DNA from: Elusimicrobiota bacterium
Lineage (GTDB): Bacteria; Elusimicrobiota; Elusimicrobia; UBA1565; UBA9628
NCBI GenBank assembly: GCA_023213235.1
Contig: CP096137.1
Location: forward strand, 3,374,437-3,438,436
Direction: 5' to 3'
DNA: 64,000 bases
Position numbers and translations under genes: made by a program
Shown: positions 1 to 64,000 of the stretch, one piece after another
Numbering within the stretch: position 1 is the first letter of the stretch
Layout of the letters: each line of letters opens with the position of its first letter
Notes under the pieces: generated by a model
What the model was told of the DNA's origin: nothing
The model's database searches: none
What the model saw: the letters and a program-made list of their open reading frames with translations, nothing else

Positions 1-2254
1 AGCACAGCTTCCCGCTCGAGCAGATGTTCAAGATGGTCCCGTCGAAATCCGCGAAGGACACTTTGATCCAGGCGCTCCTCGCGGCGCCGATGTTCCAATT
101 GCGCTGGCGCTGGAACCTCGGGCGCTCGCTCGTCGTGCCGCGCATGAAATCCGGCAAGAAGGTGCCGCCGCCCATCCAGCGCTTCCGCGCCGACGACATC
201 CTGACCGCGGTTTTCCCTCAACAGACCGCCTGCTTCGAGCACCGCCCGCCGGACCTCGAGCCGCCGGACCATCCGCTGATTCACCAGACGCTTCACGACT
301 GCCTGACGGAGGCGATGGACGTGGTGCGCTGGGAGGAGCTCCTGCGCGACATCGAATCCGGGAAGGTCGAGCTCGTGGCCAAGGACACGCGCGAGCCGTC
401 TCCCTTCTCGCACGAGATCCTCAACGCCAACCCTTACGCCTTCCTGGACGACGCCCCTCTGGAAGAGCGTCGCGCCCGCGCCGTCAACCTGCGCCGCACG
501 CTCTCGCCGGAGGACGCGAAGGACTTGGCCGCGCTCGACCCGGCGGCGATCGCCCAGGTCCGGGAAGAGGCCTGGCCCGTCGCGCGCGACGCCGACGAGC
601 TGCACGGGGCGCTGCTCTCGCTCGGCGCGCTGCCGGCCGAGGAAGGCGACCGCGCCTGGCGCGGCTGGTTCGACCGGCTCGCGGCCGACGGTCGCGCCGG
701 CCTGTGGCGCCGCCCCGGCAAGCCCGACCTGTGGGCCGCGGCCGAACGCTGGTCGCTCGTGACCGCCGCCTGCCCTGGAGGCGAAGGCGCGCCCGCGCCG
801 GCCCAGCCCGATTCCCTGCGCCGCGCGTACGAAGAAGCCGAGGCGATCTCCGGCCTCGTGCGCGGCCGCCTCGAGGTCGCCGGCCCCGTCGCGCCGGAAC
901 AGCTCGCGCGGGACCTCGGTCTCGAGGTCTCCGCGGTGAAGAGCGCCTTGGCCTCTCTCGAGGGCGAGGGCTTCGTCCTCGCCGGCGACTTCGCCGAGCC
1001 CGGCCAGTGGTGCGAACGCCGCCTGCTCGCGCGAATCCACCGACTCACGCTCGAGGGCGCGCGCAAGGCGGTCAAGCCCGTGCCTCCGGAGACGTACTGG
1101 CGCTTCCTCGCCGAGCACCATCACATCGCGCCCACGGAGCGCCGCGAGTCGCGCCTCGGTCTGCACGAGGCCGTCGGCCAGCTCCAGGGCTTCGAGATCG
1201 CGGCCTCCGCCTGGGAGGGCGACATTCTCCCTCGCGCGTCGCGAAGTACCAGCCGGAGTGGCTCGACACGATGTCCTTCTCCGGCGAGCTGGCCTGGGGC
1301 CGCCTGCGCCCGCCGCGAAAGGTCGACGAGGGCGAGCGCGCCGCCTCCTCGCTCACGCGCGCCGCGCCCATCGCCTTCGGCTTCCGCGACGACCTGTCCT
1401 GGCTCCTGCCGCCCGAGCGCCTGGCCTCCGAGCCCGAGGCGCTGGCCGGCCCCGACGCGCGCAAGGTCCTCGACGCGCTGAAGAGACAGGGCGCCCTGTT
1501 CTTCGACGACATCGCCGAGGTCGCGGGCCTCCTGCCCGAGCAGGTGAAGGACGCTTTGTCCGAGCTCGCCGCCCTCGGCGTCGTCACGTCGGACGGCTTC
1601 TCGGCCCTTCGCGGCCTCGTCCTCGCGCGCCCCGCGCCGGCCCGCCGCCGCGGCGGCCGCTGGGGCGCTCCGCGCGCAGGCCTGCGCGGCCGCTCCGGAC
1701 GCTGGACGACCTTCCCGGGACGCGTGCCGATGGGCAAGCCCGAGGACCGCACGCGCGAGTGGGCCTGGCAGCTGCTGCGCCGCTACGGCGTCATCTTCCG
1801 CGACCTGCTCACGCGCGAGTCCGCCGCGCCGTCGTGGTGGGAGCTCGTGCCGGCCTTGCGCCGTCTCGAGGCGCGCGGCGAGATCCGCGGTGGCCGCTTC
1901 GTGTCGGGAGTCGCCGGCGAGCAGTACGCTCTTCCGGAAGCGGTAGAAGCTCTCCGAAGGCCGCGTGACGGCGACGATTGGCTCGTCGTCTCGGCGTCGG
2001 ACCCGCTGAACCTGCGCGGCATCCTCGACAAGGACGCGCGTGTGCCCGCGGTGCGCGGGAACAGAATTCTCTATCGCAACGGGATCGCGATCGCCGCGTT
2101 CCAAGGAGGAGAATCGGTCTTCTCGCCCGATATCCCCGAGGCGATGAAACCGAAGGCCGCGCGAGCCCTGCAGCTGCAGATTCCGTCTCTGCGCGACGGC
2201 GTGCTCGTCGAGCTCGCGACCGCTGCCGGCGCTGGACGCGCTCCTAGCGCTTAG
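1..2254 (+). CDS. lhr: Lhr-family ATP-dependent helicase, C-terminal part (5' end outside window; one frameshift near 1240)
   Basis: ORFs 24-1481 and 704-2254 join. Motifs PSPFSHEILNANPYAFLDDAPLEERRARAV, QWCERRLLARIHR, RYGVIFRDLL and GGRFV..GEQYA are typical of the Lhr C-terminus. Confidence 0.8.
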   Translation, partial: AQLPARADVQDGPVEIREGHFDPGAPRGADVPIALALEPRALARRAAHEIRQEGAAAHPALPRRRHPDRGFPSTDRLLRAPPAGPRAAGPSADSPDASRLPDGGDGRGALGGAPARHRIREGRARGQGHARAVSLLARDPQRQPLRLPGRRPSGRASRPRRQPAPHALAGGREGLGRARPGGDRPGPGRGLARRARRRRAARGAALARRAAGRGRRPRLARLVRPARGRRSRRPVAPPRQARPVGRGRTLVARDRRLPWRRRRARAGPARFPAPRVRRSRGDLRPRARPPRGRRPRRAGTARAGPRSRGLRGEERLGLSRGRGLRPRRRLRRARPVVRTPPARANPPTHARGRAQGGQARASGDVLALPRRAPSHRAHGAPRVAPRSARGRRPAPGLRDRGLRLGGRHSPSRVAKYQPEWLDTMSFSGELAWGRLRPPRKVDEGERAASSLTRAAPIAFGFRDDLSWLLPPERLASEPEALAGPDARKVLDALKRQGALFFDDIAEVAGLLPEQVKDALSELAALGVVTSDGFSALRGLVLARPAPARRRGGRWGAPRAGLRGRSGRWTTFPGRVPMGKPEDRTREWAWQLLRRYGVIFRDLLTRESAAPSWWELVPALRRLEARGEIRGGRFVSGVAGEQYALPEAVEALRRPRDGDDWLVVSASDPLNLRGILDKDARVPAVRGNRILYRNGIAIAAFQGGESVFSPDIPEAMKPKAARALQLQIPSLRDGVLVELATAAGAGRAPSA

Positions 2255-3056
2255 ACGTCAGAGCGTCGCCCAAGGCGGGGACCGCGTTGGTGATCGCCAT
2301 CAGCGCGTCGGGGTGGGCGGCGATCCACATGATGGTCTGCGGATCGGCGACCATCTTCTGCATCACGGCGGGATCGCCGAGCGCTTCCTGGATCGCGGGG
2401 CAGTCGAGCATCTTGCGGACCATCGGGCTGCCGACCAGGGCGCGGGCGACCGCCGGGTCCTTCATCGCCGGCGAGGCGAGGAAGGCGCGGATCACGGCGG
2501 GGTTGCCGAGGACCGCCTTCGCGAAGGTCGGGCTGTTGAGCGCGATGCGCACGAGAGCGCTGTTCATGTAGGCGTCGACCTTCTTCGGGTCGGCGAGGAA
2601 GGCCTTCATGCTGCGCGCGCTGCCGAGCGCGGAGCGGCTCATGAAGAAGGCCGCGGGCTTGGCCGCCATCGCGGCGAAGAGCCTGTTGCCGCGGGCCCAG
2701 GTCTCGGCCCTCGCGCTGATGACCGTCATCGGCTTGGCCGGGGCGGAGGCGGCGGCGCCCGACGCGGAAACCGTCACGGGGATCTTGCGGGCCGAGCCGT
2801 AGGCCATGCCCTCGGTCGCGATCGGAGCGGTCAAGGACGAGGGCGCCGGCGGCGCCGCGGCGACGGCGTCGCGCAGGGCCTCGCCGGAGGCGAAATTGGC
2901 GGAGCGAACGGGCTCGGGGCCCTCCTGGAGATTGAAGCCGGCCGCGGCGTCCCCGGTGACGAAGACGTCGGTCGGACGGGACAGGACGGTCCAGGCGACG
3001 AAGCCGCCGGCCCCCATGAGGCCCGCCAGGCTGACGGCGACGTAAGTCCCTCTCAC
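2244..3056 (-). CDS. Membrane-anchored hypothetical protein with STI1/DP-like helical repeats
   Basis: N-terminal hydrophobic helix, Ala/Pro linker, then repeated FLADP/LNSP/LGNP/MKDP/LGDP/VADP units. Confidence 0.65.
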   Translation of the reverse strand: MRGTYVAVSLAGLMGAGGFVAWTVLSRPTDVFVTGDAAAGFNLQEGPEPVRSANFASGEALRDAVAAAPPAPSSLTAPIATEGMAYGSARKIPVTVSASGAAASAPAKPMTVISARAETWARGNRLFAAMAAKPAAFFMSRSALGSARSMKAFLADPKKVDAYMNSALVRIALNSPTFAKAVLGNPAVIRAFLASPAMKDPAVARALVGSPMVRKMLDCPAIQEALGDPAVMQKMVADPQTIMWIAAHPDALMAITNAVPALGDALTSKR

Positions 3057-3109
3057 GTCTATAGGGTAGAGAGTCCTGAAAGCTCGGTCATGGGTCCAAG
3101 GTCCTACCC

Positions 3110-3138
3110 TTGACAGGTCCAGGCTTTGGCGTTATATT
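3110..3138 (+). promoter_or_regulatory. Sigma70-type promoter of the amidase gene
   Basis: TTGACA (3110-3115), 17 nt, TATATT (3133-3138). Confidence 0.6.
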
Positions 3139-3166
3139 TAAGGTAACGGGGACGTAACCCGTTTAT

Positions 3167-3901
3167 ATGAGACTTTTGAACGCGCGGTCCCTCTTTGTCC
3201 CGGCTTTCCTCGGCTTGGCCGTTTCCGCGGGCGCGATGCGCCCCGGGGCGTCCCTGCCCTCCGAGCCCGGCCGCCCGTCGACGCCCATCGTCATCGACCC
3301 CGGCCACGGCGGCGACGACGAGGGCGCGATCGTGCGCGGGATTCAGGAGAAGGACCTCGCCCTGATCTTCGCGAAGAAGCTCAAAGCCCGCCTCATGCGC
3401 GACCCCGAGCAGGCCGTGATCCTCACGCGCGAGGACGACCGCTACGTGCGCCTCGACGAGCGTCTCGTCGACAGCGTCGACGCCTCCGGCTCGATCTTCG
3501 TCTCGCTGCACTTGAACCAGGTGAAAGGCAAGAAAGCCGCGGGCGCCATCGTCTACAGCTACGGCCCGGAAAAGCTTCGCGCCTGGCGCAAGAAGCGCCA
3601 CCCGAGCGTGGCGCCCATGCCGGCTCCGCCGAAGGTGCAGTCCGGAGCGAGCGCCAACCTGGCCTACGCGCTGTCGAAGGGCCTGCGCGCCGACGGCTTC
3701 CGCGCCGAGGCATCGAAGTCCGACTACTACGTGCTGAAGAATCCCGCATCGCCGAGCGTGCTCATCGAGCTCGGCTATCTGAACAACCCCGACGAGGCCG
3801 CCAAGCTCGTCGACCCCGCCTACCAGGACCGCATGGTCGAGAGCCTCGCCAGGTCTCTCGAGCAGTTCGCGGCCACGCGCGGCGTCGTGTCCAAGCTGTA
3901 G
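3167..3901 (+). CDS. N-acetylmuramoyl-L-alanine amidase (Amidase_3)
   Basis: Signal peptide; IVIDPGHGG..EK, FVSLHLN, VLIELGYLNN motifs. Confidence 0.85.
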   Translation: MRLLNARSLFVPAFLGLAVSAGAMRPGASLPSEPGRPSTPIVIDPGHGGDDEGAIVRGIQEKDLALIFAKKLKARLMRDPEQAVILTREDDRYVRLDERLVDSVDASGSIFVSLHLNQVKGKKAAGAIVYSYGPEKLRAWRKKRHPSVAPMPAPPKVQSGASANLAYALSKGLRADGFRAEASKSDYYVLKNPASPSVLIELGYLNNPDEAAKLVDPAYQDRMVESLARSLEQFAATRGVVSKL

Positions 3902-3903
3902 GG

Positions 3904-4404
3904 ATGCGAGCGCTCGTCGTCGTCACCGGCGGCACCTTCGACAAGGAATACGACGAGCTCACGGGCACGCTCTCGTTCCGCGAGACGCACCTGCCCGAGA
4001 TGCTGGCCCTCGGCCGCTCGCGCCTGAAGACGCGCGTGCAGGTGCTCATGATGAAGGACAGCCTGCTCATGACCGCCGCCGACCGCAAGAAGATCCTCTC
4101 CGCCTGCCGCCGCGCCCCCGAGACGCGCATCGTGATCACGCACGGCACCGACACCATGGCCGAAACGGCCGCCGTCCTCGGCAAGGCGCTGTCGGGCAAG
4201 ACCGTCGTGCTGACGGGCGCGATGCGCCCTTACCGCTTCGGCTCCTCCGACGGCCTGTTCAACCTCGGATCCGCGCTTTCCTTCGCCCAGGCCCTGCCTC
4301 CCGGCGTGTATGTCGCGATGAACGGGCTCGTCTTCTCATGGGACGACGTGCGCAAGGACCGCCGCCGCGGCGTGTTCTCCAGACGCCGAAAGACCCAGGC
4401 TTAA
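3904..4404 (+). CDS. Short single-domain L-asparaginase
   Basis: VTGGTFDK and ITHGTDTM catalytic Thr motifs; VVLTGAMRP; 166 aa. Confidence 0.85.
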   Translation: MRALVVVTGGTFDKEYDELTGTLSFRETHLPEMLALGRSRLKTRVQVLMMKDSLLMTAADRKKILSACRRAPETRIVITHGTDTMAETAAVLGKALSGKTVVLTGAMRPYRFGSSDGLFNLGSALSFAQALPPGVYVAMNGLVFSWDDVRKDRRRGVFSRRRKTQA

Positions 4405-4432
4405 CTCGGGCCGCTCGGGGTATAATATCGAC

Positions 4433-5086
4433 ATGAGACAGCTGATCCTCCTCGGCCTGCTGGCCGCCGCCGCTCCCGCCCTCGCCGCTTCTCCCGTCCG
4501 TCTGACCGGCGGCGCGAAGGCCGAGGACAAGCTGCGCCGCTTCATCGAGCAGGACGCGGCCCTCAAGGCCCGCCTCGACGAGGCCGCCCGCCGCGAGGAG
4601 GCGTACGTCGCCGAGGCCCGCGAGTCCGACCTGCGCGACGCCGTGTCCGACTTCTCCGGCGAGAGCCTGCGCTCCGCCCTCGAGAAGACCTCCGCCGAGA
4701 AGCGCAAGGACCTCGTCTCCGGCCTGCCCGGCATGGCCTCCGCGCCCAAGCTCTCCGCTCCTTGCCGCTCGGTCGACGACTGCGCCAACCCCGAGCTCGC
4801 GCTCGACGTCGCCGACTCCCGCGCGCTGGCCGAGTCGGTGCGCCGCCTCGTGCGCCCGTGGATGGTGCTCCAGCAGGCGCGCGGCTCCGAGGCCGTCGTC
4901 TCCGCCGTCGACGGACCGGGCGACGCCGCGATCGCGGTCAAGCTCAAGGACCTCGACGCCCAGCCCCTGATCCTCAACGTGTCGCCGCGCCTGCTCGGCG
5001 GCTTCAAGGTCTGGTTCGAGCGCCCTCTCGTGCTGGCCGCGCTGTACGGCCGCGAGCGCGAAGCCGTCCTGCGCTCCTCGCGCTAA
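4433..5086 (+). CDS. Secreted hypothetical protein
   Basis: Signal peptide MRQLILLGLLAAAAPALA; TATAAT 6 nt before the ATG; host-like codon usage. Confidence 0.65.
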   Translation: MRQLILLGLLAAAAPALAASPVRLTGGAKAEDKLRRFIEQDAALKARLDEAARREEAYVAEARESDLRDAVSDFSGESLRSALEKTSAEKRKDLVSGLPGMASAPKLSAPCRSVDDCANPELALDVADSRALAESVRRLVRPWMVLQQARGSEAVVSAVDGPGDAAIAVKLKDLDAQPLILNVSPRLLGGFKVWFERPLVLAALYGREREAVLRSSR

Positions 5087-6137
5087 AGCAGCCTCATCTG
5101 CCCGCCGGTCAGCGGGCGCCTGAACGCCCCCGTGTCCATTCCCTGCAGCCGCGCGCGGTTGAGGCCCAGCCGCTTGCACGTGAGTTGGAACAGCTTCGAC
5201 AGGTGCTGAGCGAAGACCCCCTCCCCGTCATGCGCGTGCCGAACCGCGGGTCGTTGGCCTTCCCGCCGCGGATCGACGCGATCTGGTTCATCACCTTCGC
5301 GCGGCGGTCGGGGTAGTTGCGTTCGAGCCACTCGGTGAACAACGGGCCGAGCTGGTGCGGCAGGCGCAGCGGCACGTACCCCGCGCTGACGGCGCCCGCG
5401 TCCGCCGCGGCCTCGAGGAGCTTCGGCATCTCGTGGTCGTTGAGGCCCAGGATCATCGGCGCGGTCATCACGCCGACGGGGATGCCGGCCTTGGCCAACG
5501 TCCGCATCGCGTCGAGGCGGTTCTGCGGCGTCGAGGCGCGCGGCTCCATGCGGCGCGCCAGCTCGGGGTCGAGCGTCGTCAGCGAGAAGTACACGCGAAT
5601 CGCCGAGAAGCGCGCGAGCTCCTGGAACACGTCGACGTCGCGCACGGCGAGCGCGTTCTTCGTCACGAACCCGCATGGGTTGCGCGCGTCGGCGAGCACC
5701 TGCAGGACGCGGCGCGTGAGCAGGGTCTTGCGCTCGACGGGCTGGTAGCAGTCGGTCACGCCGCCGAGGGCGATCGTGTCCGGAACCCACGAAGGTTTCG
5801 CCAGCTCCGCGGCGAGAAGCTCGGGCGCGTCCTCCTTCACGAAGATCATGCTCTCGAAGTCCAGGCCCGAGGACAGGCCGAGGTACTCGTGATACGGCCG
5901 CGCGTAGCAGTAGATGCAGCCGTGCTCGCAGCCGCGGTACGGGTTCACGCTCCACGTGAAGGAGATGTCCGGGCTGTCGTTCTTGACCAGCACGGACTTC
6001 GTCGCGTCCTTGAAGAACTTGGTCTTCGGCGCGGGTTTCTCCGACGGGTCGGCGCTCTCCTCCCACTCGTAGGCGAGTTCGACGAAACGGTTGGCGGGAT
6101 TGAGCGCGGTTCCCCTTCCGCGCGGCGCGTCGGACAT
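5083..6137 (-). CDS. PA0069/spore photoproduct lyase-like radical SAM protein (frameshift near 5220)
   Basis: SVNPYRGCEHGCIYCYAR (CxxxCxxC), VTDCYQP, RMEPRAS. The C-terminus continues in the 5083 frame (GEGVFAQHLSKLF...GQMRLL). Confidence 0.85.
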
Positions 6138-6143
6138 GGAGAC

Positions 6144-6172
6144 AGTATATTCGAACGTCTGTTCGATTTCAA
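6144..6172 (-). promoter_or_regulatory. Sigma70 promoter with a LexA (Cheo-type) box in the spacer
   Basis: Minus strand TTGAAA (6172-6167), 17 nt, TATACT (6149-6144), 6 nt, ATG. CGAAC-GTCT-GTTCG at 6152-6165. Confidence 0.7.
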
Positions 6173-6183
6173 GACCCGGGCGA

Positions 6184-6213
6184 TTTGACGGTTTTTTGAC
6201 GGCCGTTTGACGG
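6184..6213 (+). repeat. Three TTTGACGG direct repeats with 11-bp period
   Basis: Copies start at 6184, 6195 and 6206. Confidence 0.75.
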
Positions 6214-6244
6214 GGAGTTGGACGAGCGCGTCTATACTGATCGC

Positions 6245-6453
6245 ATGAAAACCTCGATTCGCCGCACCCGCGTCAAAGCCCCGAAAGCCGTCTGGTGTCC
6301 CGACGCCCGGCCCGCACTCGACCGGCGGCTTCCCCGCTCTCGTACTCCGGCTCGGGCCGCGCCAGCGCCGGGACGATGATCCTCGCGTTCGTGTTCGCCG
6401 TCGTCGCGGCCGCGATGATCGCGGCGCCGATCGTTCGCGCCGCCGCCAGATAG
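6245..6453 (+). CDS. Possible small single-pass membrane protein (needs one frameshift)
   Basis: TATACT 6 nt before ATG 6245. A hydrophobic tail MILAFVFAVVAAAMIAAPIVRAAAR ends at TAG 6453 in a shifted frame. Confidence 0.35.
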
Positions 6454-6491
6454 GGGTTGATGCCGGGCCGTTCGGGGGTTATCCTTCGGGC

Positions 6492-7330
6492 GTGACCCCT
6501 CTCCTCCCCTGCTCGCCCTGCTCGTCCTTCCGGCCGCCGCGAAGCCGCCCTCCTGCACGGACGGGATCAAGGCCCCGAACGGCGTCTTCTGCGACAGCGT
6601 CGACGAGTGCGTGACCTTCTGCTCGTGCGCGTGCACCTTCAACCCGAAGCAATGGTATCCCCGCAAGGAAGACGACAAGTCGGTGGCCTGCACCGGCCTG
6701 CCCGACACCGGCTTCGGGATGCTGCCGCGCGACTCCTCCGACCTCGTGGCGGTGTCGACCTCGATTCCCCACGTGCGCGTGCCGCGCGGCATCCGCGCGA
6801 TCCAGGCGGCGGCCGACGGACTCGTCGCTCTCGGCACCGCGCTCGAGGCCATGCCCAAGCGGCGCGAGCTCTCATTCTCCGCGCGCGTCGGCTCCTGCTA
6901 CCGCCACCACTCGACGGACTCCAAGGACGAGTGCGGCTACGTGCTGAAGGGCAATTACATGATCTCGAAGTCGACCACGCCGGAGAAGCAGGCGTACTGG
7001 CGCGAGAAGGCCAACCCGATGAACCTCGGCCTCGCCTGGCCCGGACGCACGCCGCACAGCGGCGGCTACGCCTGCGACGTGATCCTCGTCGACAGGGACG
7101 GGCGGGACTGCTTCGATTGGCGCGCGGGCGTGCCGGATGCGCCGCGCTGCTCGATCGACGCGAAAGCCGCCGTGGAACTCCTCAACGAGGCGATGACGAC
7201 GGCGGGAGCGCTGCGCCTCACCTACGAGGCCTGGCACTACGAGTGGGGTCCGGGCGCCTCCGGCTGCAGCCACCCCGACTGCGCGAAGCACGGCTGGCCC
7301 ATCACCGGCAAGCCCGGCAACAAGCCCTGA
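6492..7330 (+). CDS. Secreted Cys-rich M15-family (VanX/VanY-like) Zn peptidase (frameshift in the C-run near 6505)
   Basis: GTG 6492 plus signal peptide LLALLVLPAAA; H-x6-D (HSGGYACD) and ExWH (EAWHY) zinc motifs. Confidence 0.6.
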
Positions 7331-7331
7331 C

Positions 7332-9104
7332 CTAGGCGGTCAGCCTTTTGACTTCCTCTTCCTTCGCCTGCAGGGCGGCCTGCACGGTCTCCATCTCCTC
7401 GCCGACCTTGGTCACGCGGTCGAAGTCCTCGTAGAGCTTGGGATCCGACATCTCATTGGCGATGCGCTCCATGTCGGCGTGAAGCCGCTCGAGCTCGGCC
7501 TGCGCCTTCTCGAGGGCCTTCGCCTTTCGGCGCGCGTCCTTGGACGCCTCGTAGGCGTTGTCGGCCGCGCTCTCGGGGCGCGCGTCCGTCGGGGCCGCTT
7601 TCGCAGGCCCGCCGTTCTCCGCCTCCAACTGGGCCATGCGGTGCTGGAAGTACTCGAAGTTGCCCGGGTAGACCGTGATCTTGCCCTGCACGACGTGGAC
7701 GACATGGTCGGCGACCGCGTTCAAGAAGTACACGTCGTGCGAGATCGCGCAGATCGTGCCCTCGAAGGACTTCAAGGCGTCGACGAGCGCCTCGACGCTG
7801 GTGAGGTCCAAGTGGGTGGTGGGCTCGTCGAGGAGCAGGACGTTCGGCGGATCCAGGAGCAGCTTGGCCAGCTGCAGGCGGCTCTTCTCTCCGCCCGAGA
7901 GGACCTCGACCTTCTTGTGCACCGAGTCGCCGGGGAACAGGAAGGTGCCGAGCACCGTGCGCGTGAACAGGTCGCCGTTGAGGCGGCCGACGCTGGTCGC
8001 CTCCTGCAGGACGGTGCGGCGCGGATCGAGCTGGCCCTCGCGATGCTGGGAGAAGTAGCCGACCTTCACGTTGTGGCCGAGCACGCGCTCGCCGGAGTCG
8101 ATCGGGATGATGTCGCCGAGGACTTTGAGAAGGGTCGACTTTCCCGCCCCGTTCGGTCCGACGAAGGCCATCTTCTGGCCGCGCTCGAGCTCGAAGTTGA
8201 GCCCGTCGTAGACGACGTTCGAGCCGTAGGCCTTGTGCACGTTTTTGAGGCGCAGCACCGAGGTGCCGGTGCGCCCGGGCTGAGGGAAGGTGATGCTGAC
8301 CGACTTCAGCGACGGCGGCAGCTCGATGCGCTCGATCTTGTCGAGCTTCTTCATGACACTCTGCACGCGCGACGCGGTGGAGACCCGCGCGCGGTTGCGC
8401 ATGATGAAGTCCTCCATCGCCGCGATCTCGTCCTGCTGCTGCTTGTACGCGGACATCACGCGGTCGCGCGCGGCCTCGCGCTCGGCGAGGAAGCCCTCGT
8501 AGTTCGTGTTGTACTTCTTGAGCCGCTTGTCCTCGACGGCCACGATCGCCGAGCACACCTCGTCGATGAAGCCGCGGTCGTGCGAGATCATCAGGATCGC
8601 GCCGGGGTAGGACTGGAGATATTCCTGAAACCAGACGAGCGTCAGCAGGTCGAGGTGGTTCGTGGGCTCGTCGAGCAGGAGCAGCTGCGGCTCCTCGACG
8701 AGCAGGCGCGCGAGCGCGCCGCGCATCGCCCAGCCGCCCGAGAGCTCGGAGATCGGCTTGTCGAAGTCCGCGACCTTGAAGCCGAGGCCCATGAGGATTT
8801 TCTTGGCTTTGGCCGTCTCGCGGCCGTCGGGGTCGGAGCGGTGGGCAAGCGCCGTCTCGAGGACGGTCTCCTCGCCGATCGGAGGGTTCTCCTGGGGCAG
8901 GTAGCCGGCCTTGGCGCCGCGCTTCCACTCGATCGAGCCGCCGTCGGGCTCTTCCTCGCCGAGCAGCATCTTGAAGAGCGTCGACTTGCCGGCGCCGTTC
9001 GGACCCACCAAGGCGAAGCGGTCCCCCGCGTTGAGCTGGAGGTCAGCCCCGTCGTAGAGGACCTGGTCGCCGAACGACTTCTTGATGCCGCGGACGGAAA
9101 TCAC
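7332..9104 (-). CDS. ABC-F family ATP-binding protein
   Basis: Two ABC cassettes (GPNGAGKST, LSGGW/LSGGE, LLLDEPTNHLD), an interdomain linker and a C-terminal coiled coil; no transmembrane segments. Confidence 0.92.
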   Translation of the reverse strand: MISVRGIKKSFGDQVLYDGADLQLNAGDRFALVGPNGAGKSTLFKMLLGEEEPDGGSIEWKRGAKAGYLPQENPPIGEETVLETALAHRSDPDGRETAKAKKILMGLGFKVADFDKPISELSGGWAMRGALARLLVEEPQLLLLDEPTNHLDLLTLVWFQEYLQSYPGAILMISHDRGFIDEVCSAIVAVEDKRLKKYNTNYEGFLAEREAARDRVMSAYKQQQDEIAAMEDFIMRNRARVSTASRVQSVMKKLDKIERIELPPSLKSVSITFPQPGRTGTSVLRLKNVHKAYGSNVVYDGLNFELERGQKMAFVGPNGAGKSTLLKVLGDIIPIDSGERVLGHNVKVGYFSQHREGQLDPRRTVLQEATSVGRLNGDLFTRTVLGTFLFPGDSVHKKVEVLSGGEKSRLQLAKLLLDPPNVLLLDEPTTHLDLTSVEALVDALKSFEGTICAISHDVYFLNAVADHVVHVVQGKITVYPGNFEYFQHRMAQLEAENGGPAKAAPTDARPESAADNAYEASKDARRKAKALEKAQAELERLHADMERIANEMSDPKLYEDFDRVTKVGEEMETVQAALQAKEEEVKRLTA

Positions 9105-9138
9105 GGGTACATTCTACCAATTGAGGTCGGTGCCCGAC

Positions 9139-9962
9139 GGTGTCAGGTTTTGCAATTCTCCAATTCCGTGGAACTTTTGGCCACTCTCAGTCGTATGTAT
9201 AGTAATGGGAAGAAAACCGAGGATTCATTTCGACGGAGCCATGTTTCATTGTTGGGCGCGCGGAGTCGATCGGAGAACGATTTACGTCGATGACTCCGAC
9301 TATTCGGGATTTATGGACTGCTTGGAGGGAGTGCTGCGCGCGGCAGATGCGAAACTAATCGCTTATTGCCTGATGCCGAATCACTTCCATCTGCTCATTC
9401 AGGTAGGACGAATTCCGCTTTCGTCGATCATGCAGAGAACGTTAACGACCTATGCCGCCCGATTCAATAAGCGTCATGGGAGGGTCGGCCATTTATTCCA
9501 AGAACGGTTTCGAGAGAAGTTGTGCTGCGACAACGTCTACTTGGCCAACATCATCCCGTATATTCACAGGAACCCGGTCCGCGCATCACTAGTCGCTTCA
9601 CCCGATCAATGGAAATGGTCCAGTCAGAGCCGATTTCCTGTTGATTCGATGGACTTGACCGGATTCGATCCCTGGGAAGGATCAGTGGACAGCCCTCTTG
9701 ATCTAACTCGTCGTGAGGAAATGGAACGGGCATCACTCCAAAGCGTCGTCGAAGCCGTCTCAATGGAGACTTCCGTCGACCACGCGCTTATCCGATCGGG
9801 CTGTAAAATCGCTGAGGCAGTTTCAGCGCGGAGAATTGCGGCCGTCAGGATGTTCGAGGCGGGATACTCGGCTTCCGACATCGCCCGGTTTCTACGAATT
9901 GCGATCAGCTCAGCCTGTCGGTTTAGGCCGGGAAGAATTGCAAAATTGCAAAGCCTGACACC
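9139..9962 (+). mobile_element. RAYT element 1 bounded by inverted repeats
   Basis: GGTGTCAGGTTTTGCAATT (9139-9157) and its inverse AATTGCAAAGCCTGACACC (9944-9962), 18/19 match; lower GC than flanks. Confidence 0.75.
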
Positions 9963-10011
9963 AGGGACTACTCCAGGGCCTTCTTCAGGCGGGCCTTCGC
10001 CAATGGGCTGA
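9205..10011 (+). CDS. REP-associated tyrosine transposase (Y1/HUH) with C-terminal helix-turn-helix
   Basis: FHCWARGVDR, YCLMPNHFHLL (HUH), HLFQERF, YIHRNPVRA, W.WSS. The real stop may be TGA 9956-9958 inside the right repeat if a base is missing. Confidence 0.85.
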   Translation: MGRKPRIHFDGAMFHCWARGVDRRTIYVDDSDYSGFMDCLEGVLRAADAKLIAYCLMPNHFHLLIQVGRIPLSSIMQRTLTTYAARFNKRHGRVGHLFQERFREKLCCDNVYLANIIPYIHRNPVRASLVASPDQWKWSSQSRFPVDSMDLTGFDPWEGSVDSPLDLTRREEMERASLQSVVEAVSMETSVDHALIRSGCKIAEAVSARRIAAVRMFEAGYSASDIARFLRIAISSACRFRPGRIAKLQSLTPGTTPGPSSGGPSPMG

Positions 10012-10189
10012 GGCCGGGGCAGCCGGCGTCGGACTTGCAGGCGCGGCGCAGGATCGTCAGGTGTTCGAGCAAACGCCGGCAGACGTCGCACACCGACAGG
10101 TGGAGCTTGGCGTGAAGTCCGATCGGGCGGCCGTCCATGGCGTCGGACAGCAGGCGGGCGACTTCCTTGCAGGACGGGAGCATGCTCAC
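9968..10189 (-). CDS. zf-HC2 (ZAS) anti-sigma factor
   Basis: SCKEVARLLSD...HLSVCDVC (HxxxCxxC); GTGA overlap with the sigma stop. Confidence 0.8.
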   Translation of the reverse strand: MSMLPSCKEVARLLSDAMDGRPIGLHAKLHLSVCDVCRRLLEHLTILRRACKSDAGCPGLSPLAKARLKKALE

Positions 10190-10734
10190 GCGGCCCCCGG
10201 TGCGAAGTGGTTCTTTTCGAGGCACCGGCGCAGGCGCAGGCGCGCGCGGTACAGGAGCACGGCCAGATGGGCGGGCGGAACGCCGAGAGCCTCGGCGGCG
10301 GCGGGGGCGTCGAGGCCTTCCATCTCGCGCAGGACGAAGGCGCGCGCGACGGGGGCGGTGAGGCCCTCGAGACAGCGGCGCAGGGCGGCCCCGAGCTCGG
10401 CGGACTCGGCCTTGGCCTGCGGCCATTCGCGCGGGGCCTCGGCGGGGGTCCAGTGGCGGCCGTCGAAGAGGTCATCCTCGCGGGAGCCGTCGTCGTCGCC
10501 GAGCGGCGTCTCTTTCGACTGCTTACGGTAATGCTCGAAGATTTTGTTTCGGAGGATGCCGGTCATCCAGGTCAGCTCGGAGGATTCGGCCTTGAACTTG
10601 GCTCTCGATTCGAGCGCGGCCAGGAACGTCTCTTGGACGAGGTCCTCGGCGGAAGCCTGGTCGCGCACGCGGGAGAAGGCGTAGCGGAACAGGCGGTCGC
10701 CGTAGGCATCGACCCATGATTTCGGATCGGTCAA
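10186..10734 (-). CDS. ECF RNA polymerase sigma factor
   Basis: AEDLVQETFLAA, TWMTGILRNK, FVLREMEG, LYRARLRLR. Confidence 0.9.
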   Translation of the reverse strand: MTDPKSWVDAYGDRLFRYAFSRVRDQASAEDLVQETFLAALESRAKFKAESSELTWMTGILRNKIFEHYRKQSKETPLGDDDGSREDDLFDGRHWTPAEAPREWPQAKAESAELGAALRRCLEGLTAPVARAFVLREMEGLDAPAAAEALGVPPAHLAVLLYRARLRLRRCLEKNHFAPGAA

Positions 10735-11485
10735 CGGACCTCCGTGATCAGGCCGCTCTCCGCGAGAAACGCGAAAAACGACTTCGTACGAGCCTCGGTC
10801 ATGCCTTTTGCCTTGGACAACGCCTGGGACAGACGAGCCCCCTTCATGAGCGAAGAAAGAACCGATGCTTCAGGAGCGGCGAGCGTGACGGAGCTTACGG
10901 GGCCGCCGCCGCGCTTATATAGGAGGACCCATTGCTCGTGAGCCCAATCGGACTTCTTGAGGGGAGAATCGTCGCGACGGTCTCTTTTCCAGATTCGGTG
11001 TACGGCATGGCCGAATTTCAAGAATCGGATCGCCGGGCCAAAAATCAATACGGAATTATTTTTGACGGATTGAGAGAGCAGTTTGGCCGACAACGGCGCG
11101 TGGGGCGCCGCGTGAAAGAGTTCTTTGTACTCCCATTCCAACACAGCCAAATTTTCTATGAACGGCGCTTCGCGCCCAAACTTCTTTTCAGGAATCCGGG
11201 GAACGAGCCGCCGTAGTCCGACAGATTATGGGATTTGGAAGGAACGGACCGCGCGTACTCCTCGCACGCCCTCAGAAAATCCTCGTCACCCAGAACGCGC
11301 CAGCAAGTCTCAAACGTCTCGCCCAACGCTTCCGACAGTCTCGCGGGATAGCCTTTCCGATACACGTCGACGGCGGCGAGGGCCGACAACCGGCCTCCTC
11401 CGGACACCGACGCGGCGAACGACGGGTCGACGGCGCCGTAGGCCGAGGAGACGAAGCGGCGTTGAAGCGCTTTAAGCGACGGCAA
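10731..11485 (-). CDS. DUF2063 / BufC-type MNIO partner protein (frameshift in the A-run near 11188)
   Basis: VYRKGYPARLSEAL..F, PS.SHNL.DYG..F. Adding one A joins the two ORFs as LKKKFGREAPFIENLAVLEWE. Confidence 0.8.
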
Positions 11486-12290
11486 GATTCGCCTCCGCCA
11501 ACCGTATCGCCTTCTTCACCTCGTTTTCGAGCACGTTCCACGCGGGGACGTCCTCGTCCCATTCGATGAGCACGGGAACCTCCGGCACGCGGCGGATCAC
11601 GCGGCGATACAACTCCCAGACGGGATCGGTCGGAGCCTTGGAGTGCGTGTCGAACAGGAAGTCGCCCATGTCGGAGTAGCCGCCGAGATGGAGCTGGGCG
11701 ATGAACTCCGAGGGAATCGCGTCGAGGTAATCCTCGGCCTTGAAGCCGTGGTTGGTCGCGCTGACGAAGACGTTGTTGACGTCGAGGAGGATCTTGCAGC
11801 CCGAGCGCCGCGCGATCTCGACGAGGAACTCCTCCTCCTTCATCTCGGAGTCGCGGTAGGTGAGGTAGCTCGACACATTCTCCAAACCGATCGGCCTTGC
11901 TAAATGCTCTTGGACGCGATTGACATTCCTGACGACGGTCCTGACCGCCTCTTCCGTATAAGGCAGCGGCAGGAGATCGTGAATATTCTTCGCGTGCGCG
12001 CCCGTGAAGCAGAGGTGATCGGTCACGAGGAACGGCTCGACCTCGGAGATCAGCCGCTTGAGGGATTCCAGATACCCGGGCCGCGGGCCCTCGACGCCGC
12101 CGATCGACAGCGACACGCCGTGCAGCGCGACGGGGTAGTCGCGACGGATCGCTTTGAGGACTTCTCGCGGGCGGCCGTGCGAGTCCATGTAGTTCTCGCT
12201 GAGGGCCTCGAACCAGGAGACGGCCGTGCGCGGGCGGCGAAGAAGGACGGGGAAGTGGGCGGAGCGCAGCCCGGCCCCCGCCTTGATCAG
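11472..12290 (-). CDS. DUF692 multinuclear non-heme iron oxidase (MNIO, BufB/MbnB family)
   Basis: GLR..H, EALSENY, LHGVSLSIG, DHLC, HDLLPLPY, LENVSSY, LLDVNNVFV, QLHLGG, DTH, LIEWD. The start is probably CTG at 12290, overlapping the precursor TGA. Confidence 0.9.
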   Translation of the reverse strand: MIKAGAGLRSAHFPVLLRRPRTAVSWFEALSENYMDSHGRPREVLKAIRRDYPVALHGVSLSIGGVEGPRPGYLESLKRLISEVEPFLVTDHLCFTGAHAKNIHDLLPLPYTEEAVRTVVRNVNRVQEHLARPIGLENVSSYLTYRDSEMKEEEFLVEIARRSGCKILLDVNNVFVSATNHGFKAEDYLDAIPSEFIAQLHLGGYSDMGDFLFDTHSKAPTDPVWELYRRVIRRVPEVPVLIEWDEDVPAWNVLENEVKKAIRLAEANLAVA

Positions 12291-12606
12291 CCCGCTTTGA
12301 ACTTTCCGTTTCGCGAGCGGCAATCGGTCTCCGTCAGGCTCAGCCAGCCCTTGCCCTTGCAGGCGTTCTGTCCGGCGCAGGCGTGGCCCTCGGGCCCGCC
12401 GCAGGCGCCCTGGCCTTTGCAGGCGTTGACGCCCCAGCACTCGCCCTTCTTGCCGTCGGCCGGCGCGGAAGCGCCCGTCGCGGGCCCCGAGGCCGAAGAC
12501 TGGGCGGCGCCGCCGTGGGCGCCGGAGGGGCCGGGGGCGTCGTCTTGCAACCGGCCATCGCGAAAGCGGCCAGGGCCGCCGCCGTCAGCTTCGTCTGTCG
12601 CTTCAT
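12287..12606 (-). CDS. Bufferin-type RiPP precursor, six-Cys CxGxNxCKG double-repeat class, with lipoprotein signal (frameshift in the Pro/Ala linker)
   Basis: AGGAGA SD; MKRQTKLTAAALAAFAMAG-C lipobox; core ECWGVNACKGQGACGGPEGHACAGQNACKGKGWLSLTETDC in the adjacent frame; directly upstream of DUF692. Confidence 0.8.
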
Positions 12607-12649
12607 GATCGTTCTCCTGAGGATGAGTGCCGGAAAGGCGTCCGGAATG

Positions 12650-14107
12650 TCAGGGCTTCTTGAGGTCGGCGGAGCGGTCGGCGGGCACGCCGTAGCGCGC
12701 CATGACGGCGGGCATGATCTTGGCCGCGGTGTCGGCGTCCATCACGATGCGCGTGCCCTTGTTCTCGCCGTACCCCGAGTAATGCTCGAGCTCGAGCACG
12801 TGCCGGCCGCCGAGCGGCTTCTCGAACGCGGCGACGAGGTCCTTGAGGCTGCCGATCAGGACGCCGTTGACGCGCGTGACCGGCGCCATCGAGAGGCCGT
12901 GGTAGCCGCGGTTGAAGTCGTGGGCGAGCACGTGGGAGAGGACGACGACCTCGGTCCGCTCCGGCGTGGGCATGCCGTCGGCCGAGAGCGAACGCACGCG
13001 ATAGCTCGCGCCGCGCGCCGCGATGAGCTCGTCGGACAGCGGCATGAACACGAGGCCGCCCGCGATGAAGTAGGCGGGGCGCGCGTCGTAGCGCGGGCCG
13101 GGAACGAGGTCGGCCGAGCCCTTCAGCGGCAGCTTGACCGTCGTCTTCTTGTCCTCGCGCACGACGACGGCGTCGAGCGTCTCGCCGATCTGTCGGCGGC
13201 TGATGAGGTCGGAGAAGTCGATGCGCTCGTCGTCGCGGAACGGGATCGTGCCGTCCTGGCCGATCTTGATGCCGTCGAGCTCCATGAGCACGTCGCCTTC
13301 CTTGAGCGCTCCCCACGCCGAGCCGCCGAAGCCGGTCTTCGTGATCAGGACGCCGCTGTTGTCCGGCGGCAGGGACAAGGTCTTGCGCAGGCTCTCGTTT
13401 TCAGTGCCTTGCCACCAGGCGCCGAGCTCGGGGATGCCGTCGTACTTGCCGTCGTCGACGTCTTTCAGGAAGCGCCGGATGATCGGCATCGGCACGACGT
13501 AGCCGATGTTCTGGGCGCCCGCGCTGTGCTGGAAGGCGATGCCGATGAGCTTGCCCTCCTGGAACACGGGGCCGCCGGAGTTGCCCGGGTTGATCGCCGC
13601 GTCCGTCTGGATCGCGAGCAGGCCGCGCGAGGAGTGCGAGTACACGGTCACGCCGACGCGCGAGACGATGCCCTCGGTTACCGACAGGTCGGTGCCGCCG
13701 ATCGGGTAGCCGTATACGGCCACCTTGTCGCGCTGCGACGGCACGCCGCCGAAGGGCGCCGGCTTCGTCCCGTCGAAGAACGAGGGGTCGTCGACCGTGA
13801 CGACGGCGGTCTCGCCGTCGTGCCCGGCGAACGCCACGCGCGCGGGATACTTGCGGATGTCCCCCGACTTGCGCACCGAGAGATAGGCCGCGTTGGCGAC
13901 GACGTGTCCGTTGGTCAGGATGCGGTTGCCCTCGATGATGACGCCGGAGCCCGTCCCGCTGCCCTGGCGGCCCGGCTGCCAGGGCTGGGCGTAGTCGGGG
14001 TTGCTGGCCGTGAAGTGGATCTGGACGGTGGCCCGGCGCAACTCGCGGTCGGCGTTGGCGGCCGCGGCGGGCGTCGCCAGGACGAGGAGCAGGAGAAGGT
14101 GGCGCAT
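12650..14107 (-). CDS. HtrA/Deg-type serine protease with PDZ domains (Deg2-like)
   Basis: Signal peptide from ATG 14107; GSGVII, LTNGHVV, GYPIGG, IQTDAAINPGNSGGP. Confidence 0.88.
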   Translation of the reverse strand: MRHLLLLLVLATPAAAANADRELRRATVQIHFTASNPDYAQPWQPGRQGSGTGSGVIIEGNRILTNGHVVANAAYLSVRKSGDIRKYPARVAFAGHDGETAVVTVDDPSFFDGTKPAPFGGVPSQRDKVAVYGYPIGGTDLSVTEGIVSRVGVTVYSHSSRGLLAIQTDAAINPGNSGGPVFQEGKLIGIAFQHSAGAQNIGYVVPMPIIRRFLKDVDDGKYDGIPELGAWWQGTENESLRKTLSLPPDNSGVLITKTGFGGSAWGALKEGDVLMELDGIKIGQDGTIPFRDDERIDFSDLISRRQIGETLDAVVVREDKKTTVKLPLKGSADLVPGPRYDARPAYFIAGGLVFMPLSDELIAARGASYRVRSLSADGMPTPERTEVVVLSHVLAHDFNRGYHGLSMAPVTRVNGVLIGSLKDLVAAFEKPLGGRHVLELEHYSGYGENKGTRIVMDADTAAKIMPAVMARYGVPADRSADLKKP

Positions 14108-14204
14108 GAGGGGAATCGTAGCATTCCCCGCCCCGGGAGCCGTGTCCCGTTCGTAACAAATCTGATCTTGCGGAGACGTGAACGGCCTGCTATATCCTCG
14201 TCGC

Positions 14205-14594
14205 ATGGCCACCCTTTCCAGCGCGCTCTTCGCCGCCGTCAACTTCGTCCATGCCATGATCTTCGGCGGCCCCATCGACGGCACCGCGTGGGACGTCAAG
14301 GTCAAGCAGGACGGCTTCTTTCACTGGGGCAGCAAGAAGGACACCCTCGTCTTCCACAAGGGCAAGCTCGTGGTCGCCGGCGCCGTCGGCCAGGGCTACT
14401 CCCCCGCCCTCTACGAATCGCGCGACGAGAGCCAGGGCACCGTCTTCGAGGCCGTGCTCGACGACCCCTCCCGCGAGCCGATCGAGTGGTCCGGCCGCGT
14501 CGAGGGCGACAAGATCTCCGGCGTCGTCATCGTGCGCGCGCGCGACGGCCGCGCGGTGAAGTACGCCTTCTCGGGCGCCAAGAAGGCCGGCTAA
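14205..14594 (+). CDS. Hypothetical beta-rich protein
   Basis: TATCCT 6 nt before ATG 14205; host-like codon usage. Confidence 0.6.
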   Translation: MATLSSALFAAVNFVHAMIFGGPIDGTAWDVKVKQDGFFHWGSKKDTLVFHKGKLVVAGAVGQGYSPALYESRDESQGTVFEAVLDDPSREPIEWSGRVEGDKISGVVIVRARDGRAVKYAFSGAKKAG

Positions 14595-14612
14595 AGCTAC
14601 AATAGCCGGGCC

Positions 14613-15169
14613 ATGGCCAAGACCCGCATCGTCGCGCTGAACAAGCCCTACGGCTACCTCACCCAGTTCACCGACAAGGACGGCCGCCCCACCCTCTCGA
14701 AGTTCAGCCTGCCCCACGGCGTCTATCCCGCGGGCCGCCTCGACTTCGACAGCGAGGGCCTGCTCCTCCTCACCGACGACGGCGGCCTCGCCCATCGCCT
14801 GACCGATCCTTCGCACGGCCATCCGCGCGTCTATTGGGCGCAGGTCGACCGCGTGCCCGACGAGGCGACGATGAAGACGCTGCGCTCGGGCGTCATGCTC
14901 AGCGACGGCAAGTCGAAGTCCTGCAAGGCGCGCGTGCTGACCGAAGAGCCGGACCTTCCGCCGCGCAATCCCCCATCCGCCACCGCCTCAACGTGCCGAC
15001 GTCCTGGATCGAGTTGACGATGACCGAAGGCCGCAACCGCCAGGTCCGCCGCATGTGCGCCGCGATCGGCCACCCCTGCGTCCGCCTCGTGCGCGCCGCG
15101 ATCGGCAACATCACCCTGGCCGGCCTCGAGCCGGGAAAGTGGCGCTGGGTCGACCGCCGCGAACTGTAA
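14613..15169 (+). CDS. rluE: rRNA pseudouridine synthase, RluE/RsuA family (frameshift near 14980)
   Basis: [36 protein letters not shown]. Confidence 0.85.
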
Positions 15170-16008
15170 AGGGGTCAGACCTTACACGTTTCACTTTTTC
15201 GCTCGCGCGTAGCGGCTCACCGACCCCAACGGGCATTGCAGCCATTCCGCGATTCGGACGAGCCGATGTCCTGCCTTCAAGGCTTCCTGGGTAAAAGCCC
15301 GCTTCGTGGCGATTATTCGACGATCGAACGTCGCGGACTTCAGCGCTTCCTCCGAAACGATCTCACGCGCCGCGACGATCGCGCCGATATCCGCCAGCGA
15401 CGGCAGGTCCGGAGCCAATTCGCGCTTCAAATCCAATTCGACGTCCTCGGCGTTCTCCCACGGATCAAAACCGCTAAGGTCCATCCCATCATCCTCTAAC
15501 CTCGCGCCTCGCAGGCTCGACCACGGCCAATGATGGGCTTCGACGGTCAGGCCTGCGCGAACAGGATTCAAATGGATATAGCGAATCACCTTTCGCAGGT
15601 ACAGCTCGTCGAGACAAAGTTTCGCCTTGAACCGCGCCTGAAACAGATGCCCCATTCGTTTGTGGCGGCGATTGTATACCTGCGCGTGAACGCCCTCGAG
15701 CCGCTGCATGACCACGGACAAAGGGACGTGCGCGACGCGAATCGCCAGATGGAAATGGTTGCCCATGAGGCAATACGCCATGATCTCGACTCCGGAATCT
15801 CGCTTGGCTCGTTCGAGCTCCGAGAGAAATAGGAAGCGGTCGTCGTCGTCCTCGAAAATGGAGCGGCCATCCACGCCGCGAGCCATCGCGTGGTATACGG
15901 CGCCGTAGAAATGAACGCGGGGAGGGCGGGGCATGCACTATTCATACGATTGAGCACCCCGAAAAGTTCCCTCAGAAAAAGTGAAACGTGTGAGGTCTGA
16001 CCCCTTTA
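15167..16008 (-). mobile_element. RAYT element 2 bounded by 33-bp inverted repeats
   Basis: TAAAGGGGTCAGACCTTACACGTTTCACTTTTT (15167-15199) and its inverse at 15976-16008, 32/33 match. The outer TAA triplets are the stops of convergent rluE and yihY. Confidence 0.85.
15191..15934 (-). CDS. REP-associated tyrosine transposase (Y1/HUH) with C-terminal HTH
   Basis: YHAMARGVDG, YCLMGNHFHL, HLFQARF, YIHLNPVRA, WPWSS; the stop TGA lies inside the left repeat. Confidence 0.88.
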   Translation of the reverse strand: MPRPPRVHFYGAVYHAMARGVDGRSIFEDDDDRFLFLSELERAKRDSGVEIMAYCLMGNHFHLAIRVAHVPLSVVMQRLEGVHAQVYNRRHKRMGHLFQARFKAKLCLDELYLRKVIRYIHLNPVRAGLTVEAHHWPWSSLRGARLEDDGMDLSGFDPWENAEDVELDLKRELAPDLPSLADIGAIVAAREIVSEEALKSATFDRRIIATKRAFTQEALKAGHRLVRIAEWLQCPLGSVSRYARAKK

Positions 16009-17139
16009 TCGGTGGAGCTTGACCGGAACCCCGGGAATCCGGCGCTTCGCCTCGAGCATCGCGGCCATTGCGGCGCCGGCGCCGGTGGATAAGCCGCCCA
16101 GCACGCCGCGCAGGACGGGGCGGCGCCACTTCTCCGAGCGTCCCTTCTTGAGCAGGGCGGCGCCGCCCAGCATCCCGGCCGCGGCGACGACGTACCAGAG
16201 CGCGTGGGGGTCGGGCTCCCCGTCGCGGACCTGCTTCTGGGCCTGCGCCGTGGCGTTGAACGGGGTGACCAGGGCGACCGCGCCCTCCTTGAGCGGCAGG
16301 CGCCGGCCGTCGCGCTCGGCGTAGGCGCGCGTGAGTTCCGCGCCGAACAGGACGATCTGCGAGGAGTAGTACACCCACAGCAGCAGGACGATCACCGAGC
16401 CCGCGGCTCCGTAGGTCGAGGCGACGCCGCTCTTTCCTAAATAGAGCCCGATGCCCATCTTGCCCGCGGTGAACAGCAGGCTCGTCCAGAAGCCGCCGAG
16501 CAGGGCCGTCCGCCACGGCAGGCGCACGTCGGGCAGGACCTTGAAGATCAGCGCGAACAAGGCCGAGATGACGCCGAGCGAGACGACGACGTTGACGGCC
16601 TGCCACACCGCCTCCCCGCCGGGCAGGCCGGCGGCGAACTTCCCGGCGGCGGCCAGGCCCGCGCTGACGACGAGGGAGACCATGAGGAGGAAGGCGATCA
16701 CGCCGATCATCCCGAAGGACAGCAGGCGGCGCTTGATCGTCGCTCCCCAGCCCGCGTCTGGGCGCGGAGCCGTCTTCCAGATCACGTTGAGCGACTCCTG
16801 CATCTGGCCGAACACGCCGGAGGCGCCGACGAGCATGGTGATCACGCCGAGGACTGTCGCCATGAGCCCCGTCTTCGGCCGGGACGCGGCGCCCTCGACC
16901 ATGGACTGCACGGCCGTCGCCCCGTTCTCGCCGACGAGGCCGCGGATCGTTTCGAACACGTGCGTCCCGCCGCCGTCGCCGAAGACGATGCCGGCGATGC
17001 CGATCGCGATGACGAGCATCGGCGCGATCGAAAACGCCGTGTAGTAAGCGAGCGCGGCGCCCATCATGGGGACCTTGTCCTCGGAGATGCCGCGCGCGGC
17101 GGTTTTCACGAGCGCCATGGAGGAGGAGAGATATTTCAT
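16006..17139 (-). CDS. yihY: YihY/virulence factor BrkB family membrane protein
   Basis: AALAYYTAFSIAP, LLLWVYYSSQIVLFGAE; TACACT 6 nt before ATG 17139. Confidence 0.88.
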   Translation of the reverse strand: MKYLSSSMALVKTAARGISEDKVPMMGAALAYYTAFSIAPMLVIAIGIAGIVFGDGGGTHVFETIRGLVGENGATAVQSMVEGAASRPKTGLMATVLGVITMLVGASGVFGQMQESLNVIWKTAPRPDAGWGATIKRRLLSFGMIGVIAFLLMVSLVVSAGLAAAGKFAAGLPGGEAVWQAVNVVVSLGVISALFALIFKVLPDVRLPWRTALLGGFWTSLLFTAGKMGIGLYLGKSGVASTYGAAGSVIVLLLWVYYSSQIVLFGAELTRAYAERDGRRLPLKEGAVALVTPFNATAQAQKQVRDGEPDPHALWYVVAAAGMLGGAALLKKGRSEKWRRPVLRGVLGGLSTGAGAAMAAMLEAKRRIPGVPVKLHR

Positions 17140-17246
17140 GGGGCCAGTGTAGCGCTCCCGCCGCGGCGGGGCCCATGCCGAGGCGGTCATTTATCGTTGA
17201 CGGCCGCGAGATGGCCCGCGAAGCGCGTCCGGGCTAACATGATCCC

Positions 17247-18956
17247 ATGCTCCGCGCCGCGTCCGTCCTGCTGCTGCTCGCCTCCGCCGCCGCGGCGAAG
17301 GACGTGTGCCCGCGCCTGCGGCTCGAGGGGCCGGACCCGAAGCTGTCCGAACCCGAGAAGCGTCTTGTCTGCGGGGATCCCGGCTCCGACGGCTGGAAGA
17401 AGGTGTCCCTGCCGCAGGCCCGCGAGTTCATGACCGCCTTCCTTCAAAAGCGCGGCCGGCACTTCCCGTCCTTCACCACCGACGGCGACGCGCTCGTCGT
17501 CGACGCGGGCACGGCGACGTACGTGACCTCGCTCGTCGGCCGCGGCCTCGAGGGCGTCTACGATCTCGGCAAGCGCCGCAAGGTCGTCGGCCGCCCGCTG
17601 ACGCCGGACCTTCTCGACCAGGTCAAGAAAGCGGTCGCTTTCGAACTCGGCGCGCGCGGCTACCCGTGCCCGAAAACGGCCGTCACGGCCGACGCGCGCA
17701 CGGGCGAGGTGCGCGTCGACGTCTCGCCCGGCGAGCGCCGCACCGTCGGCGAGATCCCCCGCCGAGGGCATGACGATCGACCCCGCCGTGCTGACCCGCT
17801 ACGAGGCCTTCGAGCCCGGGGATATCTTGGACCAGCGGATGCTGTCTTTAACGTCCGACCGCGTGAAGGAGGACGCGCTGTTCGCCTCCGCCTACTACGA
17901 CGTGGCCTGCTCGACGGCGGGCTCGACGATCACGCAGCGCGTCGTCGAGGCGCAGCCCCACCTTCTGACGATCGGAGTCGGCGCCGACACCGAAGGGCTC
18001 GTGCGCGCCCGCGCGCGCCTGCGCCGCTCGGCGATCGGCAAGCGCGCCTCCTACGCCGAGGCCGCGCTCGCCGCCAGCCGCCGCGAGCAGTCCCTCGACG
18101 CGCTGATGCGCCTGTACCTCGCCCCGGGCGACCGCCTGCACCTCGTGCCCGCGTTCTACCTGCGCCGCGAGGACGAACTGCGCTACGAGGCCGCGCACGG
18201 CGAGGCGGCGCTCTCCCCGCGTGGGCCAGCGACGCCGGCGGCCTGCGCCTCGAGGCGCGGGGCGGCCCCGCGGTCGACTTCTTCGACACCTTGCGCGGCC
18301 AGGGGCCGCGTTCTTCATCGTGGTTTCAGTTTGTCACCCACGCGCAGGTTTCGAGCCACCTGCACGAGTTCTACCGCCGCGACCCGCGCCGCGGCTGGTC
18401 GGCCGCCCTCGACACGACGCACCGCGTCGAGGGCGCGCACTCGCGCGCGAGCGCGCAGGGCCTGCGCCTCTCCGGCCAGGCGCTCTGGAACCTCGGGAAC
18501 TTCGAGCCGCCGCTGGCCGTCCTCGCCACGCGCGGCAGCTACGGCACGATCGCCGGCATCTCGCGGGCCGACGCGCTCGCGCACCTGCCTCCCACCGAGC
18601 GCTTCTTCCTCGGCGGCGACGCCGACCTGCGCGGCGTCCAGCGCAAAGGCCTGCCCTTCGACGACGGCGGCTTCCTGACCGCGGCCTATCAAGGAGTGGA
18701 GCTGCGCGCGGGCGACGTCCTGCCGTACGGCCTCCAGCCCTTCGTCTTCGCCGACGCCGCGATGGGCGGCCGCGACGGCTGGGCGCTCGAGAAGGACGTC
18801 TACTACGCGCCCGGCCTCGGCATGCGCTGGGCCTCGCCGTTCGGCTCCATCCGCGCCACCGCCGCCCGCGGCCTCGTGTGGCGCAACGGCTCCGCGTCCG
18901 GCGAGCCGTTGAAGCCGCGCTGGCAGTTCTTCTTCAGCTTCGGACGGGAGTTCTGA
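17247..18956 (+). CDS. Omp85/TamA-like outer-membrane protein (several frameshifts, 17760-18250)
   Basis: Signal peptide, POTRA-like region, RFFLGGDADLRG, GLGMRWASPFGSIR, terminal FSFGREF. Confidence 0.75.
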   Translation: MLRAASVLLLLASAAAAKDVCPRLRLEGPDPKLSEPEKRLVCGDPGSDGWKKVSLPQAREFMTAFLQKRGRHFPSFTTDGDALVVDAGTATYVTSLVGRGLEGVYDLGKRRKVVGRPLTPDLLDQVKKAVAFELGARGYPCPKTAVTADARTGEVRVDVSPGERRTVGEIPRRGHDDRPRRADPLRGLRARGYLGPADAVFNVRPREGGRAVRLRLLRRGLLDGGLDDHAARRRGAAPPSDDRSRRRHRRARARPRAPAPLGDRQARLLRRGRARRQPPRAVPRRADAPVPRPGRPPAPRARVLPAPRGRTALRGRARRGGALPAWASDAGGLRLEARGGPAVDFFDTLRGQGPRSSSWFQFVTHAQVSSHLHEFYRRDPRRGWSAALDTTHRVEGAHSRASAQGLRLSGQALWNLGNFEPPLAVLATRGSYGTIAGISRADALAHLPPTERFFLGGDADLRGVQRKGLPFDDGGFLTAAYQGVELRAGDVLPYGLQPFVFADAAMGGRDGWALEKDVYYAPGLGMRWASPFGSIRATAARGLVWRNGSASGEPLKPRWQFFFSFGREF

Positions 18957-18957
18957 C

Positions 18958-21161
18958 ATGAAAGCCCTGAAGATCATCGGCTTCGGCGCGGCGGGCCTGC
19001 TCGTCGTCGTCCTCGCGGCCGCCGTCGCCGTCGTCGCCGTCCCCTCCTCGGTCCTGAACACGCAGAGTCTCCAATGGGCGGCGAAGAAGTTCGGCGCGCC
19101 CTATCGCCCCACGTGGCAGGTCTTCGCCCTCTCGATCGACTCGACGAATCTGCTCGTCAAACGAGTCCGCGTCCAGGGTCAGGACGTATGCGTGGACGCC
19201 GAGGACGGCTCCGTGAAGGGCTGCGTCGAGGACCTCGACGTGGACGTCACGCTCAAGCTTTTCCTCCGTCCTTGAAGCGCGCGGAAACGCTCAAACTCGC
19301 GGCCGGCCCCCTGCGCTACGACTCCACGAAGGCCGCGAAGCCGGCCGCGGCGAAAGACGATAATAATGGCGGCGGAAGCCTGCTCCCCGCCTGGGCCCGC
19401 CGCACGACCTTGGGCACGGTCGATCTTAAGCTGCCGAAGGTGACTCTCGTCACCAGCTCGGGCACGACCACCGGGGGCTTGACCGCCGCCTACACGGGCA
19501 AAGGCCCGCTGAAAGCCGCGGCCTGGACGGTTCTGCCTTCCTCCGGCACCGCCCCGGGAACCCGCTACGATTCCGAGTTCACGCTCGACTCAGACCTCTT
19601 TCAGGAAGGAAAGCTCACGCGTCTCGACCTCAAGGCCGGCGTGCGCGGCTCGGGCATGACGGCCGCGCTCGATTCCGTCCTGAGGCCGGGCGACGAGGGC
19701 CGGCTGAGGCTCGAAGCCTCGGCCTCCGTCGTCCTTGAGAAAGCCAAGATCGCGCGCGCGGCCCTGGAGAAGTGCGGCGCCGACATCGCGCGCGACGGCG
19801 ACGGGAGCCTCGAGTCGCTGGACCTGACGTGCGGCCTGTTCCTCCAGCCCGCGCGCCTCGGCATCGGAACGGGTCCCAAGCCCAAGGCGCTCGACGGGCG
19901 ACTGAGCGTGAACGGCCGGTCGCGCGGACGCCGCTTCGAGACCGAGGTACGCGCCCGCCTCGGGCCGACGCCCGGCTACGGCGGCCTCGCTTTCTCGCTC
20001 GACGCCGACCTTTCCGGCAGCGAGTCCGACGGGCTCGCGCATGAGAAGAAGGTCCGCATCACGGCCGCCATCGAGAAGTTCGCCGAGCTCGTCCGTCTCC
20101 TCGACGGCACCGAGTACGCCGTCCCCGCCCCGCTCAACGCCTTCGACGGGATCGTCAGAGCCACGGCCACCGTGGAGGGCGAGCCCGCGCGCCTGGCCTT
20201 CGACGTCCGCACCGAGCTCGCCTCCGACAAGCAGGCGCTCGACGTGGCCGTCCGGGGCAAGGCCTCCGCCCCGAGCCTCGGCAAGAAGGCGGCTCTCACC
20301 GCCGACGTCGAGCTGACCAAGGTCGTCCTGCAGCTGCCGTACCTCGAGCTCAAGGACGCGCCGAAGCCCATCGTCGACAAGCGCATCAAGACGGGCGACC
20401 CCGCCCGCGACAAGGCCGTCGAGGACCTGCGCGCCGGCGCCGCCGCCGCGACGCCGAAGCCCGCCGCGCTCGACTACGACGTCGCGGTCCGCACGAAATC
20501 CCCCGTCCGCATCCTCACGAACCTCGTGAAGGTCCCCGTCCCGATCTCCCTCGACGTCCGCGCCAAGCCCGCGGGCGTCTCGGGCACGGTCAAGGTCGAG
20601 AGCTTCGACACGGAGGTCTTCCGCCAGAACGCCACGATCGACCATTTCACGCTGACGCCCGGCGCCGCGGGAACGGCCACGGCCGTCGACGGCAAGATCG
20701 TCTACAAGCGCAACGACGTGACCGTCAACATCCTCGTCCTCGGCTCGACGGCCAAGCCCGCCGTCGTCTTCGAAAGCGACCCGCCGATGTCGCAGAATGA
20801 GATCGTCGCCCTCGTCCTCTACGGCAAGAGCCCCGACGAGCTCGACGCCGACCAGAAGTCCTCCGCCGGCAACGCGACGAACGCGATGACCAACGGCGCG
20901 TTCGGGCTGGCGTCCCTCTACCTCTTCGCCTCGACGCCGGTCGATTCGGTCGGCTACGACGCGGCGACGGGCAGCTACCAGGTCAAGTTCAAGCTTCCGG
21001 GAGGTGCGAGCCTGTCCGTGGGGTCGAATCTCCAGGAGTCGCGCACGCTGACGCTGCGCAAGCGCTTGGCGCGGCACTGGGAGATCATGACCGAGGCCGA
21101 GCGGGGCTCGCGCGAGAACGGCGCGATCACGACCTTCCTGCAGTGGTTCGAGCGCTACTGA
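18958..21161 (+). CDS. TamB/AsmA-like translocation and assembly module protein (frameshift near 19265)
   Basis: N-terminal TM helix, long beta-rich body, C-terminal FESDPPMSQNEIVALVLYG motif; follows the TamA-like gene. Confidence 0.7.
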
Positions 21162-21323
21162 CTAGCGCGGCTCGTAGAGGATCGGCGTCGACCCTTCGCT
21201 GCCCGAGAAATCCTCGAATTCCCCGGGACCGCTGACGGCTTCGCGCTCGTGCCAATCGGCGATCAAGCGGGCGAAGTCGACTCCTTCGGTCGTCACGGCG
21301 AGGCGGTAAATTTCAGTAATCAC
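21162..21323 (-). CDS. Unannotated 53-aa acidic small protein
   Basis: TATCAT 6 nt before GTG 21323; reads MITEIYRLAVTTEGVDFARLIADWHEREAVSGPGEFEDFSGSEGSTPILYEPR*. Confidence 0.55.
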   Translation of the reverse strand: MITEIYRLAVTTEGVDFARLIADWHEREAVSGPGEFEDFSGSEGSTPILYEPR

Positions 21324-21425
21324 CGTTACATGATAGGCACGCGGCGCGCCGCGATGCTATGAACGGGCCGCCACGAATTCATGTCCGGCGTGTGACGACC
21401 GTCCAGGCCGAAAGGGAAGTCGCGG

Positions 21426-22652
21426 CTAGCGCCGCGGAATCGAACGCCGTCGCACGCGGAAGGACGACATCAGCGACGGGCGGTACGTCTTCATGCGCGG
21501 CGGCACGCGATAGGGGAAGCCGGGGACGGCCTTGCGCTCGATCTCCTGCCCGATGAACGCCTCGATGACGGGCACGAGCTTCTCTTCCTCGAGCGACACG
21601 AGCGTCGCCGCGTCGCCCTCGGTCATCGCGCGGCCCGTGCGGCCGATGCGGTGCACGTAGTCTTCCGGGTGCTCGGGCACGTCGTAGTTGATGACGTGGG
21701 AGACCTCGGGGACGTCGAGGCCGCGGGCGGCCAGGTCGGTCGCGACGAGGACCGTGTGGCGCCCCTCGCGGAAGTCGGCCATGCCGCGGTCGCGCTCGCC
21801 CTGAGAGAGGTCTGAGTGCAGGACCACGCAGCGGATCGCCTTGCGCTGCAGCCAGCCGGCGACGCGGTCGGCGCGGACCTTGGTGCGCGTGAAGATGATG
21901 ACGGAGTCCACGCCGTCGGCCTTGATGAGCTCTTCGAGGAGCGCGGCCTTCTGGTCTTCGGTGATCGGGAGCAGCCACTGCTTGATCGTGGTGGCGGTCG
22001 CGCGCGGCTTGTCGACGGAGACGCGCACGGGCGAGCGCATGAACTCGTTGACGACGCGCTCGACCTCGATCGGAATCGTCGCCGAGAACATCAGGGTCTG
22101 GCGCTCGGCGGGCAGCATCTTCATGATGCGGCGCACGTCGGGCATGAAGCCCATGTCCAGCATACGATCCGCCTCGTCTAATACGGCGACGCGGACGTTC
22201 TGCAGATTGAAGGTGCCGGAGCGGATATGATCGAGCAGGCGGCCCGGGGTCGCGACGACGACCTCGGCCCCGCGCTTGAGCTCCTGGGTCTGGTTGTGGA
22301 AGGAGGCGCCGCCGATGACGGTGACGCAGCGCACGGGCGAGAACTTGGCCAGCTCGGAAATGGCTCTCTCGACCTGAGTGGCGAGTTCGCGCGTCGGGGT
22401 CAGCACGAGGGCGCGCACGCGAAGGCCGGCCTTGGCGCCGCCCTCGGCCTCGCGGTCGGCCAACAGCCGGGACAGCAAGGGAAGCGTGAACGCGACGGTC
22501 TTGCCGGAGCCGGTCTGGGCGGAGCCGATGACGTCTTTGCCCTGAAGGGCCTCGGGAATCGCGGCGGCCTGAACGGGGGTCGGGGAGGCGTAGCCGAGTG
22601 CGTTGATGCCTTGAAGGAGCTCGGGGCGCAGGTTGAAGTCGCTGAATGCCAT
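21426..22652 (-). CDS. DEAD-box RNA helicase (RhlE-like)
   Basis: Q motif, AQTGSGKT, PTRELA, TPGRL, DEAD, SAT, ARGLD, HRIGRTGR. Confidence 0.92.
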   Translation of the reverse strand: MAFSDFNLRPELLQGINALGYASPTPVQAAAIPEALQGKDVIGSAQTGSGKTVAFTLPLLSRLLADREAEGGAKAGLRVRALVLTPTRELATQVERAISELAKFSPVRCVTVIGGASFHNQTQELKRGAEVVVATPGRLLDHIRSGTFNLQNVRVAVLDEADRMLDMGFMPDVRRIMKMLPAERQTLMFSATIPIEVERVVNEFMRSPVRVSVDKPRATATTIKQWLLPITEDQKAALLEELIKADGVDSVIIFTRTKVRADRVAGWLQRKAIRCVVLHSDLSQGERDRGMADFREGRHTVLVATDLAARGLDVPEVSHVINYDVPEHPEDYVHRIGRTGRAMTEGDAATLVSLEEEKLVPVIEAFIGQEIERKAVPGFPYRVPPRMKTYRPSLMSSFRVRRRSIPRR

Positions 22653-22748
22653 GTTTTGGAACCCCATTGTATCAAATGGGGACCGTGCTATCATGTAGGC
22701 CCAATGACCCAGGCGGCGAGCCGACGCCCCCGTCATAATAAGGAGGAG

Positions 22749-24038
22749 ATGCGCGTCCTCCCCTCCTCCTGGCTTTTCTGCTCGCCTTGCCGGCGCAGGC
22801 GCAGAACGTCCGCGTCACCCCCACCCTCGGCACGACGAACGGCGTGCCGTCCATCACCGGGGTCTCCGGTCCGACGACGCTAGCGCCTCTTTCCCCGATC
22901 TCGGCGCTGACGCCGACGCTCGTCCCGACCCTCAACGCCGCGATCCTGGCCGCGCCCGCGCCGGTCGCTCTGCGAGCCTTCGACGTGAACGTCACGATCC
23001 CGGCGGCGGCGAAGGCCGAGTTCCCGGGAGTCCCCGGCGTTCCCGGCGCGGCGAAGACGCCGCTCAAGGCCGCCACGCCCGTCGACGGCTGGGCGAGCCG
23101 GTTCAACTTCAAGCCGGACGGCAATTTCTTCGATCAAAGCCGCGAGATCAAGGACCAGGTCGGCGGCCGGTATCAGGCTGTCCCGAAGGATCAGGGCAAG
23201 GTCCGCGTCCACATTCTCGAGCGCGCCCCGACGGTCGCGCCCAAGGCCGTTCCCGGAACGGAAGGCCTCTCCGGCAAGACGTTGCTCGACGCGCTGAACC
23301 AGATCACCGGACGCGGCTACAAGCAGAACGACTACGGCGCGGCGTCGGACTTCATGTTCTCGCAGGCGGACCAGGTGATCGTCAACGGACAGCGCGGCGT
23401 GATCGACGCCTACTCCGGCATCTTCGTGCCCGGCACGGGCAAGGATGGCGACGACTACCCCGAGCGCGGCGACCAGAACGGCGACGGGCACTCCGACGGC
23501 AAGGGCATGAACGTCGAGCACACCTGGCCGCAGTCGCTCTTCGCCAAGGCGCTGCCGATGCGCTCCGACCTGCACCACCTGATGGCGACCTTCATGCACC
23601 CGAACTCGGTGCGCGGCCACATGCCCTTCGGCGTCGTGACGGGACGGCCCGACTACGAGAACAAGGCCGGCGCCAAGCGCGGCAACGGCGTCTTCGAGCC
23701 GCCGGACGCGGTGAAGGGCGCGTGGCGCGCGGCATGCTGTACTTCTACTCGCGCTACAAGGACTCCCGCACGTTCGGCCGCAACTCGACCGAGTTCTGGA
23801 ACCAGCAGATCGAGCTGTTCCTCGAGTGGAACCGCCGCTTCCCCCGGACGCCTTCGAGGCGCGGCGCAACGACCTCGTGCAGTCCTTCCAGGGCAACCGC
23901 AACCCCTTCATCGACGACTACACCCTCGCCGACCGCGTCGGCAAGGACGCCTTCCGCCACGGCAATCCGCAGCGCGGCGGTCCCGGCTTCCGCATGGCCG
24001 GTGACGGCGGCCGCCGCCGTTCCTCCCGAAGGCGCTAG
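22749..24038 (+). CDS. Secreted endonuclease I family nuclease with long low-complexity N-terminus (about three frameshifts)
   Basis: AGGAGG SD; NVEHTWPQS, SDLHHL, NSVRGHMPFG, FEPPD.VKG, ARGMLYF, GNRNPFID. Confidence 0.8.
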
Positions 24039-24140
24039 CGAGTCGCCGGGCGCGAGCGCCCGGCGCAGACGCATCGGCGGAAATTCCTCATAGCGTCTAG
24101 CCTGTGCTATCATAGGCCGGATTTCACAGGAGACCCGACC

Positions 24141-24887
24141 ATGAAGCTTTCCCTGCTCGCCCTCTTCCTCGCCGCGCCCGTGCTCGCCGGAGAGCCGCCC
24201 AAGGCCGCCGCGCCGGCCGCCCCGAAGGCCGCCGCCGCGAAGACCGAGACGAAGGCCAAGGACGCCTTCAAGACCGACGACGAGCGCCGCGCCTACACGG
24301 TCGGCTACCTGATGGGCCGCAACATCTCGCCTTTCGCGCTCAGCGCCTCCGAGATCAAGGCCGCCCAGCAGGGCCTCTCCGACGCGGCCAACGCGAAGGC
24401 GCCCGGCGTCGATGTGCGCTTCTATCAGCCGAGCATCAACGACATGCTCGCCGCGCGCATGGGCAAGGCCGCCGAGACCGAGAAGGCCAAGGGCAAGGCG
24501 TTCGCCGAGAAGTGGGTGAAGGAGAACAAGCCCAAGGATATCCCGGGCGGCGGCTGGTACCTTGAGACGGCGGCCGGCACCGGCGCGATCCCCGGCAAGA
24601 CCGACACGGTCAAGGTCCACTACCGCGGCACGACGGTCGACGGCGTGGAGTTCGACTCGTCCTACTCGCGCGGCGAGCCGACGCAGTTCGCGCTCAACGG
24701 CGTGATCGCCTGCTGGACGAACGGAATCTCGATGATGAAGGCCGGCGGCAAGGCCAAGCTCCTGTGCCCCTCCGACGTCGCCTACGGCGACCCGGGCCGC
24801 TCCGGCATCAAGCCGGGCGCCACGCTCCTCTTCGAGGCCGAGCTCGTCGAGGTCGTCAAGGCCGAAGAGCCCGCGAAGAAGAAGTAA
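24141..24887 (+). CDS. fkpA: FKBP-type peptidyl-prolyl isomerase (FkpA/Mip-like)
   Basis: Signal peptide; VKVHYRGT, EFDSS, VIACW, AYG..G..GI.PGATL.F. Confidence 0.88.
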   Translation: MKLSLLALFLAAPVLAGEPPKAAAPAAPKAAAAKTETKAKDAFKTDDERRAYTVGYLMGRNISPFALSASEIKAAQQGLSDAANAKAPGVDVRFYQPSINDMLAARMGKAAETEKAKGKAFAEKWVKENKPKDIPGGGWYLETAAGTGAIPGKTDTVKVHYRGTTVDGVEFDSSYSRGEPTQFALNGVIACWTNGISMMKAGGKAKLLCPSDVAYGDPGRSGIKPGATLLFEAELVEVVKAEEPAKKK

Positions 24888-25337
24888 TCAGCGGCGGCGC
24901 GACAGCCGCCGCATCAGGCAGTCGTTCGACACGACGAGCAGGCCCGCCTCGCGCGCCATGCGCTCGCCCTCGTCGTGATACACGCCGTCCTGGAGCCAGA
25001 CCGCCTTGGCCTTCTTGGCGATCGCCTCCAGGATCGGCGTGAACGCCTCCTCCGGACGGCGGAACACGACGACGCAGTCGACCGTCCCGGGAATGTCGGC
25101 CACCGACGGATAACACGTCCGGCCGAGGATCTCCTTGTGGCCCGGGTTGACCGGGATGACCGTGTAGCCGGCCTCCATCACGTACTCGGAGACGTAGTGC
25201 GAGGGACGCTCGGGCTTCGGAGAGAGGCCGACGACGGCGAAGGTCTTCAGCGCGAGGATCGCGTCGACGGCCGCGGAGGAATTGGGCTCGGGGAGACGGC
25301 AGGCGTCGCCGTCTTCAGGCCGCTTCGGTGCCGACAT
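24888..25337 (-). CDS. CoA-binding domain protein (YccU-like)
   Basis: FAVVGLSPKPERPS, VIPVNP, VWLQDG, NDCLM. Confidence 0.85.
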   Translation of the reverse strand: MSAPKRPEDGDACRLPEPNSSAAVDAILALKTFAVVGLSPKPERPSHYVSEYVMEAGYTVIPVNPGHKEILGRTCYPSVADIPGTVDCVVVFRRPEEAFTPILEAIAKKAKAVWLQDGVYHDEGERMAREAGLLVVSNDCLMRRLSRRR

Positions 25338-25641
25338 GGACCTCGCCCTCGTCGATCTCGACGTGGGCGACGTACGACCGGGCGCACACGCCGCAGTCCT
25401 GGTCGATGGTCTGGCCGTCCATGTCCGCGATGACGTGAAGCTCGGTCCCCTCGCCGCAGTGCGGGCATTCGATCGTGACCCACTGGTCGAGCCGTTCCGT
25501 GGTGGCCTCGATGATCTGCTCTTTGAGGACCGTCTCCATCACCTTCTCGGCGGTCTTGTGCTCGGGCTCGTGATGGTCGACGGCCGCGGCTTTCTTCGCG
25601 GCGGGCTTCTTCGTCTTAGAGGGGGCCTTGGTCTTCGGCAT
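25315..25641 (-). CDS. CPXCG-motif cysteine-rich (zinc ribbon) protein
   Basis: CPHCGE...QDCGVC. Confidence 0.75.
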   Translation of the reverse strand: MPKTKAPSKTKKPAAKKAAAVDHHEPEHKTAEKVMETVLKEQIIEATTERLDQWVTIECPHCGEGTELHVIADMDGQTIDQDCGVCARSYVAHVEIDEGEVHVGTEAA

Positions 25642-25686
25642 GTTCTCAGTGTAGAGGGCGAAGCTTTCCCCGTCAAGGGGTCAGTC

Positions 25687-25744
25687 GGTGTCAGGCCTTG
25701 CACTCTTGCAAAGTTGGTTTTGCAAGAGTGCAAGGCCTGACACC
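25687..25744. repeat. Stand-alone REP hairpin related to the ends of RAYT element 1
   Basis: Perfect 26-bp inverted repeat GGTGTCAGGCCTTGCACTCTTGCAAA with a 6-nt loop. Confidence 0.85.
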
Positions 25745-25748
25745 AAAC

Positions 25749-26762
25749 CTACTTGACGGGGGCGACTTCGATGACGACGCGGCGGTTGGCTTTGCGGCCC
25801 TCGGCGCTGTCGTTGGGCTTGGCGGGGCGGAATTCGCCGAAGCCGGCGGCCGAGAGGCGGGCGGGGTCGAGGCCGGCGTGCTCGTGCAGCCAGCGCGCGA
25901 CCGCGGTCGCGCGCGCGGCGGTCAGCTCCCAGTGTCCGGCGTAGCCGCCGAGCAGGCCTTTCTTGAAGGCGGAGTTGTCGGAGTGGGCTTCGACGCGCCA
26001 GTGCTTGCCGGGGATCGCCTTGAGCGCCGCGCCGACGCGCGAGAGCAGCGCTTCGCCTCTTTCCGTGAGCTTGGCCTCGCCCTCGTCGAAGAGAGACGAG
26101 TCGGAGAGCGTGAGCAGGAAGGATTCCCCCGCCTGATCGAGGCGGGCGGCGCCGTCCTGCATTTCCTTTAGGACGGAGTCGGCGGCGGCGCCCATCTCCT
26201 CGCGCGTCCTGAGGACGGCGGCGGACTTGGCCTCGGCGGCGGCTTTGGCGGCGTCGCCGCTCTGGGCGACGGCGCCCTCGGCCTTCGTGAGCTTGGCCAG
26301 GATCGCGTCGCGCTCGGCGGAAAGCTTCGCCAGGTCGCGCGCGGTCTTCTCGCGCGCGGACTGGTAGACGGTCTTCAGGCGCTCGAGGGCGAGCTTCTCC
26401 TTGAGCGTGTCGGAGAGCCGCTTCGAGAGCGCGTCCTTCTCGGCGACGACCGCGTTGAGGCGACCGCCGAGCTCGTCCTTGCTGGCGCCGATCGCGTCGG
26501 AGAGGGACTTGTTCGAGCTGGAAAGCGCGGAGGCGCGGTTCTCGGCGGCGGCGATCTTGCCCTCGGCCTCGGCGAGCTTGGCCTCGAGCTCGGCCTTCTG
26601 CGCCTTGAGCGTCTCGGCCTCGCCGGCGCGCTCCTGGAGCTGGCTATAAAGGGAACCGGCCTTGGTCTGAAGGTCCTCGATCTCCTTCTTCTGCTTTTCG
26701 AGCTGGGCTCCGGCGCAGGCGGAGAGGGAGAGGACGGCGAGGAGGGGCAGGAATCGGTTCAT
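25749..26762 (-). CDS. OmpA/MotB-family lipoprotein with long coiled coil
   Basis: Lipobox LSA-C; coiled coil; LF..G.A.L, HSDN, WELTAARA.AV, GFGEFRP, NRRV.I. Confidence 0.85.
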   Translation of the reverse strand: MNRFLPLLAVLSLSACAGAQLEKQKKEIEDLQTKAGSLYSQLQERAGEAETLKAQKAELEAKLAEAEGKIAAAENRASALSSSNKSLSDAIGASKDELGGRLNAVVAEKDALSKRLSDTLKEKLALERLKTVYQSAREKTARDLAKLSAERDAILAKLTKAEGAVAQSGDAAKAAAEAKSAAVLRTREEMGAAADSVLKEMQDGAARLDQAGESFLLTLSDSSLFDEGEAKLTERGEALLSRVGAALKAIPGKHWRVEAHSDNSAFKKGLLGGYAGHWELTAARATAVARWLHEHAGLDPARLSAAGFGEFRPAKPNDSAEGRKANRRVVIEVAPVK

Positions 26763-26809
26763 GGCGAAATGATAAAATATACCGCGACGCTTTTATAAGG
26801 AGTCCCCCC

Positions 26810-29508
<2,699 letters not shown>

Positions 29509-29546
29509 CCCTTGCGGAATGAAGGTCCCGGGCCTACACTAAGGGT

Positions 29547-29765
29547 ATGACTTACTCTTTCTCGGCGGTCGTGAATAGAGAGGGCCGGATGTTCGTTGCC
29601 CTCTGCCCGGAGTTCGACATCGCCAGCCAGGGAAGAACCGCAGCGACCGCGACCAAGAATCTGAAGGACGCGGTGCGGTTGTATCTCGAGACGGCATCCC
29701 CGGCCGAGCTCGAAGCCGCCAAGGCAGCCAAGACCGTCGTCAAAGAGCTCAGCGTCGCGGTCTGA
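29547..29765 (+). CDS. hicB: HicB-family antitoxin
   Basis: FVALCPEFDIASQG.T...A..NLKDAV; TTGCGG-17-TACACT-6-ATG. Confidence 0.8.
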   Translation: MTYSFSAVVNREGRMFVALCPEFDIASQGRTAATATKNLKDAVRLYLETASPAELEAAKAAKTVVKELSVAV

Positions 29766-29992
29766 TGGGCGGTCTGCCGGTCGTTTCCGGCCGGGAGGCG
29801 GTTCGCGCACTCGCGAAGGCCGGGTTCACCGAAGTCCGGCGAAAGGGCAGCCACATCATCCTTCAAAAGATATTGCCGGGCACGACGAACACCCTGATCG
29901 TGCCTGATCACAAGGAACTCGCCAACGGCACGTTGCGCGCGATCATCCGGAAATCGGGGCTGAGCGTGGATGAGTTTTCCGCCTTCCTGTAG
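29765..29992 (+). CDS. hicA: HicA-family mRNase toxin
   Basis: AGF..VRRKGSHIIL, IVPDHKEL..GTL.AII; TGATG overlap with hicB. Confidence 0.88.
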   Translation: MGGLPVVSGREAVRALAKAGFTEVRRKGSHIILQKILPGTTNTLIVPDHKELANGTLRAIIRKSGLSVDEFSAFL

Positions 29993-30032
29993 CTACTTGT
30001 AATCAGGGCTCTATCGGGCTACACTCATAACG

Positions 30033-30367
30033 ATGACCAGAAAGTTCGCCGCGATCCTCGCCGTCCTCGCCCTGGCCACCTGCGCCGGGCGCGTGTCGGC
30101 GTGGGCGTCGGCTCCCGGCGACGAGCATGCCTGTTGCCGCGGCGAGCCCTCCGCTCCCGCCGAGGCGGCCGTCATCGAGTGCTGCGCCGTCCCGGCCGCC
30201 GTCGCCGCCGTGCGGGTCCCGGCCCCGGACGTTGTCCTCGTCGGCATGCCCGCCGCCCCGCCCGTCGTGCCCGTCTTCGCGCAGTCGTCCGTCGAGTCTG
30301 AGGCCCCGCCGGGTCCCGGACCTTGCGCGCCGCCGTTCCCGCTCGCGCTCCGCCTCTGTCGGCCTGA
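30033..30367 (+). CDS. DUF2946/CruR-like exported leader protein with probable C-terminal RAPP arrest motif (one base missing between 30302 and 30344)
   Basis: Signal peptide, EHACC and IECC motifs, Pro-rich spacer. The adjacent frame reads ...LRAAVPARAPPLSA* (RAPP at 30344-30355, TGA 30365-30367). Confidence 0.6.
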
Positions 30368-30419
30368 CGTCTCAAGAGCATCCTCAGGCCGTTCCCAAAA
30401 TTAAACAGAGAGGTCTATT

Positions 30420-30551
30420 ATGAAGAAAGTGATCCTGTCGCTCGCCGTGGTCGCCGCCGCCGCCGTCGCTGCCTACGCGGCGGACTGCTGCGGGCTGAGC
30501 CTGCCGTGCTGCAAGGCGCAGGCGTCCTGCTGCGACGCGGCGAAGAAGTAA
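30420..30551 (+). CDS. Unannotated 43-aa secreted cysteine-rich peptide
   Basis: SD AGAGAGG; MKKVILSLAVVAAAAVAAYA-ADCCGLSLPCCKAQASCCDAAKK*; host-like codons; followed by a terminator. Confidence 0.8.
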   Translation: MKKVILSLAVVAAAAVAAYAADCCGLSLPCCKAQASCCDAAKK

Positions 30552-30568
30552 GCGCTCCGATCCGAACG

Positions 30569-30606
30569 GACGCCCCTCGGGCCTCGGCCCGGGGGCGTCT
30601 TATTTC
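30569..30606 (+). terminator. Intrinsic terminator after the Cys-rich peptide
   Basis: GC stem GACGCCCCTCGGGCC / GGCCCGGGGGCGTC followed by TTATTTC. Confidence 0.65.
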
Positions 30607-31280
30607 TTGAGCTGGGCGGGCCAGGTCTTCTTGACGGCCTTGAGGATCGAGTCCGCGACGGAGCGCGCGGATTCCTCGAACGAGTAGACGCTCGCGACGT
30701 CGGAGCCGGTCCACAGCACCTCGCCCGTCTGCACGTAGACGAGGCGGGCGCTGACGCCGAGGCGGCCGTACGACGTCACCGTGCGCGGCTCGCGGCGGAC
30801 GAGACGCTTCGTGCGGTAGCCCTGGATCTCCGTGGTCTCGGTCTGGCCGGTGGTGCCGTCGGCGTTCTGGACAGTCTTCGTGCGGCGCACGTAAATCGGG
30901 TCCTGGAACGTGTCGACGACCTCGGTATCGACGAGCGACTCGCGCGGCTCGCGGAAGTCGGTGATGCGCCCGAAGAGCAGCGCGTCGACGCCGAGCAGCT
31001 TGCCGGCGCGCTTGGCGTCCTTGGGATCGGAGGCCGTGAGCCCTTTCTCGCGGAGGAGCTTGTCGACCTGCGCGCGCTCGACGAGGCTGTAGCCGGCCGC
31101 CAGGAGCTCCTGCTCGAAGGCGCCGGCCAGGAGCTCGCCGGAGCCGCCGAAGCCGCCGTAGTCGGAGAAGCCGACCACCGCGACGCGCTTGACCTTCGCG
31201 AAGTCGAAGTCGGCCTTCACGGCGACGGTCGCCGTCGCGCAGGCGCCGAGCAGCGCGATCAGGGGCAGGAGCTTCCTCAT
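30600..31280 (-). CDS. CsgG/LpoB-like lipoprotein
   Basis: Lipobox LGA-C from ATG 31280; RVAVVGF, YSLVERAQVDKLLRE, GKLLGVDALLFG, ARLVYVQTGEVLW. Confidence 0.75.
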   Translation of the reverse strand: MRKLLPLIALLGACATATVAVKADFDFAKVKRVAVVGFSDYGGFGGSGELLAGAFEQELLAAGYSLVERAQVDKLLREKGLTASDPKDAKRAGKLLGVDALLFGRITDFREPRESLVDTEVVDTFQDPIYVRRTKTVQNADGTTGQTETTEIQGYRTKRLVRREPRTVTSYGRLGVSARLVYVQTGEVLWTGSDVASVYSFEESARSVADSILKAVKKTWPAQLKK

Positions 31281-31305
31281 GCCGCCGATCCTAGCTTTTA
31301 TCGGG

Positions 31306-32139
31306 CTAGAGGGCCCATTGCGCGACGTTGACGCCGGCCAGCGCGTCGCGCCCGGAGGCGCGGCGGTGCTCGTCGAGGCCGAGCCAGAAGGTCTCGATGG
31401 CCTCGAGCGCCTTCTTGCCGCCCTTGAGGAAGCGCTTCGCGTCGAAGCCGGGCTGCTCGAACGTCTCCTCGAGCTCGCGCCAGACGTTGACGCCGTGGCC
31501 GGCCTCGATCTCGGCGTGGAACTTGAAGAAGCCGAGCGGGATCGCCTCGAGATCTTCCGACGCCCGGCGTTCATTGACGGCCTCGAGGCCTCGGATCAGC
31601 TGGCGCCAGAAGTTCCCCGCCTCGAGCGCGGGCCCCGCGCCCAGGCCGGAGGCCGCCCAGCACTCGATCGCGAAGGAGGCGCCCGCGCCGATCATCGGGT
31701 CATGCGAGCCGTAGGTCTTGTCGAGGCCGTTGAGGAAGGCCTTCGTCGCGTCGGAGGCGGAGGCCCAGCGGCCGAGCTTCATCGGCTCGATGCCGATGAC
31801 GGCTCCCGCGTCGCGCAGCCAGTTGAGGTGCGCGTTGCCCGTCGCGAACGTGCGCCCCTCGACCGAGCCCGTGCGCGGGTCGATGCCGACGCCGCACTCG
31901 TTCATCAGGATGTTGCGCGCGCAGCGCTCGCCCTCGAGCGTGCCGGCGTTGACCATGCGCTTCACCTGGAGCACCAGGAAGTGGTTCGAGAACACCGAGA
32001 ACTGCGTGATCAGCTCGGCGACCTGCTCCTCGTCGGCCTCGCCGCGGGCGAACCAGGCGGTGAAGGGATTCGCGGTGATCACGGGGTGCGTGAACAGCTC
32101 GCGGCGCACGACGGCTTTGAAGGCTTCGAGATCTTTCAT
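31306..32139 (-). CDS. Heme-oxygenase-like dimetal oxidase (PqqC/TenA/CADD superfamily)
   Basis: HPVITANPF N-terminus, ILMNE, AHLNW, FAIE and FHAEIEAGH (H-x3-E-x2-H) ligand pattern. Confidence 0.65.
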   Translation of the reverse strand: MKDLEAFKAVVRRELFTHPVITANPFTAWFARGEADEEQVAELITQFSVFSNHFLVLQVKRMVNAGTLEGERCARNILMNECGVGIDPRTGSVEGRTFATGNAHLNWLRDAGAVIGIEPMKLGRWASASDATKAFLNGLDKTYGSHDPMIGAGASFAIECWAASGLGAGPALEAGNFWRQLIRGLEAVNERRASEDLEAIPLGFFKFHAEIEAGHGVNVWRELEETFEQPGFDAKRFLKGGKKALEAIETFWLGLDEHRRASGRDALAGVNVAQWAL

Positions 32140-32219
32140 GCCCACAGCATACCCCGCGGGCTGTGTTTCTGTGAAGTAGCTAATATTGACATCACTGTTA
32201 ACCTGTGGTTTACTACGGC

Positions 32220-33112
32220 ATGGACCTCTACCAGCTGCGCTACTTCCTCGAGACGGCCCGGGAACTCAACTTCACGCGGGCCGCCGCGAACCTCGGCGTC
32301 TCGACGCCGGCCGTCAGCAAGAGCGTCGCCCTGCTCGAGCGCTCCGTCGGGCAGCCCCTGCTCACGCGCACCCGCCGGCTCGTCCAGCTGACCCAGGCCG
32401 GCGAGCGGCTCAAGGTCCACGCCGAGCGCGTCTTCGACGAGGTCGAGGCGGCGCGCCTGGACCTGCGCGGCGAGGCGGGCTCGCCCGCGATGCTCAAGAT
32501 CGGCAGCCGCGAGATGATCACGAACTACCTGCTGGGGCCGTCGCTGTTGGAGCTGAGGAAGCTGCACCCGTCGACGCGCACCGGCATCTACGAACTGGGC
32601 CCCAAGGAGATGGCGGCCGCGCTGAAGAAGAACCAGATCGATTTCGCGTTCTACTACAGCGCCGAGATCCCCGATCCGTCCCTCGAGATCCGCCGTCTCG
32701 GCCATCTCGATTCTCACGTCTACGCCGCGCCGTCCTTGTGGAAGGGCGCCAAGGCGCCTAAGACGTTCGACGAGGTACGCAAGCTCCCGTTCATCGCCCC
32801 GCGCTATTTCGGCGCCGATCCCGCGGAGGCAAGCCTCGACGGCTTCCCCGATCAGGAGTCCCCCGGACGATCCAGTACGAGGGCGAGTTCCTCGAGACCC
32901 ACCGCCGCTTCGCCCTCGACGGCATCGCCGCCGCGGTCCTGCCCGACTTCACGGTCAAGCGCGAGTGGAAGGCCGGCCTGCTCGCGCGCCTCCCGGGGCC
33001 GGAGCTCGGCCGCGAGATCTACTTCCTGAAGCGCCGCGGGCGGACGCTCCCAAATGCCGTCGACGCCTTCGTCGACGTCGTCGCCCGCTCCATCAAGCGC
33101 GTCGCCTACTGA
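32220..33112 (+). CDS. LysR-family transcriptional regulator (frameshift near 32865)
   Basis: MDLYQLRYF...NFTRAA..L.VSTPAVSK...LE; divergent from the dimetal oxidase. Confidence 0.88.
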
Positions 33113-33119
33113 GAAAGAA

Positions 33120-33192
33120 GGGTCAGACCTTACACGTTTCACTTTTCCACTCGACCGAATCGAGTAAAAGTGAAACGTGTAAGGTCTGACCC
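33120..33192. repeat. Stand-alone REP hairpin matching the ends of RAYT element 2
   Basis: Perfect 27-bp inverted repeat GGGTCAGACCTTACACGTTTCACTTTT with an inner ACTCGA/TCGAGT stem, between convergent genes. Confidence 0.9.
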
Positions 33193-34341
33193 CTATTTTT
33201 TCAGCTTGAAGCGGGCGAGGCGGAAGCGGTGGAGGTTGAGTTCGGACTTGCCGCCGACGATGAGCTCGGCGAGCGACTTGCCGACGATCGGGGCGAACTT
33301 GAAGCCGTGGCCGGAGAAGCCGGCGGCGACGAAGCCGTTGGGGGCGTCGGGCAGGCGGTCGATGATGAAGTCGTCGTCGGGCGTGTTGTCGTACCAGCAC
33401 ACGTGGCCCTCGAAGTCGACGAAGTCCGCCAACTCGGGCAGGAACTTCTTGAGGAAGCCGCGGCAGGACTTCTCGAACTTCGGAGAGAGCGTGCGCAGGT
33501 CGTCGGCGTCGGCGGCCTTCACGACGGGGCCTTTGCGGTGGTCGCCGATCTTGATGAAGCCCTGGATGTGCACGGGGAAGCCGTAGAAACCGCCGGTCAG
33601 GCTCGCGAAGACGGGGAAGTGCTCGGGGCGGTAGCGGCCGCGGCCCTGCTGGGGGCGGAGGAACAACTGCTCCTGCTTCGTGATCTTGATGGGGATGCCC
33701 CAGGGCTTGAGCAGCTCGTTGGACCAGTAGCCCGTCGTGAAGACGAATTTCTCCGCCTCCCAGGTCTTGCCGGCCGCGTCCTTGACGGACTTGATTCCGG
33801 TCTTGTCTTTCTGGATCGAGACGATCTTCACGCCGTTGCGGATCTTCACGCCCTTGCGCTGCGCGATCGACGCGGTGGCGGCGACGGAGCGGCTGGCCCA
33901 GATCATGCCCCCGTCGGGGTGGTAGAGCGCCCACTTGAAGGCGCCGGACTTGTACATCGGATAGCGCTTCTTGACGTCGGGCGGCAGCAGCTTCTCGAAG
34001 CGGATCTTGCGTTCCTTGAGGACTTCGAGGCTCTGCGACTCGTAGCCGACGGCCTTCGGCGCGAGCTCGAGCATGCCGTTCTGCAAGAGAAGAGTCTCTT
34101 CGGACAGCGTGTTCAACTCGAGCCACAGCGGCATGGCCTTCAGCGCCATCTCGGTGTAGAAGGAGTCCTTGCCGTAGGTCAGCCGGAAGACGCGCAGGTG
34201 GTCGCCGGAGGCGGCCCACTGGTTGGGAACGTCGCGCTGGTCGAGGACGGTGACGGCGTGGCCGAGCTGGGCCAGGTGATAGGCCGTCTGCACGCCCATG
34301 ATCCCGCCGCCGACGACGATGACCGAGTTCTTCACGCTCAC
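33193..34341 (-). CDS. FAD-dependent oxidoreductase, monomeric sarcosine oxidase/DAO family
   Basis: VIVVGGGIMG, C.YDNTPDDDFIID, GFSGHGFKFAP. Confidence 0.85.
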   Translation of the reverse strand: MSVKNSVIVVGGGIMGVQTAYHLAQLGHAVTVLDQRDVPNQWAASGDHLRVFRLTYGKDSFYTEMALKAMPLWLELNTLSEETLLLQNGMLELAPKAVGYESQSLEVLKERKIRFEKLLPPDVKKRYPMYKSGAFKWALYHPDGGMIWASRSVAATASIAQRKGVKIRNGVKIVSIQKDKTGIKSVKDAAGKTWEAEKFVFTTGYWSNELLKPWGIPIKITKQEQLFLRPQQGRGRYRPEHFPVFASLTGGFYGFPVHIQGFIKIGDHRKGPVVKAADADDLRTLSPKFEKSCRGFLKKFLPELADFVDFEGHVCWYDNTPDDDFIIDRLPDAPNGFVAAGFSGHGFKFAPIVGKSLAELIVGGKSELNLHRFRLARFKLKK

Positions 34342-34765
34342 AGGAAACGCCCTCCGATCCGTCCGGCCGTCCTTTCCGGCGACGAGCCGTGCTCGACCTT
34401 CATCCACTTCCCGCCTTCGTCCTCGGCCATGCGGCCGAGCTCGGCGTCCGCCGTCACGACCGTCACGGCCTTGCCGCCGCTCCACTTCCTGGACCTGACT
34501 CGGTCCAGGATCAGATCGTCGGCCACGAGGTCCCGCGTGAACGTCAGGCGCAGGTTCTCGGGCGGCGAATCAACGAGCGAACGGAACGGACCGTCGAAAA
34601 AGAGCTCGAGCTCCAACGAGCCTCCGGCGTCGCGGCACAGCTTGGCCATTATCATGGCCAAATGACATGTATCGCTGTCCTCCTGCGTCGCGTGGGCCGT
34701 CCCCCGTAACCGTAGGCGGTGCGAACCAGGTTCGTGCCGTCGACGCAGTAAAGCTGGACGCTCAT
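34338..34765 (-). CDS. YacP-like NYN/PIN domain protein (frameshift near 34700)
   Basis: YCVDGTNL at the N-terminus, ADDLI, VTVVTAD.EL. Confidence 0.65.
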
Positions 34766-34826
34766 CCTAGCTATTTTAGCAAACCGATGGAAACGCGGCC
34801 GTCGCCTGATTGAGGCCCGAGGACCC

Positions 34827-34855
34827 TTGACGACGCCCTCGGAGGACTTTACACT
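34827..34855 (+). promoter_or_regulatory. Sigma70 promoter of the kinase gene
   Basis: TTGACG, 17 nt, TACACT. Confidence 0.6.
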
Positions 34856-34877
34856 GGCCGAGGGCGCTTTCCCTAAT

Positions 34878-37174
34878 ATGAACGGCAATTTCTGGCTCGT
34901 CGCGCTGCTGCTGGCCGCTCCCGTCGCGCGCGCCCAGGACGAGTCCGACGCCCCCGCCGGCGCCCCCGCCCCCTGCTCTGGCGCGTCCCGCCCGCCGACG
35001 CGCGGACCTCCGCCGCGACGGTGACGGGCCTGGCGCGAACGCCGTCGCGCGGGCTCATCCGCGACTTCCAGCTCGCGCTGAAGGGCTACCCGGAGAGCAA
35101 GGCGAAGGCCGACCTCGAGGCCGCGCTCGACGAGCTCGCCAGGGGCGCCGACGCGGCCGAGCCCTCCCAACAGCAGGCCTATATCGACTCGCATCTCGGG
35201 ACGCTGACGGCGACGATCAAGACCCTGTCGGCCGACGCCACGTCGGACTTGCGCGCGAAGGCCGCCGCGCGCGCCGCGGCGCTCAACAACCGCGCCGAGC
35301 GCTGGGCCGAGGGCCGGGACCTCTCCGAGCTGGCGCTCGCCCACGATCCCTCCGATCCCGACGCGCTCGTGGCCCGCTCGCAGGCCAGCTCCGCGCTCGG
35401 CGACTTCTCGCGCGGCTACTCCGACGCCGACGCCGTCCTGCGCCGCGCGTCGGACTCGGCGCCGGCGTGGACCGCGCGCGCGGCCGCGAGCTACGGCCTC
35501 GGCAACTACCTCCAGGCCGTCGAGGACGCGCGGCGCGCGCTCGCGCTCGACCCGAACGACAAGACCGCTTTCGCGCTGATGAAGCTCTCCGAGGGCCGGG
35601 CCGCCGCCGCGCCGCGCTTCGAGAACGCGAGCCTCGCGCAGTCGGTCGAGCGCGAGTATCACGGCATGGTCCAGCAGCTCAACCAGGTCGAGCAGGTCCG
35701 CGCGCTCCCCGTCGAGCGCCCCGCGGCCGCCGCGATCAAGCGCTTCACGCAGAGCGCGAGCGCCAAACTGGCGGTCAAGGACTACCACGGCGCCGTCGGA
35801 GAGGCCGACAAGGCGCTCGAACTCGAAGGCGACAACGCGGACGCGCTGTTCTACCGCGCCGCGGCGCAGAATCTCCTCGGCCGCTACGGCGACGCCGAGC
35901 GCGACGCGTCGAAAGGGCTGGCGCTCTCGCCGTCGGCGGCGCACCTGCGCGACGCGCGCGCCTGGGCCTACATCCGCATGGGCCGCTTCGCCGACGCCGT
36001 CGCCGACGCGAACCACTCGCTCGAGATCGACCCGAAGAATCCCTACGCCTACGCCAACCGCGGCCACGCGAGCGAGGGCCGCGGCGACTACGAGGCGATG
36101 GCCGGCGACCTCAAGAAAGCGGCGGAGCTCAACGCCCTCTTCGAGCCCGACTACCGCGACTCGACCCGCCGCCACGGGATCGTCCCCGAAGAGCTCTCGC
36201 GCGAGCGCGCCGAAAAGCCGTTCATCGAGCGCCTCGCCCCGCGCACGCGCTCCTTCGGCGTGATGCTCGTCTTCACTTTGTCGGGCGGACTGCTGATCGG
36301 CCTCGGGCTCATGCACGTCGGCGGCGGCCTGCGCGACGCGAAGGAGAAGAAAGCCGCCGCGTCCGGCGCGGCCGCCCCGGCCGCTCTCGCCCAGCGCTAC
36401 GAGCTCGGCCGCGCCATCGGACAGGGCGGCATGGGCGTCGTCTACGAGGCGCGCGACAAGACGCTCAAGCGCCGCGTCGCGATCAAGATGCTGCGCGAGG
36501 AGTTCCTCAAGGACGAACAGGCCAAGAAGGCCCTCGTCGAGGAGGCGACGACCGTCGCCGAGCTCAGCCACCCGTCGATCGTCGACATCCACGCCGTCGA
36601 GCAGGACGAGGCCGGCGTCTACCTCGTCTTCGAGCGCCTCGAAGGCCGCACGCTCGACGAAGTCATCGCCGAGAAAAAGGCGATGCCCCTTTCCGAGGTG
36701 AAAAAGGTCCTGGGGCCCGTGTGCGCGGCGCTCGTCTACGCGCACGACCACGATGTCGTGCACCGCGACTTGAAGCCGGGAAACGTCATGCTGACCGACA
36801 GCGGCGGGGTCAAGGTGCTCGACTTCGGCATCTCGCGCCACGCCGCGCTGCGCGGCGGCACGAAGGCCGCGACCACGCAGACGGTGGTCGGCACTCCGCA
36901 CTACATGGCGCCCGAGCAGGAGTACGGCGTCATCCGCCGCGAGAACGACGTGTTCTCCCTCGGCGCCGTGCTCTACGAGATGATCACGGGCGTGCGACCC
37001 TTCGACGGCGCGACGCCGGCCAAGCTCGCCAAGAGCTACCTGCGCCCCTCGACGCGCGTGCCCGGGCTGTCCGCCGAGCTCGACGCGCTGATCGACGGAG
37101 CCCTCGAGCCGGATCCCGACAAGCGCATCGCGACCCCGGCGGCGTTCTGGTCGCGCCTCGACGCGATCTGCTAG
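34878..37174 (+). CDS. Membrane Ser/Thr (Hanks-type) kinase with extracytoplasmic TPR repeats (frameshift near 34970-35020)
   Basis: Signal peptide at 34878, TPR repeats, TM helix, IGQGGMGVVY, VAIK, HRDLKPGN, DFG, GTPHYMAPE. Confidence 0.88.
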
Positions 37175-37626
37175 AGGCCGGCGGCTTTCACGATCGCCGC
37201 CCACTGCGCGTCCGTCACGGGCTGAACCGAGAGGCGCGATTTGTTGACGAGCGGCATCGCCGCGAGCTCCGGCATCCCGCGCAGCTCGTCGAGGGGCACG
37301 AACCGCGGGGCCTTGCGCACGAACCGCACGTCGACTTGATACCAGACGGGGTCGGCCGTCGTCGCGCGCGGCTCGAAGTAGTCCGACTTCCGGTCGAACT
37401 GAGTGGGATCGGGGTAGGCCGTCTTCGCGACCCTGGCGAGGCCCGCGACTCCCGGCGGCTCGGCGTTCGAGTGGTAGAACAGGATCTCGTCGCCCGTCTT
37501 CATCGTCTTCATGAAGTTGCGGGCCTGGTAGTTGCGCACGCCGTTCCAGCCTTCGACCTTCACGCGCGCGAGATCGTCGATGCCGAAAACGTCGGGCTCG
37601 GACTTCATGAGCCAGCGGCCGGTCAT
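37171..37626 (-). CDS. EVE domain protein
   Basis: WLMKSEP, W.GVRNYQARN, FYHSN, SRLSVQPV. Confidence 0.9.
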   Translation of the reverse strand: MTGRWLMKSEPDVFGIDDLARVKVEGWNGVRNYQARNFMKTMKTGDEILFYHSNAEPPGVAGLARVAKTAYPDPTQFDRKSDYFEPRATTADPVWYQVDVRFVRKAPRFVPLDELRGMPELAAMPLVNKSRLSVQPVTDAQWAAIVKAAGL

Positions 37627-38930
37627 TTCTTCAGCGCTTCGCGCAGGTCGGCGATCCGGAAGTAGGACCACACCCACGCCTTCCAGAAAGCGCCGAAGGC
37701 GCGGCCGCGCAGGCGCGACCACGAGGTGGCCTGCGCCGGGGCGAAGGAGGACTTCGACAACGCGGCGACGGCGGCGGAGTCCGGCGAGATCACGAGGTAG
37801 CCCTCGGGAAAGCTCTCGCGGACCACCTCGGGCGACGGCGGCAAGGTCGAGGCGAAGCCCTCGATGTCCTTCAAGCGGTTCTCCGTCCAGTTCCGGGCGA
37901 GCGCGTCGGCGAACGGTTTGATCGCGGCGGTCCCGCCGTCCTCGGTGACGAGCTGGTAGTCGATGTCGCTCGTCGGGCCCGACTGGGCGATCGAGTACGA
38001 GCCGAGCAGGACGAGCGCGATCACGCGCTTGCCGCGCGGCAGATCCTTGTTCACGTCGGCGATCGAGCGCAAAGTCCCCTCGCGGAAGGCGTCGAGGACG
38101 ATCTGCTGCCGGGTCGCGCGGTGCTCGGAGATCTTGGCGAGGTGCTCCTCGGTCAGCATCGCGTTCATGCGCGGCGCGAGCTCGGCCGGGGCGACGGTGG
38201 GCAGCTCGTAGAACACGCCGAAGGCCTTTTTCCGGTAGTAGCTCGGGCGCTCGAGCGGCACGACGCGGTCGACGCGATCGAGATAGCTCAGAAACGCGGC
38301 GCGCGCCTCCCCGTCCTTCGGGAAGTAGCGGTCCCAGAGCTTGACCGCCTCGCGGCGGATGGTCGCGCGATCCGCGACCTGGAAGCCGGCCGTGCGCACC
38401 TGTCCGGAGTACGCCTTCGTGCGCCAGTCGAGCCACATGCCCTCGAGGTCGCGGACGGCGCGGTCCTTGCCGGCGGTTTCGGCCTGCTGCTGGCGCACCA
38501 TCGAACGCAGCAGTTCGGAGCGGGAGCCGAAGAAGAACTTGGTCGTCTCCCAGTGCGAGCGGGAGAGCAGGGCGCGCGCCTTCTCGGCGGGAACCGCGCC
38601 GGTCCACAGCGCCTCGGCGTCGGGCGCGTCCGCGATCGCGCGGACCTGGGCCTTGGCCGCGACGACGTCCGGCTTCGCGGGCTCGACGGGAACGACGGCG
38701 GCCGCGGCGATCGGCGTCAGAGCCAGGGGAGCCGGCGCGAGGACGGCCGCGGACGGCGCCGCGAGCGAGGGCGCGGCCAGGGGCGAGAGCGTCAGCGCGG
38801 GGGCGGCGGCCTGGGGCGAGACGAGGACGGGGGCCGAGAGCGTCGGCGCGGGCGCCGAGAGGGAGACCCGGGTCTGGGCCCGCGCGGACTGCGCGCAAAC
38901 GAGCAGGAGCACGAGGAGCGGTCGTCGCAT
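37623..38930 (-). CDS. Signal-peptide-bearing protein with C-terminal Pol-beta-like nucleotidyltransferase motif
   Basis: Signal peptide, Ala/Pro/Ser/Leu low-complexity tract, LVLLGSY-x8-SDIDY motif. Confidence 0.55.
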   Translation of the reverse strand: MRRPLLVLLLVCAQSARAQTRVSLSAPAPTLSAPVLVSPQAAAPALTLSPLAAPSLAAPSAAVLAPAPLALTPIAAAAVVPVEPAKPDVVAAKAQVRAIADAPDAEALWTGAVPAEKARALLSRSHWETTKFFFGSRSELLRSMVRQQQAETAGKDRAVRDLEGMWLDWRTKAYSGQVRTAGFQVADRATIRREAVKLWDRYFPKDGEARAAFLSYLDRVDRVVPLERPSYYRKKAFGVFYELPTVAPAELAPRMNAMLTEEHLAKISEHRATRQQIVLDAFREGTLRSIADVNKDLPRGKRVIALVLLGSYSIAQSGPTSDIDYQLVTEDGGTAAIKPFADALARNWTENRLKDIEGFASTLPPSPEVVRESFPEGYLVISPDSAAVAALSKSSFAPAQATSWSRLRGRAFGAFWKAWVWSYFRIADLREALKK

Positions 38931-39006
38931 TCCTATATTATGGCCGTCCGGGAGCGCGGCGTCAGCGGTCCTTGGACCCCTCCGCCGGGCCCGATAGGCC
39001 CACGTC

Positions 39007-39858
39007 CTAGAACGGCAGGAGGCGGCGCACGCGTCCCTCGATGAGGAACAGCGCCGTGTCCTCGCCTTTGGCGTGCGTGGCGGCGAGGTTGGCCTCGTCG
39101 ACGGCGCGGTGCAGGGCGTTCATGTACTGGCGCATGACGCTCGACGACGCGCGCACGAGCTCCAAGCGCTCGCCGAACGGCCCTCCGCGGCGGCGCGCCA
39201 TCGCGTCCCAGAAGCCGCGCACCCGCTCGAGCAGGGGCTCCATGCCCTTGCTGCGGCCGGGGAAGGTCCAGAACTTTCCGGGCTGGCGCGTGCGCCAGCG
39301 GCCGGGAGACGTCGCGCGCAGGAGCTTGGCCTTCGCCAGGCTCTCGAGCGCCGCCTGCGCGGCGGCGGCGGAGCACTCGAGACGCTTGGCGACGGCCTCG
39401 GCGTCCCACGATTCGCGGTCGTTGAGCAGCAGCTCCGAGCACCAATAAGACACCTCGTCCTTCGAGACCGCGGCGAACTGCTCCGGGCTCATGTGCATGA
39501 GGTGCTCGCGCTTGAGGCGCTCGAAGCCGCCCTCGGCGAGCGTCGGCGAGACGGTCGGCGCGTTCTCGCGCACGCCGCCGACGATGAGTTCGTAGTTCTC
39601 GGCGCCGCCGAGCGTGTCGTGCAGGAAGGACTTGAAGAGCAGGCGGGCGCCCTCCTGGGCGGGCGCCAGGCGCAGCGCCTTGAGGATCGCGCCGAAGGCC
39701 TCCGCGCGAGGGGCCTTGGCGCCCTTCTCGAGGCGCAGGTAGTGGACGTAGGTGAAGCCGAAGTGGCGGCGGCCGCCGTTGCGGTGATAGAAGCGGTACG
39801 CGGAGGGAAAGCCGGCCTCGCGGCGCAGGCGCAGGAGGGCTTCGGAGAAGGCGCTCAT
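39007..39858 (-). CDS. Putative transcriptional regulator with N-terminal XRE-like HTH
   Basis: FSEALLRLRREAG...YLRLEKGAKAPR; second winged-helix-like segment (VAKRLECS..AAQAALESL). Confidence 0.55.
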   Translation of the reverse strand: MSAFSEALLRLRREAGFPSAYRFYHRNGGRRHFGFTYVHYLRLEKGAKAPRAEAFGAILKALRLAPAQEGARLLFKSFLHDTLGGAENYELIVGGVRENAPTVSPTLAEGGFERLKREHLMHMSPEQFAAVSKDEVSYWCSELLLNDRESWDAEAVAKRLECSAAAAQAALESLAKAKLLRATSPGRWRTRQPGKFWTFPGRSKGMEPLLERVRGFWDAMARRRGGPFGERLELVRASSSVMRQYMNALHRAVDEANLAATHAKGEDTALFLIEGRVRRLLPF

Positions 39859-39873
39859 GGAATATTCATCATA

Positions 39874-40400
39874 CTAAAGTGACCTCGGGGCGCCGCCTTC
39901 CTCCCAGGCGATCGGCGTCAGCCCCAGGCCGCGCGCGAGCTCCGTGAGCTTCCCGAGAAAAGGTCCGGCGAGAGCCGGGATCAGCAGCACCCCGTCCGCG
40001 CCGCCGGCGCGCGCGCGCTCGAGCTGCCACGGGTCGACGACGTAGTCCATCATCAGCACGAGCGCGTCGGGGCAGGCCTCGCGCACGGCATCCAGGTGAG
40101 AGTAGTCGCCCGCGTGGAAATTGCGCTCCGTCCACACCGCCAGGCCCGTCGCGCCGCGTCCGAGCGCCGAGACCGCGCGCTTGGCCGCGTACTCCGTCGA
40201 CACCTCGCCGCCCGTGACGAGCAGGCCGCGTCCCGGCTCGGCGAAGCGCAGGTCGCTGACGACGCCCGCCAGCGCGGGCGCGAAGGGCGCGGCTCGCGCG
40301 CGTAGAGCGGCCGGGCGCGCAGCGCCTCGACGGGTTCCGAGACCTTCAGGCGCTCGACGCGGCGCGCGGCGTGCGCGGCCATCCCGATCAGCGATTCCAC
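39874..40400 (-). CDS. Truncated, degenerate indole-3-glycerol-phosphate synthase (TrpC) paralog (frameshift near 40285)
   Basis: Aligns by eye with the N-terminal two-thirds of trpC at 53901-54689 (ARRVE.LK, PLYAR.P, TE..F.GD, D.V.DP.Q...AR..GAD.VLLI); about 175 aa. Confidence 0.7.
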
Positions 40401-40425
40401 GGCGGCATGATATCATAGACGCCCC

Positions 40426-41283
40426 GTGATCCCCCTCCTCTACGCCCTCGTCTGCCTCATCTGGGGCTCGACCTGGCTCGCGATCAAGTTCGGCCTCGAA
40501 GGCGTGCCGCCTTTCCTCGGCGCCGGCCTGCGCTTCGCGCTCGCCGCGGCGGTACTGTGGGCGCTCGTCCTGTGGTCGAAAGTCCCGTGGCGCCTGTCTC
40601 CCGACGGCCGCCGCGCGGCGCCGGTCGCCGGCGTGCTCGGCTTCGGAATCTGCTACGCGCTCGTCTACTGGGCGGAGACGCGCGTGAGCTCCGGCCTCGT
40701 CGCGGTGCTGCACGCGCTCGTGCCCCTCGTCGTCTCGGTGCTGACCGTCTTCGTCGTCCGCACCGAGACCATGACCGCGCGCAAGGGACTCGGCATCGCC
40801 GTCGGCACGTCGGGCGTCGTCCTGCTCTTCTGGCCCGAGAAGGGCGTGGCCGCCGTCGACGGCTGGGGCCTGCTCGCGGCGCTCATCGCGGGGCTCGGCG
40901 CGGGCTGCAACCTCGTCGTGCAGAGCCTCTACTCCAAGAAAGACGACGCGCGCGCCTTGAACGCCTGGGGCATGTCGATCGGCGCGGCGCTCCTGCTCGG
41001 GTTGAGCCTCCTCTTCGAGCGCGGCGCGGCCGTGACCTGGACTGCCGCCAACGCCGGCGCCCTTCTCTACCTTTCCATCGCGGGCAGCGTCGTCGCCTTC
41101 CTCAGCTACTACCGGCTGATCCGCCTGCTGCCGGCGACCCAGGTGAGCCTGATCACCCTGATCTTCCCCGCCGTGGCGCTCGTGCTCGGCTGGCTCGTGC
41201 TGGGCGAGACGCTCGGGCCGAAAGGCGTCTTCGGCATCGCCCTCATCATGGGCGGCGTCGGCCTCGCGCTGAAGAAACGTTAG
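40426..41283 (+). CDS. EamA/DMT family transporter
   Basis: LIWGSTWLAIK, LRF, ten hydrophobic segments. Confidence 0.9.
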   Translation: MIPLLYALVCLIWGSTWLAIKFGLEGVPPFLGAGLRFALAAAVLWALVLWSKVPWRLSPDGRRAAPVAGVLGFGICYALVYWAETRVSSGLVAVLHALVPLVVSVLTVFVVRTETMTARKGLGIAVGTSGVVLLFWPEKGVAAVDGWGLLAALIAGLGAGCNLVVQSLYSKKDDARALNAWGMSIGAALLLGLSLLFERGAAVTWTAANAGALLYLSIAGSVVAFLSYYRLIRLLPATQVSLITLIFPAVALVLGWLVLGETLGPKGVFGIALIMGGVGLALKKR

Positions 41284-41359
41284 TGCCAGGCACGTACATT
41301 CGGTAAATTCCACGTCTTCTTCGGCCGCAGAATGTACCGAATGTACGTGCCTGGCACTA
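41281..41359. repeat. Third REP-like hairpin family
   Basis: Perfect 25-bp inverted repeat TAGTGCCAGGCACGTACATTCGGTA. Its ends are the TAG stops of the convergent EamA gene and trpG. Confidence 0.85.
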
Positions 41360-41914
41360 TTTCAGGAAGTTGCGGAGCAGCTTCAGACCCAGCGGCGTGG
41401 CGACGGACTCGGGGTGGAACTGGACTCCCTCCCAGGGCCGGTCCTTGAAGCGCAGTCCCATCAGAGAGCCGTCCTCGGCGCGGCTCGTCGGGATCACGGC
41501 GGGCGGGAGCGGCTCGGCGGCGACGAGGCTGTGGTAGCGCGCGACGGTCAGGCGCTTGGGCGCGCCGGCGAAGAGGCCCTTGCCGTCATGGGTGATCGTG
41601 CAGGTCTTGCCGTGCATGAGTTTCTTCGCGCGGATAACCTTGCCGCCCTGCGCGAGCGCCATCGCCTGGTGGCCGAGGCAGATGCCGAGCATGGGAATGG
41701 TTTTAGGCGCCTTACGGATCAACTCGACGAGGACGCCGGCGTCTTCGGGGCGGCCCGGGCCGGGAGACAGGATGATGGCCGACGGTCTCATGGCCAACAG
41801 TCGAGAAACCGAAGCCTGGTCGTTTCGGATGACCGTGCATTCATGCCCCAATGATCGAACGGCTTGGTAGATGTTGTATGTGAACGAGTCGTAGTTATCC
41901 AGAAGCAGAATCAT
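41357..41914 (-). CDS. trpG: Anthranilate synthase component II (glutamine amidotransferase)
   Basis: DNYDSFTYN, LSPGPG, GICLGHQ, RYHSL, QFHPES. Confidence 0.92.
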   Translation of the reverse strand: MILLLDNYDSFTYNIYQAVRSLGHECTVIRNDQASVSRLLAMRPSAIILSPGPGRPEDAGVLVELIRKAPKTIPMLGICLGHQAMALAQGGKVIRAKKLMHGKTCTITHDGKGLFAGAPKRLTVARYHSLVAAEPLPPAVIPTSRAEDGSLMGLRFKDRPWEGVQFHPESVATPLGLKLLRNFLK

Positions 41915-43295
41915 GGCTTCCGCTCCAGAGAGGCGAGAGCGCGCCGCAGGCCCGCGAGCTTATGGAGCACCTCGTTCCATTCCGCGGCGGGATTCGAATC
42001 GGCGACGATGCCGGCCCCGGCGCGCAGGCGCGCGAGGCCTTTCTCGAGCTTGAGGGAGCGGATCGCCAGGCACGAGTCCACGTTGCCCGCGAAGTCGGCC
42101 TGCACGACGGCGCCGGCGTAGAAGCCGCGCGCCATGCGCTCGAGTCCCGCGACGATTTCCATCGCGCGGACCTTGGGCGCCCCGCTGACGGTGCCCGCCG
42201 GGAAAGACGCGACGAACGCGTCCCACGCGGTCTTGTCCGCGTCGAGAGGGCCTTCGACTTCGCTGACCAGATGCATCACGTTCGAGAAGCGGCGCGTGAC
42301 CATGAACTTCCCGACCTTCACTTTTCCGGGCGCGCAGACGCGGCCCAGGTCGTTGCGCGCGAGGTCGACGAGCATCAGGTGCTCGGCGCGTTCCTTCGGG
42401 CTGCCGCGCATCTCTTTCTCGAGACGGACGTCCTGGGCTCGCGTCTTGCCGCGCGGGCGCGTGCCGGCGATCGGGCAATTGCGCGCGATCCCGTTGACGA
42501 CGCGCACGAGCCTCTCGGGAGACGCGCCCATGAAGGCTCTTTCTCCGTCGACGATCAGGAAGCCGTACGGCGTGACATTGGCCGCGCGCACCGCGCGGTA
42601 CGCCGCGAACGGACCGCCGTCGAGCGGCGCGTCGAATCCCTGGGACACGACGGCCTGGAACACGTCGCCGGCGCGAATGTGGTTCTTGATCCTGGCCACG
42701 CTCTTCAGGAAGCGCGAACGGCCGAAGCCGCGATCGGCGTCCATCGGCAATAATCGTCCGGAAGGCGGCGCCACGCGCGTCGCCGTTGCCCCGCGCAGCG
42801 CGCTCTTGAGCTCGTCCGCCAGACGCCGAGCGCGACGTCGGCCTCCCGCTCCGGCCACGAGCGCGCGAAGGCCCGCCCTTCCGTTTTCTATCACCAGGCA
42901 CGCGTTGAACAGCATCAAGAACCCTTCGTCGATCTCGGCGTTGATCTTCACCTTCTCCAGGTGGCGGATCATGTCGTAGTCGAGGAGCCCGACGGCGCCC
43001 GCGTCGAACGGTTTGCCGCCCTTCGCCCGGATCTTCTCGAGCTGCTTGCCGAGCGCCGCGAACGGCTCACCGGAAATCTTGCGGCGGCCGCGCGGGTGTG
43101 GGAGTACAGACGCCCCTTATGTACGCGCAACGTCTCGTACGGACGGACCCCGATCCACGCGCGCCTGCGCCCGTCCTCGTTCTTCTCGATGACGAAGCCC
43201 TGGCCGTCGACCGGGCACAGGCGCTCGAGGCACGAGACCGGGTCGAGGCCGGTCAGGCCGAGAGGGATCGAGACGACGCTGAGCTTTTTCGGCAT
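41911..43295 (-). CDS. trpE: Anthranilate synthase component I (frameshift near 43090)
   Basis: GDVFQ.V.S, ASPE, PIAGTRPRG, KERAEHLMLVDLARND, FPAGTVSGAPK, AGAGIV.DS. Confidence 0.88.
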
Positions 43296-43298
43296 CGT

Positions 43299-43739
43299 TT
43301 ACCGCTTTTTCCGTTTCATGCCCGCCAGCCGGTCCACGGCTTCCAGATACGAGTTCACGCCCTTGCCGGAAATCTGACCTTCGCACGCGGGCGCCACGAC
43401 CGACACGCGCCGGAACGCCTCCCGCTGCGTGATGTCGGACAGATGGACTTCGATCGTCGGCACCGCGATCGAGGACACCGCGTCGCGCAGGGCGTAGCTG
43501 TAGTGCGAGTACGCCCCGGGATTGAAAACGATCCCGTCGGCCCACCGGCGGTGCGCGTGAAGGATGTCGATGAGCCCGCCCTCGTGGTTCGACTGGCGCG
43601 CGCGCATCGAGATCTTCCGCTTCTTGCCGTGGGCCATGATCTTCGCGTTCAACTGCCCCAGGGTCATGGTGCCGTAGACGGACGGCTCCCGCTCGCCGAG
43701 CAGGTTCAGGTTCGGACCGTGCAGGATCAGGATATTCAC
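43299..43739 (-). CDS. aroQ: Type II 3-dehydroquinate dehydratase
   Basis: GTG start; LHGPNLNLLG.REP..YG, QSNHEG, NPGAYSHYS, EVHLS. Confidence 0.93.
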   Translation of the reverse strand: MNILILHGPNLNLLGEREPSVYGTMTLGQLNAKIMAHGKKRKISMRARQSNHEGGLIDILHAHRRWADGIVFNPGAYSHYSYALRDAVSSIAVPTIEVHLSDITQREAFRRVSVVAPACEGQISGKGVNSYLEAVDRLAGMKRKKR

Positions 43740-44788
43740 AGGATCTCCCGCACCGCGCGCAGGATCTCCGAGTCGGAGACGGTCATGACCGCGGGCCTGC
43801 CCGGCGCGTGGAGCAGCACGAAGCGCGCCCTGCCGCCGCGCGCCTTCTTGTCGCGGTGCGCCAGCGCGAGCAGCCGCTTCGGCTCGACGCGGCGCGGCAG
43901 GGGCACCGGGATCGTGGACAGGAACCGGTCGGCCTCCGCCGCGAACGCGGCCTTGAGTCCCGCGCGCTCGTGCGAGAGCCGCAGCGCGGCGCGCATGCCC
44001 CAGATCACGGCCTCGCCGTGGCGCAGGACGCCCAGGCCCGCCGCCGACTCGAGCGCGTGGCCGAGCGTGTGCCCGAAGTTGAGCAGCTCGCGTGGGCCCT
44101 TCGTCTCGCGCTCGTCCTGGTCGACGATGTGCCGCTTCCAGGCCGCGCAGCGTTCGACGACCTTCGCCGTCAGCGCGGGGTCGCCGGCCATGAGCTCGTC
44201 CCAGTGCGAGGTGATCATCGCCCACAGCGCCGGTTCGAAGACCAATCCGTACTTCAGCGCCTCGCCCAGGCCCGACACGCGTTCGCGATCAGGGAGCGTC
44301 GCGAGGACCGCGGGATCGCACACGACCGCGCGCGGCCGGTGGAAGGTGCCCGCGAGGTTCTTGCCGCCCGCGAGGTTGATCCCGGTCTTGCCGCCGAGCC
44401 CGCTGTCGAGCTGGCCGAGCAGCGTCGTCGGCACCGACACCCACGGGATGCCGCGCAGGTAAATCGACGCCGCGAAGCCCGCCGCGTCCGTCACCGACCC
44501 GCCGCCGAGCGCCACGAGCGCGCAGTCGCGCCCGAGCCCCGCGGCGAGCATCGTTCCGAGCAGATCGGCGATCGCGTCCCAGTTCTTCGCCGCCTCTCCC
44601 GACGGAAGCAGATGCCGGTGAACCTTGTACCCGGCGACCTTCAGGGCCTTTTCCACTCCGGAGCCGAAACGGCGCCAGGCGCCCGCTTCGGAGACGAGCG
44701 CGATATGTTTGGACGAAGAGACGTCCCGAAGCCAAAGGCGCGGTTTGAGGCGGATATTTTTGGAGACGTAAAGTTTTTCTGTGGTCAT
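43736..44788 (-). CDS. aroB: 3-dehydroquinate synthase
   Basis: GEAAK, LGGGSVTD, PTTLLGQLDSGLGGKTG, LLNFGHTLGHALE, HGEAV. Confidence 0.93.
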   Translation of the reverse strand: MTTEKLYVSKNIRLKPRLWLRDVSSSKHIALVSEAGAWRRFGSGVEKALKVAGYKVHRHLLPSGEAAKNWDAIADLLGTMLAAGLGRDCALVALGGGSVTDAAGFAASIYLRGIPWVSVPTTLLGQLDSGLGGKTGINLAGGKNLAGTFHRPRAVVCDPAVLATLPDRERVSGLGEALKYGLVFEPALWAMITSHWDELMAGDPALTAKVVERCAAWKRHIVDQDERETKGPRELLNFGHTLGHALESAAGLGVLRHGEAVIWGMRAALRLSHERAGLKAAFAAEADRFLSTIPVPLPRRVEPKRLLALAHRDKKARGGRARFVLLHAPGRPAVMTVSDSEILRAVREIL

Positions 44789-45299
44789 TTGATTTTGGCG
44801 GCGATAGCCGCGGCAACCTGCTTAACGCTCCGAGCAGTCGTTGAAACCGTGAACAAAGCTCGTCCGTAGGCGCCCCGTCGGGTTCTCAACAATGTCGTTA
44901 TCCGTGCAGAAAGACGTCCGCCGGCGAGAAGTGGACGTTGAGAGCGCGAGGGTCCCAGCCGGCGAGCTAATTCGCGCTGCGAACAACTCAGTTTGATCAC
45001 CATTCCGTTCGTCGAACAAAACAATCCGTTGCGTCGGTCGATCAGAGCTCCCCGCCCAAGGCCACGACGAGCTTGGTCCGGCGAGCCGTGCCGAGAAGCA
45101 GCCGTCGTTCCATGGCCCGGAAGACCCGCTCCCCTTTGCCGTTGAAAATCTCGGCCACCGAGGCCCGCCCCATCCGTTCGATTTCCGCGTCCAGATCCAC
45201 GAAACGCCGTTTGAGCCGTCGAGCGAGTTCCCGCCCCACGGCCGACTTCCCGGTTCCCATGAATCCGGTCAGGTAGATATTGCCGCCTACCTTCGCCAC
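44785..45299 (-). CDS. aroK: Shikimate kinase (frameshift near 45050)
   Basis: NIYLTGFMGTGKS.VG, GE..FR..E, VVALGGG, RPLL. Confidence 0.85.
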
Positions 45300-46435
45300 G
45301 CCTCGATCCTCGGAACAAGTTCCCGCATCGAATCCCCGCCGAACTTCTCCAGCACGGCGTTCGCCAGCACGAGGCACGCCAGCGACTCGGCGATCACCGC
45401 GGCGGCGGGAACCGCGCACGCGTCCGACCTCTCGACGTGAGCCTTCGCCGGCTTCATCGTCCTCAGATCGACGGAATCGAGCGGCTCCATCAAAGTCGCG
45501 ATCGGCTTCATCGCGGCGCGCAGAACGAGGGTCTGTCCCGTCGTCATGCCCCCGTCGAGCCCGCCGGAACGGTTCGAGCGGTAGCCGACCTTCTTTCCCT
45601 TGGGCTCGTACGCGTCGTGCGCCTGCGAGCCCGGCAGGCCCGCCCCGCGGAAGCCGAACCCGACCTCGACGCCCTTGATCGCGTTGAGCGACATGAGCGC
45701 CGCCGAGAGCGGCCCCTCGAGGCGACGGTCCCACTGCGCGTAGGAGCCGAGCCCGACGGGAAGACCGTCGGCCAGGACCTCGAAGAGGCCGCCGACGGTG
45801 TCGCCCGCGGCCTTGGCCTGGTCGATGCGCGCGACCATGCGCTTCGAGAAGTTCGGGTTGGCGCAGCGGACGGGATCGGCGTCGGTCAGCGCGTTGAGTT
45901 CCGCGACGGGGCAGGGGACCGCGGAGTCGTCGGTCTCCCCGCCGATCGCGACCACGCGGGAGGCGACATGAATATTCAGGTCAAGGAGCAATTTTCTCGC
46001 GGCTCCGCCGAGCGCGACGCGCATCGCGGTTTCCCGCGCGGAGGCTCGCTCCAGCACGTTGCGCATGTCGTCGAAGCCGTACTTGATCTTCCCCACGAGG
46101 TCGGCATGGCCCGGACGAGGCACGTCGACGCGCTTCGTCGACGGCTTGTCCGTGGGCTCGTGGCCCATGATGCCTTCCCAGTTCTTGAAGTCCTGATTGG
46201 GGATCAGCAGGCCGAGCGGGGATCCCAAGGTCTTGCCCGCGCGGATCCCCGACAGAATCTCGACTTGATCTCCTTCGATTTTCTGGCGGTTCCCGCGGCC
46301 ATGGCCTTTCTTTCTCCGCAGAAGGTCCGCCTGGATGTCGGCGGCCGACAGCGCGAGGCCCGCGGGAAGACCCTCGAGTATTCCGACGAGGGCCTTGCCG
46401 TGCGACTCACCGGCCGTCAGGTAGCGAAGGGTCAT
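45287..46435 (-). CDS. aroC: Chorismate synthase
   Basis: LRYLTAGESHG, PRPGHADL, ERASARET, MKPIATL, ERSDAC.VP. Confidence 0.95.
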   Translation of the reverse strand: MTLRYLTAGESHGKALVGILEGLPAGLALSAADIQADLLRRKKGHGRGNRQKIEGDQVEILSGIRAGKTLGSPLGLLIPNQDFKNWEGIMGHEPTDKPSTKRVDVPRPGHADLVGKIKYGFDDMRNVLERASARETAMRVALGGAARKLLLDLNIHVASRVVAIGGETDDSAVPCPVAELNALTDADPVRCANPNFSKRMVARIDQAKAAGDTVGGLFEVLADGLPVGLGSYAQWDRRLEGPLSAALMSLNAIKGVEVGFGFRGAGLPGSQAHDAYEPKGKKVGYRSNRSGGLDGGMTTGQTLVLRAAMKPIATLMEPLDSVDLRTMKPAKAHVERSDACAVPAAAVIAESLACLVLANAVLEKFGGDSMRELVPRIEAWRR

Positions 46436-47241
46436 GCGATCTCCTTGATCAGCGTCTCGGCCAGGCGCGCGCGCCGCGCCGGGCCCAGCGGCTTGTCCCA
46501 GAATTCCCACGCGCGCAGCGCCTGGTAGACGAGCATCGCGCCGCCGTCCTGGACGCGCGCGCCCAAAGCCGCGGCCTGGCGCTGGAACGGCGTGCGGCGC
46601 CCGTAGACGAGATCGACCGCCGCGGCCGGGGCGCCGGGAGCGGCGTCGGCGGGCGAGAGGTCGGGGCGGCCCTTCTGCCCGAGGGGCGTCGCGTTGATCC
46701 AGATGTCGGCCTGGTTCGGGCGGCCCGCCGAGAACGCGGTGCGCGGGAACGCGGCCGCGAGGTCGCGCGCGAGCTTTCGTGCCGTGGAGGCGGTGCGGTT
46801 GGACACGCGCACGCTGCGCGCCCCTCCCTTGGCCAGGGCCCACGCCGCGGCGCGCGCCGCGCCGCCCGCGCCGAAGACGAGCGCGCGCTTGCCGCGGACG
46901 CTCACGCCCGCGCGCTTGAGAGCGTCGACCAGCCCCTCGCCGTCGGTGTTGTGTCCGACGACGCGGGACTTCTCGAAGCGCAGGACGTTGACCGCGCCGA
47001 GCACGCGCGCCTGCGGCGTCAGGCGGGCGCACAGCGCGGCCGCGTCGAGCTTGTAGGGGATCGTGACGTTGGCCCCGCGCCAGCCCCGCGCTCGGGCCGA
47101 CGCGAGGGCTTCCGGCAAGGCGCCGGGCGCCACGTCGACGGCCGCGTACTCGATCGGGCTTTCGAGCAGGCGCGCCAGTCGCGCGAACAGGCGCGGCGAG
47201 AAGGAGTGCGCCACCGGCCGCCCGAACAAGCCGAGCTTCAC
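46432..47241 (-). CDS. aroE: Shikimate dehydrogenase
   Basis: HSFSP, GANVTIPYK, GAVN, NTDGEG, GAGGAA, NATP.G. Confidence 0.92.
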   Translation of the reverse strand: MKLGLFGRPVAHSFSPRLFARLARLLESPIEYAAVDVAPGALPEALASARARGWRGANVTIPYKLDAAALCARLTPQARVLGAVNVLRFEKSRVVGHNTDGEGLVDALKRAGVSVRGKRALVFGAGGAARAAAWALAKGGARSVRVSNRTASTARKLARDLAAAFPRTAFSAGRPNQADIWINATPLGQKGRPDLSPADAAPGAPAAAVDLVYGRRTPFQRQAAALGARVQDGGAMLVYQALRAWEFWDKPLGPARRARLAETLIKEIA

Positions 47242-48521
47242 GCGGTCCTCGCGCGGAAGTCGTCGTAGAAGGACGGGTAGGAGATCGCCGCGGACTCGAG
47301 GCCGCCGATCTCGCTCTCGCCGCCGGCCAGGAAGGCCGCGACGAAGGCCGTCATCGCGAGACGGTGATCGTCGAGCGCGTCGGCGCGTCCGGGCGCGAGC
47401 GCCGCGACGCCCTCGACGAGCAGGTCGTCGCCCTCGACGCGCGCCACGGCGCCGAACGCGTTGAGCAAGGCCGCGATCCCGGCGAGGCGGTCGCTCTCTT
47501 TATGACGAAGCTCCGAGAGACCCCGGAACCGGGAAGATCCCCGGGCGAGGGCGGCGGCCAACGCGAGGACCGGAACCTCGTCGACGAGCCCCGGGATTTC
47601 ATCGGCGGATATTTCGGTGCCCCGCAGCTCGGACGATGAGATCAACAGGTCCTCGATCGGCTCTCCGCCGTCGCCGCGCAGAGGCTCGCGGTGAATGTCG
47701 GCGCCCATGCGCGCCAGGACGTTGAGGTAGCCGGTACGCGTCGGGTTGGCGCCCACGCCGCGGATCGCGAGCTCCGAGCCCGGCGACAGCGTCGCGGCGA
47801 CGGCCCAGAAGGCCGCGGACGAGGGATCGCCGGGAACGATCACTTTCGCGGCCCTCAGGCGCGAGCCGCCGGCGACCGTGACCTTGAGGCCGGCGCGGCG
47901 CACGGACACGCCGAAACCCGCGAGCATGCGCTCGGTGTGGTCGCGCGTCTGCGCCGGCTCGGCGACCGTCGTCTCGCCGGCGGCGTGCAGGCCGGCGAGC
48001 AGGACGCAGGATTTCACCTGAGCGCTGGCGACCTTCATCGCGTATTCCACGCCCTTGAGCGGCCCGCCCGCGACCGATAACGGCGCCGTGTCGCCGTCCG
48101 AGAGGGTCACGGCCGCTCCCATCGCGCGCAGCGGCTCGGCGATCCGGCGCATCGGGCGCCTGGTCAACGAGGCGTCGCCCGTGAACCGCGCGGGAAACGG
48201 ATGCCCCGCGACGACGCCCGCGAGCAGGCGCATCGTCGTGCCGGAGTTGCCCGCGTCGAGGTCCCCCTTCGGGGCGGCCAACCCGCCCAGGCCGCGGCCC
48301 GTCACGCGGACCGCCGGGCCCGCGCCCGCGATCTCGACGCCGAGCGCCTCGAGGCAGCGCCGCGTGGACGCCACGTCGGCTCCCGACGAGAGTCCCTCGA
48401 CGGCCGTCTCCCCGTCGGCGAGCGCGCCGAGGATCAGCGCGCGGTGCGAGACGGACTTGTCGCCGGGGACCCGGATCTCCCCGGCGAGGCGGCCGCCGCC
48501 GGCGACGGCGCGGTCGCTCAA
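47238..48521 (-). CDS. aroA: EPSP synthase
   Basis: TTG start overlapping the aroF stop; PGDKSVSHR, GNSGTT.RL, ASAQVKS, RDHTE, KESDR, DDHR.AM. Confidence 0.95.
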   Translation of the reverse strand: MSDRAVAGGGRLAGEIRVPGDKSVSHRALILGALADGETAVEGLSSGADVASTRRCLEALGVEIAGAGPAVRVTGRGLGGLAAPKGDLDAGNSGTTMRLLAGVVAGHPFPARFTGDASLTRRPMRRIAEPLRAMGAAVTLSDGDTAPLSVAGGPLKGVEYAMKVASAQVKSCVLLAGLHAAGETTVAEPAQTRDHTERMLAGFGVSVRRAGLKVTVAGGSRLRAAKVIVPGDPSSAAFWAVAATLSPGSELAIRGVGANPTRTGYLNVLARMGADIHREPLRGDGGEPIEDLLISSSELRGTEISADEIPGLVDEVPVLALAAALARGSSRFRGLSELRHKESDRLAGIAALLNAFGAVARVEGDDLLVEGVAALAPGRADALDDHRLAMTAFVAAFLAGGESEIGGLESAAISYPSFYDDFRARTA

Positions 48522-49558
48522 CCGCGCCCCTTGAGCGCGGGCGAAGCCATGTCCCGCCCGAGGGCCCCCGCGATCGCCGCCAGGTCGCGCATGAGCGAGG
48601 CGAAGTCGTCGGGATGAAGCGCCTGGGGGCCGTCGCACAGCGCCTGGTCGGGCCGGTCGTGCACCTCGATCATGAGGCCGTGCGCGCCCGCGGCGACGGC
48701 CGCGCGCGCCATCGGAGCGACGCGCGCGCGCACGCCGACGGCGTGGCTCGGATCGACGATGATCGGCAGATGGCTCAGCTCCTTGACGGCGGGAACCACG
48801 TTCAGGTCCAGCGTGTTGCGCGCGTGGTCGGAGAACGCGCGGATGCCGCGCTCGCAGAGGAACACGTCCTTGTTCCCCTCGCTGAGCAGGTACTCGGCCG
48901 ACATCAGCCACTCGTCGAGCGTGGCCGAGAGGCCGCGCTTGAGCATGACGGGCTTCTTGATCTGGCCGAGCTCCTTGAGCAGAGCGAAGTTCTGCATGTT
49001 GCGCGCGCCGACCTGCAGCACGTCGGCGTACTCCGCGACGTCGGCCAGCGAGCGCTGGTCGAGCACCTCGGTCACGACGGGCAGGCCCGTCTCCTTGCGC
49101 GCCGCGGCGAGCAGCTGCAGGCCCTTCTTGCCCAGGCCCTGGAACGCGTAGGGCGACGTGCGGGGCTTGAACGCGCCGCCGCGCAGCATGTGGGCGCCGG
49201 CCTTCTTGACCGCGCGCGCGATGCGCAGCATCTGCTCCTCGCTCTCGACGGCGCACGGCCCGGCGATCACGACGAGGCCCGGGCCGCCGAGGCGGAACTT
49301 GCCGACGGGCACGACGGTGTCGGCGTGCTGGAAATCGCGCCCCGCGAGCTTGTAGGGCTTGGAGACGCGCACGGCCTCGCGCACGCCTTCCATCGAGTCG
49401 AACAGATGCGGGTCGAGCGCGCCCGAGTTGCCCGTGATGCCGACGGCCACCGACTGCTTGCCGGGGATGACGTGCGGCTTGAGCTTGAGCGCGCGGACCT
49501 TCGCGAGCACGGCCTCGAGCTGCTTTTTGGTGTGCTCCGACTGCATGAGGATAAGCAT
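48518..49558 (-). CDS. aroF: DAHP synthase (type I-beta, with N-terminal regulatory domain)
   Basis: IAGPCAVES, GGAFKPRTSPY.FQG, GARNMQNF, LCERGIR, DPSH. Confidence 0.93.
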   Translation of the reverse strand: MLILMQSEHTKKQLEAVLAKVRALKLKPHVIPGKQSVAVGITGNSGALDPHLFDSMEGVREAVRVSKPYKLAGRDFQHADTVVPVGKFRLGGPGLVVIAGPCAVESEEQMLRIARAVKKAGAHMLRGGAFKPRTSPYAFQGLGKKGLQLLAAARKETGLPVVTEVLDQRSLADVAEYADVLQVGARNMQNFALLKELGQIKKPVMLKRGLSATLDEWLMSAEYLLSEGNKDVFLCERGIRAFSDHARNTLDLNVVPAVKELSHLPIIVDPSHAVGVRARVAPMARAAVAAGAHGLMIEVHDRPDQALCDGPQALHPDDFASLMRDLAAIAGALGRDMASPALKGRG

Positions 49559-50336
49559 TAGATCTCCAGTGCCCCGATGAGCTTCTTCGCGAGGCGGCGA
49601 ACCGCTCCGGGACCGCCCTCATAATTCGCGCGAACCAATGCGCTTCCCACGACCACTCCGTCGGCATGGAGAGCCAAGGCCCGAGCCTGAGACGCTTCGG
49701 CGACTCCGAAACCGACCATCAACGGTTTCTTCGTCATTCGTCTCACATGTTTAAGTCGATCGGCTATGTTGAGGGCCAGGCCTTTCCGTACGCCCGTGAC
49801 TCCCTCGCGGCTCACATAATAAATCGCCGTGCCGTTCGCCTTCGCGATGAGCTTCAGCCGTTCATCCGTCGTCGTCGGCGACGCGAGAAGAACCAATTCG
49901 AGACCGTGCTTCTTCAGTATCCCTTCCGTTTCTGTCGAGTCTTCGGCCGGGAGATCCACGATGAGAACTCCCGTCGCTTCGGCCTTTTTGCAGGCCCGCG
50001 CGAAGGCTTCCGTGCCCATCCTCAGAATCGGATTCAGGTACGTGAACAGCACGACGGGGATCGTGACTCCGTCGGCCCGCAGAGCCGCCACGAAGCCGAT
50101 CGCCTTCTTGAGCGACATCCCCTTGGCCAAGGCTCGCTGTCCGGCCGCCTGGATCACCGGTCCGTCCGCGACCGGATCGGAGAACGGCACGCCGACCTCG
50201 AGCACGTCCGCGCCCGCGGCGGCGAGCAGCTTGGCCGCGACGAGGCTTTGCGCGAGCGTCGGATCGCCCGCGACGAGAAAGGGCACGAAGCCCGCCCGCC
50301 CGAAGGCGCGGCGCGCGCGCAGGGCCTTGGCCAAGG

Positions 50337-50346
<10 letters not shown>
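49558..50346 (-). CDS. trpA: Tryptophan synthase alpha chain
   Basis: GTG 50346; [37 protein letters not shown]. Confidence 0.93.
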
Positions 50347-51500
<1,154 letters not shown>

Positions 51501-51580
51501 ATCAGCCGATTTTAGCGGTTTTACCCGTTTTTTGCGCGCACGAAACAGCCGGTTCATCGACGGGACGGTATGCTCGGCTC

Positions 51581-52339
51581 ATGGACAAGAAAACCGCCTT
51601 GGTGCCCGCGCTCTTCGCCGTCGCCGCCGCCGCGTTCTATCTTCTCGCGCTGAACAGCAAGGAGCACGCGCTCACGGGCCAGTATGAAACGGCCAAGGTG
51701 CTCGTCGCGCGCGCCGACATCCCCGAACGCACCTTGGTTCAGGAAGGCCTGGTGGAAGTCGCCGAGCTGCCGCGCCGCTACGTCGCGCAGGACGCCATCG
51801 AAGTACGCGTTCCCACCGACGTGCGCATGATTTCCAATACGGTCAGCCGAGTCCGTATACCGAAAGGAAATCAGATCAGCCAGTCGGCGCTGATGCCGCT
51901 TTCGCCGGGCGCGGGGTTAGCGTTGCGCGTGCCTCCGGGCTACCGGGCGGCGACCTTGGCGATCGACGGCGAGATGCGCGCCCTGGTAAAACCCGGCGAC
52001 CGCGTCGACGTGCTCGTCACCTTCGACGCCGTACTCAACGACGGCAGACGGGAGAAAGCGACCGCGACCCTTCTTCAGAACATCCTCGTGATCGCCGTCG
52101 GTCGCAACCTCGGCCAAGGACTGACGTCCGACAGGCTCCGGCTCGACGCCGCCGCCGACGAGAAATCCGCGGCCTTCTCGGAGAAGTCCGCGATCAGTCT
52201 CGCGGTCAATCCGCGTGAACTTCAGTTCCTCGCTCTGGCCACGCAGCAGGGAGCGACGTCGATCGGAATCCGCGCGCCCGGCGACACGGAAATGCACCCG
52301 ATACCAGTGTCTATGCTTCGCCAGCTCGTCGGCGGATGA
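51581..52339 (+). CDS. cpaB: Flp pilus assembly protein CpaB (SAF + RcpC)
   Basis: VLVARADIP, PPGYRA.T, VKPGDRVDVL, LLQNI.VIAVG. Confidence 0.8.
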   Translation: MDKKTALVPALFAVAAAAFYLLALNSKEHALTGQYETAKVLVARADIPERTLVQEGLVEVAELPRRYVAQDAIEVRVPTDVRMISNTVSRVRIPKGNQISQSALMPLSPGAGLALRVPPGYRAATLAIDGEMRALVKPGDRVDVLVTFDAVLNDGRREKATATLLQNILVIAVGRNLGQGLTSDRLRLDAAADEKSAAFSEKSAISLAVNPRELQFLALATQQGATSIGIRAPGDTEMHPIPVSMLRQLVGG

Positions 52340-52348
52340 AATGCTAAA

Positions 52349-52951
52349 TTGACGCCCGTGCCGCCCGAATACCGCCAGGTCCTCGACATTTTCGTCTTCC
52401 TCGGCAGCGTCAACGGCGGATTCTGGCTGCTGGCGCGCGCGGCGAGCGGCTTCCTCGACATCTTCTCCGAGCTGTTCTGGGAGGATATCTGGAGCCTGGT
52501 GGCGACGGTGTACAACGTCGCGCTGGCCGCCTTCTTCGCCGCGATCCTCATGGCGGCCGCCCGGCACGGAGCGGCGCCCGCCGACCTGTACTGGCGACAG
52601 GCGTGCGGCTTCGTGATGCTCTACCTCGCGCTCGGCGCCGCCTACATGGACCGCTCCGGCCGGATCTGCGAGGAGGGACGCCTGGGCTACGTGCTGGGCC
52701 TGGCGGCCTACATCCTCTACGCGGCGGTTCCCTCGCTCGTCTCCGACCCGCGCCTGCACGACCTCATCGGCACGATGAAGCGCGTGTCCGACAGCTGGGT
52801 CGGGCGGGCGATGACCGCGTTCGTCGTCGGCGGCATCCTTTGGAAGCTGGCCAAAGACGGGCTCTCCGGCCTATTCCACGTCCTGGCGCCCGTCCTTTGG
52901 AAGGCCGGCGCGCTCAAGCACCCGCCGATCCGCGTCCGCCGCGAGGACTGA
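52349..52951 (+). CDS. Hypothetical multi-pass membrane protein
   Basis: TTG start; about five hydrophobic segments; host-like codons. Confidence 0.6.
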   Translation: MTPVPPEYRQVLDIFVFLGSVNGGFWLLARAASGFLDIFSELFWEDIWSLVATVYNVALAAFFAAILMAAARHGAAPADLYWRQACGFVMLYLALGAAYMDRSGRICEEGRLGYVLGLAAYILYAAVPSLVSDPRLHDLIGTMKRVSDSWVGRAMTAFVVGGILWKLAKDGLSGLFHVLAPVLWKAGALKHPPIRVRRED

Positions 52952-52963
52952 CACAAATAAGAA

Positions 52964-52989
52964 CCCCCGCCGGGTTTCCCCGGCGGGGG
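52964..52989 (-). terminator. Intrinsic terminator of the cold-shock gene (possibly bidirectional)
   Basis: CCCCCGCCGGG / CCCGGCGGGGG stem with T-rich flanks. Confidence 0.75.
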
Positions 52990-53010
52990 CCTTTATCAGG
53001 TCCGGAGCTC

Positions 53011-53214
53011 TTAGAGCTTGCGGACGTTCGCGGCGCGCGGCCCCTTGTCGGAAGCCTGCACGTCGAACTCGACGGCCTGATTCTCGGCCAAAGTCTTGAA
53101 GCCTTCGCCCGTGATGGACGTGTGGTGGACGAACAGGTCCTTGGACCCGTCATCCGGCGTGATGAAGCCGAAGCCCTTCTGATCGTTGAACCACTTCACT
53201 TTTCCGGTAGCCAT
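53011..53214 (-). CDS. cspA: Cold-shock protein
   Basis: GKVKWFN..KGFGFI, DLFVH, GPRAANV. Confidence 0.95.
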
Positions 53215-53305
53215 TGTCTGTATGTCCTCTTATGTACGTCTACGTCGGGAAAGACGTATTCCCTACCTCTATTCTACCACGGGATGGCCCGCGAAAGAGG
53301 CAGAA

Positions 53306-53904
53306 TTATTGTAAAGCCGAGGTGAAGAACGCGCGTAGGCGGGCGGCGCTCTTGACGCCCGGCTTCTTCCCCTCGACGCCGGAGCTGACGTCGAGCGCCC
53401 AGGGACGGGCGGCGCGGGCCGCCTCGGCGGCGTTCTCGGGGTGAGGCCCCCGGCCAGGATCGCGCGCGCGCCGGTGACGCGCCAGGAGGCCGCCGTGCGC
53501 CAGGCCCGCCGCCGGGCCTTTTCCGAGGGACCGCGCCCGGCGCGGCGGTCGGCATCCGTGCGGGCGGGCTCGATGAGCACCATTTTCCCGCGCAGCGGCC
53601 GCGCGTCGAGGCTGACGGCCTGGATCACGCGCACGCCGACGCCGCGGGGCACCGCGCCGTAGACCTGGACCGCGTCGAGCTTGAGCTCGCGCGCGACCCG
53701 GCGCAATTCCTCGGCCGCCACGTTCTTGAAGACGCCCACGGCGAGGACGCCTTTGGGGATCGCGGCGCGGACTTTGCGGGCCTTGGGCGGGGTGAGGTAG
53801 CGCGGGGTGTTGGGGACGAAGATCATGCCGACGGCCCAGGCGCCGAGCTTGGCCGCGAGGCGGGCGTCCTGAGGGCGGGTCACGCCGCAGACCTTGATTC
53901 TCAT
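53306..53904 (-). CDS. trpF: Phosphoribosylanthranilate isomerase (frameshift near 53445)
   Basis: RIKVCGVT, ILAGGLTP; the shifted frame gives WALDVSSGVE..PGVKS. Confidence 0.85.
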
Positions 53905-54681
53905 GTCAGGAAGGTTTGGAGGGCGACGGCGGGGTAGGGTGACTTCATGAAGGAAGTCCCGACGAGAAAGCCTTTATAGCCGACGGCTGATAGGGCGTCG
54001 ATGTCGGCACGGCTGCGCAAACCGCTTTCGGCGACGGCGGTACGGCCCTTGAGCATCGGAGCTAAACGACGCGCCACGGCTAGATCGACATGGAGCGTCT
54101 TTAAATCACGGCTATTAACCCCGATGACAGCGTCGCCGGCGGCTAACGCCGCCTCGGCTTCGGCCTCGTCGTGAGCTTCGATGAGAACGGATAAACCTAA
54201 GGAACGGGCGGCGCCTTGCATGGCCGAGAGTTTAGGACCTAAGAGGGCAGCGATGAGCAAGACCGCGTCGGCCCCGATGGAACGGGCCAGCTCGAACTGA
54301 TAGGGGTCGATCATGAAGTCTTTCATCAACAACGGCGTGTTCGGCAATTCTTTTCTGGCCTCGAGCAAAAAGCTCGGATCGCCCTTGAAGTGATCCTGTT
54401 CCGTTAAGATCGAAATCGCCGCGGCGCCGGTTCGTGCGTACGCGTGCGCGATGTCCGCGGCGGCGTGCGCCGAGGGATTCGGCCGCAGGACGCCCTCCGA
54501 CGGGGAGTGGAACTTCACCTCCGCGATGATGCGCGGGCCGTCGCCGTGCAGGGCCGCGTCGAGCGACAGCGGCTTGCGGGCGTAAAGCGGCGACTCCTTG
54601 AGCCGGGAGACGGGGCTCTCTTTCTTCAGCGCCTCGACGCGGCGCGCGGTGCTCTCCGCGATCTTGCCCAGCACGCCGAGT

Positions 54682-54689
<8 letters not shown>
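53901..54689 (-). CDS. trpC: Indole-3-glycerol-phosphate synthase
   Basis: IIAEVK..SPS, LMKDF, GADAVLLI, GVNSRDL, AESG. Confidence 0.93.
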
Positions 54690-55701
<1,012 letters not shown>

Positions 55702-55704
55702 CAG

Positions 55705-55736
55705 AGTTCAACGTTGAACTGTAGCCGGCTACAGTT
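55705..55736. repeat. Two overlapping perfect palindromes upstream of trpD
   Basis: AGTTCAACGTTGAACT (55705-55720) and AACTGTAGCCGGCTACAGTT (55717-55736). Confidence 0.85.
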
Positions 55737-56394
55737 TCGGCAAGGTGAGCTTGAAGGTCGAGCCCTTCGGCGAGGACTCGTGCGAGATCGAGCCGCCCAT
55801 CCCATCTAAAAACTTTCGCGCCAGCGAAAGCCCGAGGCCCATGCCCTTCGGCTTGGTCGTCATGAAGGCCTCGTACATCAAGGGCTCGATCTTGGCGTCG
55901 ACGCCCTTGCCGGAGTCGCTCACGACGACGGAGAGATCCTTGCCGGCGGCGGTCGTCACCTTCACCGTCCCCTTGTCTTCCTGCGCGGCGAAGGCGTTGT
56001 CGAGGAGGCGGCGCACCGCGTCGGCCAGCGCCTTGCCGTCGAACTTGCCGCTCACACCCTTGGCGCCGGGCTTGAAGTCGACCTTCCCGCCCTCGGGCGC
56101 CTTGTAGCCCGCGACGGCGTCGCCGACGACGGAGTCGAGCGCCTGGGTCTCGGCGGCGGGCTCGTACGGGCGCGAGAAGGTCAGCATGTCGCCGAGCAGG
56201 CCGTCGGCGCGGGCGATCTCGGCCTCGATGATCTTCAGGTGCTTCTCCACCTTGGGATCGAGCTTCGTCTGCCCGAGCTTGGCGCGCACGAAGTAGGCCG
56301 AGTTGTTGATCACGGCCATCGGGTTGCGCAGGTCGTGGCCGATGACGGACGCCGCGCGGCGCAGAAGCTCCTGCTGGGCCTTGTCGAGAGCCAT
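55729..56394 (-). CDS. Sensorless histidine kinase (HisKA + HATPase_c only)
   Basis: GHDLRNP H-box, LLDNA, SDSGKG, FMTTKPKGMGLGL; TGATG overlap with fumC. Confidence 0.85.
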   Translation of the reverse strand: MALDKAQQELLRRAASVIGHDLRNPMAVINNSAYFVRAKLGQTKLDPKVEKHLKIIEAEIARADGLLGDMLTFSRPYEPAAETQALDSVVGDAVAGYKAPEGGKVDFKPGAKGVSGKFDGKALADAVRRLLDNAFAAQEDKGTVKVTTAAGKDLSVVVSDSGKGVDAKIEPLMYEAFMTTKPKGMGLGLSLARKFLDGMGGSISHESSPKGSTFKLTLPKL

Positions 56395-57808
56395 CAGAGC
56401 CCCGGCTTCGTCATCTGCTCGGGCTTGATCCAGTCCGCGAACTGCTTCTCATTGACGAGCTTGAGCTTCAGCGCGGCCTCTTTCAGCGTCAACCCCTCGG
56501 CGTGCGCGGTCTTGGCGATCTTCGCCGCCGAGTCGTAACCGATGTGGGTGTTCAACGCCGTGACGAGCATCAACGAACGGCGCATGAGCTCATCGATGCG
56601 CTTCTCGTCGGGCTCGATGCCGGCGGCGCAGTGCTCGGAGAAGCCGCGCGCGCCCGCGGCCAGGAGCTTCGCCGAGTGCAGGAAGTTGTGGATGATCAGC
56701 GGCTTGAAGACGTTCAGCTCGAAGTTGCCGGAGGCGCCGCCGACGTTGATCGCCGCGTCGTTGCCGAGCACCTGCGCGCAGATCATCGTGACGGCCTCGC
56801 TCTGCGTCGGGTTGACCTTGCCGGGCATGATCGAGGAGCCGGGCTCGTTCTCGGGGATGCGGATCTCGCCCAGGCCCGCGCGCGGCCCGGAGGCCAGCCA
56901 GCGCACGTCGTTGGCGATCTTGTTCATCGAGCAGGCGAGCGTCTTCAAGGCGCCGTGCGCGAAGACGAGCGCGTCATGCCCGGCCAAAGCTTCGAATTTA
57001 TTCGGAGCGGGCTTGAACGGGAGCTTCGTCAATTTGGCTATGTGAGCCGCCGCTTTCTTGTCGAAATCCGGATGCGTGTTCAATCCGGTGCCGACGGCGG
57101 TGCCGCCGATGGCGAGTTCGTACAGCCCTGGAAGCACGGCGTCGATACGGGCAAGATCCGCATCCAACATGGCCGCCCAGCCGCCGATCTCCTGGCCCAA
57201 CGTCAACGGAACGGCGTCCATCAAGTGGGTCCGGCCGATCTTCACGATCTTATCGAACTGCTTCGCCTTCTTTTAAGAACGTCCCTCAGTCCCTTAACGG
57301 CGGGGATCAGATCATGGACCAATGTTTCAACGGCGGCGATGTGCATGGCCGTGGGAAAAGTATCGTTCGAAGACTGGGACTTGTTGACGTCGTCGTTGGG
57401 GTGGATCGGCTTCTTGGAGCCCATCTCGCCCTTGGCCATCTCGATGGCGCGATTGGAAATGACCTCGTTGCCGTTCATGTTCGACTGCGTGCCCGAGCCG
57501 GTCTGCCAGACCACGAGCGGGAAGTGCGCGTCGAGCGCGCCGGAGATGACCTCGTCGGCGGCGGCGCAGATCAGTTTTTCCTTGTCCTTGGGCAGGAGGC
57601 CGAGCTCGCAGTTGGCCATCGCGGCGGCCTTCTTGAGGACGCCCATCGCGCGGATCATCTCGCGCGTGAGCGTGTCGCGGCCGGCGCCGGCCTGGAAGTG
57701 GTGGAGGGAGCGCTCGGTCTGGGCGCCCCAGTAGCGGTCGGCGGCGACGGGAATCTCTCCCATCGTGTCCTTCTCCAGCCGGGTTTTCTTCGAGATCGTG
57801 GCGTTCAT
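56394..57808 (-). CDS. fumC: Fumarate hydratase class II (frameshift in the A-run near 57272)
   Basis: [44 protein letters not shown]. Confidence 0.95.
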
Positions 57809-57825
57809 GCCACGATGATATAAAA

Positions 57826-58463
57826 CTACTCGTCGTCTTTGAGCAGCTGGACGTTCGCCTTCCAGTAGCGCGGCTCGATCTCGATGCCCGCGACCGGACG
57901 GATGGGCCCCCAGTCCTCGTACAGGTAGACCATCTTGTCGGGATCGGACTTCTGCTTGAGCCAGCCGTCGAAGACGACGCTCGTGTACTTCCAGTCCGTG
58001 CCCGCGGGGTAGACGAGCACCGCGTTGTGCTGCGTCGGCGGCAGGCCGTAGCGGACCTTCGCGACGACGAGGCTGCTGCCCGCCGGCAGCAGAGGCTTGA
58101 GCGCGTTGAAGGTGACGGTCTGGTGCGAGATGCACCCCCGCTCGAGGTTGCCGCTTCCGAACAGCTTGAAGCTGTCTTCGATGTTGGTCAGCGTGCCGTT
58201 GCCGTAGGCGTCGGCGGTCGCGCTCGGGTACCGGGCGTGCAGGCGGGCGACGGCGTCGCTCGCGGCCTGGACCAGCGGGCCGAAGTCGGCCATGTTCTGC
58301 ACCGACCACTTCATGCCCCGGTCGGACAGGTCGACGGCCTTGTGGAGTGGAATACCCGCGCGCCTGAAGCCGTCGTGGCCGGCGCGGACCTTCGCGGAAT
58401 CGGGCGCGGCCGTTTGAGCGAGGGCGGGGAGGGCGGCGAGGACTAGAATGGCGAGGGGGCCAT
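57826..58463 (-). CDS. Secreted hypothetical protein with putative papain/transglutaminase-like Cys-His-Asp triad (frameshift just after the ATG)
   Basis: Signal peptide [13 protein letters not shown]; RGCISHQ, QHNAVLV, VVFDGW. Confidence 0.55.
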
Positions 58464-58483
58464 ACCCGCAGTATGGCCCCCTC
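58453..58483. promoter_or_regulatory. 13-bp inverted repeat covering the -10 and start codon
   Basis: GAGGGGGCCATAC-N5-GTATGGCCCCCTC; on the minus strand TTGAAA-16-CATACT-6-ATG. Confidence 0.55.
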
Positions 58484-58505
58484 CCGTCGTATTTCAAGCC
58501 CTTTT

Positions 58506-59569
58506 TTAATCGCCGAGCACCGACTCCGGGCGCAGGAAATGGCAGGTGTAGCCGTCGGGCAGCTTCTCGAGGTAGTCCTGGTGGTCTTCCTCGGCCTTCC
58601 ACCAGGCGCCGGCCTTCGTGATCTCGGTGACGACGGGCTTGCCCCACTTGCCGCGCTCGTCCACGCGCTTCTTGAACGCCTCGGCGGTCTTCTTCTGCGC
58701 CTCGCTGAGGTAGAAGATCGCCGACCGGTAGGACGAGCCGCGGTCGTTGCCCTGGCGGTTCAAGGTCGTCGGGTCGTGCATGCGGAAGAACCAGCGCAGC
58801 AAGGTCTCGAACGTCAGCTTCGAGGGGTCGAAGACGATCTTGACCGCCTCGGCGTGGCCCTCGTGGTTGCGGTAGGTCGCGTTCTCGACGGGCCCGCCCG
58901 TGTAGCCGACCTCGGTCTGGAGCACCCCGGGAATTTTTCTGAGGATGTGCTGCATGCCCCAGAAGCAGCCGCCCGCGAGGTACGCCGTCTCGGTCTTGGC
59001 CGGCGCGGCCGCGGCCTTGGCCTTCGCGGCGACGGCGTCCTTGTTGAAGAGCGGCAGGTACTGGCCGTAGCCCTCGGCCTCGAGCTTGGCCACGGGGATG
59101 AAGCGCAGGCTCGCGGAGTTGATGCAGAAGCGCAGGCCGCCCTTGTCCTTGGGGCCGTCGTCGAAGACGTGCCCCAGGTGGCTGTCGCCGTGCTTGGAGC
59201 GGACCTCGGTGCGGATCATGCCGTAGGCGCGGTCCTTCTTCTCGACGACGTTCTCGGCGTCGATCGGCTTGGTGAAGGACGGCCAGCCGGTGCCGGAGTC
59301 GAACTTGTCCGTGGAGGAGAACAGCGGCTCGCCGCTGGCGACGTCGACGTAGATGCCGGCCTCGTGGTGGTTCCAGTAGGCGTTGTGGAAGGCGGGCTCG
59401 GTGTCGGAGTTGCAGACGACGGCGAATTGCTCGGGGTGAGCTTCTTCTTGAGCTCGTCCTTCGAGGGCTTGGAGTAGGTCATCTTCTTCTTGGCCTCCTT
59501 CTTGGGCGGCGCGGGCGCGGCGAACGCGAGGGCCGGCGCCAGCAGCAGTCCGACAAAAAGTCGCGTCAT
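58506..59569 (-). CDS. msrAB: Exported MsrB-MsrA fusion methionine sulfoxide reductase (frameshift near 59440)
   Basis: Signal peptide; [26 protein letters not shown]; [20 protein letters not shown]. Confidence 0.9.
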
Positions 59570-59645
59570 GGATCGGGGGATCATAGCACTCATGAGTGTC
59601 CGGGGCGTGCCGGGCATGACACGGTGAAATGATAGGATCGAAAAC

Positions 59646-60379
59646 ATGAACGGAGCTTCCGTCGGCTACGGCGCGGCGTTCCTGGGAGGGCTGCTGTCCT
59701 TCCTGTCGCCGTGCGTCCTGCCGCTGGTGCCGGGCTACGTCTCCTTCATGAGCGGGCTCACGATCGACGAACTGGCCCACGGCGCCGGCGAGAAGGCCGC
59801 CGCGCGCCACGCGGGCTGGGAGTCCCTGTTCTTCGTCGCGGGTTTCACCGTCGTGTTCACCGCGCTCGGCGCGACCGCGACCGCCGCGGGCCGCCTGCTC
59901 GCCGAGCACGCGGCGGTCGTCTCCAAGCTCGCGGGCGCCGTCGTGCTCGCCTTCGGCCTGCACATGACCGGGCTGCTGCCCATCAAGTGGCTGTACTATC
60001 AGAAGCGCGCCGACGTCGCCGCGTTCAAGCCGGGCTACGCCGGATCCTTCCTGATGGGCCTGGCCTTCGCCTTCGGCTGGACGCCGTGCATCGGCCCGGT
60101 GCTGGGCACGATCCTCTCCCTCGCCGCCACGCGCGAGACCGTCGGCCAAGGGGTCGCGCTGCTGCTCACCTACTCCCTCGGTCTCGGGATTCCCTTCGTC
60201 CTGACCGCCTTCGCCATCGGCAGGTTCCTCAAGGCCTTCGCGAAGTACAAAAGCACATCCACGTCGGCGAGAAGATCGCGGGCGTCCTGCTCATCGTCGT
60301 GGGGCTTTTGATCTTCTTCGATCGATTGGCCATGCTCAATCGTTTCGTGCCCAAGTTTCTGGAGAGGTTTTTAATATGA
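59646..60379 (+). CDS. ccdA: Cytochrome c biogenesis CcdA/DsbD-like thiol transporter (frameshift near 60255)
   Basis: [34 protein letters not shown]. Confidence 0.88.
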
Positions 60380-60866
60380 GCGGACGCTTCCTCCTTCTCG
60401 CGGCAGTTCTTCTCTCGTTCGCGTGCTCTCCTTCCGCGGTCCCCGGCGCCGCCGACGGCGCCGCCCCGCGCTGTCCGGCAAGACGTTGGACGGCAAGTCC
60501 GTTTCTCTGTCCGACTATAAAGGCAAGGTCGTGCTCGTCGACTTCTGGGCCACCTGGTGCGGCCCGTGCAAGACCGAGATCCCCGAGCTCATCAAGCTGC
60601 AGGACGAGCTCGGCCCCAAGGGCTTCGTCGTGCTCGGCGTCTCGATGGACGAGGAGACGGAGTCCGTGGCGCCCTTCGCCAAGCGCGCGAAAATCAATTA
60701 TCCCGTGATCCTGCTCGGCGGCGAAACCGCGCCGAAAGGCTGGACCGTGCCCGGGCTGCCGACGGCGTACCTGATCGGACGCGACGGGAGCGCCGTCCTG
60801 CGGCTGTTCGGCTCGAAGTCCGTCGGGAAGCTCAAGACGGAGGTCGAAGCCGCCCTTGCGCGCTAA
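60376..60866 (+). CDS. TlpA-family thioredoxin-like lipoprotein (frameshift near 60460)
   Basis: LSFA-C lipobox; KGKVVLVDFWATWCGPC, LPT.YLI. Confidence 0.85.
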
Positions 60867-61659
60867 CGCCCTTCTCGCGGTACTGCTCGCCTGTCCCGCC
60901 GCCGCGGACTCCGGGCTCAAGGCGTTCCCGCGGGCCGACGAACTCTTCCCGGTCCTTCTCGCGGCGCCGAAGCAGTTCCAACTCGCGGCGTCCCGCTACG
61001 TGCTCAACGACAAATCGTACTCGGACCTGTCGCTCGGACACGCGTGGGGCCTGCTGCGGGGCCGGGCCGGCGACCAGATGACGCAGTGGCAGTGGGACGC
61101 GCGCGCGATGTCCTACTCGCGCTGGGGCGGTCACGGCCTCGAGGCCGTCGACCTCCTGGGCGAGCTGCCCGTCGCGGTGCGCCGCGGAGACGTCAGCGCC
61201 CTCGGCTCGCTGTTTTACGAGAGTTCGCACCTGGGCGACGACCACATCCGGCGCACGGGGCGCCCGGCGCGGCGGACGAACGCCACGGGCCTGCGCCTGA
61301 TCGCCGCGATCGAACCCTGGACCTGGCTTCGGACGTACGGCGGCGCCTCGTTCCTGCTCGACACCGAGCCGTCGCCGAAGCGCTGGGGCCTGCAGGCCGG
61401 CGCCGAAGTCATGAGCGGCGACCTCGGCCTTTCGCAGGCCGTCCCGGTGCGGCTCTACGCCGCCGAGGACCTGCAGTTCCCGGAGCGCGTGGGCTTCAAC
61501 CCGAACTCCCACGCCGTCATCGGCGCTCAACTCGGGTGGAAGGGCTCGCGCAGGACCGCCCGCCTGCAGGTCGGCTACTACTCCGGGCACTCGTACTTCG
61601 GCCAGTTCCAGGCCGACCGCGAGCACTTCGCGGACGTGGCCGTGATCCTCGAGCTTTGA
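60856..61659 (+). CDS. DUF1207-like outer-membrane beta-barrel protein
   Basis: LF..LLA.PK N-terminus, ESSHLGDD motif, YYSGHSYFGQF, terminal hydrophobic residue. Confidence 0.6.
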   Translation: MRANALLAVLLACPAAADSGLKAFPRADELFPVLLAAPKQFQLAASRYVLNDKSYSDLSLGHAWGLLRGRAGDQMTQWQWDARAMSYSRWGGHGLEAVDLLGELPVAVRRGDVSALGSLFYESSHLGDDHIRRTGRPARRTNATGLRLIAAIEPWTWLRTYGGASFLLDTEPSPKRWGLQAGAEVMSGDLGLSQAVPVRLYAAEDLQFPERVGFNPNSHAVIGAQLGWKGSRRTARLQVGYYSGHSYFGQFQADREHFADVAVILEL

Positions 61660-61673
61660 TAGGATAGCCCCCG

Positions 61674-62549
61674 ATGAGCGCGCTCACCGTCAGCGTCGTC
61701 GTGCCCGCCTACAACGAGGCCGAGGCCATCGGCCAGGTCGTGGCCGATCTCCACGCCGAGCTGCTCAAGCGCGGCGTCGCCTCCGAGATCATCGTCGTCG
61801 ACGACGGGTCGACCGATAAAACGGCGGAGGCGGTAAGCCCCGCGCATGGGCGGGTGATCAAACATCCGACCAACGGCGGCTACGGCCGCGCGCTCCTGAC
61901 CGGCATCGAGGCCGCCAAGCACGAGTGGGTCCTCATGATCGACGCGGACGGCTCGTACCCTCCCTCCGAGATCCTCAAGCTGCTCGACTACGCCCCCGCC
62001 TTCGACCTCGTCATCGGCGCGCGCGAGGGCGCCCACTTCTGGGGCACGCCGACGAAGGCGTTCCTGCGCTGGGTGTACCTGCGCCTGGCTTCCTTCGTCG
62101 TCGGCGCGCGCGTGCCCGACGCGAACTCGGGCCTGCGCCTGGTGCGCAAGTCGCTCGTCGACCAGCGCGCGCTCGTCCGCTGCCTCGGCTACTCCTTCAC
62201 GACGACGATGACGCTCTCCTTCCTCATGCAGGGCCGCTTCGTGAAGTACCTGCCCATCGAGTTCCGCGCGCGCACCGGCGGGCACTCGAAGGTCAAGCCC
62301 TTCCGCGACATCCTGCGCACCCTGCAGCTCATGACCCAGGTCATGATCATCTACAACCCGCTCAAGCTGTTCGTGACGCTGACGATCCTTCTCGCGCTGA
62401 AGTCCGCGCTCCTGGCCGCCCTGGCCGTCGTCTGGGGCGTGCCGATCCTGCTGCTGTGCGCGTCGGTGGCCGGAGCCTGCGCGTTCTTCTCCTTCACCGC
62501 GGGCTGCGTGCTCGACTCCATGCGCATGCACGGACAGTGGCGCCCCTGA
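61674..62549 (+). CDS. Glycosyltransferase family 2 (DPM1-like) with C-terminal TM helices
   Basis: VVVPAYNE, VVDDGSTD, NGGYG.AL, IDADGSY, DANSGLR. Confidence 0.88.
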   Translation: MSALTVSVVVPAYNEAEAIGQVVADLHAELLKRGVASEIIVVDDGSTDKTAEAVSPAHGRVIKHPTNGGYGRALLTGIEAAKHEWVLMIDADGSYPPSEILKLLDYAPAFDLVIGAREGAHFWGTPTKAFLRWVYLRLASFVVGARVPDANSGLRLVRKSLVDQRALVRCLGYSFTTTMTLSFLMQGRFVKYLPIEFRARTGGHSKVKPFRDILRTLQLMTQVMIIYNPLKLFVTLTILLALKSALLAALAVVWGVPILLLCASVAGACAFFSFTAGCVLDSMRMHGQWRP

Positions 62550-64000
62550 ACCTCGTCGTCGGCTCCGGCCCGTCCGGAGTCGCCGCCGCCTCCGCGCTGC
62601 TCGACGCAGGCCGTGAAGTCCTGATGGTCGACCTCGGCCGCTCCGCCGTCCCCGGCGCGCGCCCCGAGGAGCCCGAGGGCGATCCGCCGCGCAAGCTGGC
62701 GCTCGGCTCGAGCCATCCGTATATGTCGGACGCCGAGGCGGGCCTCGTGCAGCATGGGACCAAGTGCCTGGCCTCCGGCGGCCTCGGCGGGCTCTCCGCG
62801 GTTTGGGGCGCGTCGGTGCTGCCGTTTCCCGAGGACGAACTCGCCGAGTGGCCGTTTCCGGCGGCGGAGCTGCGCGCGCATTACGCACGAACAGCCGCCA
62901 TGCTCGGAATCTCGGGGATCGTCGACGGATTGGCGTCGAGGTTCCCGTTTCACGCGCCGCCCGCTCCGGCGCTGAGGCCCTCGCTTCAAGCCCAGAGCCT
63001 GCTGAACAAACTGACGGAGAACGCCGCGACCCTCAATCAGCACGGCCTCACCTTCGGACGGGCCCGTCACGCGGTCAGGGCCGAATTATGTGAATACGAC
63101 GCCGCGTGCCTCGGCGGCTGCGGCAAGCGCGCGATCTGGAGCGCGGCCGACGCCGTCGAGGCGCTGAAGAAGCGTCCCGGCTTCCGCTATCAGGGCGGCG
63201 TCCGGGTGCTCTCGATCGAGGAGCGCGGCGGCGGCGTGCGGCTCCACGTCCTGCCCGCCGGCGCCTCGCGGACCGTCGTCGACGGCGCGCGCGTCTTCGT
63301 CGGCGCGGGACCCCTGGCGACCGCGCGCCTGCTCTGCGGGTCCTTCGGCGCGCCCGCCGGGGGCCTGCCGCTGCTCGCCCAGCCGTACTTCCTGTTCCCC
63401 CTGCTTCTCGACCGCGACGTCCCCGGCGCGCCCGAGGAAAAGCTGCACACGTTGGCGCAGGTATTCCTCGAGCTTCAGGATGATGCGGTCTCCAAACGCT
63501 CGGCCCATTTCCAGCTCTACGGCCACAACTCGCTGATCGCCGAGAAGCTCCGGCGGACTCTCGGCTTGGCCGGCCCGTTCGGAGGGGCCCTCACGCGCCA
63601 TTTCGCCCCTCGCCTGCTCGCCGCGCAGGGCTACCTGCACTCCGACGAGGGAATTCCGGTTCACGTCGAGGCCGCCGGCCGCGGCGAGGACTGCCGGCTG
63701 ACGCTGACCGCGGGTTCGCGGGCGGCGACGAAGGCCGCGATCCGCCGCGCCGTCGCCAAGCTCTCGCGCCACTCCCGCGAGCTCGGCATGGCTCCGCTGA
63801 CCCCGCTGCTCAAAGTCGGCCAGCCCGGCGAGGGCAACCACGTCGGCGGCCTGTTCCCCATGCGCTCCAGCCCCGGCTCCTGGCAGACCGACCGGGTCGG
63901 GCGCCTGACGGGCCACCCGAACGTCCACCTGATCGACTCGTCCGTGCTCCCCACCCTTCCCGCCCCGACCTTCACCTACGCGATCATGGCCAACGCGTCG
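62537..64000 (+). CDS. GMC-family FAD oxidoreductase (runs off the window end)
   Basis: Hand translation from GTG 62537: VVGSGPSG, GGLGGLSAVWGA, GNHVGG, LIDSSVLP, PTFTYAIMANA. Confidence 0.8.
   Translation, partial: MAPLNLVVGSGPSGVAAASALLDAGREVLMVDLGRSAVPGARPEEPEGDPPRKLALGSSHPYMSDAEAGLVQHGTKCLASGGLGGLSAVWGASVLPFPEDELAEWPFPAAELRAHYARTAAMLGISGIVDGLASRFPFHAPPAPALRPSLQAQSLLNKLTENAATLNQHGLTFGRARHAVRAELCEYDAACLGGCGKRAIWSAADAVEALKKRPGFRYQGGVRVLSIEERGGGVRLHVLPAGASRTVVDGARVFVGAGPLATARLLCGSFGAPAGGLPLLAQPYFLFPLLLDRDVPGAPEEKLHTLAQVFLELQDDAVSKRSAHFQLYGHNSLIAEKLRRTLGLAGPFGGALTRHFAPRLLAAQGYLHSDEGIPVHVEAAGRGEDCRLTLTAGSRAATKAAIRRAVAKLSRHSRELGMAPLTPLLKVGQPGEGNHVGGLFPMRSSPGSWQTDRVGRLTGHPNVHLIDSSVLPTLPAPTFTYAIMANAS

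Follow-up and report, generated by a model that had tools for sequence, protein, structure and literature searches.

The 64,000-nucleotide stretch of DNA analysed here (the window), from a 3.8-Mb Elusimicrobiota genome, carries two Y1/HUH transposase genes that very likely belong to the TIRYT type, each within a TIRtron of ~0.8 kb, and its free-standing hairpins are, with the same high likelihood, non-autonomous minis of such elements. TIRtrons, which encode TIR-associated tyrosine transposases (TIRYTs) and end in the motif GGGGWSAS, have been named previously; their ends form families dispersed as singles and dimers, some of them self-complementary (Di Nocera, De Gregorio & Rocco, 2013, BMC Genomics 14:522, PMC3733652). 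The kind has barely been studied, and the present case is a rich new example of it. The original prediction, made from sequence alone, placed two RAYT transposases and two related hairpins in this region; all four features were confirmed, and both genes encode RAYT-like Y1 proteins with the extra C-terminal HTH that had been proposed (Table 1).

Table 1. Probable TIRtrons, their ends and genes, and mini-dimers in the window, counted from its first letter.
Feature	Position	Strand	Description
TIRtron R1 (RAYT1 unit)	9139..9962	+	824 bp
R1 left end	9139..9166	+	GGTGTCAGGTTTTGCAATTCTCCAATTC; head GGTGTCAGG, then subrepeats TTTGCAAT and TCTCCAAT
R1 right end	9935..9962	-	GGTGTCAGGCTTTGCAATTTTGCAATTC; head GGTGTCAGG, then 2x TTTGCAAT
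RAYT1 (TIRYT paralog), ORF	9205..10011	+	268 aa
TIRtron E (RAYT2 unit)	15171..16004	-	834 bp
RAYT2 (TIRYT paralog), ORF	15191..15934	-	247 aa
Family C mini-dimer	25687..25744	.	58 bp; heads out; exact C consensus
Family E mini-dimer	33119..33193	.	75 bp; perfect heads-out hairpin
Family F mini-dimer	41282..41358	.	77 bp; TAGTGCCAGGCACGTACATTCGGTAAATTC arms; z -9.9

A single inverted pair of ends brackets each gene, as predicted. R1 is the most degenerate of the six intact units in the genome and has the lowest GC content (52%). Its ends are complementary at 24 of 28 positions (86%), the right end contains a tandem repeat (p = 0.0025), and the end motif GGTGTCAG fits GGGGWSAS at seven of eight positions, with one mismatch. 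The left end differs from the family B consensus at three positions and from that of family C at nine. In RAYT1 the HUH motif reads NHFHL and the Tyr motif IPYIHRNP, and an HTH lies at the C-terminus; the protein matches Pfam Y1_Tnp (E = 9e-11) and, weakly, HTH_23 (E = 4e-4), and its closest relative within the genus is 58% identical. The reading frame continues across the right end to a stop codon 49 nt beyond the element. The unit is missing from the orthologous intergenic region of four congeners (G011, G005, G012 and G001).

The inverted repeat of the RAYT2 unit reaches further than the element borders, with 34-nt arms at 15167-15200 and 15975-16008 that are 97% complementary, and the GC content of the unit is 58.6% compared with 69.5% in its flanks. 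The arms carry TTACACGTTTCAC, the end motif GGGGTCAG fits GGGGWSAS exactly and the RAYT2 stop codon falls within the end repeat. The protein comprises a Y1/HUH domain (residues 1-140; Pfam Y1_Tnp, E = 9e-12) and a DnaA-domain-IV-like HTH (residues ~175-245).

Both hairpins had been read as gene-less junctions of a left and a right end, and they are indeed of this kind. The family E hairpin at 33119 pairs perfect arms of 27 nt around a loop of 19 nt (DNA folding energy -40 kcal/mol, z -11.5) and differs from the RAYT2 ends by 0-1 mismatch, in agreement with the proposed pairing; RAYT2 is likely the driver of family E, this copy included. It occupies the whole spacer of a convergent gene pair and contributes its last bases to one stop codon. 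In G014 this site is empty; in G001 and G012 it is taken up by other fillers. The hairpin at 25687, with perfect 26-nt arms and a 6-nt loop (-34.2 kcal/mol, z -9.4), lies between the stop of the gene at 25749-26762(-) and a TTGACG -35-like box of the gene at 25315-25641(-), and is missing at this site in at least 12 congeners. Its predicted perfect stem was found, but its assignment to RAYT1 fails because the hairpin belongs to family C and the RAYT1 ends are nearest to family B: the RAYT1 arms show 6-9 mismatches in 28 positions to the hairpin and 3-5 to family B. A genome-wide count gave 20 arm sites for family E, eight of them dimers, and 19 for family C, but the RAYT1 arm sequence occurs only at its own unit, with no copy, free or otherwise, elsewhere in the genome.

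The genome contains eight Y1 loci, six intact and two frameshifted, each with its own ends. In all, 171 copies of the ends were counted, belonging to at least 12 families, along with 61 mini-hairpins that mostly measure 74-80 bp. Parallel transposase/end families thus coexist, as had been proposed, and were underestimated in number; they are not classical RAYT-REPIN systems. The eight paralogs are only 37-41% identical, and the motifs NHFHL and YIHxNP are invariant in six of them; the proteins are 245-268 residues long. Unit GC content is 52-59%, 10-15 points below the 65-72% of the flanks. Copy number varies between 0 and 8 across the genus, and comparison of filled and empty sites found congeners lacking the element at the orthologous sites of the R1 unit and of both the family C and E hairpins. 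Families C, I and K are abundant and have no intact transposase in the genome; the same applies to families F and G, unless the frameshifts are assembly errors.

Each end has a conserved head of the GGGGWSAS type, here GG[G/T]G[T/C]CAG; behind it lie two tandem subrepeats of 8-9 bp, specific to each family. In some families an additional outer inverted subrepeat lets the arm form a small hairpin whose loop contains the head. The head motif also occurs in more than 60 relatives across many phyla, and 29 of 71 arms from many phyla contain a tandem repeat at p <= 0.05 (~3.5 expected by chance), 23 of these with a period of 8 or 9 bp.

The class assignment follows from these features and from two published descriptions. 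As in the TIRYTs (PMC3733652), a RAYT-like Y1 gene lies between long terminal inverted repeats rather than REPs, several distinct TIRYTs occur in one genome and some ends are self-complementary. Long inverted ends were found at all eight loci of the genome; membership of the ends in a dispersed repeat family holds for RAYT2 but not for RAYT1's own ends. The second description is that of subclass 2.1 of the TnpA-Y1 proteins, which has a C-terminal HTH whose role its authors judged unclear, GGGGWSAS being unlike the DnaA box (Quentin, Siguier, Chandler & Fichant, 2018, BMC Genomics 19:475, PMC6006769). Matched by domain features, the present proteins share with it the HUH/Y core with a serine motif after it (W-x-W-S-S in this case), an HTH resembling Bac_DnaA_C, HTH_23 and HTH_28, and the absence of REPs nearby. 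The predicted contrast with GTAG REPs stands, since the ends start GG(G/T)GTCAG, but this architecture is not new. There are differences from the published descriptions. The first is the host, an uncultured Elusimicrobiota genus. The second is the unusually high load: within 3.8 Mb there are eight units, and the ends form at least 12 families. The third is the architecture: the head with its tandem pair of 8-9-bp subrepeats, the dimers of a uniform ~76 bp and the placement at stop codons are not described in the available parts of either paper, and the family-specific subrepeats beside the head are proposed here as the candidate site of the HTH.

A full model of RAYT2 (pLDDT 90) has as its best PDB match 4er8, TnpAREP bound to REP. 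For the C-terminal domain (pLDDT 91), the top seven PDB matches are all DnaA domain IV (TM 0.74-0.85); comparison of the model with this domain gave TM 0.82-0.85 and rmsd 1.0-1.3 Å (TM 0.82-0.84 for domain IV on the DnaA box, PDB 1j1v and 3pvp), although the sequence identity is ~17%. The C-termini of 30 homologs gave weak profile matches to Bac_DnaA_C (16), HTH_23 (14) and HTH_28 (11). A DnaA domain IV monomer reads a 9-bp DnaA box, and such boxes occur in arrays. Their length matches that of the 8-9-bp tandem subrepeats, but the subrepeats are not DnaA boxes and vary by family, and their binding by the HTH is a prediction. Head distance was correlated with catalytic-domain distance (partial Mantel r 0.46-0.51, p = 0.0007), and subrepeat distance, weakly, with HTH-domain distance (partial r 0.18, p = 0.013, n = 30), a correlation that drops to p = 0.067 without near-duplicates and outliers. 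The second half of the recognition helix (...S-R-Y) is conserved between families, so specificity would need its variable first turn. The fold and, weakly, the correlation suggest that the HTH could recognize the ends of its own family, and we infer that RAYT1 and RAYT2 bind and cleave DNA.

Tentatively, the ends may form a two-part, re-assortable address, in which the conserved head is read and cut by the Y1 domain and the array of 8-9-bp subrepeats is read by the DnaA-IV-like HTH, one per subrepeat. In the mechanism proposed with the TIRtron assignment, the two arms would fold back in single-stranded DNA into a ~29-bp stem, which would restore the subrepeats as duplex, each to be bound by one HTH of a transposase dimer; this binding would confer family specificity. 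The stem would place both heads at its foot, where the conserved Y1 domain could cut and rejoin DNA through a 5'-phosphotyrosine link, as in IS608 and TnpAREP chemistry. Full units and minis, the latter consisting of a heads-out pair of ends with a short loop between them, in the manner of a MITE or REPIN, would be processed alike. The loops differ in nearly every copy of each family while the arms stay complementary; 20 arm changes are paired in both arms and 38 are confined to one arm (~0.4 coincidences expected), and descent from subfamily masters can account for part of the pairing. End pairs also bracket host genes in the genome (PilZ, GNAT, HNH and a DUF6782 peptidase-like gene). The PilZ gene is bracketed in both orientations among congeners by end pairs from different families; therefore, the same ends may also move or flip host genes. 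If the two-part address is correct, eight or more orthogonal transposase/end systems could coexist in one small genome.

It is less likely, though not far-fetched, that the mini-hairpins are immobile relics with a host function, as bidirectional terminators, mRNA 3'-end stabilizers or insulators, and that the transposases are decaying passengers. Of the 61 minis, 42 have a stop codon no more than 16 nt away (random null 1.1) and 12 span the entire spacer between convergent genes (null 0.01); T-rich flanks follow the E and F copies, and conserved arms with change-saturated loops indicate copies that are old yet constrained. Frameshifts disrupt two of the eight transposase genes, and several families lack an intact transposase. 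However, presence is lineage-specific at the three sites tested, and the six intact genes retain perfect or near-perfect ends. A simple terminator scan flagged none of the hairpins, its stem and loop size limits excluding them by design. A host function would also be compatible with, rather than exclusive of, the TIRtron assignment.

Classical RAYT-REPIN systems, the frame of the original prediction, are a very unlikely explanation. In such systems, exemplified by Pseudomonas and E. coli, REP doublets are maintained by RAYTs that are domesticated and are inherited vertically as single copies. RAYT-REP systems were reportedly treated by Nunvar in 2010, and several RAYT/REP families can share one genome, for example in Pseudomonas and Stenotrophomonas. 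As in RAYT-REPIN systems (Bertels & Rainey, 2011, PMC3116915) and the E. coli TnpAREP/REP complex (PDB 4er8, PMC3479197), the proteins are RAYT-like, with REP_Tyr_transpos as the sole NCBIfam match and TnpAREP as the best structural match, sharing its catalytic fold; the gene is bracketed by inverted repeats, inverted doublets with conserved arms and drifting, variable spacers are dispersed over the genome, and several family-specific systems occur together. Nevertheless, the NCBIfam scores (NF047646; 73.1 and 73.2 bits) fall short of the curated 80-bit cut-off, most arms lack self-complementarity, GTAG-tagged palindromic REP hairpins are lacking, and the DnaA-like domain is absent from TnpAREP. 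With eight paralogs and 0-8 copies across the genus, the genes are not single-copy, a criterion of Bertels (2017). The empty orthologous sites, the low GC content and the sub-threshold scores argue against classical, vertically inherited RAYT-REPIN systems; multicopy and patchy, the elements behave like insertion sequences and may be counterparts of that study's 'Group 1', the more IS-like one (PMC5581495).

Equally improbable is movement as double-stranded DNA, with the HTH binding the terminal inverted repeats as in a classical IS, insertion at TA and an incidental hairpin potential. In favour of it, the elements have true terminal inverted repeats, and their DnaA-type domain is of a kind that binds duplex DNA; T...A flanks nine of the 11 F copies, the F ends reading T/AGTGCC...GGCACT/A, and an F-bounded 1156-bp unit lies exactly within overlapping stops, (C/T)TAG, of the empty sites in G017, G013, G003 and G040. 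However, the sole encoded enzyme is a HUH/Y1 domain, known members of which (IS608, ISDra2 and TnpAREP) act on single-stranded DNA, and the paired arm changes favour intra-strand pairing. As TA is its own reverse complement, the T...A flanks can equally extend the inverted repeat. Direct repeats of 2-5 bp were not in excess among 73 elements at offsets 0-14, although at the family F ends the palindromic TA leaves a TA duplication possible. Boundaries and target site are only approximate because relatives are too divergent between genes (70-89% identical) for their DNA to be aligned there. A classical DDE-driven MITE was rejected, no 2-5-bp duplication being found in the 73 elements.

In IS200/IS605 elements the hairpins are subterminal and share one orientation on a single strand, terminal inverted repeats are absent, and the encoded TnpA has ~130-150 residues with a Y---Q motif, often beside tnpB. 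The present elements share with IS608 and ISDra2 TnpA the HUH/Y1 chemistry, the lack of target duplication and the expected hairpin recognition, but none of the distinguishing IS200/IS605 traits applies, and membership was rejected on the terminal inverted repeats, the protein length (245-268 residues) and the YIHxNP motif. The family F mini-dimer, which lies beyond the range covered by the original prediction, is of the same class as the other two, and the stop codons of both its convergent neighbours overlap its termini.

RAYT1 and RAYT2, the two Y1/HUH transposases of the window, both match Pfam Y1_Tnp (E values of 9e-11 and 9e-12, respectively), and RAYT1 also matches HTH_23 weakly in the Pfam search; in NCBIfam, the RAYT equivalog is the sole match, and its 73 bits lie under the cut-off of 80. 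As the original prediction had stated, both genes are bounded by inverted ends and both free hairpins are present with perfect stems (see the table). RAYT-like genes between long terminal inverted repeats were named TIRYTs, and their units TIRtrons (Di Nocera et al., 2013; PMC3733652); that account describes ends with a common motif, GGGGWSAS, whose families occur as singles, dimers or groups. According to Quentin et al. (2018; PMC6006769), 20 of 26 TIRYTs belong to Y1 subclass 2.1, with a C-terminal domain resembling Bac_DnaA_C, HTH_23 or HTH_28; in their treatment of this subclass the role of the HTH is left open because GGGGWSAS is unlike the DnaA box. The head (the conserved start of each end) of RAYT2, GGGGTCAG, fits GGGGWSAS exactly and that of RAYT1, GGTGTCAG, at 7/8 positions; therefore, these elements are of a kind already known. 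In the literature searched, the term TIRYT was confined to these two papers.

Transposase genes, hairpins and end pairs enclosing host-like genes. Positions are those of the window (G000:C1:3374437-3438436) or, where marked C1, of the single contig of the source genome G000 (3.80 Mb, 68.6% GC)
Feature	Position	Strand	Description
RAYT1	9205-10011	+	between GGTGTCAGGTTTTGCAATTCTCCAATTC (9139-9166) and inverted GGTGTCAGGCTTTGCAATTTTGCAATTC (9935-9962); 24/28 positions match
RAYT2	15191-15934	-	34-nt arms at 15167-15200 and 15975-16008, 97% complementary
Hairpin 25687	25687-25744		perfect 26-nt arms, 6-nt loop; single-strand fold -34 kcal/mol, z -9.4
Hairpin 33119	33119-33193		perfect 27-nt arms, 19-nt loop; single-strand fold -40 kcal/mol, z -11.5
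Third hairpin, same class	41282-41358		family F mini-dimer between convergent genes; TAG-bearing termini overlap stop codons of both neighbours
DUF6782 peptidase-like gene	C1:3790466-3791621		family F pair, 1156 bp
GNAT gene, frameshifted	C1:13814-14386		family F pair, 573 bp
HNH gene	C1:3264264-3264655		family A pair, 392 bp
Unknown ORF	C1:3712379-3713013		family F pair, 635 bp

A whole-genome census recovered 171 end sites, which fall into at least 12 families and all have the head G(G/T/A)(G/T)G(T/C/A)CAG. The largest is family A (36 sites; arm after the head motif, GGTGTCAGGCCT[A/C]ACGATTAACGATTC), followed by F (28; TAGTGCCAGGCACGTACATTCGGTAAATTC), E (20; GGGGTCAGACCTTACACGTTTCACTTTTC), C (19; GGTGTCAGGCCTTGCACTCTTGCAAAG), B (15; GGTGTCAGGTTGTGCAATTGT[C/G]C[G/A]ATTC), J (14), D (10) and G (10); the remaining families, H, H2, E2, I and K, have fewer sites than these eight. 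The ends of families E and C, to which the free hairpins belong, are thus multicopy, as had been expected. Eight full units of 800-853 bp were found, one per Y1 locus and each with its own end family, together with 61 copies of mini-dimers, in which two ends are joined heads-out without a gene (38/61 are 74-80 bp long). The finding is real and wider than originally reported, yet it lies within a described class: the parallel systems proposed for one genome proved more extensive.

RAYT2 and family E form a clean transposase-plus-miniature pair. The RAYT2 arms carry 0-1 mismatches to the E consensus and hairpin 33119 carries one, which upholds their proposed cognate relationship. The analogous pairing of RAYT1 with hairpin 25687 is unsupported because the hairpin equals the C consensus exactly, whereas the RAYT1 arms, with 6-9 mismatches to C and 3-5 to B, are nearer to B; because the closest relative of RAYT1 in 38 congeners (58% identity) has ends, TGGTGTCAGGTTTTGCGTTCTTGCGTT, that are neither B nor C; and because the RAYT1 unit is the most degenerate (arm complementarity 86%, stop codon outside the element, GC 52%). 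The arm sequence of RAYT1 is absent from every other site in the genome. RAYT1 is a lone and somewhat decayed unit, and its claimed partner belongs to another family. A native stem around hairpin 25687, CCCCGTCAA...TTGACGGGG, was rejected, since it would pair a conserved -35-like promoter box with coding sequence that is peculiar to the source genome. A simple terminator scan left the hairpins unflagged, which says little because its stem and loop limits exclude such hairpins.

Six of the eight Y1 loci are intact (~245 aa) and two are broken. The intact paralogs, with an identity to RAYT1 of just 37-41%, conserve NHFHL (the HUH motif), YIHxNP (with the catalytic Tyr) and W-x-W-S-S. For the AlphaFold model of RAYT2 (pLDDT 90), the best match is the TnpAREP-REP complex of E. 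coli (4er8; TM 0.72 on the target), and IS200/IS608/ISDra2 TnpA come next. In the units of families F and G (C1:3243016-3243849 and C1:359345-360197), the transposase genes are full-length but broken by one frameshift each. Both frameshifts hit the same conserved Pro-Leu codons (~aa 70-75), within a C-run; possible causes are parallel decay, a mutational hot spot and a homopolymer assembly error.

A separate model of the C-terminal 76 residues of RAYT2 (pLDDT 91) superposes on DnaA domain IV in complex with a DnaA box (TM 0.84 and r.m.s.d. 1.0 Å for 3pvp; TM 0.82 and 1.3 Å for 1j1v), and the seven best structural matches are all DnaA (7/7). The DnaA link was seen by fold comparison alone; a profile of the domain gave no significant match to PDB sequences (best E 0.17). 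The C-termini of 30 homologs match Bac_DnaA_C (16/30), HTH_23 (14/30) and HTH_28 (11/30) weakly, and these matches, together with the DnaA-IV fold, bear out the extra C-terminal HTH ascribed to these proteins. Of the residues of the recognition helix, R241 and Y242 hardly vary, and the first turn (residues 233-238) is variable; in the DnaA complex 1j1v, this first turn is the part that makes base contacts.

In the ends, the head is followed directly by two, and sometimes three, tandem subrepeats, both here and among relatives in many phyla (TCCCATTA x2, TGTGCAAT x2, CCGGTATTA x3, CTTGACAT x2 and ACAACTTA x2 are examples). Tandem repeats at p <= 0.05 against shuffles occur in 29/71 arms, where ~3.5 are expected, and the period is 8 or 9 bp in 23 of these 29. 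A DnaA-IV fold, which reads a ~9-bp box as a monomer, would fit such arrays of 8-9-bp subrepeats. Families A, G and J, as well as many Firmicutes-type relatives, carry an outer inverted copy of the subrepeat, which turns the arm into a small hairpin whose loop contains the head (fold z of -5.3, -7.0 and -3.1 in A, G and J, respectively). Among 30 transposase/end pairs, head divergence tracks that of the catalytic domain and not that of the C-terminal domain (partial Mantel r 0.46, p 0.0007), whereas subrepeat divergence tracks the C-terminal domain and not the catalytic domain (partial Mantel r 0.18, p 0.013); the latter correlation becomes marginal after pruning to 26 pairs (p 0.067), and we do not take it as proof. 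Mean divergence is 47% for the catalytic domain, 70% for the C-terminal domain, 28% for heads and 60% for subrepeats. The head-plus-subrepeat ends, the DnaA-IV fold and the domain-wise co-divergence offer a testable candidate answer to the role of the HTH. If this division of labour is true, it would explain the purpose of the domain that PMC6006769 left open and could be a source of orthogonal single-strand DNA tools. TIRYTs are widespread, with >2,300 homologs at E<1e-5 in this subfamily alone and related ends in many phyla, but they are little studied; end recognition here is a prediction, and we infer that these transposases bind and cleave DNA. With dozens of mini-dimers and six intact paralogs on one 3.8-Mb contig, each paralog having an end family of its own, this genome offers a compact natural set for testing how the addition of a DnaA-type domain confers end specificity on an HUH transposase.

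Variants within families are often common to both arms of an element: 20 changes are paired and 38 affect a single arm, against ~0.4 paired coincidences expected by chance, although this signal is partly due to common descent from subfamily masters. Two polymorphisms of family A occur in all four combinations, each of them matched between arms. Across the families, the loops of nearly all copies differ. The paired changes and drifting loops therefore indicate that arm complementarity, and not sequence alone, is maintained; this pattern supports a putative single-strand fold-back substrate. The mini-dimers are also placed at gene ends: for 42/61, the stop codon of a GC3-supported gene is no more than 16 nt away, and 12 have one this close on both sides (1.1 and 0.01 under a rough random null). 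The stop codon is often provided by the element termini (TAG in TAGTGCC in family F, TAAA before GGGG in family E), and a terminus of hairpin 33119 likewise contributes that of its neighbour gene. For annotation, the elements account for the very long 'perfect terminators' that separate convergent genes of these Elusimicrobiota and explain some stop codons. Hairpin 25687 lies between a stop codon and a promoter-like site, TTGACG-17-TACACT (25648-25676, - strand); the site is conserved in congeners, and the hairpin is inserted ~10 nt upstream of its -35 box.

Comparison with congeners used flanking DNA that is 70-89% identical, and their intergenic DNA is too diverged for exact insertion boundaries to be derived from empty sites. 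Hairpin 25687 is missing from a conserved junction in at least 12 species, with gaps ~55-85 nt shorter than in the source genome; hairpin 33119 is missing in G014, with just 3 nt between the two convergent stops; and the RAYT1 unit is missing in G011, G005, G012 and G001. The RAYT1 unit and both hairpins are thus lineage-specific. All eight units have a GC content of 52-59% versus 65-72% in their flanks, and the genus carries 0 to 8 Y1 copies per genome. No target duplication of 2-5 bp was found at offsets 0-14, as is expected for HUH transposition. The units here behave in an IS-like manner, which sets them apart from the RAYTs of Bertels et al. (2017), which are single-copy and inherited vertically. 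At the site of hairpin 33119 (33082-33230), G001 (locus L090) has another filler, of 160 nt, that contains a palindrome of its own (GGGGTTTTGATCA...TGATCAAAACCC), and G012 (L091) has an unrelated 172-nt filler; this spacer between convergent genes is colonised repeatedly.

End pairs also enclose host genes. A PilZ gene (Pfam 2e-8) lies outside the window within a heads-out family C pair without a transposase (C1:3114443-3114930; loci of relatives, L156-L162), and the two ends have a private variant in common. The gene is at the same locus in ~20 congeners, mostly inverted relative to its flanks and collinear with the source genome in G017, G036 and G047. It is also bracketed by end pairs of other families in G049 and G017, and in G005 complete mini-dimers of two different families flank it, one on each side. 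One junction, ...gctccagcTA|GG(T/G)GTCAGG, is used by different end families. This pattern suggests a hot spot for insertion at which families turn over, and the ends may also have mediated inversion or re-insertion of PilZ.

Further same-family heads-out pairs enclose host-like non-transposase genes with a GC content of 64-71% (see the table). Deleted TIRtrons were rejected as an explanation for end pairs of intermediate size (488-1156 bp), which lack a Y1 remnant and contain host-like genes. At least nine congeners lack the 1156-bp unit; in G017, G013, G003 and G040, its empty site consists of (C/T)TAG, a tetranucleotide in which the stops of two convergent genes overlap. G011 and G044 have the DUF6782 gene, with no end motif in the stretch examined.

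Head-like remnants abut some arms on the outside (GGGGTCAGTC|GGTGTCAGG, GGTGTCCGGTAC|GGTGTCAGG and GGTGTCAGGCCT[T/A]CGTTAGAG|GGTGTCAGG, at 25677-25695 in the window and at 3114431, 159896 and 2196190 in the genome), a hint of repeated insertion beside existing or pseudo heads. Two more families of perfect palindromes, 38-48 bp long, are unrelated to TIRYT ends. One has DnaA-box-like termini (AGTTATCC[A/C]CA...CTCTCGC|GCGAGAG...) and the other reads ACTACTGATAATCACT...; their loci are C1:152065, 435609, 1052436 and 2895164, and 524033, 710857, 1838517 and 3587547.

Follow-up and report, generated by a model that had tools for sequence, protein, structure and literature searches.

The locus lies within a 64,000-nucleotide stretch of Elusimicrobiota DNA (the window) and consists of a run of genes encoded throughout on the minus strand. 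A Deg/HtrA-like serine protease gene (12650-14107; 485 residues; Trypsin_2, 75.8 bits and PDZ_3, 105.3 bits in the Pfam and NCBIfam comparison), whose product carries an N-terminal Sec signal and is predicted to be periplasmic, is followed after a spacer of 43 nt (12607-12649) by the bufferin precursor gene bufA2 (12287-12606), the MNIO (DUF692) bufferin maturase gene bufB (11472-12335), the DUF2063 partner gene bufC (10731-11485), an ECF sigma factor gene (10186-10734) and a gene for a cytoplasmic ZAS-type anti-sigma factor (9968-10189). The last five genes overlap: the TGA of bufA meets bufB in CTGA, bufB and bufC share 14 nt, bufC and the sigma gene share TTGA, and the sigma and anti-sigma genes share GTGA. 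The frames of bufA2 and bufC are both broken in this assembly. The first-pass annotation had proposed a bufferin-type MNIO operon with an ECF/ZAS pair in such an overlapping run, separated by 43 nt from the protease gene, and both the profile matches and the inspection of the overlaps bear this out.

Among the biosynthetic proteins, BufB exceeds the equivalog cut-off of NF050167 (334.9 versus 310 bits), matches PF05114 with 328.4 bits and is the sole copy in the genome; its nearest PDB entry is the DUF692 protein 3BWW (6.5e-33), and PDB sequence searches with the core of the precursor and with the anti-sigma factor returned no match. Two start codons of bufB are conceivable, TTG at 12335 and CTG at 12290, the latter position being occupied by ATG in relatives. 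The N-terminal part of BufC matches the DUF2063 domain (PF09836) with 61.3 bits, against a cut-off of 27.2 bits. The sigma factor (182 residues) has both a sigma-2 (PF04542, 61.4 bits) and a sigma-4 domain (PF08281, 36.4 bits), with TIGR02943 as its best NCBIfam model, and the anti-sigma factor (73 residues) matches NF052368 with 29.9 bits, under the cut-off of 50. An Rfam scan of positions 9000-16000 gave a single sub-threshold match attributable to chance. Two flanking IS200/RAYT-like genes were considered as the borders of a mobile unit carrying the cluster; this reading was rejected, since relatives show the same synteny without those genes.

The precursor begins with MKRQTKLTAAALAAFAMAG-C, in which the lipobox AMAG-C satisfies the PROSITE-type rule and places the lipidation candidate at Cys20. 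Behind it come a Pro/Gly/Ser/Ala-rich tether and a six-cysteine core, ECWGVNACKGQGACGGPEGHACAGQNACKGKGW...DC, which includes the two CxGxNxCKG repeats CWGVNACKG and CAGQNACKG and whose six cysteine positions are kept in all relatives; the lipobox, tether and repeats described from the first reading are thus present in the sequence. The precursor has the features expected of a bacterial lipoprotein, namely a lipobox of the form [LVI..][ASTG][GAS]-C at positions 15-35 behind a basic N-region (here K2, R3 and K6) and an uncharged h-region, in a genome that also encodes Lgt and LspA; this genome encodes LspA (135 bits) and two Lgt proteins (166 and 162 bits). Membrane tethering of the precursor is therefore a reasonable prediction. 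Against the NF050166 profile, with its cut-off of 60 bits, the core ORF scores 55.8 bits (E 3.9e-15, profile positions 17-78 of 79) and the read-through 52.0 bits, a shortfall of 4-8 bits that sits in the N-terminal part of the profile, which describes an SPI signal; in the comparison set, three orthologues from the genus reach 57.8, 59.2 and 62.2 bits and one SPI-type relative 68 bits. A survey of DUF692 loci for lipobox precursors found them intact and in a single frame at all 11 genus loci and in 43 of the 49 nearest homologues, while 12 of the 23 loci from other phyla also carry the lipoprotein form. The locus had been presented as a lipoprotein variant of the bufferins; the lipoprotein-type precursor and its predicted tethering stand, but the form is not a new one, being widespread among relatives and already published for about 16% of Buf2 precursors (PMC12452194; PMC13056109). 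Lipidation has been established by experiment only for the ChrH-type DybA and for no bufferin (PMC13056109). With the predicted lipidated bufferins and DybA, the present system would share an MNIO-modified precursor combined with a canonical lipobox (PMC12452194; PMC13056109), and its pathway may be likened to that of DybA, in which modification in the cytoplasm precedes the action of Lgt, LspA and Lnt.

The closest described system is Buf2 of Caulobacter vibrioides (bufA2-bufB2-bufC2, CCNA_03001-02999), the type of the BUF_6/12Cys or 'Cys-Lys' captophorins (PMC11626156; PMC12452194; PMC13097082), which is governed together with buf1 by SigF (PMC3511200; PMC11626156). Both have an exported six-cysteine precursor with Cys-Lys motifs, an MNIO enzyme and a DUF2063 partner, and both do without DoxX; control by an ECF sigma factor, putative in the present operon, would be a further common trait. 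The lack of DoxX had been put forward as an oddity of the cluster; it is indeed absent from it, the four DoxX-like matches of the genome lying at least about 470 kb away, but the founding Caulobacter buf2 operon lacks it as well and DoxX is dispensable even for Buf1 (PMC11626156). Across 44 BufB loci, one or two DoxX-like genes and five NrsF genes were found with a transmembrane-count filter that weakly hydrophobic DoxX proteins may escape. Unlike its Caulobacter counterpart, the system described here is hosted by a member of the Elusimicrobiota, its precursor has an SPII rather than an SPI signal, followed by a tether some 30 residues long, and its sigma/anti-sigma genes lie inside the operon, the anti-sigma factor being a soluble ZAS protein instead of the membrane-bound NrsF.

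The sigma/anti-sigma pair itself has the features by which ZAS pairs are recognized, namely an ECF sigma gene directly followed by and overlapping (GTGA) a gene whose product has an H-x3-C-x2-C motif, an N-terminal cysteine and no membrane segment. Sigma orthologues occur in 14 of the 24 relatives from the genus, and the ligands C7...H31-x3-C35-x2-C38 are invariant in the 14 anti-sigma orthologues, which are 73-79 residues long and devoid of any hydrophobic stretch. Six genomes have retained the pair without bufABC, so it is not dedicated to the bufferin. The arrangement is reminiscent of sigmaE/MseR of Neisseria (NMB2140-2145), which is autoregulated, co-transcribed with DoxX, DUF692 and DUF2063 genes and controls msrAB (PMC2893595), and of RpoE2 of H. 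influenzae with its 67-residue cytoplasmic anti-sigma factor HrsE (PMC7907618). In each case a small cytoplasmic ZAS anti-sigma factor is encoded directly downstream of an ECF sigma factor, and the ligands are nearly alike (Cys4 and H30x3C34x2C37 in MseR (PMC2893595); C7 and H31x3C35x2C38 here). As in Neisseria, the pair stands alongside DUF692 and DUF2063 genes, and the regulon, which there includes periplasmic MsrAB, would here include a periplasmic Msr, as predicted from the motif described below. In contrast, Neisseria and Haemophilus have DoxX and a precursor of the Lys-Cys (EGKCG, oxazolin/gonophorin) type.

A promoter-like motif, TGACAT-N17-CACTCA, is found on the minus strand at 12624-12652; the protease gene ends within its first hexamer, whose TGA serves as the stop codon. 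The consensus of the motif, TGWMAT-N17-CACTCA, with a spacer of constant length (17 nt) and variable sequence, is present at all 15 related loci bearing the sigma gene, either upstream of bufA or, where bufABC is missing, directly before the sigma gene (as in the six bufABC-less genomes); it is absent at the two sigma-less loci examined. The window contains two matches, versus none in 100 shuffles, and these are also the only two strict matches in the whole 3.8-Mb genome, where about 0.2 would be expected. The second copy, TGTCAT-N17-CACTCA (59593-59621, minus strand), lies inside the palindromic core CACTCATGAGTG, between msrBA (58506-59569, minus strand) and the divergent ccdA (59646-60311, plus strand), beside which is a gene for a TlpA-like thioredoxin (60423-60866, plus strand). 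The msrBA motif is intact in 10 of 11 sigma-positive relatives versus two of nine sigma-negative ones, having been deleted or mutated in the other seven (one-sided Fisher test, about 0.003, uncorrected for phylogeny). The exceptions are G013 and G022, incomplete MAGs that keep the motif and in which the sigma gene was not found, and G009, which has the sigma gene and a degraded msrBA motif. From this distribution, we infer that TGACAT-N17-CACTCA is a putative ECF-dependent promoter of the operon running from bufABC to the anti-sigma gene, and that this sigma factor may have the msrBA/ccdA copy as a second target; autoregulation of the sigma factor and control of the periplasmic MsrBA are thereby suggested. 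Such a motif-based regulon resembles those of Neisseria sigmaE/MseR and Haemophilus RpoE2/HrsE, although the promoter consensus given for those systems (GTMAGBWTT...CGTCTAAH) differs from ours, and its -10 element, CACTCA, departs from the CGTC type that many ECF promoters have.

Of the three biosynthetic genes, two are interrupted. In bufA, a C5 run (plus-strand G5, 12533-12537) with a 1-nt gap puts the signal peptide and the core in different frames; this split had been seen in the first-pass annotation, which overlooked a second 1-nt gap in an A4 run of bufC (plus-strand T4, 11187-11190) dividing that gene into an N-terminal (11156-11485) and a C-terminal part (10731-11150). The bufA indel was placed with protein homologues, the tether being too divergent for DNA alignment with relatives: homologues P0002-P0008 run through C-KTT[F/M]PGPSGAHGGAA in one frame across the junction. 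Likewise, bufC is a single ORF in relatives; the junction here, FPGFL|KKFGREAPF, corresponds to FPEFLHKRFKKQAPF in G001. At least nine nearby genes, including rluE and msrBA, shift frame relative to relatives sequenced with short reads, with roughly one break for every 5-7 kb of coding sequence compared, and because these genes are broken in the same manner, the gaps in bufA and bufC are most likely assembly indels, of the 1-nt homopolymer kind that long-read assembly produces. Genuine decay of the operon in this strain, with bufA and bufC as pseudogenes, would agree with the repeated loss of bufABC within the genus while its flanks are retained, with the number of genes affected and with the CTG start of bufB in place of ATG; it nevertheless appears unlikely, as each break is a single-base homopolymer gap of the type seen in the other genes, codon-level conservation is intact on both sides of each break, and a single 3.80-Mb contig with a completeness score of only 83.6% fits indel error. 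The C-rich run CCCCCGG at the bufA break does look slippery, and programmed ribosomal frameshifting could in principle link the signal peptide to the core; but the precursor is encoded in one frame in every relative and in 48 of 49 homologues, a conserved shift site is absent, and many unrelated frame breaks occur in the same assembly, so this candidate was rejected as scarcely credible.

The place of the protease is a separate question, since it had been counted as a member of the cluster that might release or recycle the tethered bufferin or degrade the anti-sigma factor. Its gene is on the same strand only 43 nt from bufA, a scan for sigma-70 promoters and terminators found nothing between the two, and read-through from the protease gene into bufA is possible given the absence of a terminator. 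Moreover, in the sigma-less relatives G019 and L071 the spacer is reduced to 11-20 nt and the motif is missing, so that bufABC is probably co-transcribed with the protease gene there. The comparative evidence points the other way. Protease orthologues (78-84% identity) are found at one RluE/up14178 site whether or not the genome has bufABC; the gene is kept there in at least eight genomes of the genus that lack bufABC at the site (G004, G005, G011, G012, G014-G017, G020; one of this set has bufB on another contig), and it is missing from at least four bufABC loci (G006, G007, G010, G018). Outside the lineage, a Deg homologue lies within 6 kb of BufB at none of 37 loci from other phyla. According to the Deg tree, the protease gene stayed in place while bufABC disappeared repeatedly from its side, and the surveys in print did not find other conserved genes in bufferin clusters (PMC12452194). 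By these counts the protease is not conserved next to MNIO clusters, which the first-pass annotation had itself named as evidence against its proposal. Degradation of the anti-sigma factor in the manner of DegS and RseA was likewise rejected, because the protease carries a signal peptide and the 73-residue anti-sigma factor, cytoplasmic and without a transmembrane segment, would be out of its reach. A functional partnership, whether by cutting of the tether or by action on the sigma pathway, is thus very improbable, and we give equally little credence to its more specific form, in which a Deg2-like protease was recruited to shed the anchored bufferin by cleaving the Pro/Gly/Ser/Ala tether, and in which bufABC of the sigma-less relatives, fused to the protease gene and having no separate promoter, would be expressed together with it; if true, this would make a two-state copper buffer, anchored or released. 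Judged from its distribution, the protease is a syntenic housekeeping neighbour belonging to the genomic backbone, outside the bufferin cluster.

Taken together, the locus is likely to be an operon for a Buf2-type bufferin ('Cys-Lys captophorin') placed in an ECF regulon, with the frameshifts being errors and the protease a neighbour. In the scheme that we propose, BufB and BufC, acting in the cytoplasm, would turn cysteines of the BufA2 core into 5-thiooxazoles. Sec would next export the precursor, Lgt would lipidate it at Cys20 and LspA would cut it, leaving a copper-binding mini-protein anchored to a membrane through a flexible tether about 30 residues long. An autoregulated ECF promoter that starts at the stop codon of the protease gene would drive the operon bufA-bufB-bufC-sigma-anti-sigma. 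The small cytoplasmic zinc-binding anti-sigma factor would hold the sigma factor and respond to thiol/oxidative, possibly copper, stress, and the same sigma factor would probably also drive the periplasmic msrBA and ccdA/tlpA, forming a compact envelope-protection regulon.

The cluster thus probably belongs to the known bufferin 2 family as one of its ordinary members, with a product that probably binds copper. Earlier publications already describe lipoprotein-type Buf2 precursors, buf2 operons without DoxX and MNIO metallophores under ECF control, and any reading of this assembly has to allow for its many indel errors. What the locus adds is a Buf2 operon outside the Proteobacteria built into a sigma/ZAS unit of the sigmaE/MseR kind, where a published survey did not report sigma genes in Buf2 clusters, together with a putative promoter that is also found at the periplasmic msrBA/ccdA genes and degenerates upon loss of the sigma gene. 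In an uncultured phylum, the predicted regulon would tie copper buffering to the repair of envelope proteins that have been oxidised.

The bufferin cluster lies in a minus-strand gene run that opens with a 485-aa Deg/HtrA-like protease (12650-14107), which carries a Sec signal (MRHLLLLLVLATPAAAA) and matches Trypsin_2 and PDZ_3 at 75.8 and 105.3 bits. After a spacer of 43 nt comes the small bufA2 precursor gene (12287-12606), whose start encodes MKRQTKLTAAALAAFAMAG-C; the 3' part continues in a different frame with ...GKKGECWGVNACKGQGACGGPEGHACAGQNACKGKGWLSLTETDCRSRNGKFKAG, which scores 55.8 bits (E 3.9e-15) against the BufA2 model NF050166, with a cut-off of 60. It is followed by BufB (NF050167, 334.9 bits, cut-off 310; PF05114, 328.4 bits), the DUF2063 partner BufC (PF09836, 61.3 bits), an ECF sigma factor with sigma-2 and sigma-4 regions, and a 73-aa anti-sigma protein with an H-x3-C-x2-C motif. 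These profile matches, together with the overlapping stops and starts all along the run, bear out the operon described in the first-pass annotation; we add that bufC is likewise divided over two frames. BufB is encoded once in the genome, and each of the four DoxX-like genes is distant from the cluster. The bufB start that overlaps the bufA stop is CTG (CTGA, 12288-12290), where relatives have ATG (ATGA), which points to a rare start codon or one more assembly error; 45 nt upstream, at 12335, there is a TTG in frame.

Directly 3' of the protease stop and upstream of bufA, all sigma-bearing relatives share the motif TG(A/T)(C/A)AT, exactly 17 variable bases and CACTCA(T/C), which in the window (12624-12652, minus strand) is promoter-like and a candidate ECF promoter of the operon. 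It was found in 15 of 15 loci with a sigma gene, lies 5-8 nt upstream of the sigma start codon where bufABC is missing, and is absent from G019 and L071, a genome and a locus that both lack sigma. Its presence at bufABC loci without Deg as well assigns it to the buf/sigma unit rather than the protease. The pattern occurs twice in the window (0 in 100 shuffles) and twice genome-wide, against about 0.2 expected. The second site (59593-59621, within the palindromic core CACTCATGAGTG) is located between a gene for a periplasmic MsrB-MsrA fusion and a divergent ccdA, followed by a TlpA-like thioredoxin gene (58506-60866). TGTCAT-like hexamers flank the core at a distance of 17 nt on both strands, and the whole resembles a bidirectional promoter of the ECF type with the same motif as the bufA leader. 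Of the 11 assessable genus genomes with a sigma orthologue, 10 keep the msrBA motif intact, and in 7 of the 9 without one it is precisely deleted or mutated (one-sided Fisher arithmetic about 0.003, phylogeny not corrected for). The exceptions are G013 and G022, which keep the motif with no sigma detected, and G009, which has sigma and a degraded motif.

The first-pass annotation had suggested that the protease might release or recycle the bufferin or degrade the anti-sigma factor, and neither role is supported. The genus backbone is RluE, a small conserved ORF, Deg, a variable slot and ABC-F. The slot holds bufABC with sigma and anti-sigma in the window genome, G001, G023 and L079, bufABC alone in G019, G013 and L071, and sigma with anti-sigma alone in G004, G005, G011, G012, G015 and G017; it is empty in G016 and G020. 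Four further genomes (G006, G007, G010, G018) have bufABC at the site without Deg, and no Deg homologue lies within 6 kb at any of 37 BufB loci outside this lineage. In the Deg tree, genomes with bufABC branch off early in each of the two main clades and those without it form clades nested inside, which implies that bufABC was lost repeatedly beside a stable protease gene. The anti-sigma protein has no membrane segment, so a periplasmic protease could not degrade it. We conclude that Deg is a syntenic neighbour of the cluster. Deg and bufA may be co-transcribed by read-through, since no terminator was found between them; for bufABC this is likely in the two relatives that lack sigma and have a spacer of just 11-20 nt. 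IS200/RAYT-like Y1 transposase genes (9082-10011, plus; 15191-15934, minus), missing at these positions in relatives, flank the segment from the anti-sigma gene to rluE; they share ~32% identity over the compared part, and one has a C-terminal HTH.

The broken frames of bufA and bufC could be read as real, that is, as pseudogenisation, but this appears improbable. Comparison with the ORFs of three short-read relatives revealed frame changes within rluE (~14975), bufC and at least five other neighbourhood genes, and msrBA is likewise broken past its signal peptide (~59480); over about 60 kb, single-base breaks affect nine genes or more. The closest precursor homologues read ...GC-KTT[F/M]PGPSGAHGGAA... 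in a single frame; in the window ...GC-KTTPP and PGPSGAHGGAA fall in two successive frames, so one base is missing in a C5 run (plus-strand G5, 12533-12537). At the bufC junction FPGFL|KKFGREAPF, one additional A is required in an A4 run (plus-strand T4, 11187-11190). Gaps of one base in homopolymers, scattered over numerous genes, are the hallmark of long-read indel error, the most likely cause of these breaks. The completeness score of only 83.6% for a single 3.80-Mb contig fits many such breaks, and any pseudogene or frameshift call in this genome requires support from reads.

In relatives the precursor is intact. BufB is above the cut-off in 15 of 41 related genomes, and a single ORF encodes a lipobox precursor at each of the 11 genus-level loci; SPI-type signals occur in two loci of other families of the same order. 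A PROSITE-type lipobox rule holds for the window precursor (Cys20), for 43 of the 49 homologues closest to it in the database and for 12 of the 23 precursors taken from other phyla, largely Bdellovibrionota-like MAGs. The genome encodes one LspA and two Lgt, and residue +2 after the lipobox Cys is Lys in the window and never Asp in the clade. The lipoprotein precursor and the missing DoxX, presented earlier as distinctive, are not new: lipoprotein signal peptides occur in about 16% of Buf2 bufferins (PMC12452194), a lipidated MNIO RiPP, DybA, has been demonstrated, with lipidated bufferins and oxazolins listed (PMC13056109), and the founding buf2 operon also lacks DoxX, which is not needed for Buf1 modification or function (PMC11626156). 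The earlier interpretation is partly supported. The two CKG motifs fit the 'Cys-Lys' captophorins, among which BufA2 is classed (PMC13097082). At L039 in G006 (7553-9513), bufC is followed by a second motif copy, a gene for a secreted protein, another bufA2 with a lipobox and then sigma/anti-sigma, so that this genus relative has tandem precursors; on the metagenome contig L075 (2468-4697), a BufA1 gene (PF10048) directly follows bufA2-bufB-bufC, placing one maturase pair beside precursors of both bufferin families.

Judging from their families, BufB and BufC would place 5-thiooxazoles on BufA2 in the cytoplasm; PMC11626156 found heterocycle formation to proceed without the signal peptide. Sec, Lgt and LspA would then export BufA2 and lipidate it at Cys20, and the tethered product may bind copper in the periplasm. 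The comparative data suggest that thiol-reactive stress would make the ZAS anti-sigma, with conserved C7, H31, C35 and C38, let go of sigma, which would autoregulate the operon from the ECF promoter and also drive msrBA and ccdA-tlpA. Such a working would match Neisseria sigmaE/MseR, where sigma shares a transcript with a DoxX/DUF692/DUF2063 cluster and governs msrAB, and the MseR ligands are Cys4/H30x3C34x2C37 (PMC2893595), and also H. influenzae RpoE2 with its cytoplasmic 67-aa HrsE (PMC7907618); the ECF control parallels that of Caulobacter SigF over buf1 and buf2 (PMC3511200, PMC11626156). At L090, L093, L098, L104 and L111, in Bdellovibrionota-like and other MAGs, Buf2 clusters are preceded by divergent genes for membrane anti-sigma factors of the NrsF type (PF06532, up to 105 bits). 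According to a published survey, sigma genes, and likewise sigma/NrsF genes, accompany Buf1 clusters and are absent from those of Buf2 (PMC12452194). Sigma genes inside the Buf2 operon described here modestly extend that picture, and the value of the operon resides in its predicted regulon rather than in the lipoprotein and no-DoxX features stressed initially.

Follow-up and report, generated by a model that had tools for sequence, protein, structure and literature searches.

Organization of the locus

In the window (the whole stretch of 64,000 nt of Elusimicrobiota DNA analysed here), a self-contained unit of ~600 nt comprises a promoter, a leader gene, an RNA switch, a gene for a small cysteine peptide and a terminator. 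Its features, in positions of the window, are as follows.

29997..30025, + strand: promoter, with -35 box TTGTAA (29997-30002), 17-nt spacer and -10 box TACACT (30020-30025)
30033..30367, + strand: leader gene as reconstructed, ~111 aa, stop codon 30365-30367; signal-like N-terminus with the invariant Cys17, HACC (30126-30137), CC (30180-30185), RAPP (30344-30355) and LSA
30033-30404, + strand: leader ORF as assembled, the frame continuing to TAA (30402-30404)
30315..30317, + strand: C-run one base short of that in intact relatives, from DNA comparison with the related loci L029 and L033
30344..30355, + strand: codons CGC GCT CCG CCT of the RAPP arrest motif, invariant in the leader family apart from the few variants counted below
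30353..30359, + strand: anti-Shine-Dalgarno (anti-SD) sequence, CCUCUGU in the window and GCCUCUC in most relatives
30360..30391, + strand: inner hairpin CGGCCUGA / UCAGGCCG, its 5' arm holding the leader stop codon
30407..30413, + strand: Shine-Dalgarno (SD) sequence AGAGAGG of the peptide gene, 6 nt 5' of its ATG
30420..30551, + strand: ORF of the 43-aa pre-peptide
30420-30479, + strand: signal peptide MKKVILSLAVVAAAAVAAYA of the pre-peptide, judged by eye
30480-30548, + strand: predicted mature peptide ADCCGLSLPCCKAQASCCDAAKK
30569..30608, + strand: intrinsic-terminator-like hairpin GACGCCCC...GGGGCGUC, then the T-tract UUAUUUCUU

The original prediction had placed here a leader ORF with two cysteine pairs starting at 30033, which is found at that position with an N-terminus that looks signal-like by eye, and a small ORF beginning 52 nt past the leader stop, which indeed begins there, encodes 43 amino acids and is followed by a terminator-like hairpin plus T-tract. 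The unit is flanked by aconitase or HicAB on one side and by a CsgG-like lipoprotein on the other, and unrelated genes occupy these places in relatives. The terminator-like hairpin (30569-30608) and the convergent CsgG-like gene overlap at the stop codon of the latter. Terminator-like hairpins are also found after the peptide gene in L033, L034, L036 and L039, and the one Rfam match in 29900-30700, to ctRNA, lies on the terminator and is sub-threshold.

The -10 box ends 7 nt 5' of the leader ATG in the window, and the arrangement cTTGnnn-17 nt-TAyACT-(6-9 nt)-start codon, or at least a -10 box at that distance, recurs in 13 compared leader loci and in L039, including distant paralogs. Such a conserved proximity of the -10 box to the start codon (6-9 nt) makes a leaderless leader mRNA probable. 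The promoter itself lies under the threshold of a simple promoter scan.

Frameshift of the leader in the window

As predicted from the occurrence of ARAPPLSA in the adjacent frame, the frame from 30302 reads GPAGSRTLRAAVPARAPPLSA followed by a stop codon, and one added base joins both frames. The point of the shift is the C-run at 30315-30317, where L033 has GGGCCCCAGACC, L029 has GGCCCCCGGACC and the window has GGTCCC-GGACC. This frameshift is most likely a homopolymer assembly error, because the aconitase gene in the same window is broken at ~27320, also in a C-run, by the same type of 1-nt loss. Elsewhere in the genome, frame breaks are found in a second leader and in an OEP gene. About 25 other genes had been claimed to be broken in this way; the aconitase break was found, but the figure was not confirmed by a crude frame-switch heuristic, which flagged 37 places in the window, ordinary gene boundaries being mixed with frameshift candidates.

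If the frameshift were real, the leader in this genome would be a pseudogene or a deregulated variant, whose ORF through the anti-SD and the hairpin would lead to constitutive coupling with the peptide gene. The sequence as given does show the shift, with the ORF ending at a TAA that adjoins the SD, and the anti-SD of the window is weaker (CUG UCG instead of CUC GCG) and its SD less occluded. This possibility is nevertheless improbable, given the identical defect in the aconitase, the frame breaks that split other conserved genes in this genome, and the state of the assembly, a single contig that is only 83.6% complete. Moreover, the RAPP frame past the shift is intact and 100% family-like to the stop, and the nearest relatives have an intact leader. 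Programmed frameshifting was also considered and was rejected, all relatives being in frame.

The leader family

The leader is intact in ~45 relatives, all of them uncultured Elusimicrobiota. A search of 5.8 billion proteins gave 22 homologs and one of 1.84 billion representatives gave 20 clusters, and nearly all end with RAPP plus two residues. An in-frame C-terminal RAPP, expected by the original prediction, is present in every intact relative with the full motif: in the family (n = 45) the motif is RAPP in 42 members, RGPP in 2 and RSPP in 1, and it is followed by two residues in 37 of 45 leaders. The leaders have 101-128 residues, RAPP being among the final 8, and the next gene follows after 41-55 nt. 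Invariant are H32, C34-C35 and C51-C52, which make up two vicinal pairs (HxCC and CC), as well as C17 in the signal region, where a K/R-rich n-region, a hydrophobic core and AWA can be recognized by eye. This conservation supports the view that the leader is a real Cys-pair protein, predicted to be exported. In 40 of 45 leaders, 53-55 residues of poorly conserved sequence separate the second CC from the Arg of RAPP.

The leader had also been likened to the DUF2946 protein CruR, a parallel that does not hold at the level of sequence, in that the leader has no PF11162 (DUF2946) match and its cysteines form vicinal CC pairs, not CXXC. Neither the window ORF nor 9 family members matched PF11162 even at E <= 10, and a whole-genome PF11162 search gave no match at the leader locus. 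Conversely, a profile of the leader family drew only the 20 clusters from the 1.84 billion representatives and did not gather the DUF2946 proteins, of which there are thousands. Neither for the leader and the peptide nor for their homologs was a meaningful match obtained in Pfam or NCBIfam.

Arrest codons and the Shine-Dalgarno sequence of the peptide gene

Pairing of CTCTGT (30354-30359) with ACAGAG (30405-30410) and of GGCCTGA (30361-30367) with TCAGGCC (30384-30390) had been predicted, and both pairings appear in the minimum-energy fold. In the family, a helix next to the arrest codons is conserved as well, but its register is GCCUCUC/GAGAGGU, and that of the window is a register-shifted local variant. 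Pairing between the Pro-Pro-Leu codons (GCCUCUC) and the peptide SD (GAGAGGU) is seen in 15 loci, and this is the helix selected by RNAalifold. L039 changes both sides to GCCUCC/GGAGGC, a compensatory switch, and in the paralog L023 the Ala-Pro-Pro codons pair with a GGAG-type SD. Among close orthologs, where the helix is invariant, RNAalifold detected no covariation in it; covariation of this outer helix comes only from the more distant L039 and from paralogs. The alignment of close orthologs is to be read as conservation, not covariation, and the two strands are in any case under constraint, from coding and from SD function, respectively.

The GAGAGG SD is conserved in 14 orthologs. CCT accounts for only 7.5% of Pro codons in the genome, yet it is fixed at the second Pro of RAPP in all compared orthologs with the GAGAGG SD, and the wobble base of the neighbouring Ala codon varies through all four bases. 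The inner hairpin, in direct stacking contact with the anti-SD/SD helix, recurs in all orthologs with differing 3' arms (GUCGGGC, CAGGCCG, GCGUCAG and CAGCC), the arms being compared descriptively, as the MAFFT alignment of the spacers is too poor at the hairpins for a formal pair count.

The fold of the window alone is not significant (z = -1.03; unpaired probability of the SD 0.22 versus 0.31 in shuffles). The orthologous spacers, however, fold alike in 14 of 14 cases, and 11 of the 14 have an SD that is 94-100% paired, with an unpaired probability of 0.00-0.06, below at least 95% of shuffles. SD occlusion is significant across the leader-peptide family. When the ribosome footprint is held single-stranded, the unpaired probability of the SD rises to 0.1-0.6 in 12 of 14 spacers and is unchanged in the window and in L012, so that in this model a stalled ribosome would free the SD only partly.

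Part of this design would be explained by plain translational coupling, in which the helix would tie peptide synthesis to leader translation, RAPP would be a constitutive pause or have another role, and the leader itself would function as a periplasmic Cys protein, because a ribosome reaching the stop codon, 3-4 codons past RAPP and inside the hairpin, also opens the helix and with it the SD. Coupling leaves unexplained why RAPP/RGPP is nearly invariant, why the tail is kept at ~2 residues and why the spacing of 53-55 residues is held in a ruler-like manner across a poorly conserved segment. Outside arrest peptides, besides, bacterial proteomes avoid RAPP-like motifs (PMC12992588), and coupling as the whole explanation seems a poor candidate.

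The cysteine peptide

The predicted mature peptide consists of ~23 residues, ADCC-x5-CC-x5-CC-x5, 6 of which are Cys (26%). In 15 peptide sequences, none of the six Cys varies, nor does the AYA-A cleavage context. Length differences between the genes are whole codons, and the codons differ from those of L033 by 4 synonymous and 0 non-synonymous changes and from those of L029 by 11 and 2, respectively. These patterns support the small ORF as a real gene under purifying selection. A search for related loci with the peptide alignment yielded four, all already in the set; the peptide profile matched no sequence in the PDB, nor was any Pfam or NCBIfam relative detected.

Among known periplasmic peptides, bufferins, Cys-derived copper-binding RiPPs, are similar in having a signal peptide, in being ribosomally made and Cys-rich, and in being a plausible buffer of soft metals in the envelope (PMC11626156). 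Unlike them, the peptide has vicinal CC pairs and is not encoded beside MNIO (DUF692) or partner genes, none of which occurs next to the peptide gene or in the neighbourhoods of relatives. A role as a RiPP or bacteriocin was rejected, there being no modification or immunity genes adjacent, and the peptide is probably unmodified. It is far smaller than known copper storage proteins. The bacterial metallothioneins SmtA and MymT are cytoplasmic, in contrast to the predicted periplasmic location of the peptide. No precedent was found in the literature on vicinal-Cys periplasmic copper peptides.

The peptide is probably a periplasmic soft-metal binder. A bolder proposal, although the chances are rather against it, is that it represents a new class of unmodified, ribosomally made, Sec-secreted mini-metallothioneins (~23 residues with three vicinal Cys pairs), which, in the elusimicrobial periplasm, would buffer soft metals or pass them to efflux pumps and would be made on demand by their own dedicated nascent-chain metal sensor, sensor and effector being combined in ~600 nt with no transcription factor.

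Metal context of paralogous leaders

At the window locus no recognizable metal function lies beside the leader-peptide pair, the sole downstream gene being the uncharacterized CC peptide. The link to metals is provided by paralogous leaders. In L023 the leader is followed by an OEP and a multicopper oxidase with a heavy-metal-binding domain; in L024 by an OEP, a CusB-type adaptor with a heavy-metal-binding domain and an RND pump; and in L022 by a CC peptide, a CopL-like protein, an OEP and a probable RND pump. The genome of the window also has a second RAPP leader, 5' of a Met-rich membrane protein and an OEP. With CusCBA-like pumps and a multicopper oxidase downstream of paralogous leaders, the leader-peptide unit is read as a putative metal-sensing arrest switch of the CutF/CruR type.

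Comparison with known arrest systems

In Rhodobacter capsulatus, translation of the exported Cys leader CutF stalls at a Pro-rich sequence to melt a stem-loop that shields the SD of cutO (PMC9973294; bioRxiv 10.1101/2025.02.05.636593). CutF-like proteins have been defined as proteins of <150 aa that start with a signal peptide, have PP among their last 15 residues and are followed within 1000 nt by a gene on the same strand (PMC9973294). All four features are found in the leader family, the signal peptide being judged by eye, and so is the stem-loop over the downstream SD. The leader thus resembles CutF as a small, predicted Sec-exported Cys protein with a C-terminal Pro-rich stall motif and a short spacer stem-loop over the next SD; it would likewise act in cis through its own translation, and OEP/RND pumps and multicopper oxidases, typically downstream of CutF, are downstream of the paralogs here. 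It differs in having no sequence match to DUF2946, vicinal CC pairs (HxCC, CC) instead of CxxxC, and a true RAPP instead of a PPP-type tail, and its anti-SD sits within the arrest codons themselves. Other differences are the host phylum, the predicted leaderless mRNA, and the target, which is a 43-aa pre-peptide and not an enzyme or transporter.

CruR (Bp2923) is a DUF2946 protein of Bordetella pertussis, in which copper relieves RAPP arrest (PMC9426467); the arrest itself was shown in PMC12992588. Like the leader, it has a signal peptide and heads metal-homeostasis genes, and its Cys motif keeps a ruler-like distance to RAPP, which lies 2-3 residues before the C-terminus. However, CXXC is ~45 residues from RAPP in CruR/DUF2946 (PMC9426467), whereas the CC of the leader is ~54 residues away, and the 162-nt cruR-bfrG spacer employs Rho-dependent termination, whereas the spacer of 41-55 nt here has SD occlusion; the target of CruR is a TonB-dependent transporter.

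The leader also resembles ApdA, ApdP and the S. lividans set in its C-terminal RAPP (rarely RGPP) and in being a small secreted protein encoded 5' of a same-strand gene (PMC7897499, PMC10951233, PMC12992588). ApdA and ApdP monitor Sec components, whereas no sec or yidC gene is found here and the conserved His and Cys point to metal. A Sec-monitor role of the leader was rejected: there are no sec genes nearby, and a 43-aa peptide, a terminator and the convergent CsgG-like gene lie downstream. RAPP upstream ORFs with Cys pairs have also been found 5' of DsbA, thioredoxin and sec genes (PMC12992588), which would suit a redox or secretion monitor, where disulfide formation, as for Dsb-type upstream ORFs, or Sec activity, as for SecM and ApdP, would release the arrest, and the peptide, whose CC...CC...CC could form a disulfide ladder, would be a periplasmic thiol buffer or a disulfide-rich bioactive peptide. 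Such a monitor is improbable: no sec, yidC, dsb or thioredoxin gene is downstream at any examined locus, the paralogs precede Cus-type pumps and a multicopper oxidase with heavy-metal-binding domains, and adjacent modification or immunity genes are lacking.

The original prediction had regarded the combination of these parts as undescribed. An exported Cys leader, a Pro-rich stall and an SD-shielding stem-loop are already known together from CutF-cutO, but the target and the leader family are new. What is new here is the leader family, the phylum and the target peptide, and the kind of switch is already described (CutF, CruR).

A model for the switch

Taken as a whole, the observations are best explained, with somewhat better than even confidence, by a metal-sensing RAPP arrest that works in the direction of CutF and unhides the SD of the peptide gene. 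Transcription would start at or next to the leader AUG to give a leaderless mRNA, from which a leader of ~111 residues would be made and exported, its vicinal Cys pairs, H-x-CC and CC, serving as the sensor. In free mRNA, CCG-CCU-CUC would pair with the GAGAGG SD, and the hairpin with the leader stop codon would stack on this helix to close the peptide gene to translation. The C-terminal RAPP would arrest the ribosome with CCG in the P-site and CCU in the A-site; the mechanism and this P/A-site geometry are known from ApdA/ApdP structures and the CruR toeprint (PMC10951233, PMC12992588). A ribosome held on RAPP would cover the anti-SD and the 5' arm of the hairpin, and the SD, ~58 nt downstream, would be freed for a second ribosome. 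At the time of arrest, the fixed CC-RAPP distance of ~54 residues would leave the sensor a short way out of the ribosome tunnel, within or past SecYEG. In the preferred direction, binding of a soft metal, most likely Cu(I) and possibly Ag, Hg or Cd, to the nascent Cys pairs would prolong the arrest and induce the product, presumably a ~23-residue periplasmic thiol-rich metal buffer or efflux chaperone.

The original prediction had metal or export switch the peptide off. Induction by metal, as in CutF, whose stall is prolonged by metal to turn expression on, appears at least as likely, because the same type of leader heads detoxification and efflux operons. In the opposite, CruR-like direction, the ribosome would be arrested by default, and metal binding, folding or Sec-driven pulling on the leader would release it, so that the peptide, as a metallophore or uptake helper, would be made when metal is scarce and not when it is abundant. 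The relief by copper in CruR is a precedent for this, strong arrest by RAPP or RGPP alone has been found in several sequence contexts (PMC12992588), and the anatomy of the leader and switch fits either direction. It is still rather unlikely, in that efflux and oxidase operons headed by this type of leader (HxCC, CC, ~54 residues, RAPP) are expected to be metal-induced, no importer, TonB receptor or PepSY gene is nearby, and the short spacer with SD occlusion resembles CutF, not CruR.

Some observations count against the CutF-direction model. In the window, the frame is broken and the SD is no more sequestered than in shuffles; the leader has no detectable sequence homology to DUF2946; and the six periplasmic thiols of the peptide would be oxidized in an aerobic periplasm.

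If confirmed, the model would extend nascent-chain metal sensing, known from CutF and CruR, to a phylum with no cultured model for such sensing and to a sequence family missed by current profiles. A tiny secreted cysteine peptide would be a new kind of output, different from a pump, oxidase or receptor, and would be a candidate for a new metal buffer of the periplasm. With its leaderless promoter, arrest codons doubling as the anti-SD and an effector gene of 43 codons, the unit is very compact, and it might therefore be a convenient minimal system for studying the action of a periplasmic ligand, through SecYEG, on the peptidyl-transferase centre. As is also seen from this case, annotation of long-read MAGs can miss such leaders because of homopolymer errors.

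Organization of the locus

The source genome of the window is a single contig of 3.8 Mb with 68.6% G+C, and its completeness score is only 83.6%. All of the elements of the original prediction (a leader ORF, an ARAPP-encoding frame next to it, an ORF of 43 codons, a terminator and two RNA stems) were found in place. To judge from the sequence, the whole unit is probably a switch of an already described type whose output is undescribed, with functional steps that are predicted. The features of the window are as follows.

29997-30002 and 30020-30025: promoter elements TTGTAA and TACACT
30033-30404: leader ORF as assembled, with HACC at 30126-30137 and CC at 30180-30185
30344-30355: RAPP in the adjacent frame, which reads ...RTLRAAVPARAPPLSA* with its stop at 30365-30367
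30420-30551: peptide ORF of 43 codons, 52 nt beyond the leader stop
30569-30608: terminator-like hairpin and T-tract after the peptide gene

The terminator hairpin overlaps the stop codon of a convergent gene for a CsgG-like lipoprotein (30600-31574, minus strand) and may serve as a bidirectional terminator; this neighbour is found again in three related loci, L031, L036 and L039. On the upstream side, the interval that separates the aconitase stop from the leader promoter is taken up exactly by a HicB-like/HicA toxin-antitoxin pair (29547-29992; HicA_toxin, E = 2.4e-18). In L005, L006, L033 and L034 the leader comes within about 50-70 nt of aconitase, while other small ORFs take this place in L029 and L020, and the interval seems especially prone to small insertions.

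The leader family

Searches of related genomes and large protein collections yielded about 45 leaders, and RAPP is in frame in every full-length relative that carries it. They share an N-terminus that resembles a signal peptide and contains an invariant Cys17, followed by H32-x-C34-C35 and C51-C52, likewise invariant; the middle part, with many Ala, Pro and Val, is poorly conserved, and the C-terminal consensus is ...PPGPxTLRxAVPARAPPLA*. The arrest motif is RAPP in 42 of 45 leaders, RGPP in two and RSPP in one; it is followed by two residues in 37/45, and is separated from the second CC by 53-55 residues in 40/45. The leader has no match in Pfam or NCBIfam, PF11162 (DUF2946) does not find it, and only 20 clusters were hit by the family profile among 1.84 billion representative proteins. 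Natural motif variants occur in L020, P0044, P0038, P0046 and P0048 (RGPP twice, RSPP once, and two members with ...GLSPPPAALA at the end and no Arg-x-Pro-Pro). Such variants are a ready series for comparing arrest strength.

The frameshift in the leader of the window

The closest relatives of this locus are L033, the peptide of which is 100% identical, and L029. They have GGGCCCCAGACC and GGCCCCCGGACC, respectively, where the window has GGTCCC-GGACC, so the window lacks one base at the C-run 30315-30317. This locates the single base that had been proposed to restore the frame between leader and RAPP. Aconitase (26810-29508) is also split into two frames, with a break near 27320-27334 where a single nucleotide has been lost at six consecutive C's (GTCCCCCC-GAGACC versus GTCCCGCCAGAGACG in L018), an error type matching that of the leader. 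Since the relatives are in frame, aconitase has a similar C-run loss, and a second leader and an outer-membrane efflux protein (OEP) gene elsewhere in the genome are also split, the frameshift of the leader most likely arose in assembly, as a homopolymer error. It is less likely to be real in this strain; were it real, the leader reading frame would close with TAA 30402-30404 directly 5' of the Shine-Dalgarno (SD) sequence, and the ribosome would read through the whole switch, leading to constitutive coupling. The gene for a LysR-type regulator (32205-33029) appears to change frame near 32842 in its C-terminal part, with a tail that becomes rich in Ser, Arg and Pro, probably through another indel error.

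Pairing of the arrest codons with the SD sequence

Both pairings that had been proposed for the window, CTCTGT/ACAGAG and GGCCTGA/TCAGGCC, are contained in its minimum-energy fold, although this fold alone is not better than those of shuffled sequences (z = -1.03). Fifteen spacers were folded, 14 of them in the SD-pairing and shuffle test plus L039, and all 15 have one architecture: an outer helix of the Pro-Pro-Leu codons with the SD (GCCUCUC/GAGAGGU), also recovered by RNAalifold; an inner hairpin stacked directly on it, with the leader stop codon inside the 5' arm; and an A-rich single strand. In 11 of 14 spacers, pairing of the SD reaches 94-100%, and its unpaired probability is lower than in 95% or more of the sequences obtained by shuffling the upstream part; in 12/14 the SD becomes 10-60% unpaired once the footprint of a RAPP-stalled ribosome is held single-stranded. 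The inner hairpin is always present, with a lineage-specific 3' arm (GUCGGGC, UCAGGCCG, CAGGCCG, GCGUCAG or CAGCC).

CCT accounts for only 7.5% of Pro codons in the genome, yet every compared ortholog with the SD GAGAGG uses it for the second Pro, while the adjacent Ala wobble base varies (T, C, A, G). In the more distant L039, both sides have changed, with GGAGGC as the SD and an anti-SD shifted to GCG-CCU-CC (GCCUCC). In the paralog L023, Ala-Pro-Pro codons GCUCCCCCCU pair with AGGGUGAGGAGC. The fixed rare CCT, the two-sided change in L039 and the pairing in L023 argue for selection acting on RNA, not on protein alone. The anti-SD/SD pairing of the original prediction has a counterpart at the arrest codons across the family, although the CUCUGU/ACAGAG of the window is a weaker, register-shifted variant of the family pairing.

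Toeprinting of CruR placed Pro-Pro in the P- and A-sites as in the ApdA/ApdP arrest (PMC12992588). In the window, the P-site codon of the stalled ribosome would be 30350-30352. Judging from established ribosome dimensions, its footprint, extending about 15 nt downstream, would cover both the anti-SD and the hairpin's 5' arm, leaving the SD (30407-30413) far enough away for binding of a second ribosome. TAyACT is found 6-9 nt 5' of the start codon in all 13 leader loci compared, including paralogs, and in L039, and in most of the compared loci cTTGnnn lies a further 17 nt upstream. Because TAyACT is so close to the start codon and no SD precedes the leader ATG in the window, the leader is probably translated from a leaderless mRNA.

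The peptide gene

Only nine homologs of the peptide were found among 5.8 billion proteins, in addition to those read from the loci. They share the pattern MKK-hydrophobic-AAYA|A(D/N)CC-x4-5-CC-x3-5-CC-x2-5, in which the six Cys are invariant and length changes are whole codons. Codon differences are 4 synonymous and 0 non-synonymous from L033, and 11 and 2 from L029. The unannotated ORF thus has the marks of a genuine gene, as predicted. Its mature product is predicted to be about 23 residues long with 26% Cys. The carriers of its relatives are uncultured Elusimicrobia or Elusimicrobiota, and among 401 sampled Elusimicrobiota genomes, strong matches are confined to the genus from which the window comes. 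Two low-GC loci of this phylum, L049 (G219:C40) and L052 (G139:C196), encode other small secreted Cys-rich peptides such as MKKVLLSILILITVVTLSYARCCGCGNDGCGTDETCSTSECPQK, with no obvious RAPP leader seen upstream.

Relation to known arrest leaders and metal systems

In CutF-cutO, an exported leader with a Cys motif stalls at its Pro-rich C-terminus, and a stem-loop shields the SD of the next gene (PMC9973294; bioRxiv 10.1101/2025.02.05.636593). CruR exerts RAPP-dependent control by copper with a ruler-like CXXC-RAPP spacing (PMC9426467). The present unit falls within the operational definition of CutF-like proteins, whereas its leader lacks CXXC and lies outside DUF2946, the CruR family. The original interpretation is partly supported: the in-frame RAPP leader and the peptide as a real gene stand, and an anti-SD/SD helix is conserved in the family, whereas the mechanism has already been described for CutF-cutO. 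New here are the leader family, which combines vicinal CC pairs with a ruler of about 54 residues, its occurrence in this phylum, the use of arrest codons as anti-SD, the probable leaderless start and, above all, a pre-peptide as the target.

Members of the family and paralogs stand at the head of metal systems. In L023, the genes after the leader encode OEP and a multicopper oxidase that carries a heavy-metal-binding domain; in L024, they encode OEP, an adaptor of the CusB type that also carries such a domain, and an RND pump. The second RAPP leader of the window's genome (G000:C1:1258230-1258600; L038 630-1001), which contains Cys, ends in RGRAPPLA* and is likewise frameshifted, precedes a membrane protein of 230 aa, Met-rich at its N-terminus (MKPAGGEEKAPMKMAM), and an OEP gene, itself in two frames. 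The literature on CutF-like proteins and on RAPP/RGPP upstream ORFs describes such contexts (PMC9973294, PMC12992588). Because leaders of this type stand before efflux and oxidase operons, we favour the direction of CutF, in which metal would prolong the arrest and induce the product; the opposite direction, originally proposed, in which metal or export switches the peptide off, is possible. A redox or secretion monitor, or plain translational coupling, is less likely. The peptide would, in our reading, be a buffer for soft metals in the periplasm or an efflux chaperone. This fits L022 (G025:C53, 119-2610, minus strand), where a RAPP leader is followed by a 39-aa CC-x4-CC-x3-CC peptide, an 83-aa Cys protein weakly similar to CopL (E = 0.009), OEP, a 142-aa protein and the start of a probable RND pump, so that the CC peptide belongs to an efflux operon.

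Follow-up and report, generated by a model that had tools for sequence, protein, structure and literature searches.

Introduction

Nascent-chain metal sensors of the CutF and CruR kind have been described just in the years 2022-2025, in Proteobacteria and Streptomyces, and their targets are enzymes, transporters or receptors. CutF carries a Sec signal, a Cys motif and a Pro-rich stalling tail, combined with a stem-loop that shields a Shine-Dalgarno (SD) sequence, and its stalling is prolonged by copper (PMC9973294; bioRxiv 10.1101/2025.02.05.636593). CzcI and CopL are CutF-like proteins found upstream of czcCBA or copA (PMC9973294). CruR contains a CXXC motif and a RAPP sequence at a fixed spacing (PMC9426467), and its arrest has been shown in vitro (PMC12992588). 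The role of RAPP in arrest is established for ApdA/ApdP and for CruR (PMC10951233, PMC12992588), and bacterial proteomes exclude RAPP and RGPP, the exceptions being sequences close to the C-terminus of small, exported proteins whose genes precede metal genes (PMC12992588).

We have analysed a 64,000-nucleotide stretch (the window) of contig CP096137.1 from an Elusimicrobiota bacterium, in which an initial annotation had pointed out a short exported peptide with three vicinal Cys pairs. Because its gene stands behind one of the CutF/CruR stalling-sensor type, the peptide is most likely copper-controlled, copper-binding and periplasmic. By analogy with those systems, the reading that we consider probable is a two-gene cassette in which translation of a periplasmic Cu(I)-binding thiolate peptide would be gated by a nascent-chain metal sensor.

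Results

The six-Cys peptide gene

The peptide ORF (30420-30551; all features given here are on the forward strand) encodes 43 residues, MKKVILSLAVVAAAAVAAYA|ADCCGLSLPCCKAQASCCDAAKK. The first part, MKKVILSLAVVAAAAVAAYA (30420-30479), is a signal peptide with an A-Y-A end of the signal-peptidase-I type, and the sequence around the cleavage site, AAYA|AD, is invariant among 14 homologues. The mature part of 23 amino acids, ADCCGLSLPCCKAQASCCDAAKK, occupies 30480-30551 together with the stop codon and has six invariant Cys at conserved spacing and a basic C-terminus. The six Cys (26% of the mature residues) are arranged exactly as CC-x5-CC-x5-CC. An SD sequence, GAGAGG (30408-30413), lies 6 nt upstream of the ATG, and the gene is followed by an intrinsic-terminator-like hairpin with a G+C-rich stem at 30574-30595 and a T-rich tail (30574-30605 in all), which it has in common with the convergent gene of a CsgG-like lipoprotein (end at 30600); similar hairpins are found 3' of the peptide gene in relatives. 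Cys spacing, SD and signal peptide are as the initial annotation had described them, and it had also noted a terminator. A promoter-like match at 30392-30421 cannot serve the peptide gene, because its -10 element overlaps the ATG, and it was rejected.

GC3 of the ORF is 0.95 in frame and 0.60 and 0.56 in the other two frames, compared with 0.96 for the aconitase gene, and the median pairwise dN/dS of the family is 0.37. More than 20 homologues were found, from one Elusimicrobiota genus and from metagenomes: of 37 genomes of the genus 8 encode the peptide, and it is also present in an extra genome of the genus reached by a phylum-wide search and on metagenome contigs. The alignment of 14 homologues (A1) shows that M1, K2, A15, A17-A21, D22 and all six Cys are invariant, and that the residues separating the Cys pairs vary. 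The end of the signal peptide, AAYA|ADCC, is kept by every homologue, and CC-x5-CC-x5-CC by all except one divergent variant. One variant carries His beside the Cys pairs (CCHGAHACCHG). Homologues with conserved CC spacing, whose absence had been named in the initial annotation as what would speak against its proposals, therefore exist.

The same source called the ORF unannotated, which is plausible, as the exact sequence is absent from a protein collection of 5.8 billion clusters, where the best match is 95% identical. A Pfam scan of the peptide gave no family at E <= 0.1, neither Pfam nor NCBIfam assigned a family to the peptide, to the leader or to the small genes located downstream in relatives, and a PDB sequence search with a profile of the peptide returned nothing at E <= 10. 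An NCBIfam match to the phage pheromone AimP (E = 0.013) was rejected since it covers the signal peptide alone. Judged on its sequence, the product is a real, conserved, exported six-Cys peptide of an Elusimicrobiota genus.

The upstream leader ORF

A conserved ORF at 30033-30367, overlooked in the initial annotation, precedes the peptide gene. It encodes a leader of about 111-112 amino acids when read in frame 3 up to a run of C at 30315-30317 and from there in frame 2 to the TGA at 30365-30367; read with this frame change, its C-terminus is ..PPGP|RTLRAAVPARAPPLSA followed by the stop codon. As assembled, frame 3 runs on to a TAA at 30402-30404, and a tblastn search with an intact relative (L023) matches the window in two frames. 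Since frameshifts of this kind also affect the aconitase, the LysR regulator and an endonuclease in the window, the frame change in the leader is probably an assembly error or indel. If it were real, the window leader would have no terminal RAPP, and the ribosome would terminate at 30402-30404, just before the SD of the peptide gene.

The leader starts with a signal peptide, MTRKFAAILAVLALATCAGRVSAWA (30033-30107), recognised by inspection from its basic N-terminus, hydrophobic core and cleavage-type end VSA-WA, and conserved in the leader alignment (A2). Two vicinal Cys pairs follow. In the first, H-A-C-C (30126-30137), H, A and the first C never vary in A2 and the second C is present in at least 90% of the sequences, and distant members keep it as H[AS]CC; in the second, E-C-C (30177-30185), CC is invariant in A2 and the pair reads [EDQ]CC across the family. 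The leader thus has two vicinal pairs instead of the CXXC/CxxxC motif of DUF2946/CruR, and PF11162 (DUF2946) gave no match at E <= 10 against 24 leader members and nothing at E <= 1 in a search of the whole genome. Near the C-terminus, the codons CGC GCT CCG CCT (30344-30355) encode a RAPP sequence that is invariant in A2 and is the presumed site of ribosome arrest; by analogy with CruR, the ribosome would halt with its P and A sites on the two Pro codons.

The family comprises at least 24 intact homologues of about 112 amino acids, and lengths of 103-128 amino acids among the 45 members collected. The motif is RAPP in 42 of these, RSPP in two and RGPP in one, and this R[AGS]PP sequence stands 1-4 residues from the stop in the 45 members and 2 residues from it in 36; the window leader ends in this manner only if the frame change at 30315-30317 is allowed for. 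In 39 of the 45 members, RAPP follows the second CC at a distance of 53-55 residues, across a spacer of poorly conserved sequence. A profile search of 1.84 billion representative proteins recovered just 21 relatives, nearly all of 103-123 amino acids, most of which show H[AS]CC..CC plus a tail of R[AGS]PP and 1-4 residues. AlphaFold2 predicts a helix at residues 2-19 and disorder elsewhere, with low confidence (pLDDT 57). As in the CutF-like proteins delimited by Ozturk et al. (2023, PMC9973294), the leader is shorter than 150 amino acids and has an N-terminal signal peptide by inspection, and the position of R[AGS]PP relative to the stop (in the window, with the frame change allowed for) and the gap to the peptide gene, which is adjacent and 44-55 nt away in every cassette examined, also agree with rules given there.

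A predicted hairpin and invariant codons at the end of the leader

Both the minimum-free-energy and the centroid structures place the end of the leader in a hairpin with the SD of the peptide gene. The 5' arm (30354-30367) consists of an anti-SD, CUCUGU (30354-30359), and one strand of an inner stem, CGGCCUGA (30360-30367), that includes the leader stop codon. On the 3' side (30384-30413), UCAGGCCG (30384-30391) pairs with the inner stem, and ACAGAG (30405-30410), which overlaps the SD GAGAGG, pairs with the anti-SD. The codons after RAPP are predicted to pair with the peptide SD in all 14 leaders folded, and the tail codons of the divergent cassettes L051 (RAPPLG and stop) and L050 (RAPPAI and stop) also pair with the SD region.

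We compared the pairing of the SD to the presumed footprint of the stalled ribosome, 23 nt that begin with the Arg codon of RAPP, with that in dinucleotide shuffles. The mean probability of this footprint pairing is 0.95 for the 14 leaders and 0.28 for the shuffles, and in 11 of the 14 the observed value is reached by at most 5 of 200 shuffles. The window copy taken alone is not clearly above its shuffles (0.69, reached by 33 of 200), and it has the value of -1.25 in a range of fold z-scores from -1.25 to -4.6 among five leaders. A test that asked simply whether the SD is paired at all gave 0.96 observed and 0.71 in shuffles of the C-rich leaders; it discriminates poorly because C-rich shuffles also pair with GAGAGG. 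RNAalifold, applied to a MAFFT alignment of 11 leaders in which the inner stem is misaligned and its 5' arm is fixed by coding, retained only the seven invariant SD:anti-SD pairs, and these show no covariation because they never vary.

The codons that contribute to the anti-SD are unusually constant. The two Pro codons of RAPP are CCG and CCT in 11 of 11 genes, CCT being rare, and the Leu codon after RAPP is CTC in all ten genes that have Leu there; elsewhere in the leader, conserved Pro and Ala columns use 2-4 codons. The cassette thus consists of two real, conserved genes; RAPP and the Cys pairs are maintained, as is the spacing, and the conserved potential to pair with the SD goes together with invariant, partly rare anti-SD codons.

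Genomic context

The neighbours of the peptide gene in the window are HicAB, the leader ORF, the CsgG-like lipoprotein, a haem-oxygenase-like enzyme and a LysR regulator, so that the remark of the initial annotation that no modifying enzyme is adjacent holds within the window. We considered the haem-oxygenase-like enzyme (31306-32145) as a modifying enzyme and rejected it because it is not conserved beside the peptide, being absent there in L023, L025 and L040. No genes for immunity or export accompany the peptide. A bufferin-type operon (with MNIO BufB and a BufC of the DUF2063 type) is present elsewhere in the window, at 9968-14107.

Neither in the window nor in most relatives does a metal gene adjoin the cassette. 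Four divergent members, relatives that are located in copper-resistance gene contexts, provide the copper link. In two genomes (G010 and G007), the gene immediately before that of the peptide encodes a multicopper oxidase that contains an HMBD domain; the G010 operon starts with a leader homologue of 129 amino acids that has no RAPP, continues with an outer-membrane efflux gene and the multicopper oxidase and ends with the peptide, and an RND pump adjoins it. The order in G025 (contig C53) is leader, peptide variant and outer-membrane efflux gene, and in G044 an outer-membrane efflux gene comes directly after the leader. Marker genes of the mer, ars and czc kinds were not seen at the loci examined.

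Discussion

Proposed mechanism

In the mechanism that we infer, the first gene (30033-30367) would provide a Sec-exported, intrinsically disordered leader with HACC and ECC pairs and RAPP 2-3 codons before its stop, and the second (30420-30551) a Sec-exported 23-residue peptide with three vicinal Cys pairs. The codons after RAPP and the region of the leader stop would base-pair with the SD of the second gene, whose efficient translation would therefore need a ribosome arrested on RAPP, and would last only while this ribosome keeps the hairpin open. The duration of the arrest would be set by the fate of the leader Cys pairs during co-translational export: binding of periplasmic Cu(I) may delay export of the leader, prolong the arrest and so switch the peptide on, as has been shown for CutF in Rhodobacter capsulatus. 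The peptide would bind periplasmic Cu(I) through its six thiolates, and could be a small sponge or chaperone that works beside multicopper oxidase and efflux systems. We favour this direction, copper on, rather than copper off as in CruR, because leaders of the same type directly precede efflux genes. Several points count against the gated copper model. Vicinal Cys might form disulfides in the oxidising periplasm and not bind metal, the hairpin of the window copy is not clearly above its shuffles, the SD:anti-SD pairs show no covariation and PF11162 is unmatched.

More tentatively, the two genes may constitute a self-contained periplasmic copper homeostat in which sensor and product share a vicinal-Cys chemistry. 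The Cys6 peptide would buffer free Cu(I), perhaps in a cluster of the Cu4(S-Cys)6 type, and thereby remove the signal from the leader and shut off its own synthesis, which would make it a natural, unmodified, Sec-exported mini-metallothionein. We found no description of such a class in the searchable literature.

Alternative explanations

The same parts could serve thiol/disulfide homeostasis and not metal, with the leader Cys pairs reporting Dsb-type oxidation and the peptide acting as a sacrificial thiol buffer or as a disulfide-laddered signalling or antimicrobial peptide. Some genes for DsbA and thioredoxin are also preceded by RAPP/RGPP leaders (PMC12992588), the six Cys might pair up in three disulfides, and the window has no metal gene adjacent to the cassette. 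The operon partners are, however, an HMBD multicopper oxidase, outer-membrane efflux proteins and an RND pump and not Dsb or thioredoxin, the His-bearing variant CCHGAHACCHG suggests metal ligation, and no immunity or export genes accompany the peptide; we regard this explanation as unlikely. Nothing points to the purely disulfide-knotted form that the initial annotation had listed among its options. The architecture might also be as we propose with a cognate metal other than copper, such as Ag(I), Hg(II), Cd(II), Zn(II) or arsenite, each of which has a preference for vicinal thiols. For Hg(II) and As(III), a vicinal Cys pair is a classic ligand, and Zn, Cd and Co are also exported by RND and outer-membrane efflux systems; moreover, not all CutF-like leaders are copper-specific (PMC9973294). 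Against this, the most specific neighbour is the multicopper oxidase with its HMBD domain, and mer, ars and czc markers were not seen at the loci examined, which makes another metal very unlikely.

Two further explanations concern one gene each. The upstream ORF might encode an ordinary small Cys protein of the periplasm, acting as partner or chaperone, with which the peptide is simply co-expressed, RAPP and the hairpin being incidental. This would be compatible with the frequent SD pairing in shuffled C-rich sequence, the lack of covariation and the RAPP-less homologue in G010, and the Pro-rich tail of CutF alone is a weak staller in fusion constructs (PMC9973294). It would leave unexplained why 42 of 45 members have RAPP at a constant distance from their stop, and the other three R[GS]PP, why the 53-55-residue spacer is conserved in length and not in sequence, and why the synonymous sites of the post-RAPP codons are frozen, the rare CCT included; the leader is also predicted to be disordered, and ordinary bacterial proteins strongly avoid RAPP (PMC12992588). 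We give this explanation little credence. The peptide, for its part, might be a RiPP precursor whose Cys the DUF692 MNIO/DUF2063 pair, encoded about 18 kb upstream, would turn in trans into thiooxazoles or related groups, yielding a bufferin-like metallophore. Such modification by the MNIO had been suggested in the initial annotation, and we found no positive support for it except co-occurrence: MNIO genes are present in 8 of 8 peptide-bearing genomes of the genus compared with 24 of 37 overall (hypergeometric p ~0.02, uncorrected for phylogeny), an association confounded by phylogeny and by the shared copper theme. The peptide does resemble bufferin precursors in its Sec signal peptide and high Cys content (PMC11626156, PMC12452194), but a DUF2282-type precursor with CxGxNxCKG repeats already adjoins the MNIO within its own operon, the peptide matches no Pfam or NCBIfam model of bufferins or precursors, an MNIO adjoins the peptide in none of at least 15 loci examined, and the paper on the MNIO landscape makes no mention of precursors with vicinal Cys (CC pairs) or of Elusimicrobiota. 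A RiPP is accordingly highly improbable.

The remaining suggestion of the initial annotation, a periplasmic metallothionein-like chelator, has gained from the search for homologues and their neighbourhoods that it recommended, which showed the CC spacing to be conserved and placed divergent members in operons with outer-membrane efflux proteins, the HMBD multicopper oxidase and the RND pump; a leader like CutF and CruR stands upstream as well. The interpretation given in the initial annotation is thus supported in part, by context and for the chelator.

Significance

For a switch of the CutF/CruR type, a six-Cys peptide is a target that has not been described. The proposed copper-gated cassette would bring the same logic to an uncultivated genus of Elusimicrobiota, with a leader family that Pfam does not recognise and that uses vicinal Cys pairs, and with a predicted target, a 23-residue exported hexathiol peptide, of a kind usually missed by gene callers. 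Provided that it binds Cu(I), the peptide would extend the known periplasmic copper defences (CusF, CopC, multicopper oxidases and bufferins) by an unmodified, ribosomally made, exported metallothionein-like molecule, and could offer a minimal and easily synthesised model of a metal-thiolate cluster. Sensor and effector would form a very compact pair, transferable to reporter systems.

Comparison with known systems

Among arrest peptides, the leader shares with ApdA, ApdP and SecM/MifM/VemP (PMC7897499, PMC10987492, PMC10951233) an N-terminal export signal and a C-terminal arrest motif of the RAPP type, and in the proposed model a stalled ribosome would free a downstream SD as it does in them. 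Those proteins monitor the export machinery, control sec/yidC genes and have linkers without conserved Cys pairs, unlike the leader. CruR of Bordetella pertussis (Bp2923, DUF2946) likewise has RAPP 2-3 residues before the stop, an export signal and little structure, and the distance from the Cys motif to RAPP is fixed in both, at 45 residues in CruR (PMC9426467) and 53-55 here. CruR differs in acting through Rho-dependent termination across an intergenic region of 162 nt, where the cassette has 44-55 nt and a hairpin predicted to occlude the SD. The arrest of CruR is relieved by copper, which switches off a TonB-dependent importer, and the CruR signal peptide is dispensable.

Small Cu(I)-binding proteins such as CusF, CopC, CutG and the metallothioneins SmtA/BmtA and MymT provide the comparison for the product. 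Its high Cys content (26%) is common to it and the metallothioneins, whereas CusF and CopC are folded Met/His proteins and the known bacterial metallothioneins are cytoplasmic and have no signal peptides; Pfam, NCBIfam and PDB sequence searches showed no similarity of the peptide to known metallothioneins and copper chaperones. Bufferins (BufA, DUF2282, BUF_6/12Cys; PMC11626156, PMC12452194) are, like the peptide, Sec-exported and Cys-rich, and are copper-protective and periplasmic. Their precursors adjoin their own MNIO, which converts Cys to thiooxazoles, while the CC peptide lacks both a neighbouring enzyme and a matching model.

The CutF-cutO(G) system of Rhodobacter capsulatus is similar in several respects. 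Its leader is also small and Sec-exported, and combines a Cys motif, which here too would bind metal, with a Pro-rich motif at the C-terminus for (here presumed) stalling; only a short intergenic region follows, with a stem-loop that shields the SD of the next gene, as predicted for the cassette, and the target belongs to periplasmic copper handling, as is probable for the peptide. CutF has a CxxxC motif, unlike the two vicinal pairs (HACC..ECC) of the leader, to which PF11162 finds no match, and its target is a multicopper oxidase, whereas the putative target in the window is a 43-aa Cys6 peptide, in the lineage Elusimicrobiota. The divergent operon of G010 can be related to the same group at both of its ends: its 129-aa RAPP-less homologue resembles, by description, the CzcI-type leaders without a Pro motif (PMC9973294), and its CC peptide, following the multicopper oxidase, stands in the position of CutG in cutFOG.

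An exported peptide with three vicinal cysteine pairs is conserved

The ORF at 30420-30551 (+; translation MKKVILSLAVVAAAAVAAYAADCCGLSLPCCKAQASCCDAAKK) has an N-terminal part with a basic start, a hydrophobic core of 15 residues and an A-Y-A end of the signal-peptidase-I type, followed by a mature peptide of 23 residues in which three vicinal Cys pairs show the exact spacing CC-x5-CC-x5-CC. A Shine-Dalgarno sequence (SD), GAGAGG, is located 6 nt upstream of the ATG, and a G+C-rich hairpin and then a T-rich tail lie 3' of the stop codon. These features confirm the ORF with evenly spaced Cys pairs that had been proposed in the initial annotation. GC3 is 0.95 in frame versus 0.60 and 0.56 in the other frames (aconitase gene, 0.96).

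Six-frame searches of 37 genomes from the genus of the window detected the peptide in 8; a phylum-wide search added one more genus genome, and scans of a protein collection and of metagenomes gave further copies. In an alignment of 14 sequences the signal-peptide end (AAYA followed by AD) and all six Cys are invariant and the residues between the pairs vary freely. Pairwise dN/dS has a median of 0.37. The peptide is a conserved gene. Its homologues keep the CC spacing, and it is therefore not the orphan that the initial annotation had named as the case against its proposal. One variant carries His beside the Cys pairs (CCHGAHACCHGVK) and another has shorter spacers (CCLSQACCPGPCC). A different secreted Cys-rich peptide of ~44 aa, MKKILLIISVLAVVVSVSFA followed by ECCSCGNDSCSTGETCSTAECPQK, is conserved in four low-GC Elusimicrobiota genomes of another family (L057, L063, L066 and L067; about 1500-1635, +).

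The peptide gene follows a conserved leader family with RAPP near its C-terminus

The initial annotation described the peptide correctly but missed a conserved ORF directly upstream. This leader (~112 aa), found 44-55 nt upstream of the peptide in every relative, has no match in Pfam or NCBIfam. Twenty-four homologues have in common a signal peptide, two Cys pairs, a near-invariant PPGP and, two residues before the stop, an invariant RAPP (..AVPARAPPLA-stop). The first Cys pair is HACC (H-A-C invariant, the second C near-invariant); the second, mostly ECC, is invariant in its CC. A profile search retrieved only 21 family members among 1.84 billion representative proteins, nearly all of 103-123 aa; most combine H[AS]CC..CC with a tail in which 1-4 residues follow R[AGS]PP, and in three, ..SPP-type tails replace R[AGS]PP. 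The gap between the Cys pairs ranges from 9 to 18 residues. In 39 of 45 members RAPP comes 53-55 residues after the second CC, although the stretch between them is poorly conserved in sequence and its indels compensate for one another. An AlphaFold2 model shows a signal helix only, the remainder being disordered (pLDDT 57). Relatives lacking RAPP (locus L038, 11802-12191, -; proteins P0046 and P0047) have the C-terminus GLSPP(P)AA(G)L(A), which could represent another stalling tail, of polyproline type, or a CzcI-like form that does not stall. In genome G010 such a relative opens the efflux-oxidase-peptide operon described below.

In the window, the leader ORF (30033-30367, +) is split by a single frame change at a C-run (30315-30317): ..EAPPGP is read in frame 3, and frame 2 carries on RTLRAAVPARAPPLSA to the TGA at 30365-30367. 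Single frame changes also split the aconitase (26810-29505), the LysR gene (32220-33109) and probably a bufferin-type precursor (12287-12606), and endonuclease_1 (22808-23978) is split twice. Since other genes are split alike, and since completeness is only 83.6% for a genome in a single 3.8-Mb contig, which points to uncorrected indel errors, an assembly indel is the likeliest cause.

The leader tail is predicted to pair with the SD of the peptide gene

The leader codons after RAPP are complementary to the peptide SD, in most members as CCG-CCU-CUC-GCC-UGA versus GAGAGGU. The window has CUCUGU (30354-30359) paired with ACAGAG (30405-30410); CGGCCUGA (30360-30367), in the region of the stop codon, and UCAGGCCG (30384-30391) make up an inner stem. 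A fold placing the post-RAPP codons on the SD was predicted for 14 of 14 leaders, with z-scores of -1.25 (window), -1.9, -3.1, -3.4 and -4.6 in five of them. Whether the SD is paired at all discriminates weakly (0.96 observed versus 0.71 shuffled), because shuffled C-rich sequence pairs with GAGAGG too. We therefore used a more specific test, pairing of the SD with the 23-nt footprint expected for a ribosome stalled at RAPP, with 200 shuffles per leader. This gave 0.95 versus 0.28 in shuffles, and no more than 5 of the 200 shuffles reached the observed value in 11 of the 14 leaders; the window copy (0.69, 33/200) and L006 (0.77, 21/200) are not significant alone. Covariation was not detected, all seven SD:anti-SD pairs being invariant.

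The RAPP Pro codons are CCG and CCT in 11 of 11 leader genes, CCT being a rare codon in a genome with GC3 above 0.9, and the following Leu, where present, is CTC in 10 of 10. Each of the other conserved Pro, Ala and Arg columns shows 2-4 codons, and these frozen synonymous sites argue for constraint at the RNA level. In two divergent cassettes with other tails, RAPPLG-stop before a peptide variant and RAPPAI-stop before an efflux gene, pairing is likewise predicted between the tail codons and the SD region of the gene that follows.

Gene neighbourhoods suggest a link of the cassette to copper

In genome G010, a 129-aa HACC..SCC protein without RAPP, homologous to the sensor part of the leader (hhalign probability 93.5%), is followed by an outer-membrane efflux protein, a multicopper oxidase that carries an HMBD domain at its C-terminus and, last, a divergent peptide, with an RND transporter divergently transcribed from this operon. 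The oxidase-peptide junction recurs in G007. In G025:C53 a RAPP leader is followed by a peptide variant, then a Cys protein of 83 aa and then an outer-membrane efflux gene, and in G044, which belongs to another family of the order, such an efflux gene lies directly 3' of a RAPP leader of this family. The 83-aa protein (L051, reverse strand, about 2074-2328; same region in L041) has an N-terminal hydrophobic segment plus CALEESCHACLC and no Pfam match.

Most relatives, like the window, have the cassette on its own, with aconitase on one side and a CsgG-like lipoprotein on the other, at a site that also receives HicAB, restriction-modification genes and other insertions. A HicB-like/HicA toxin-antitoxin pair lies between aconitase and leader in the window (29547-29992); relatives have a HicB remnant, restriction-modification genes with an HTH gene, or nothing, and because its content differs in this way the site is an insertion hotspot. 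Some relatives carry, right after the peptide or nearby, a Gly-rich secreted protein of 161-174 aa and one or two membrane proteins of 134-145 aa without family match (L027 9513-10821; L025 10280-11205; L040 6712-7149), all absent from the window. A haem-oxygenase-like enzyme (31306-32145, -; weak match to Haem_oxygenas_2) adjoins a divergent LysR regulator (32205-33109, +) in the window; this pair is kept in L027 and L075 and is unlinked to the cassette in other relatives.

We consider it somewhat probable that a CutF/CruR-like arrest leader gates translation of an exported hexathiol peptide that would bind Cu(I); arrest, metal binding and direction of control are what we infer. Because the same leader type heads efflux genes, we lean towards copper switching the peptide on. 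Among the readings offered in the initial annotation were a chelator, the one favoured here, and modification in trans by the DUF692 enzyme (MNIO) with its partner DUF2063, which is possible but unsupported. An MNIO does occur in 8 of 8 peptide-bearing genus genomes versus 24 of 37 overall (hypergeometric p ~0.02, uncorrected for phylogeny), but both systems are copper-related, which weakens this co-occurrence. Moreover, the bufferin-type operon (9968-14107, -; Deg protease, DUF2282-like precursor, DUF692, DUF2063, ECF sigma factor and anti-sigma factor) holds its own adjoining precursor with two CxGxNxCKG repeats, whereas the CC peptide matches no precursor model and lies beside an MNIO in none of the loci examined.

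Comparison with known arrest leaders

In Bordetella pertussis, the exported protein CruR (DUF2946), encoded by an upstream ORF, carries a CXXC motif and, three residues from its end, RAPP, at a fixed spacing of 45 residues; copper relieves its arrest, leading to Rho-dependent termination (PMC9426467). In vitro, the arrest occurs with the P site and the A site occupied by the two Pro codons (PMC12992588). Bacterial proteomes strongly avoid RAPP and RGPP; the exceptions are small exported proteins encoded upstream of metal and other genes, which have these motifs near the C-terminus (PMC12992588). For CutF, periplasmic copper slows co-translational export, which prolongs stalling and turns on a multicopper oxidase (PMC9973294; bioRxiv 10.1101/2025.02.05.636593). 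The leader shows all four defining features of CutF-like proteins: it is shorter than 150 aa, carries a signal peptide, has PP among its last 15 residues and is separated from the next gene, on the same strand, by a short intergenic region. Because PF11162 (DUF2946) does not match it and vicinal CC pairs replace CXXC, we call it a new sequence family that would work like CutF, not a demonstrated DUF2946 member. A full-text literature search turned up no account of exported Cys-rich peptides gated by a leader. The regulatory kind is already known, and the new variants are the leader family, the vicinal-Cys sensor that it carries and the very small peptide that is its target.
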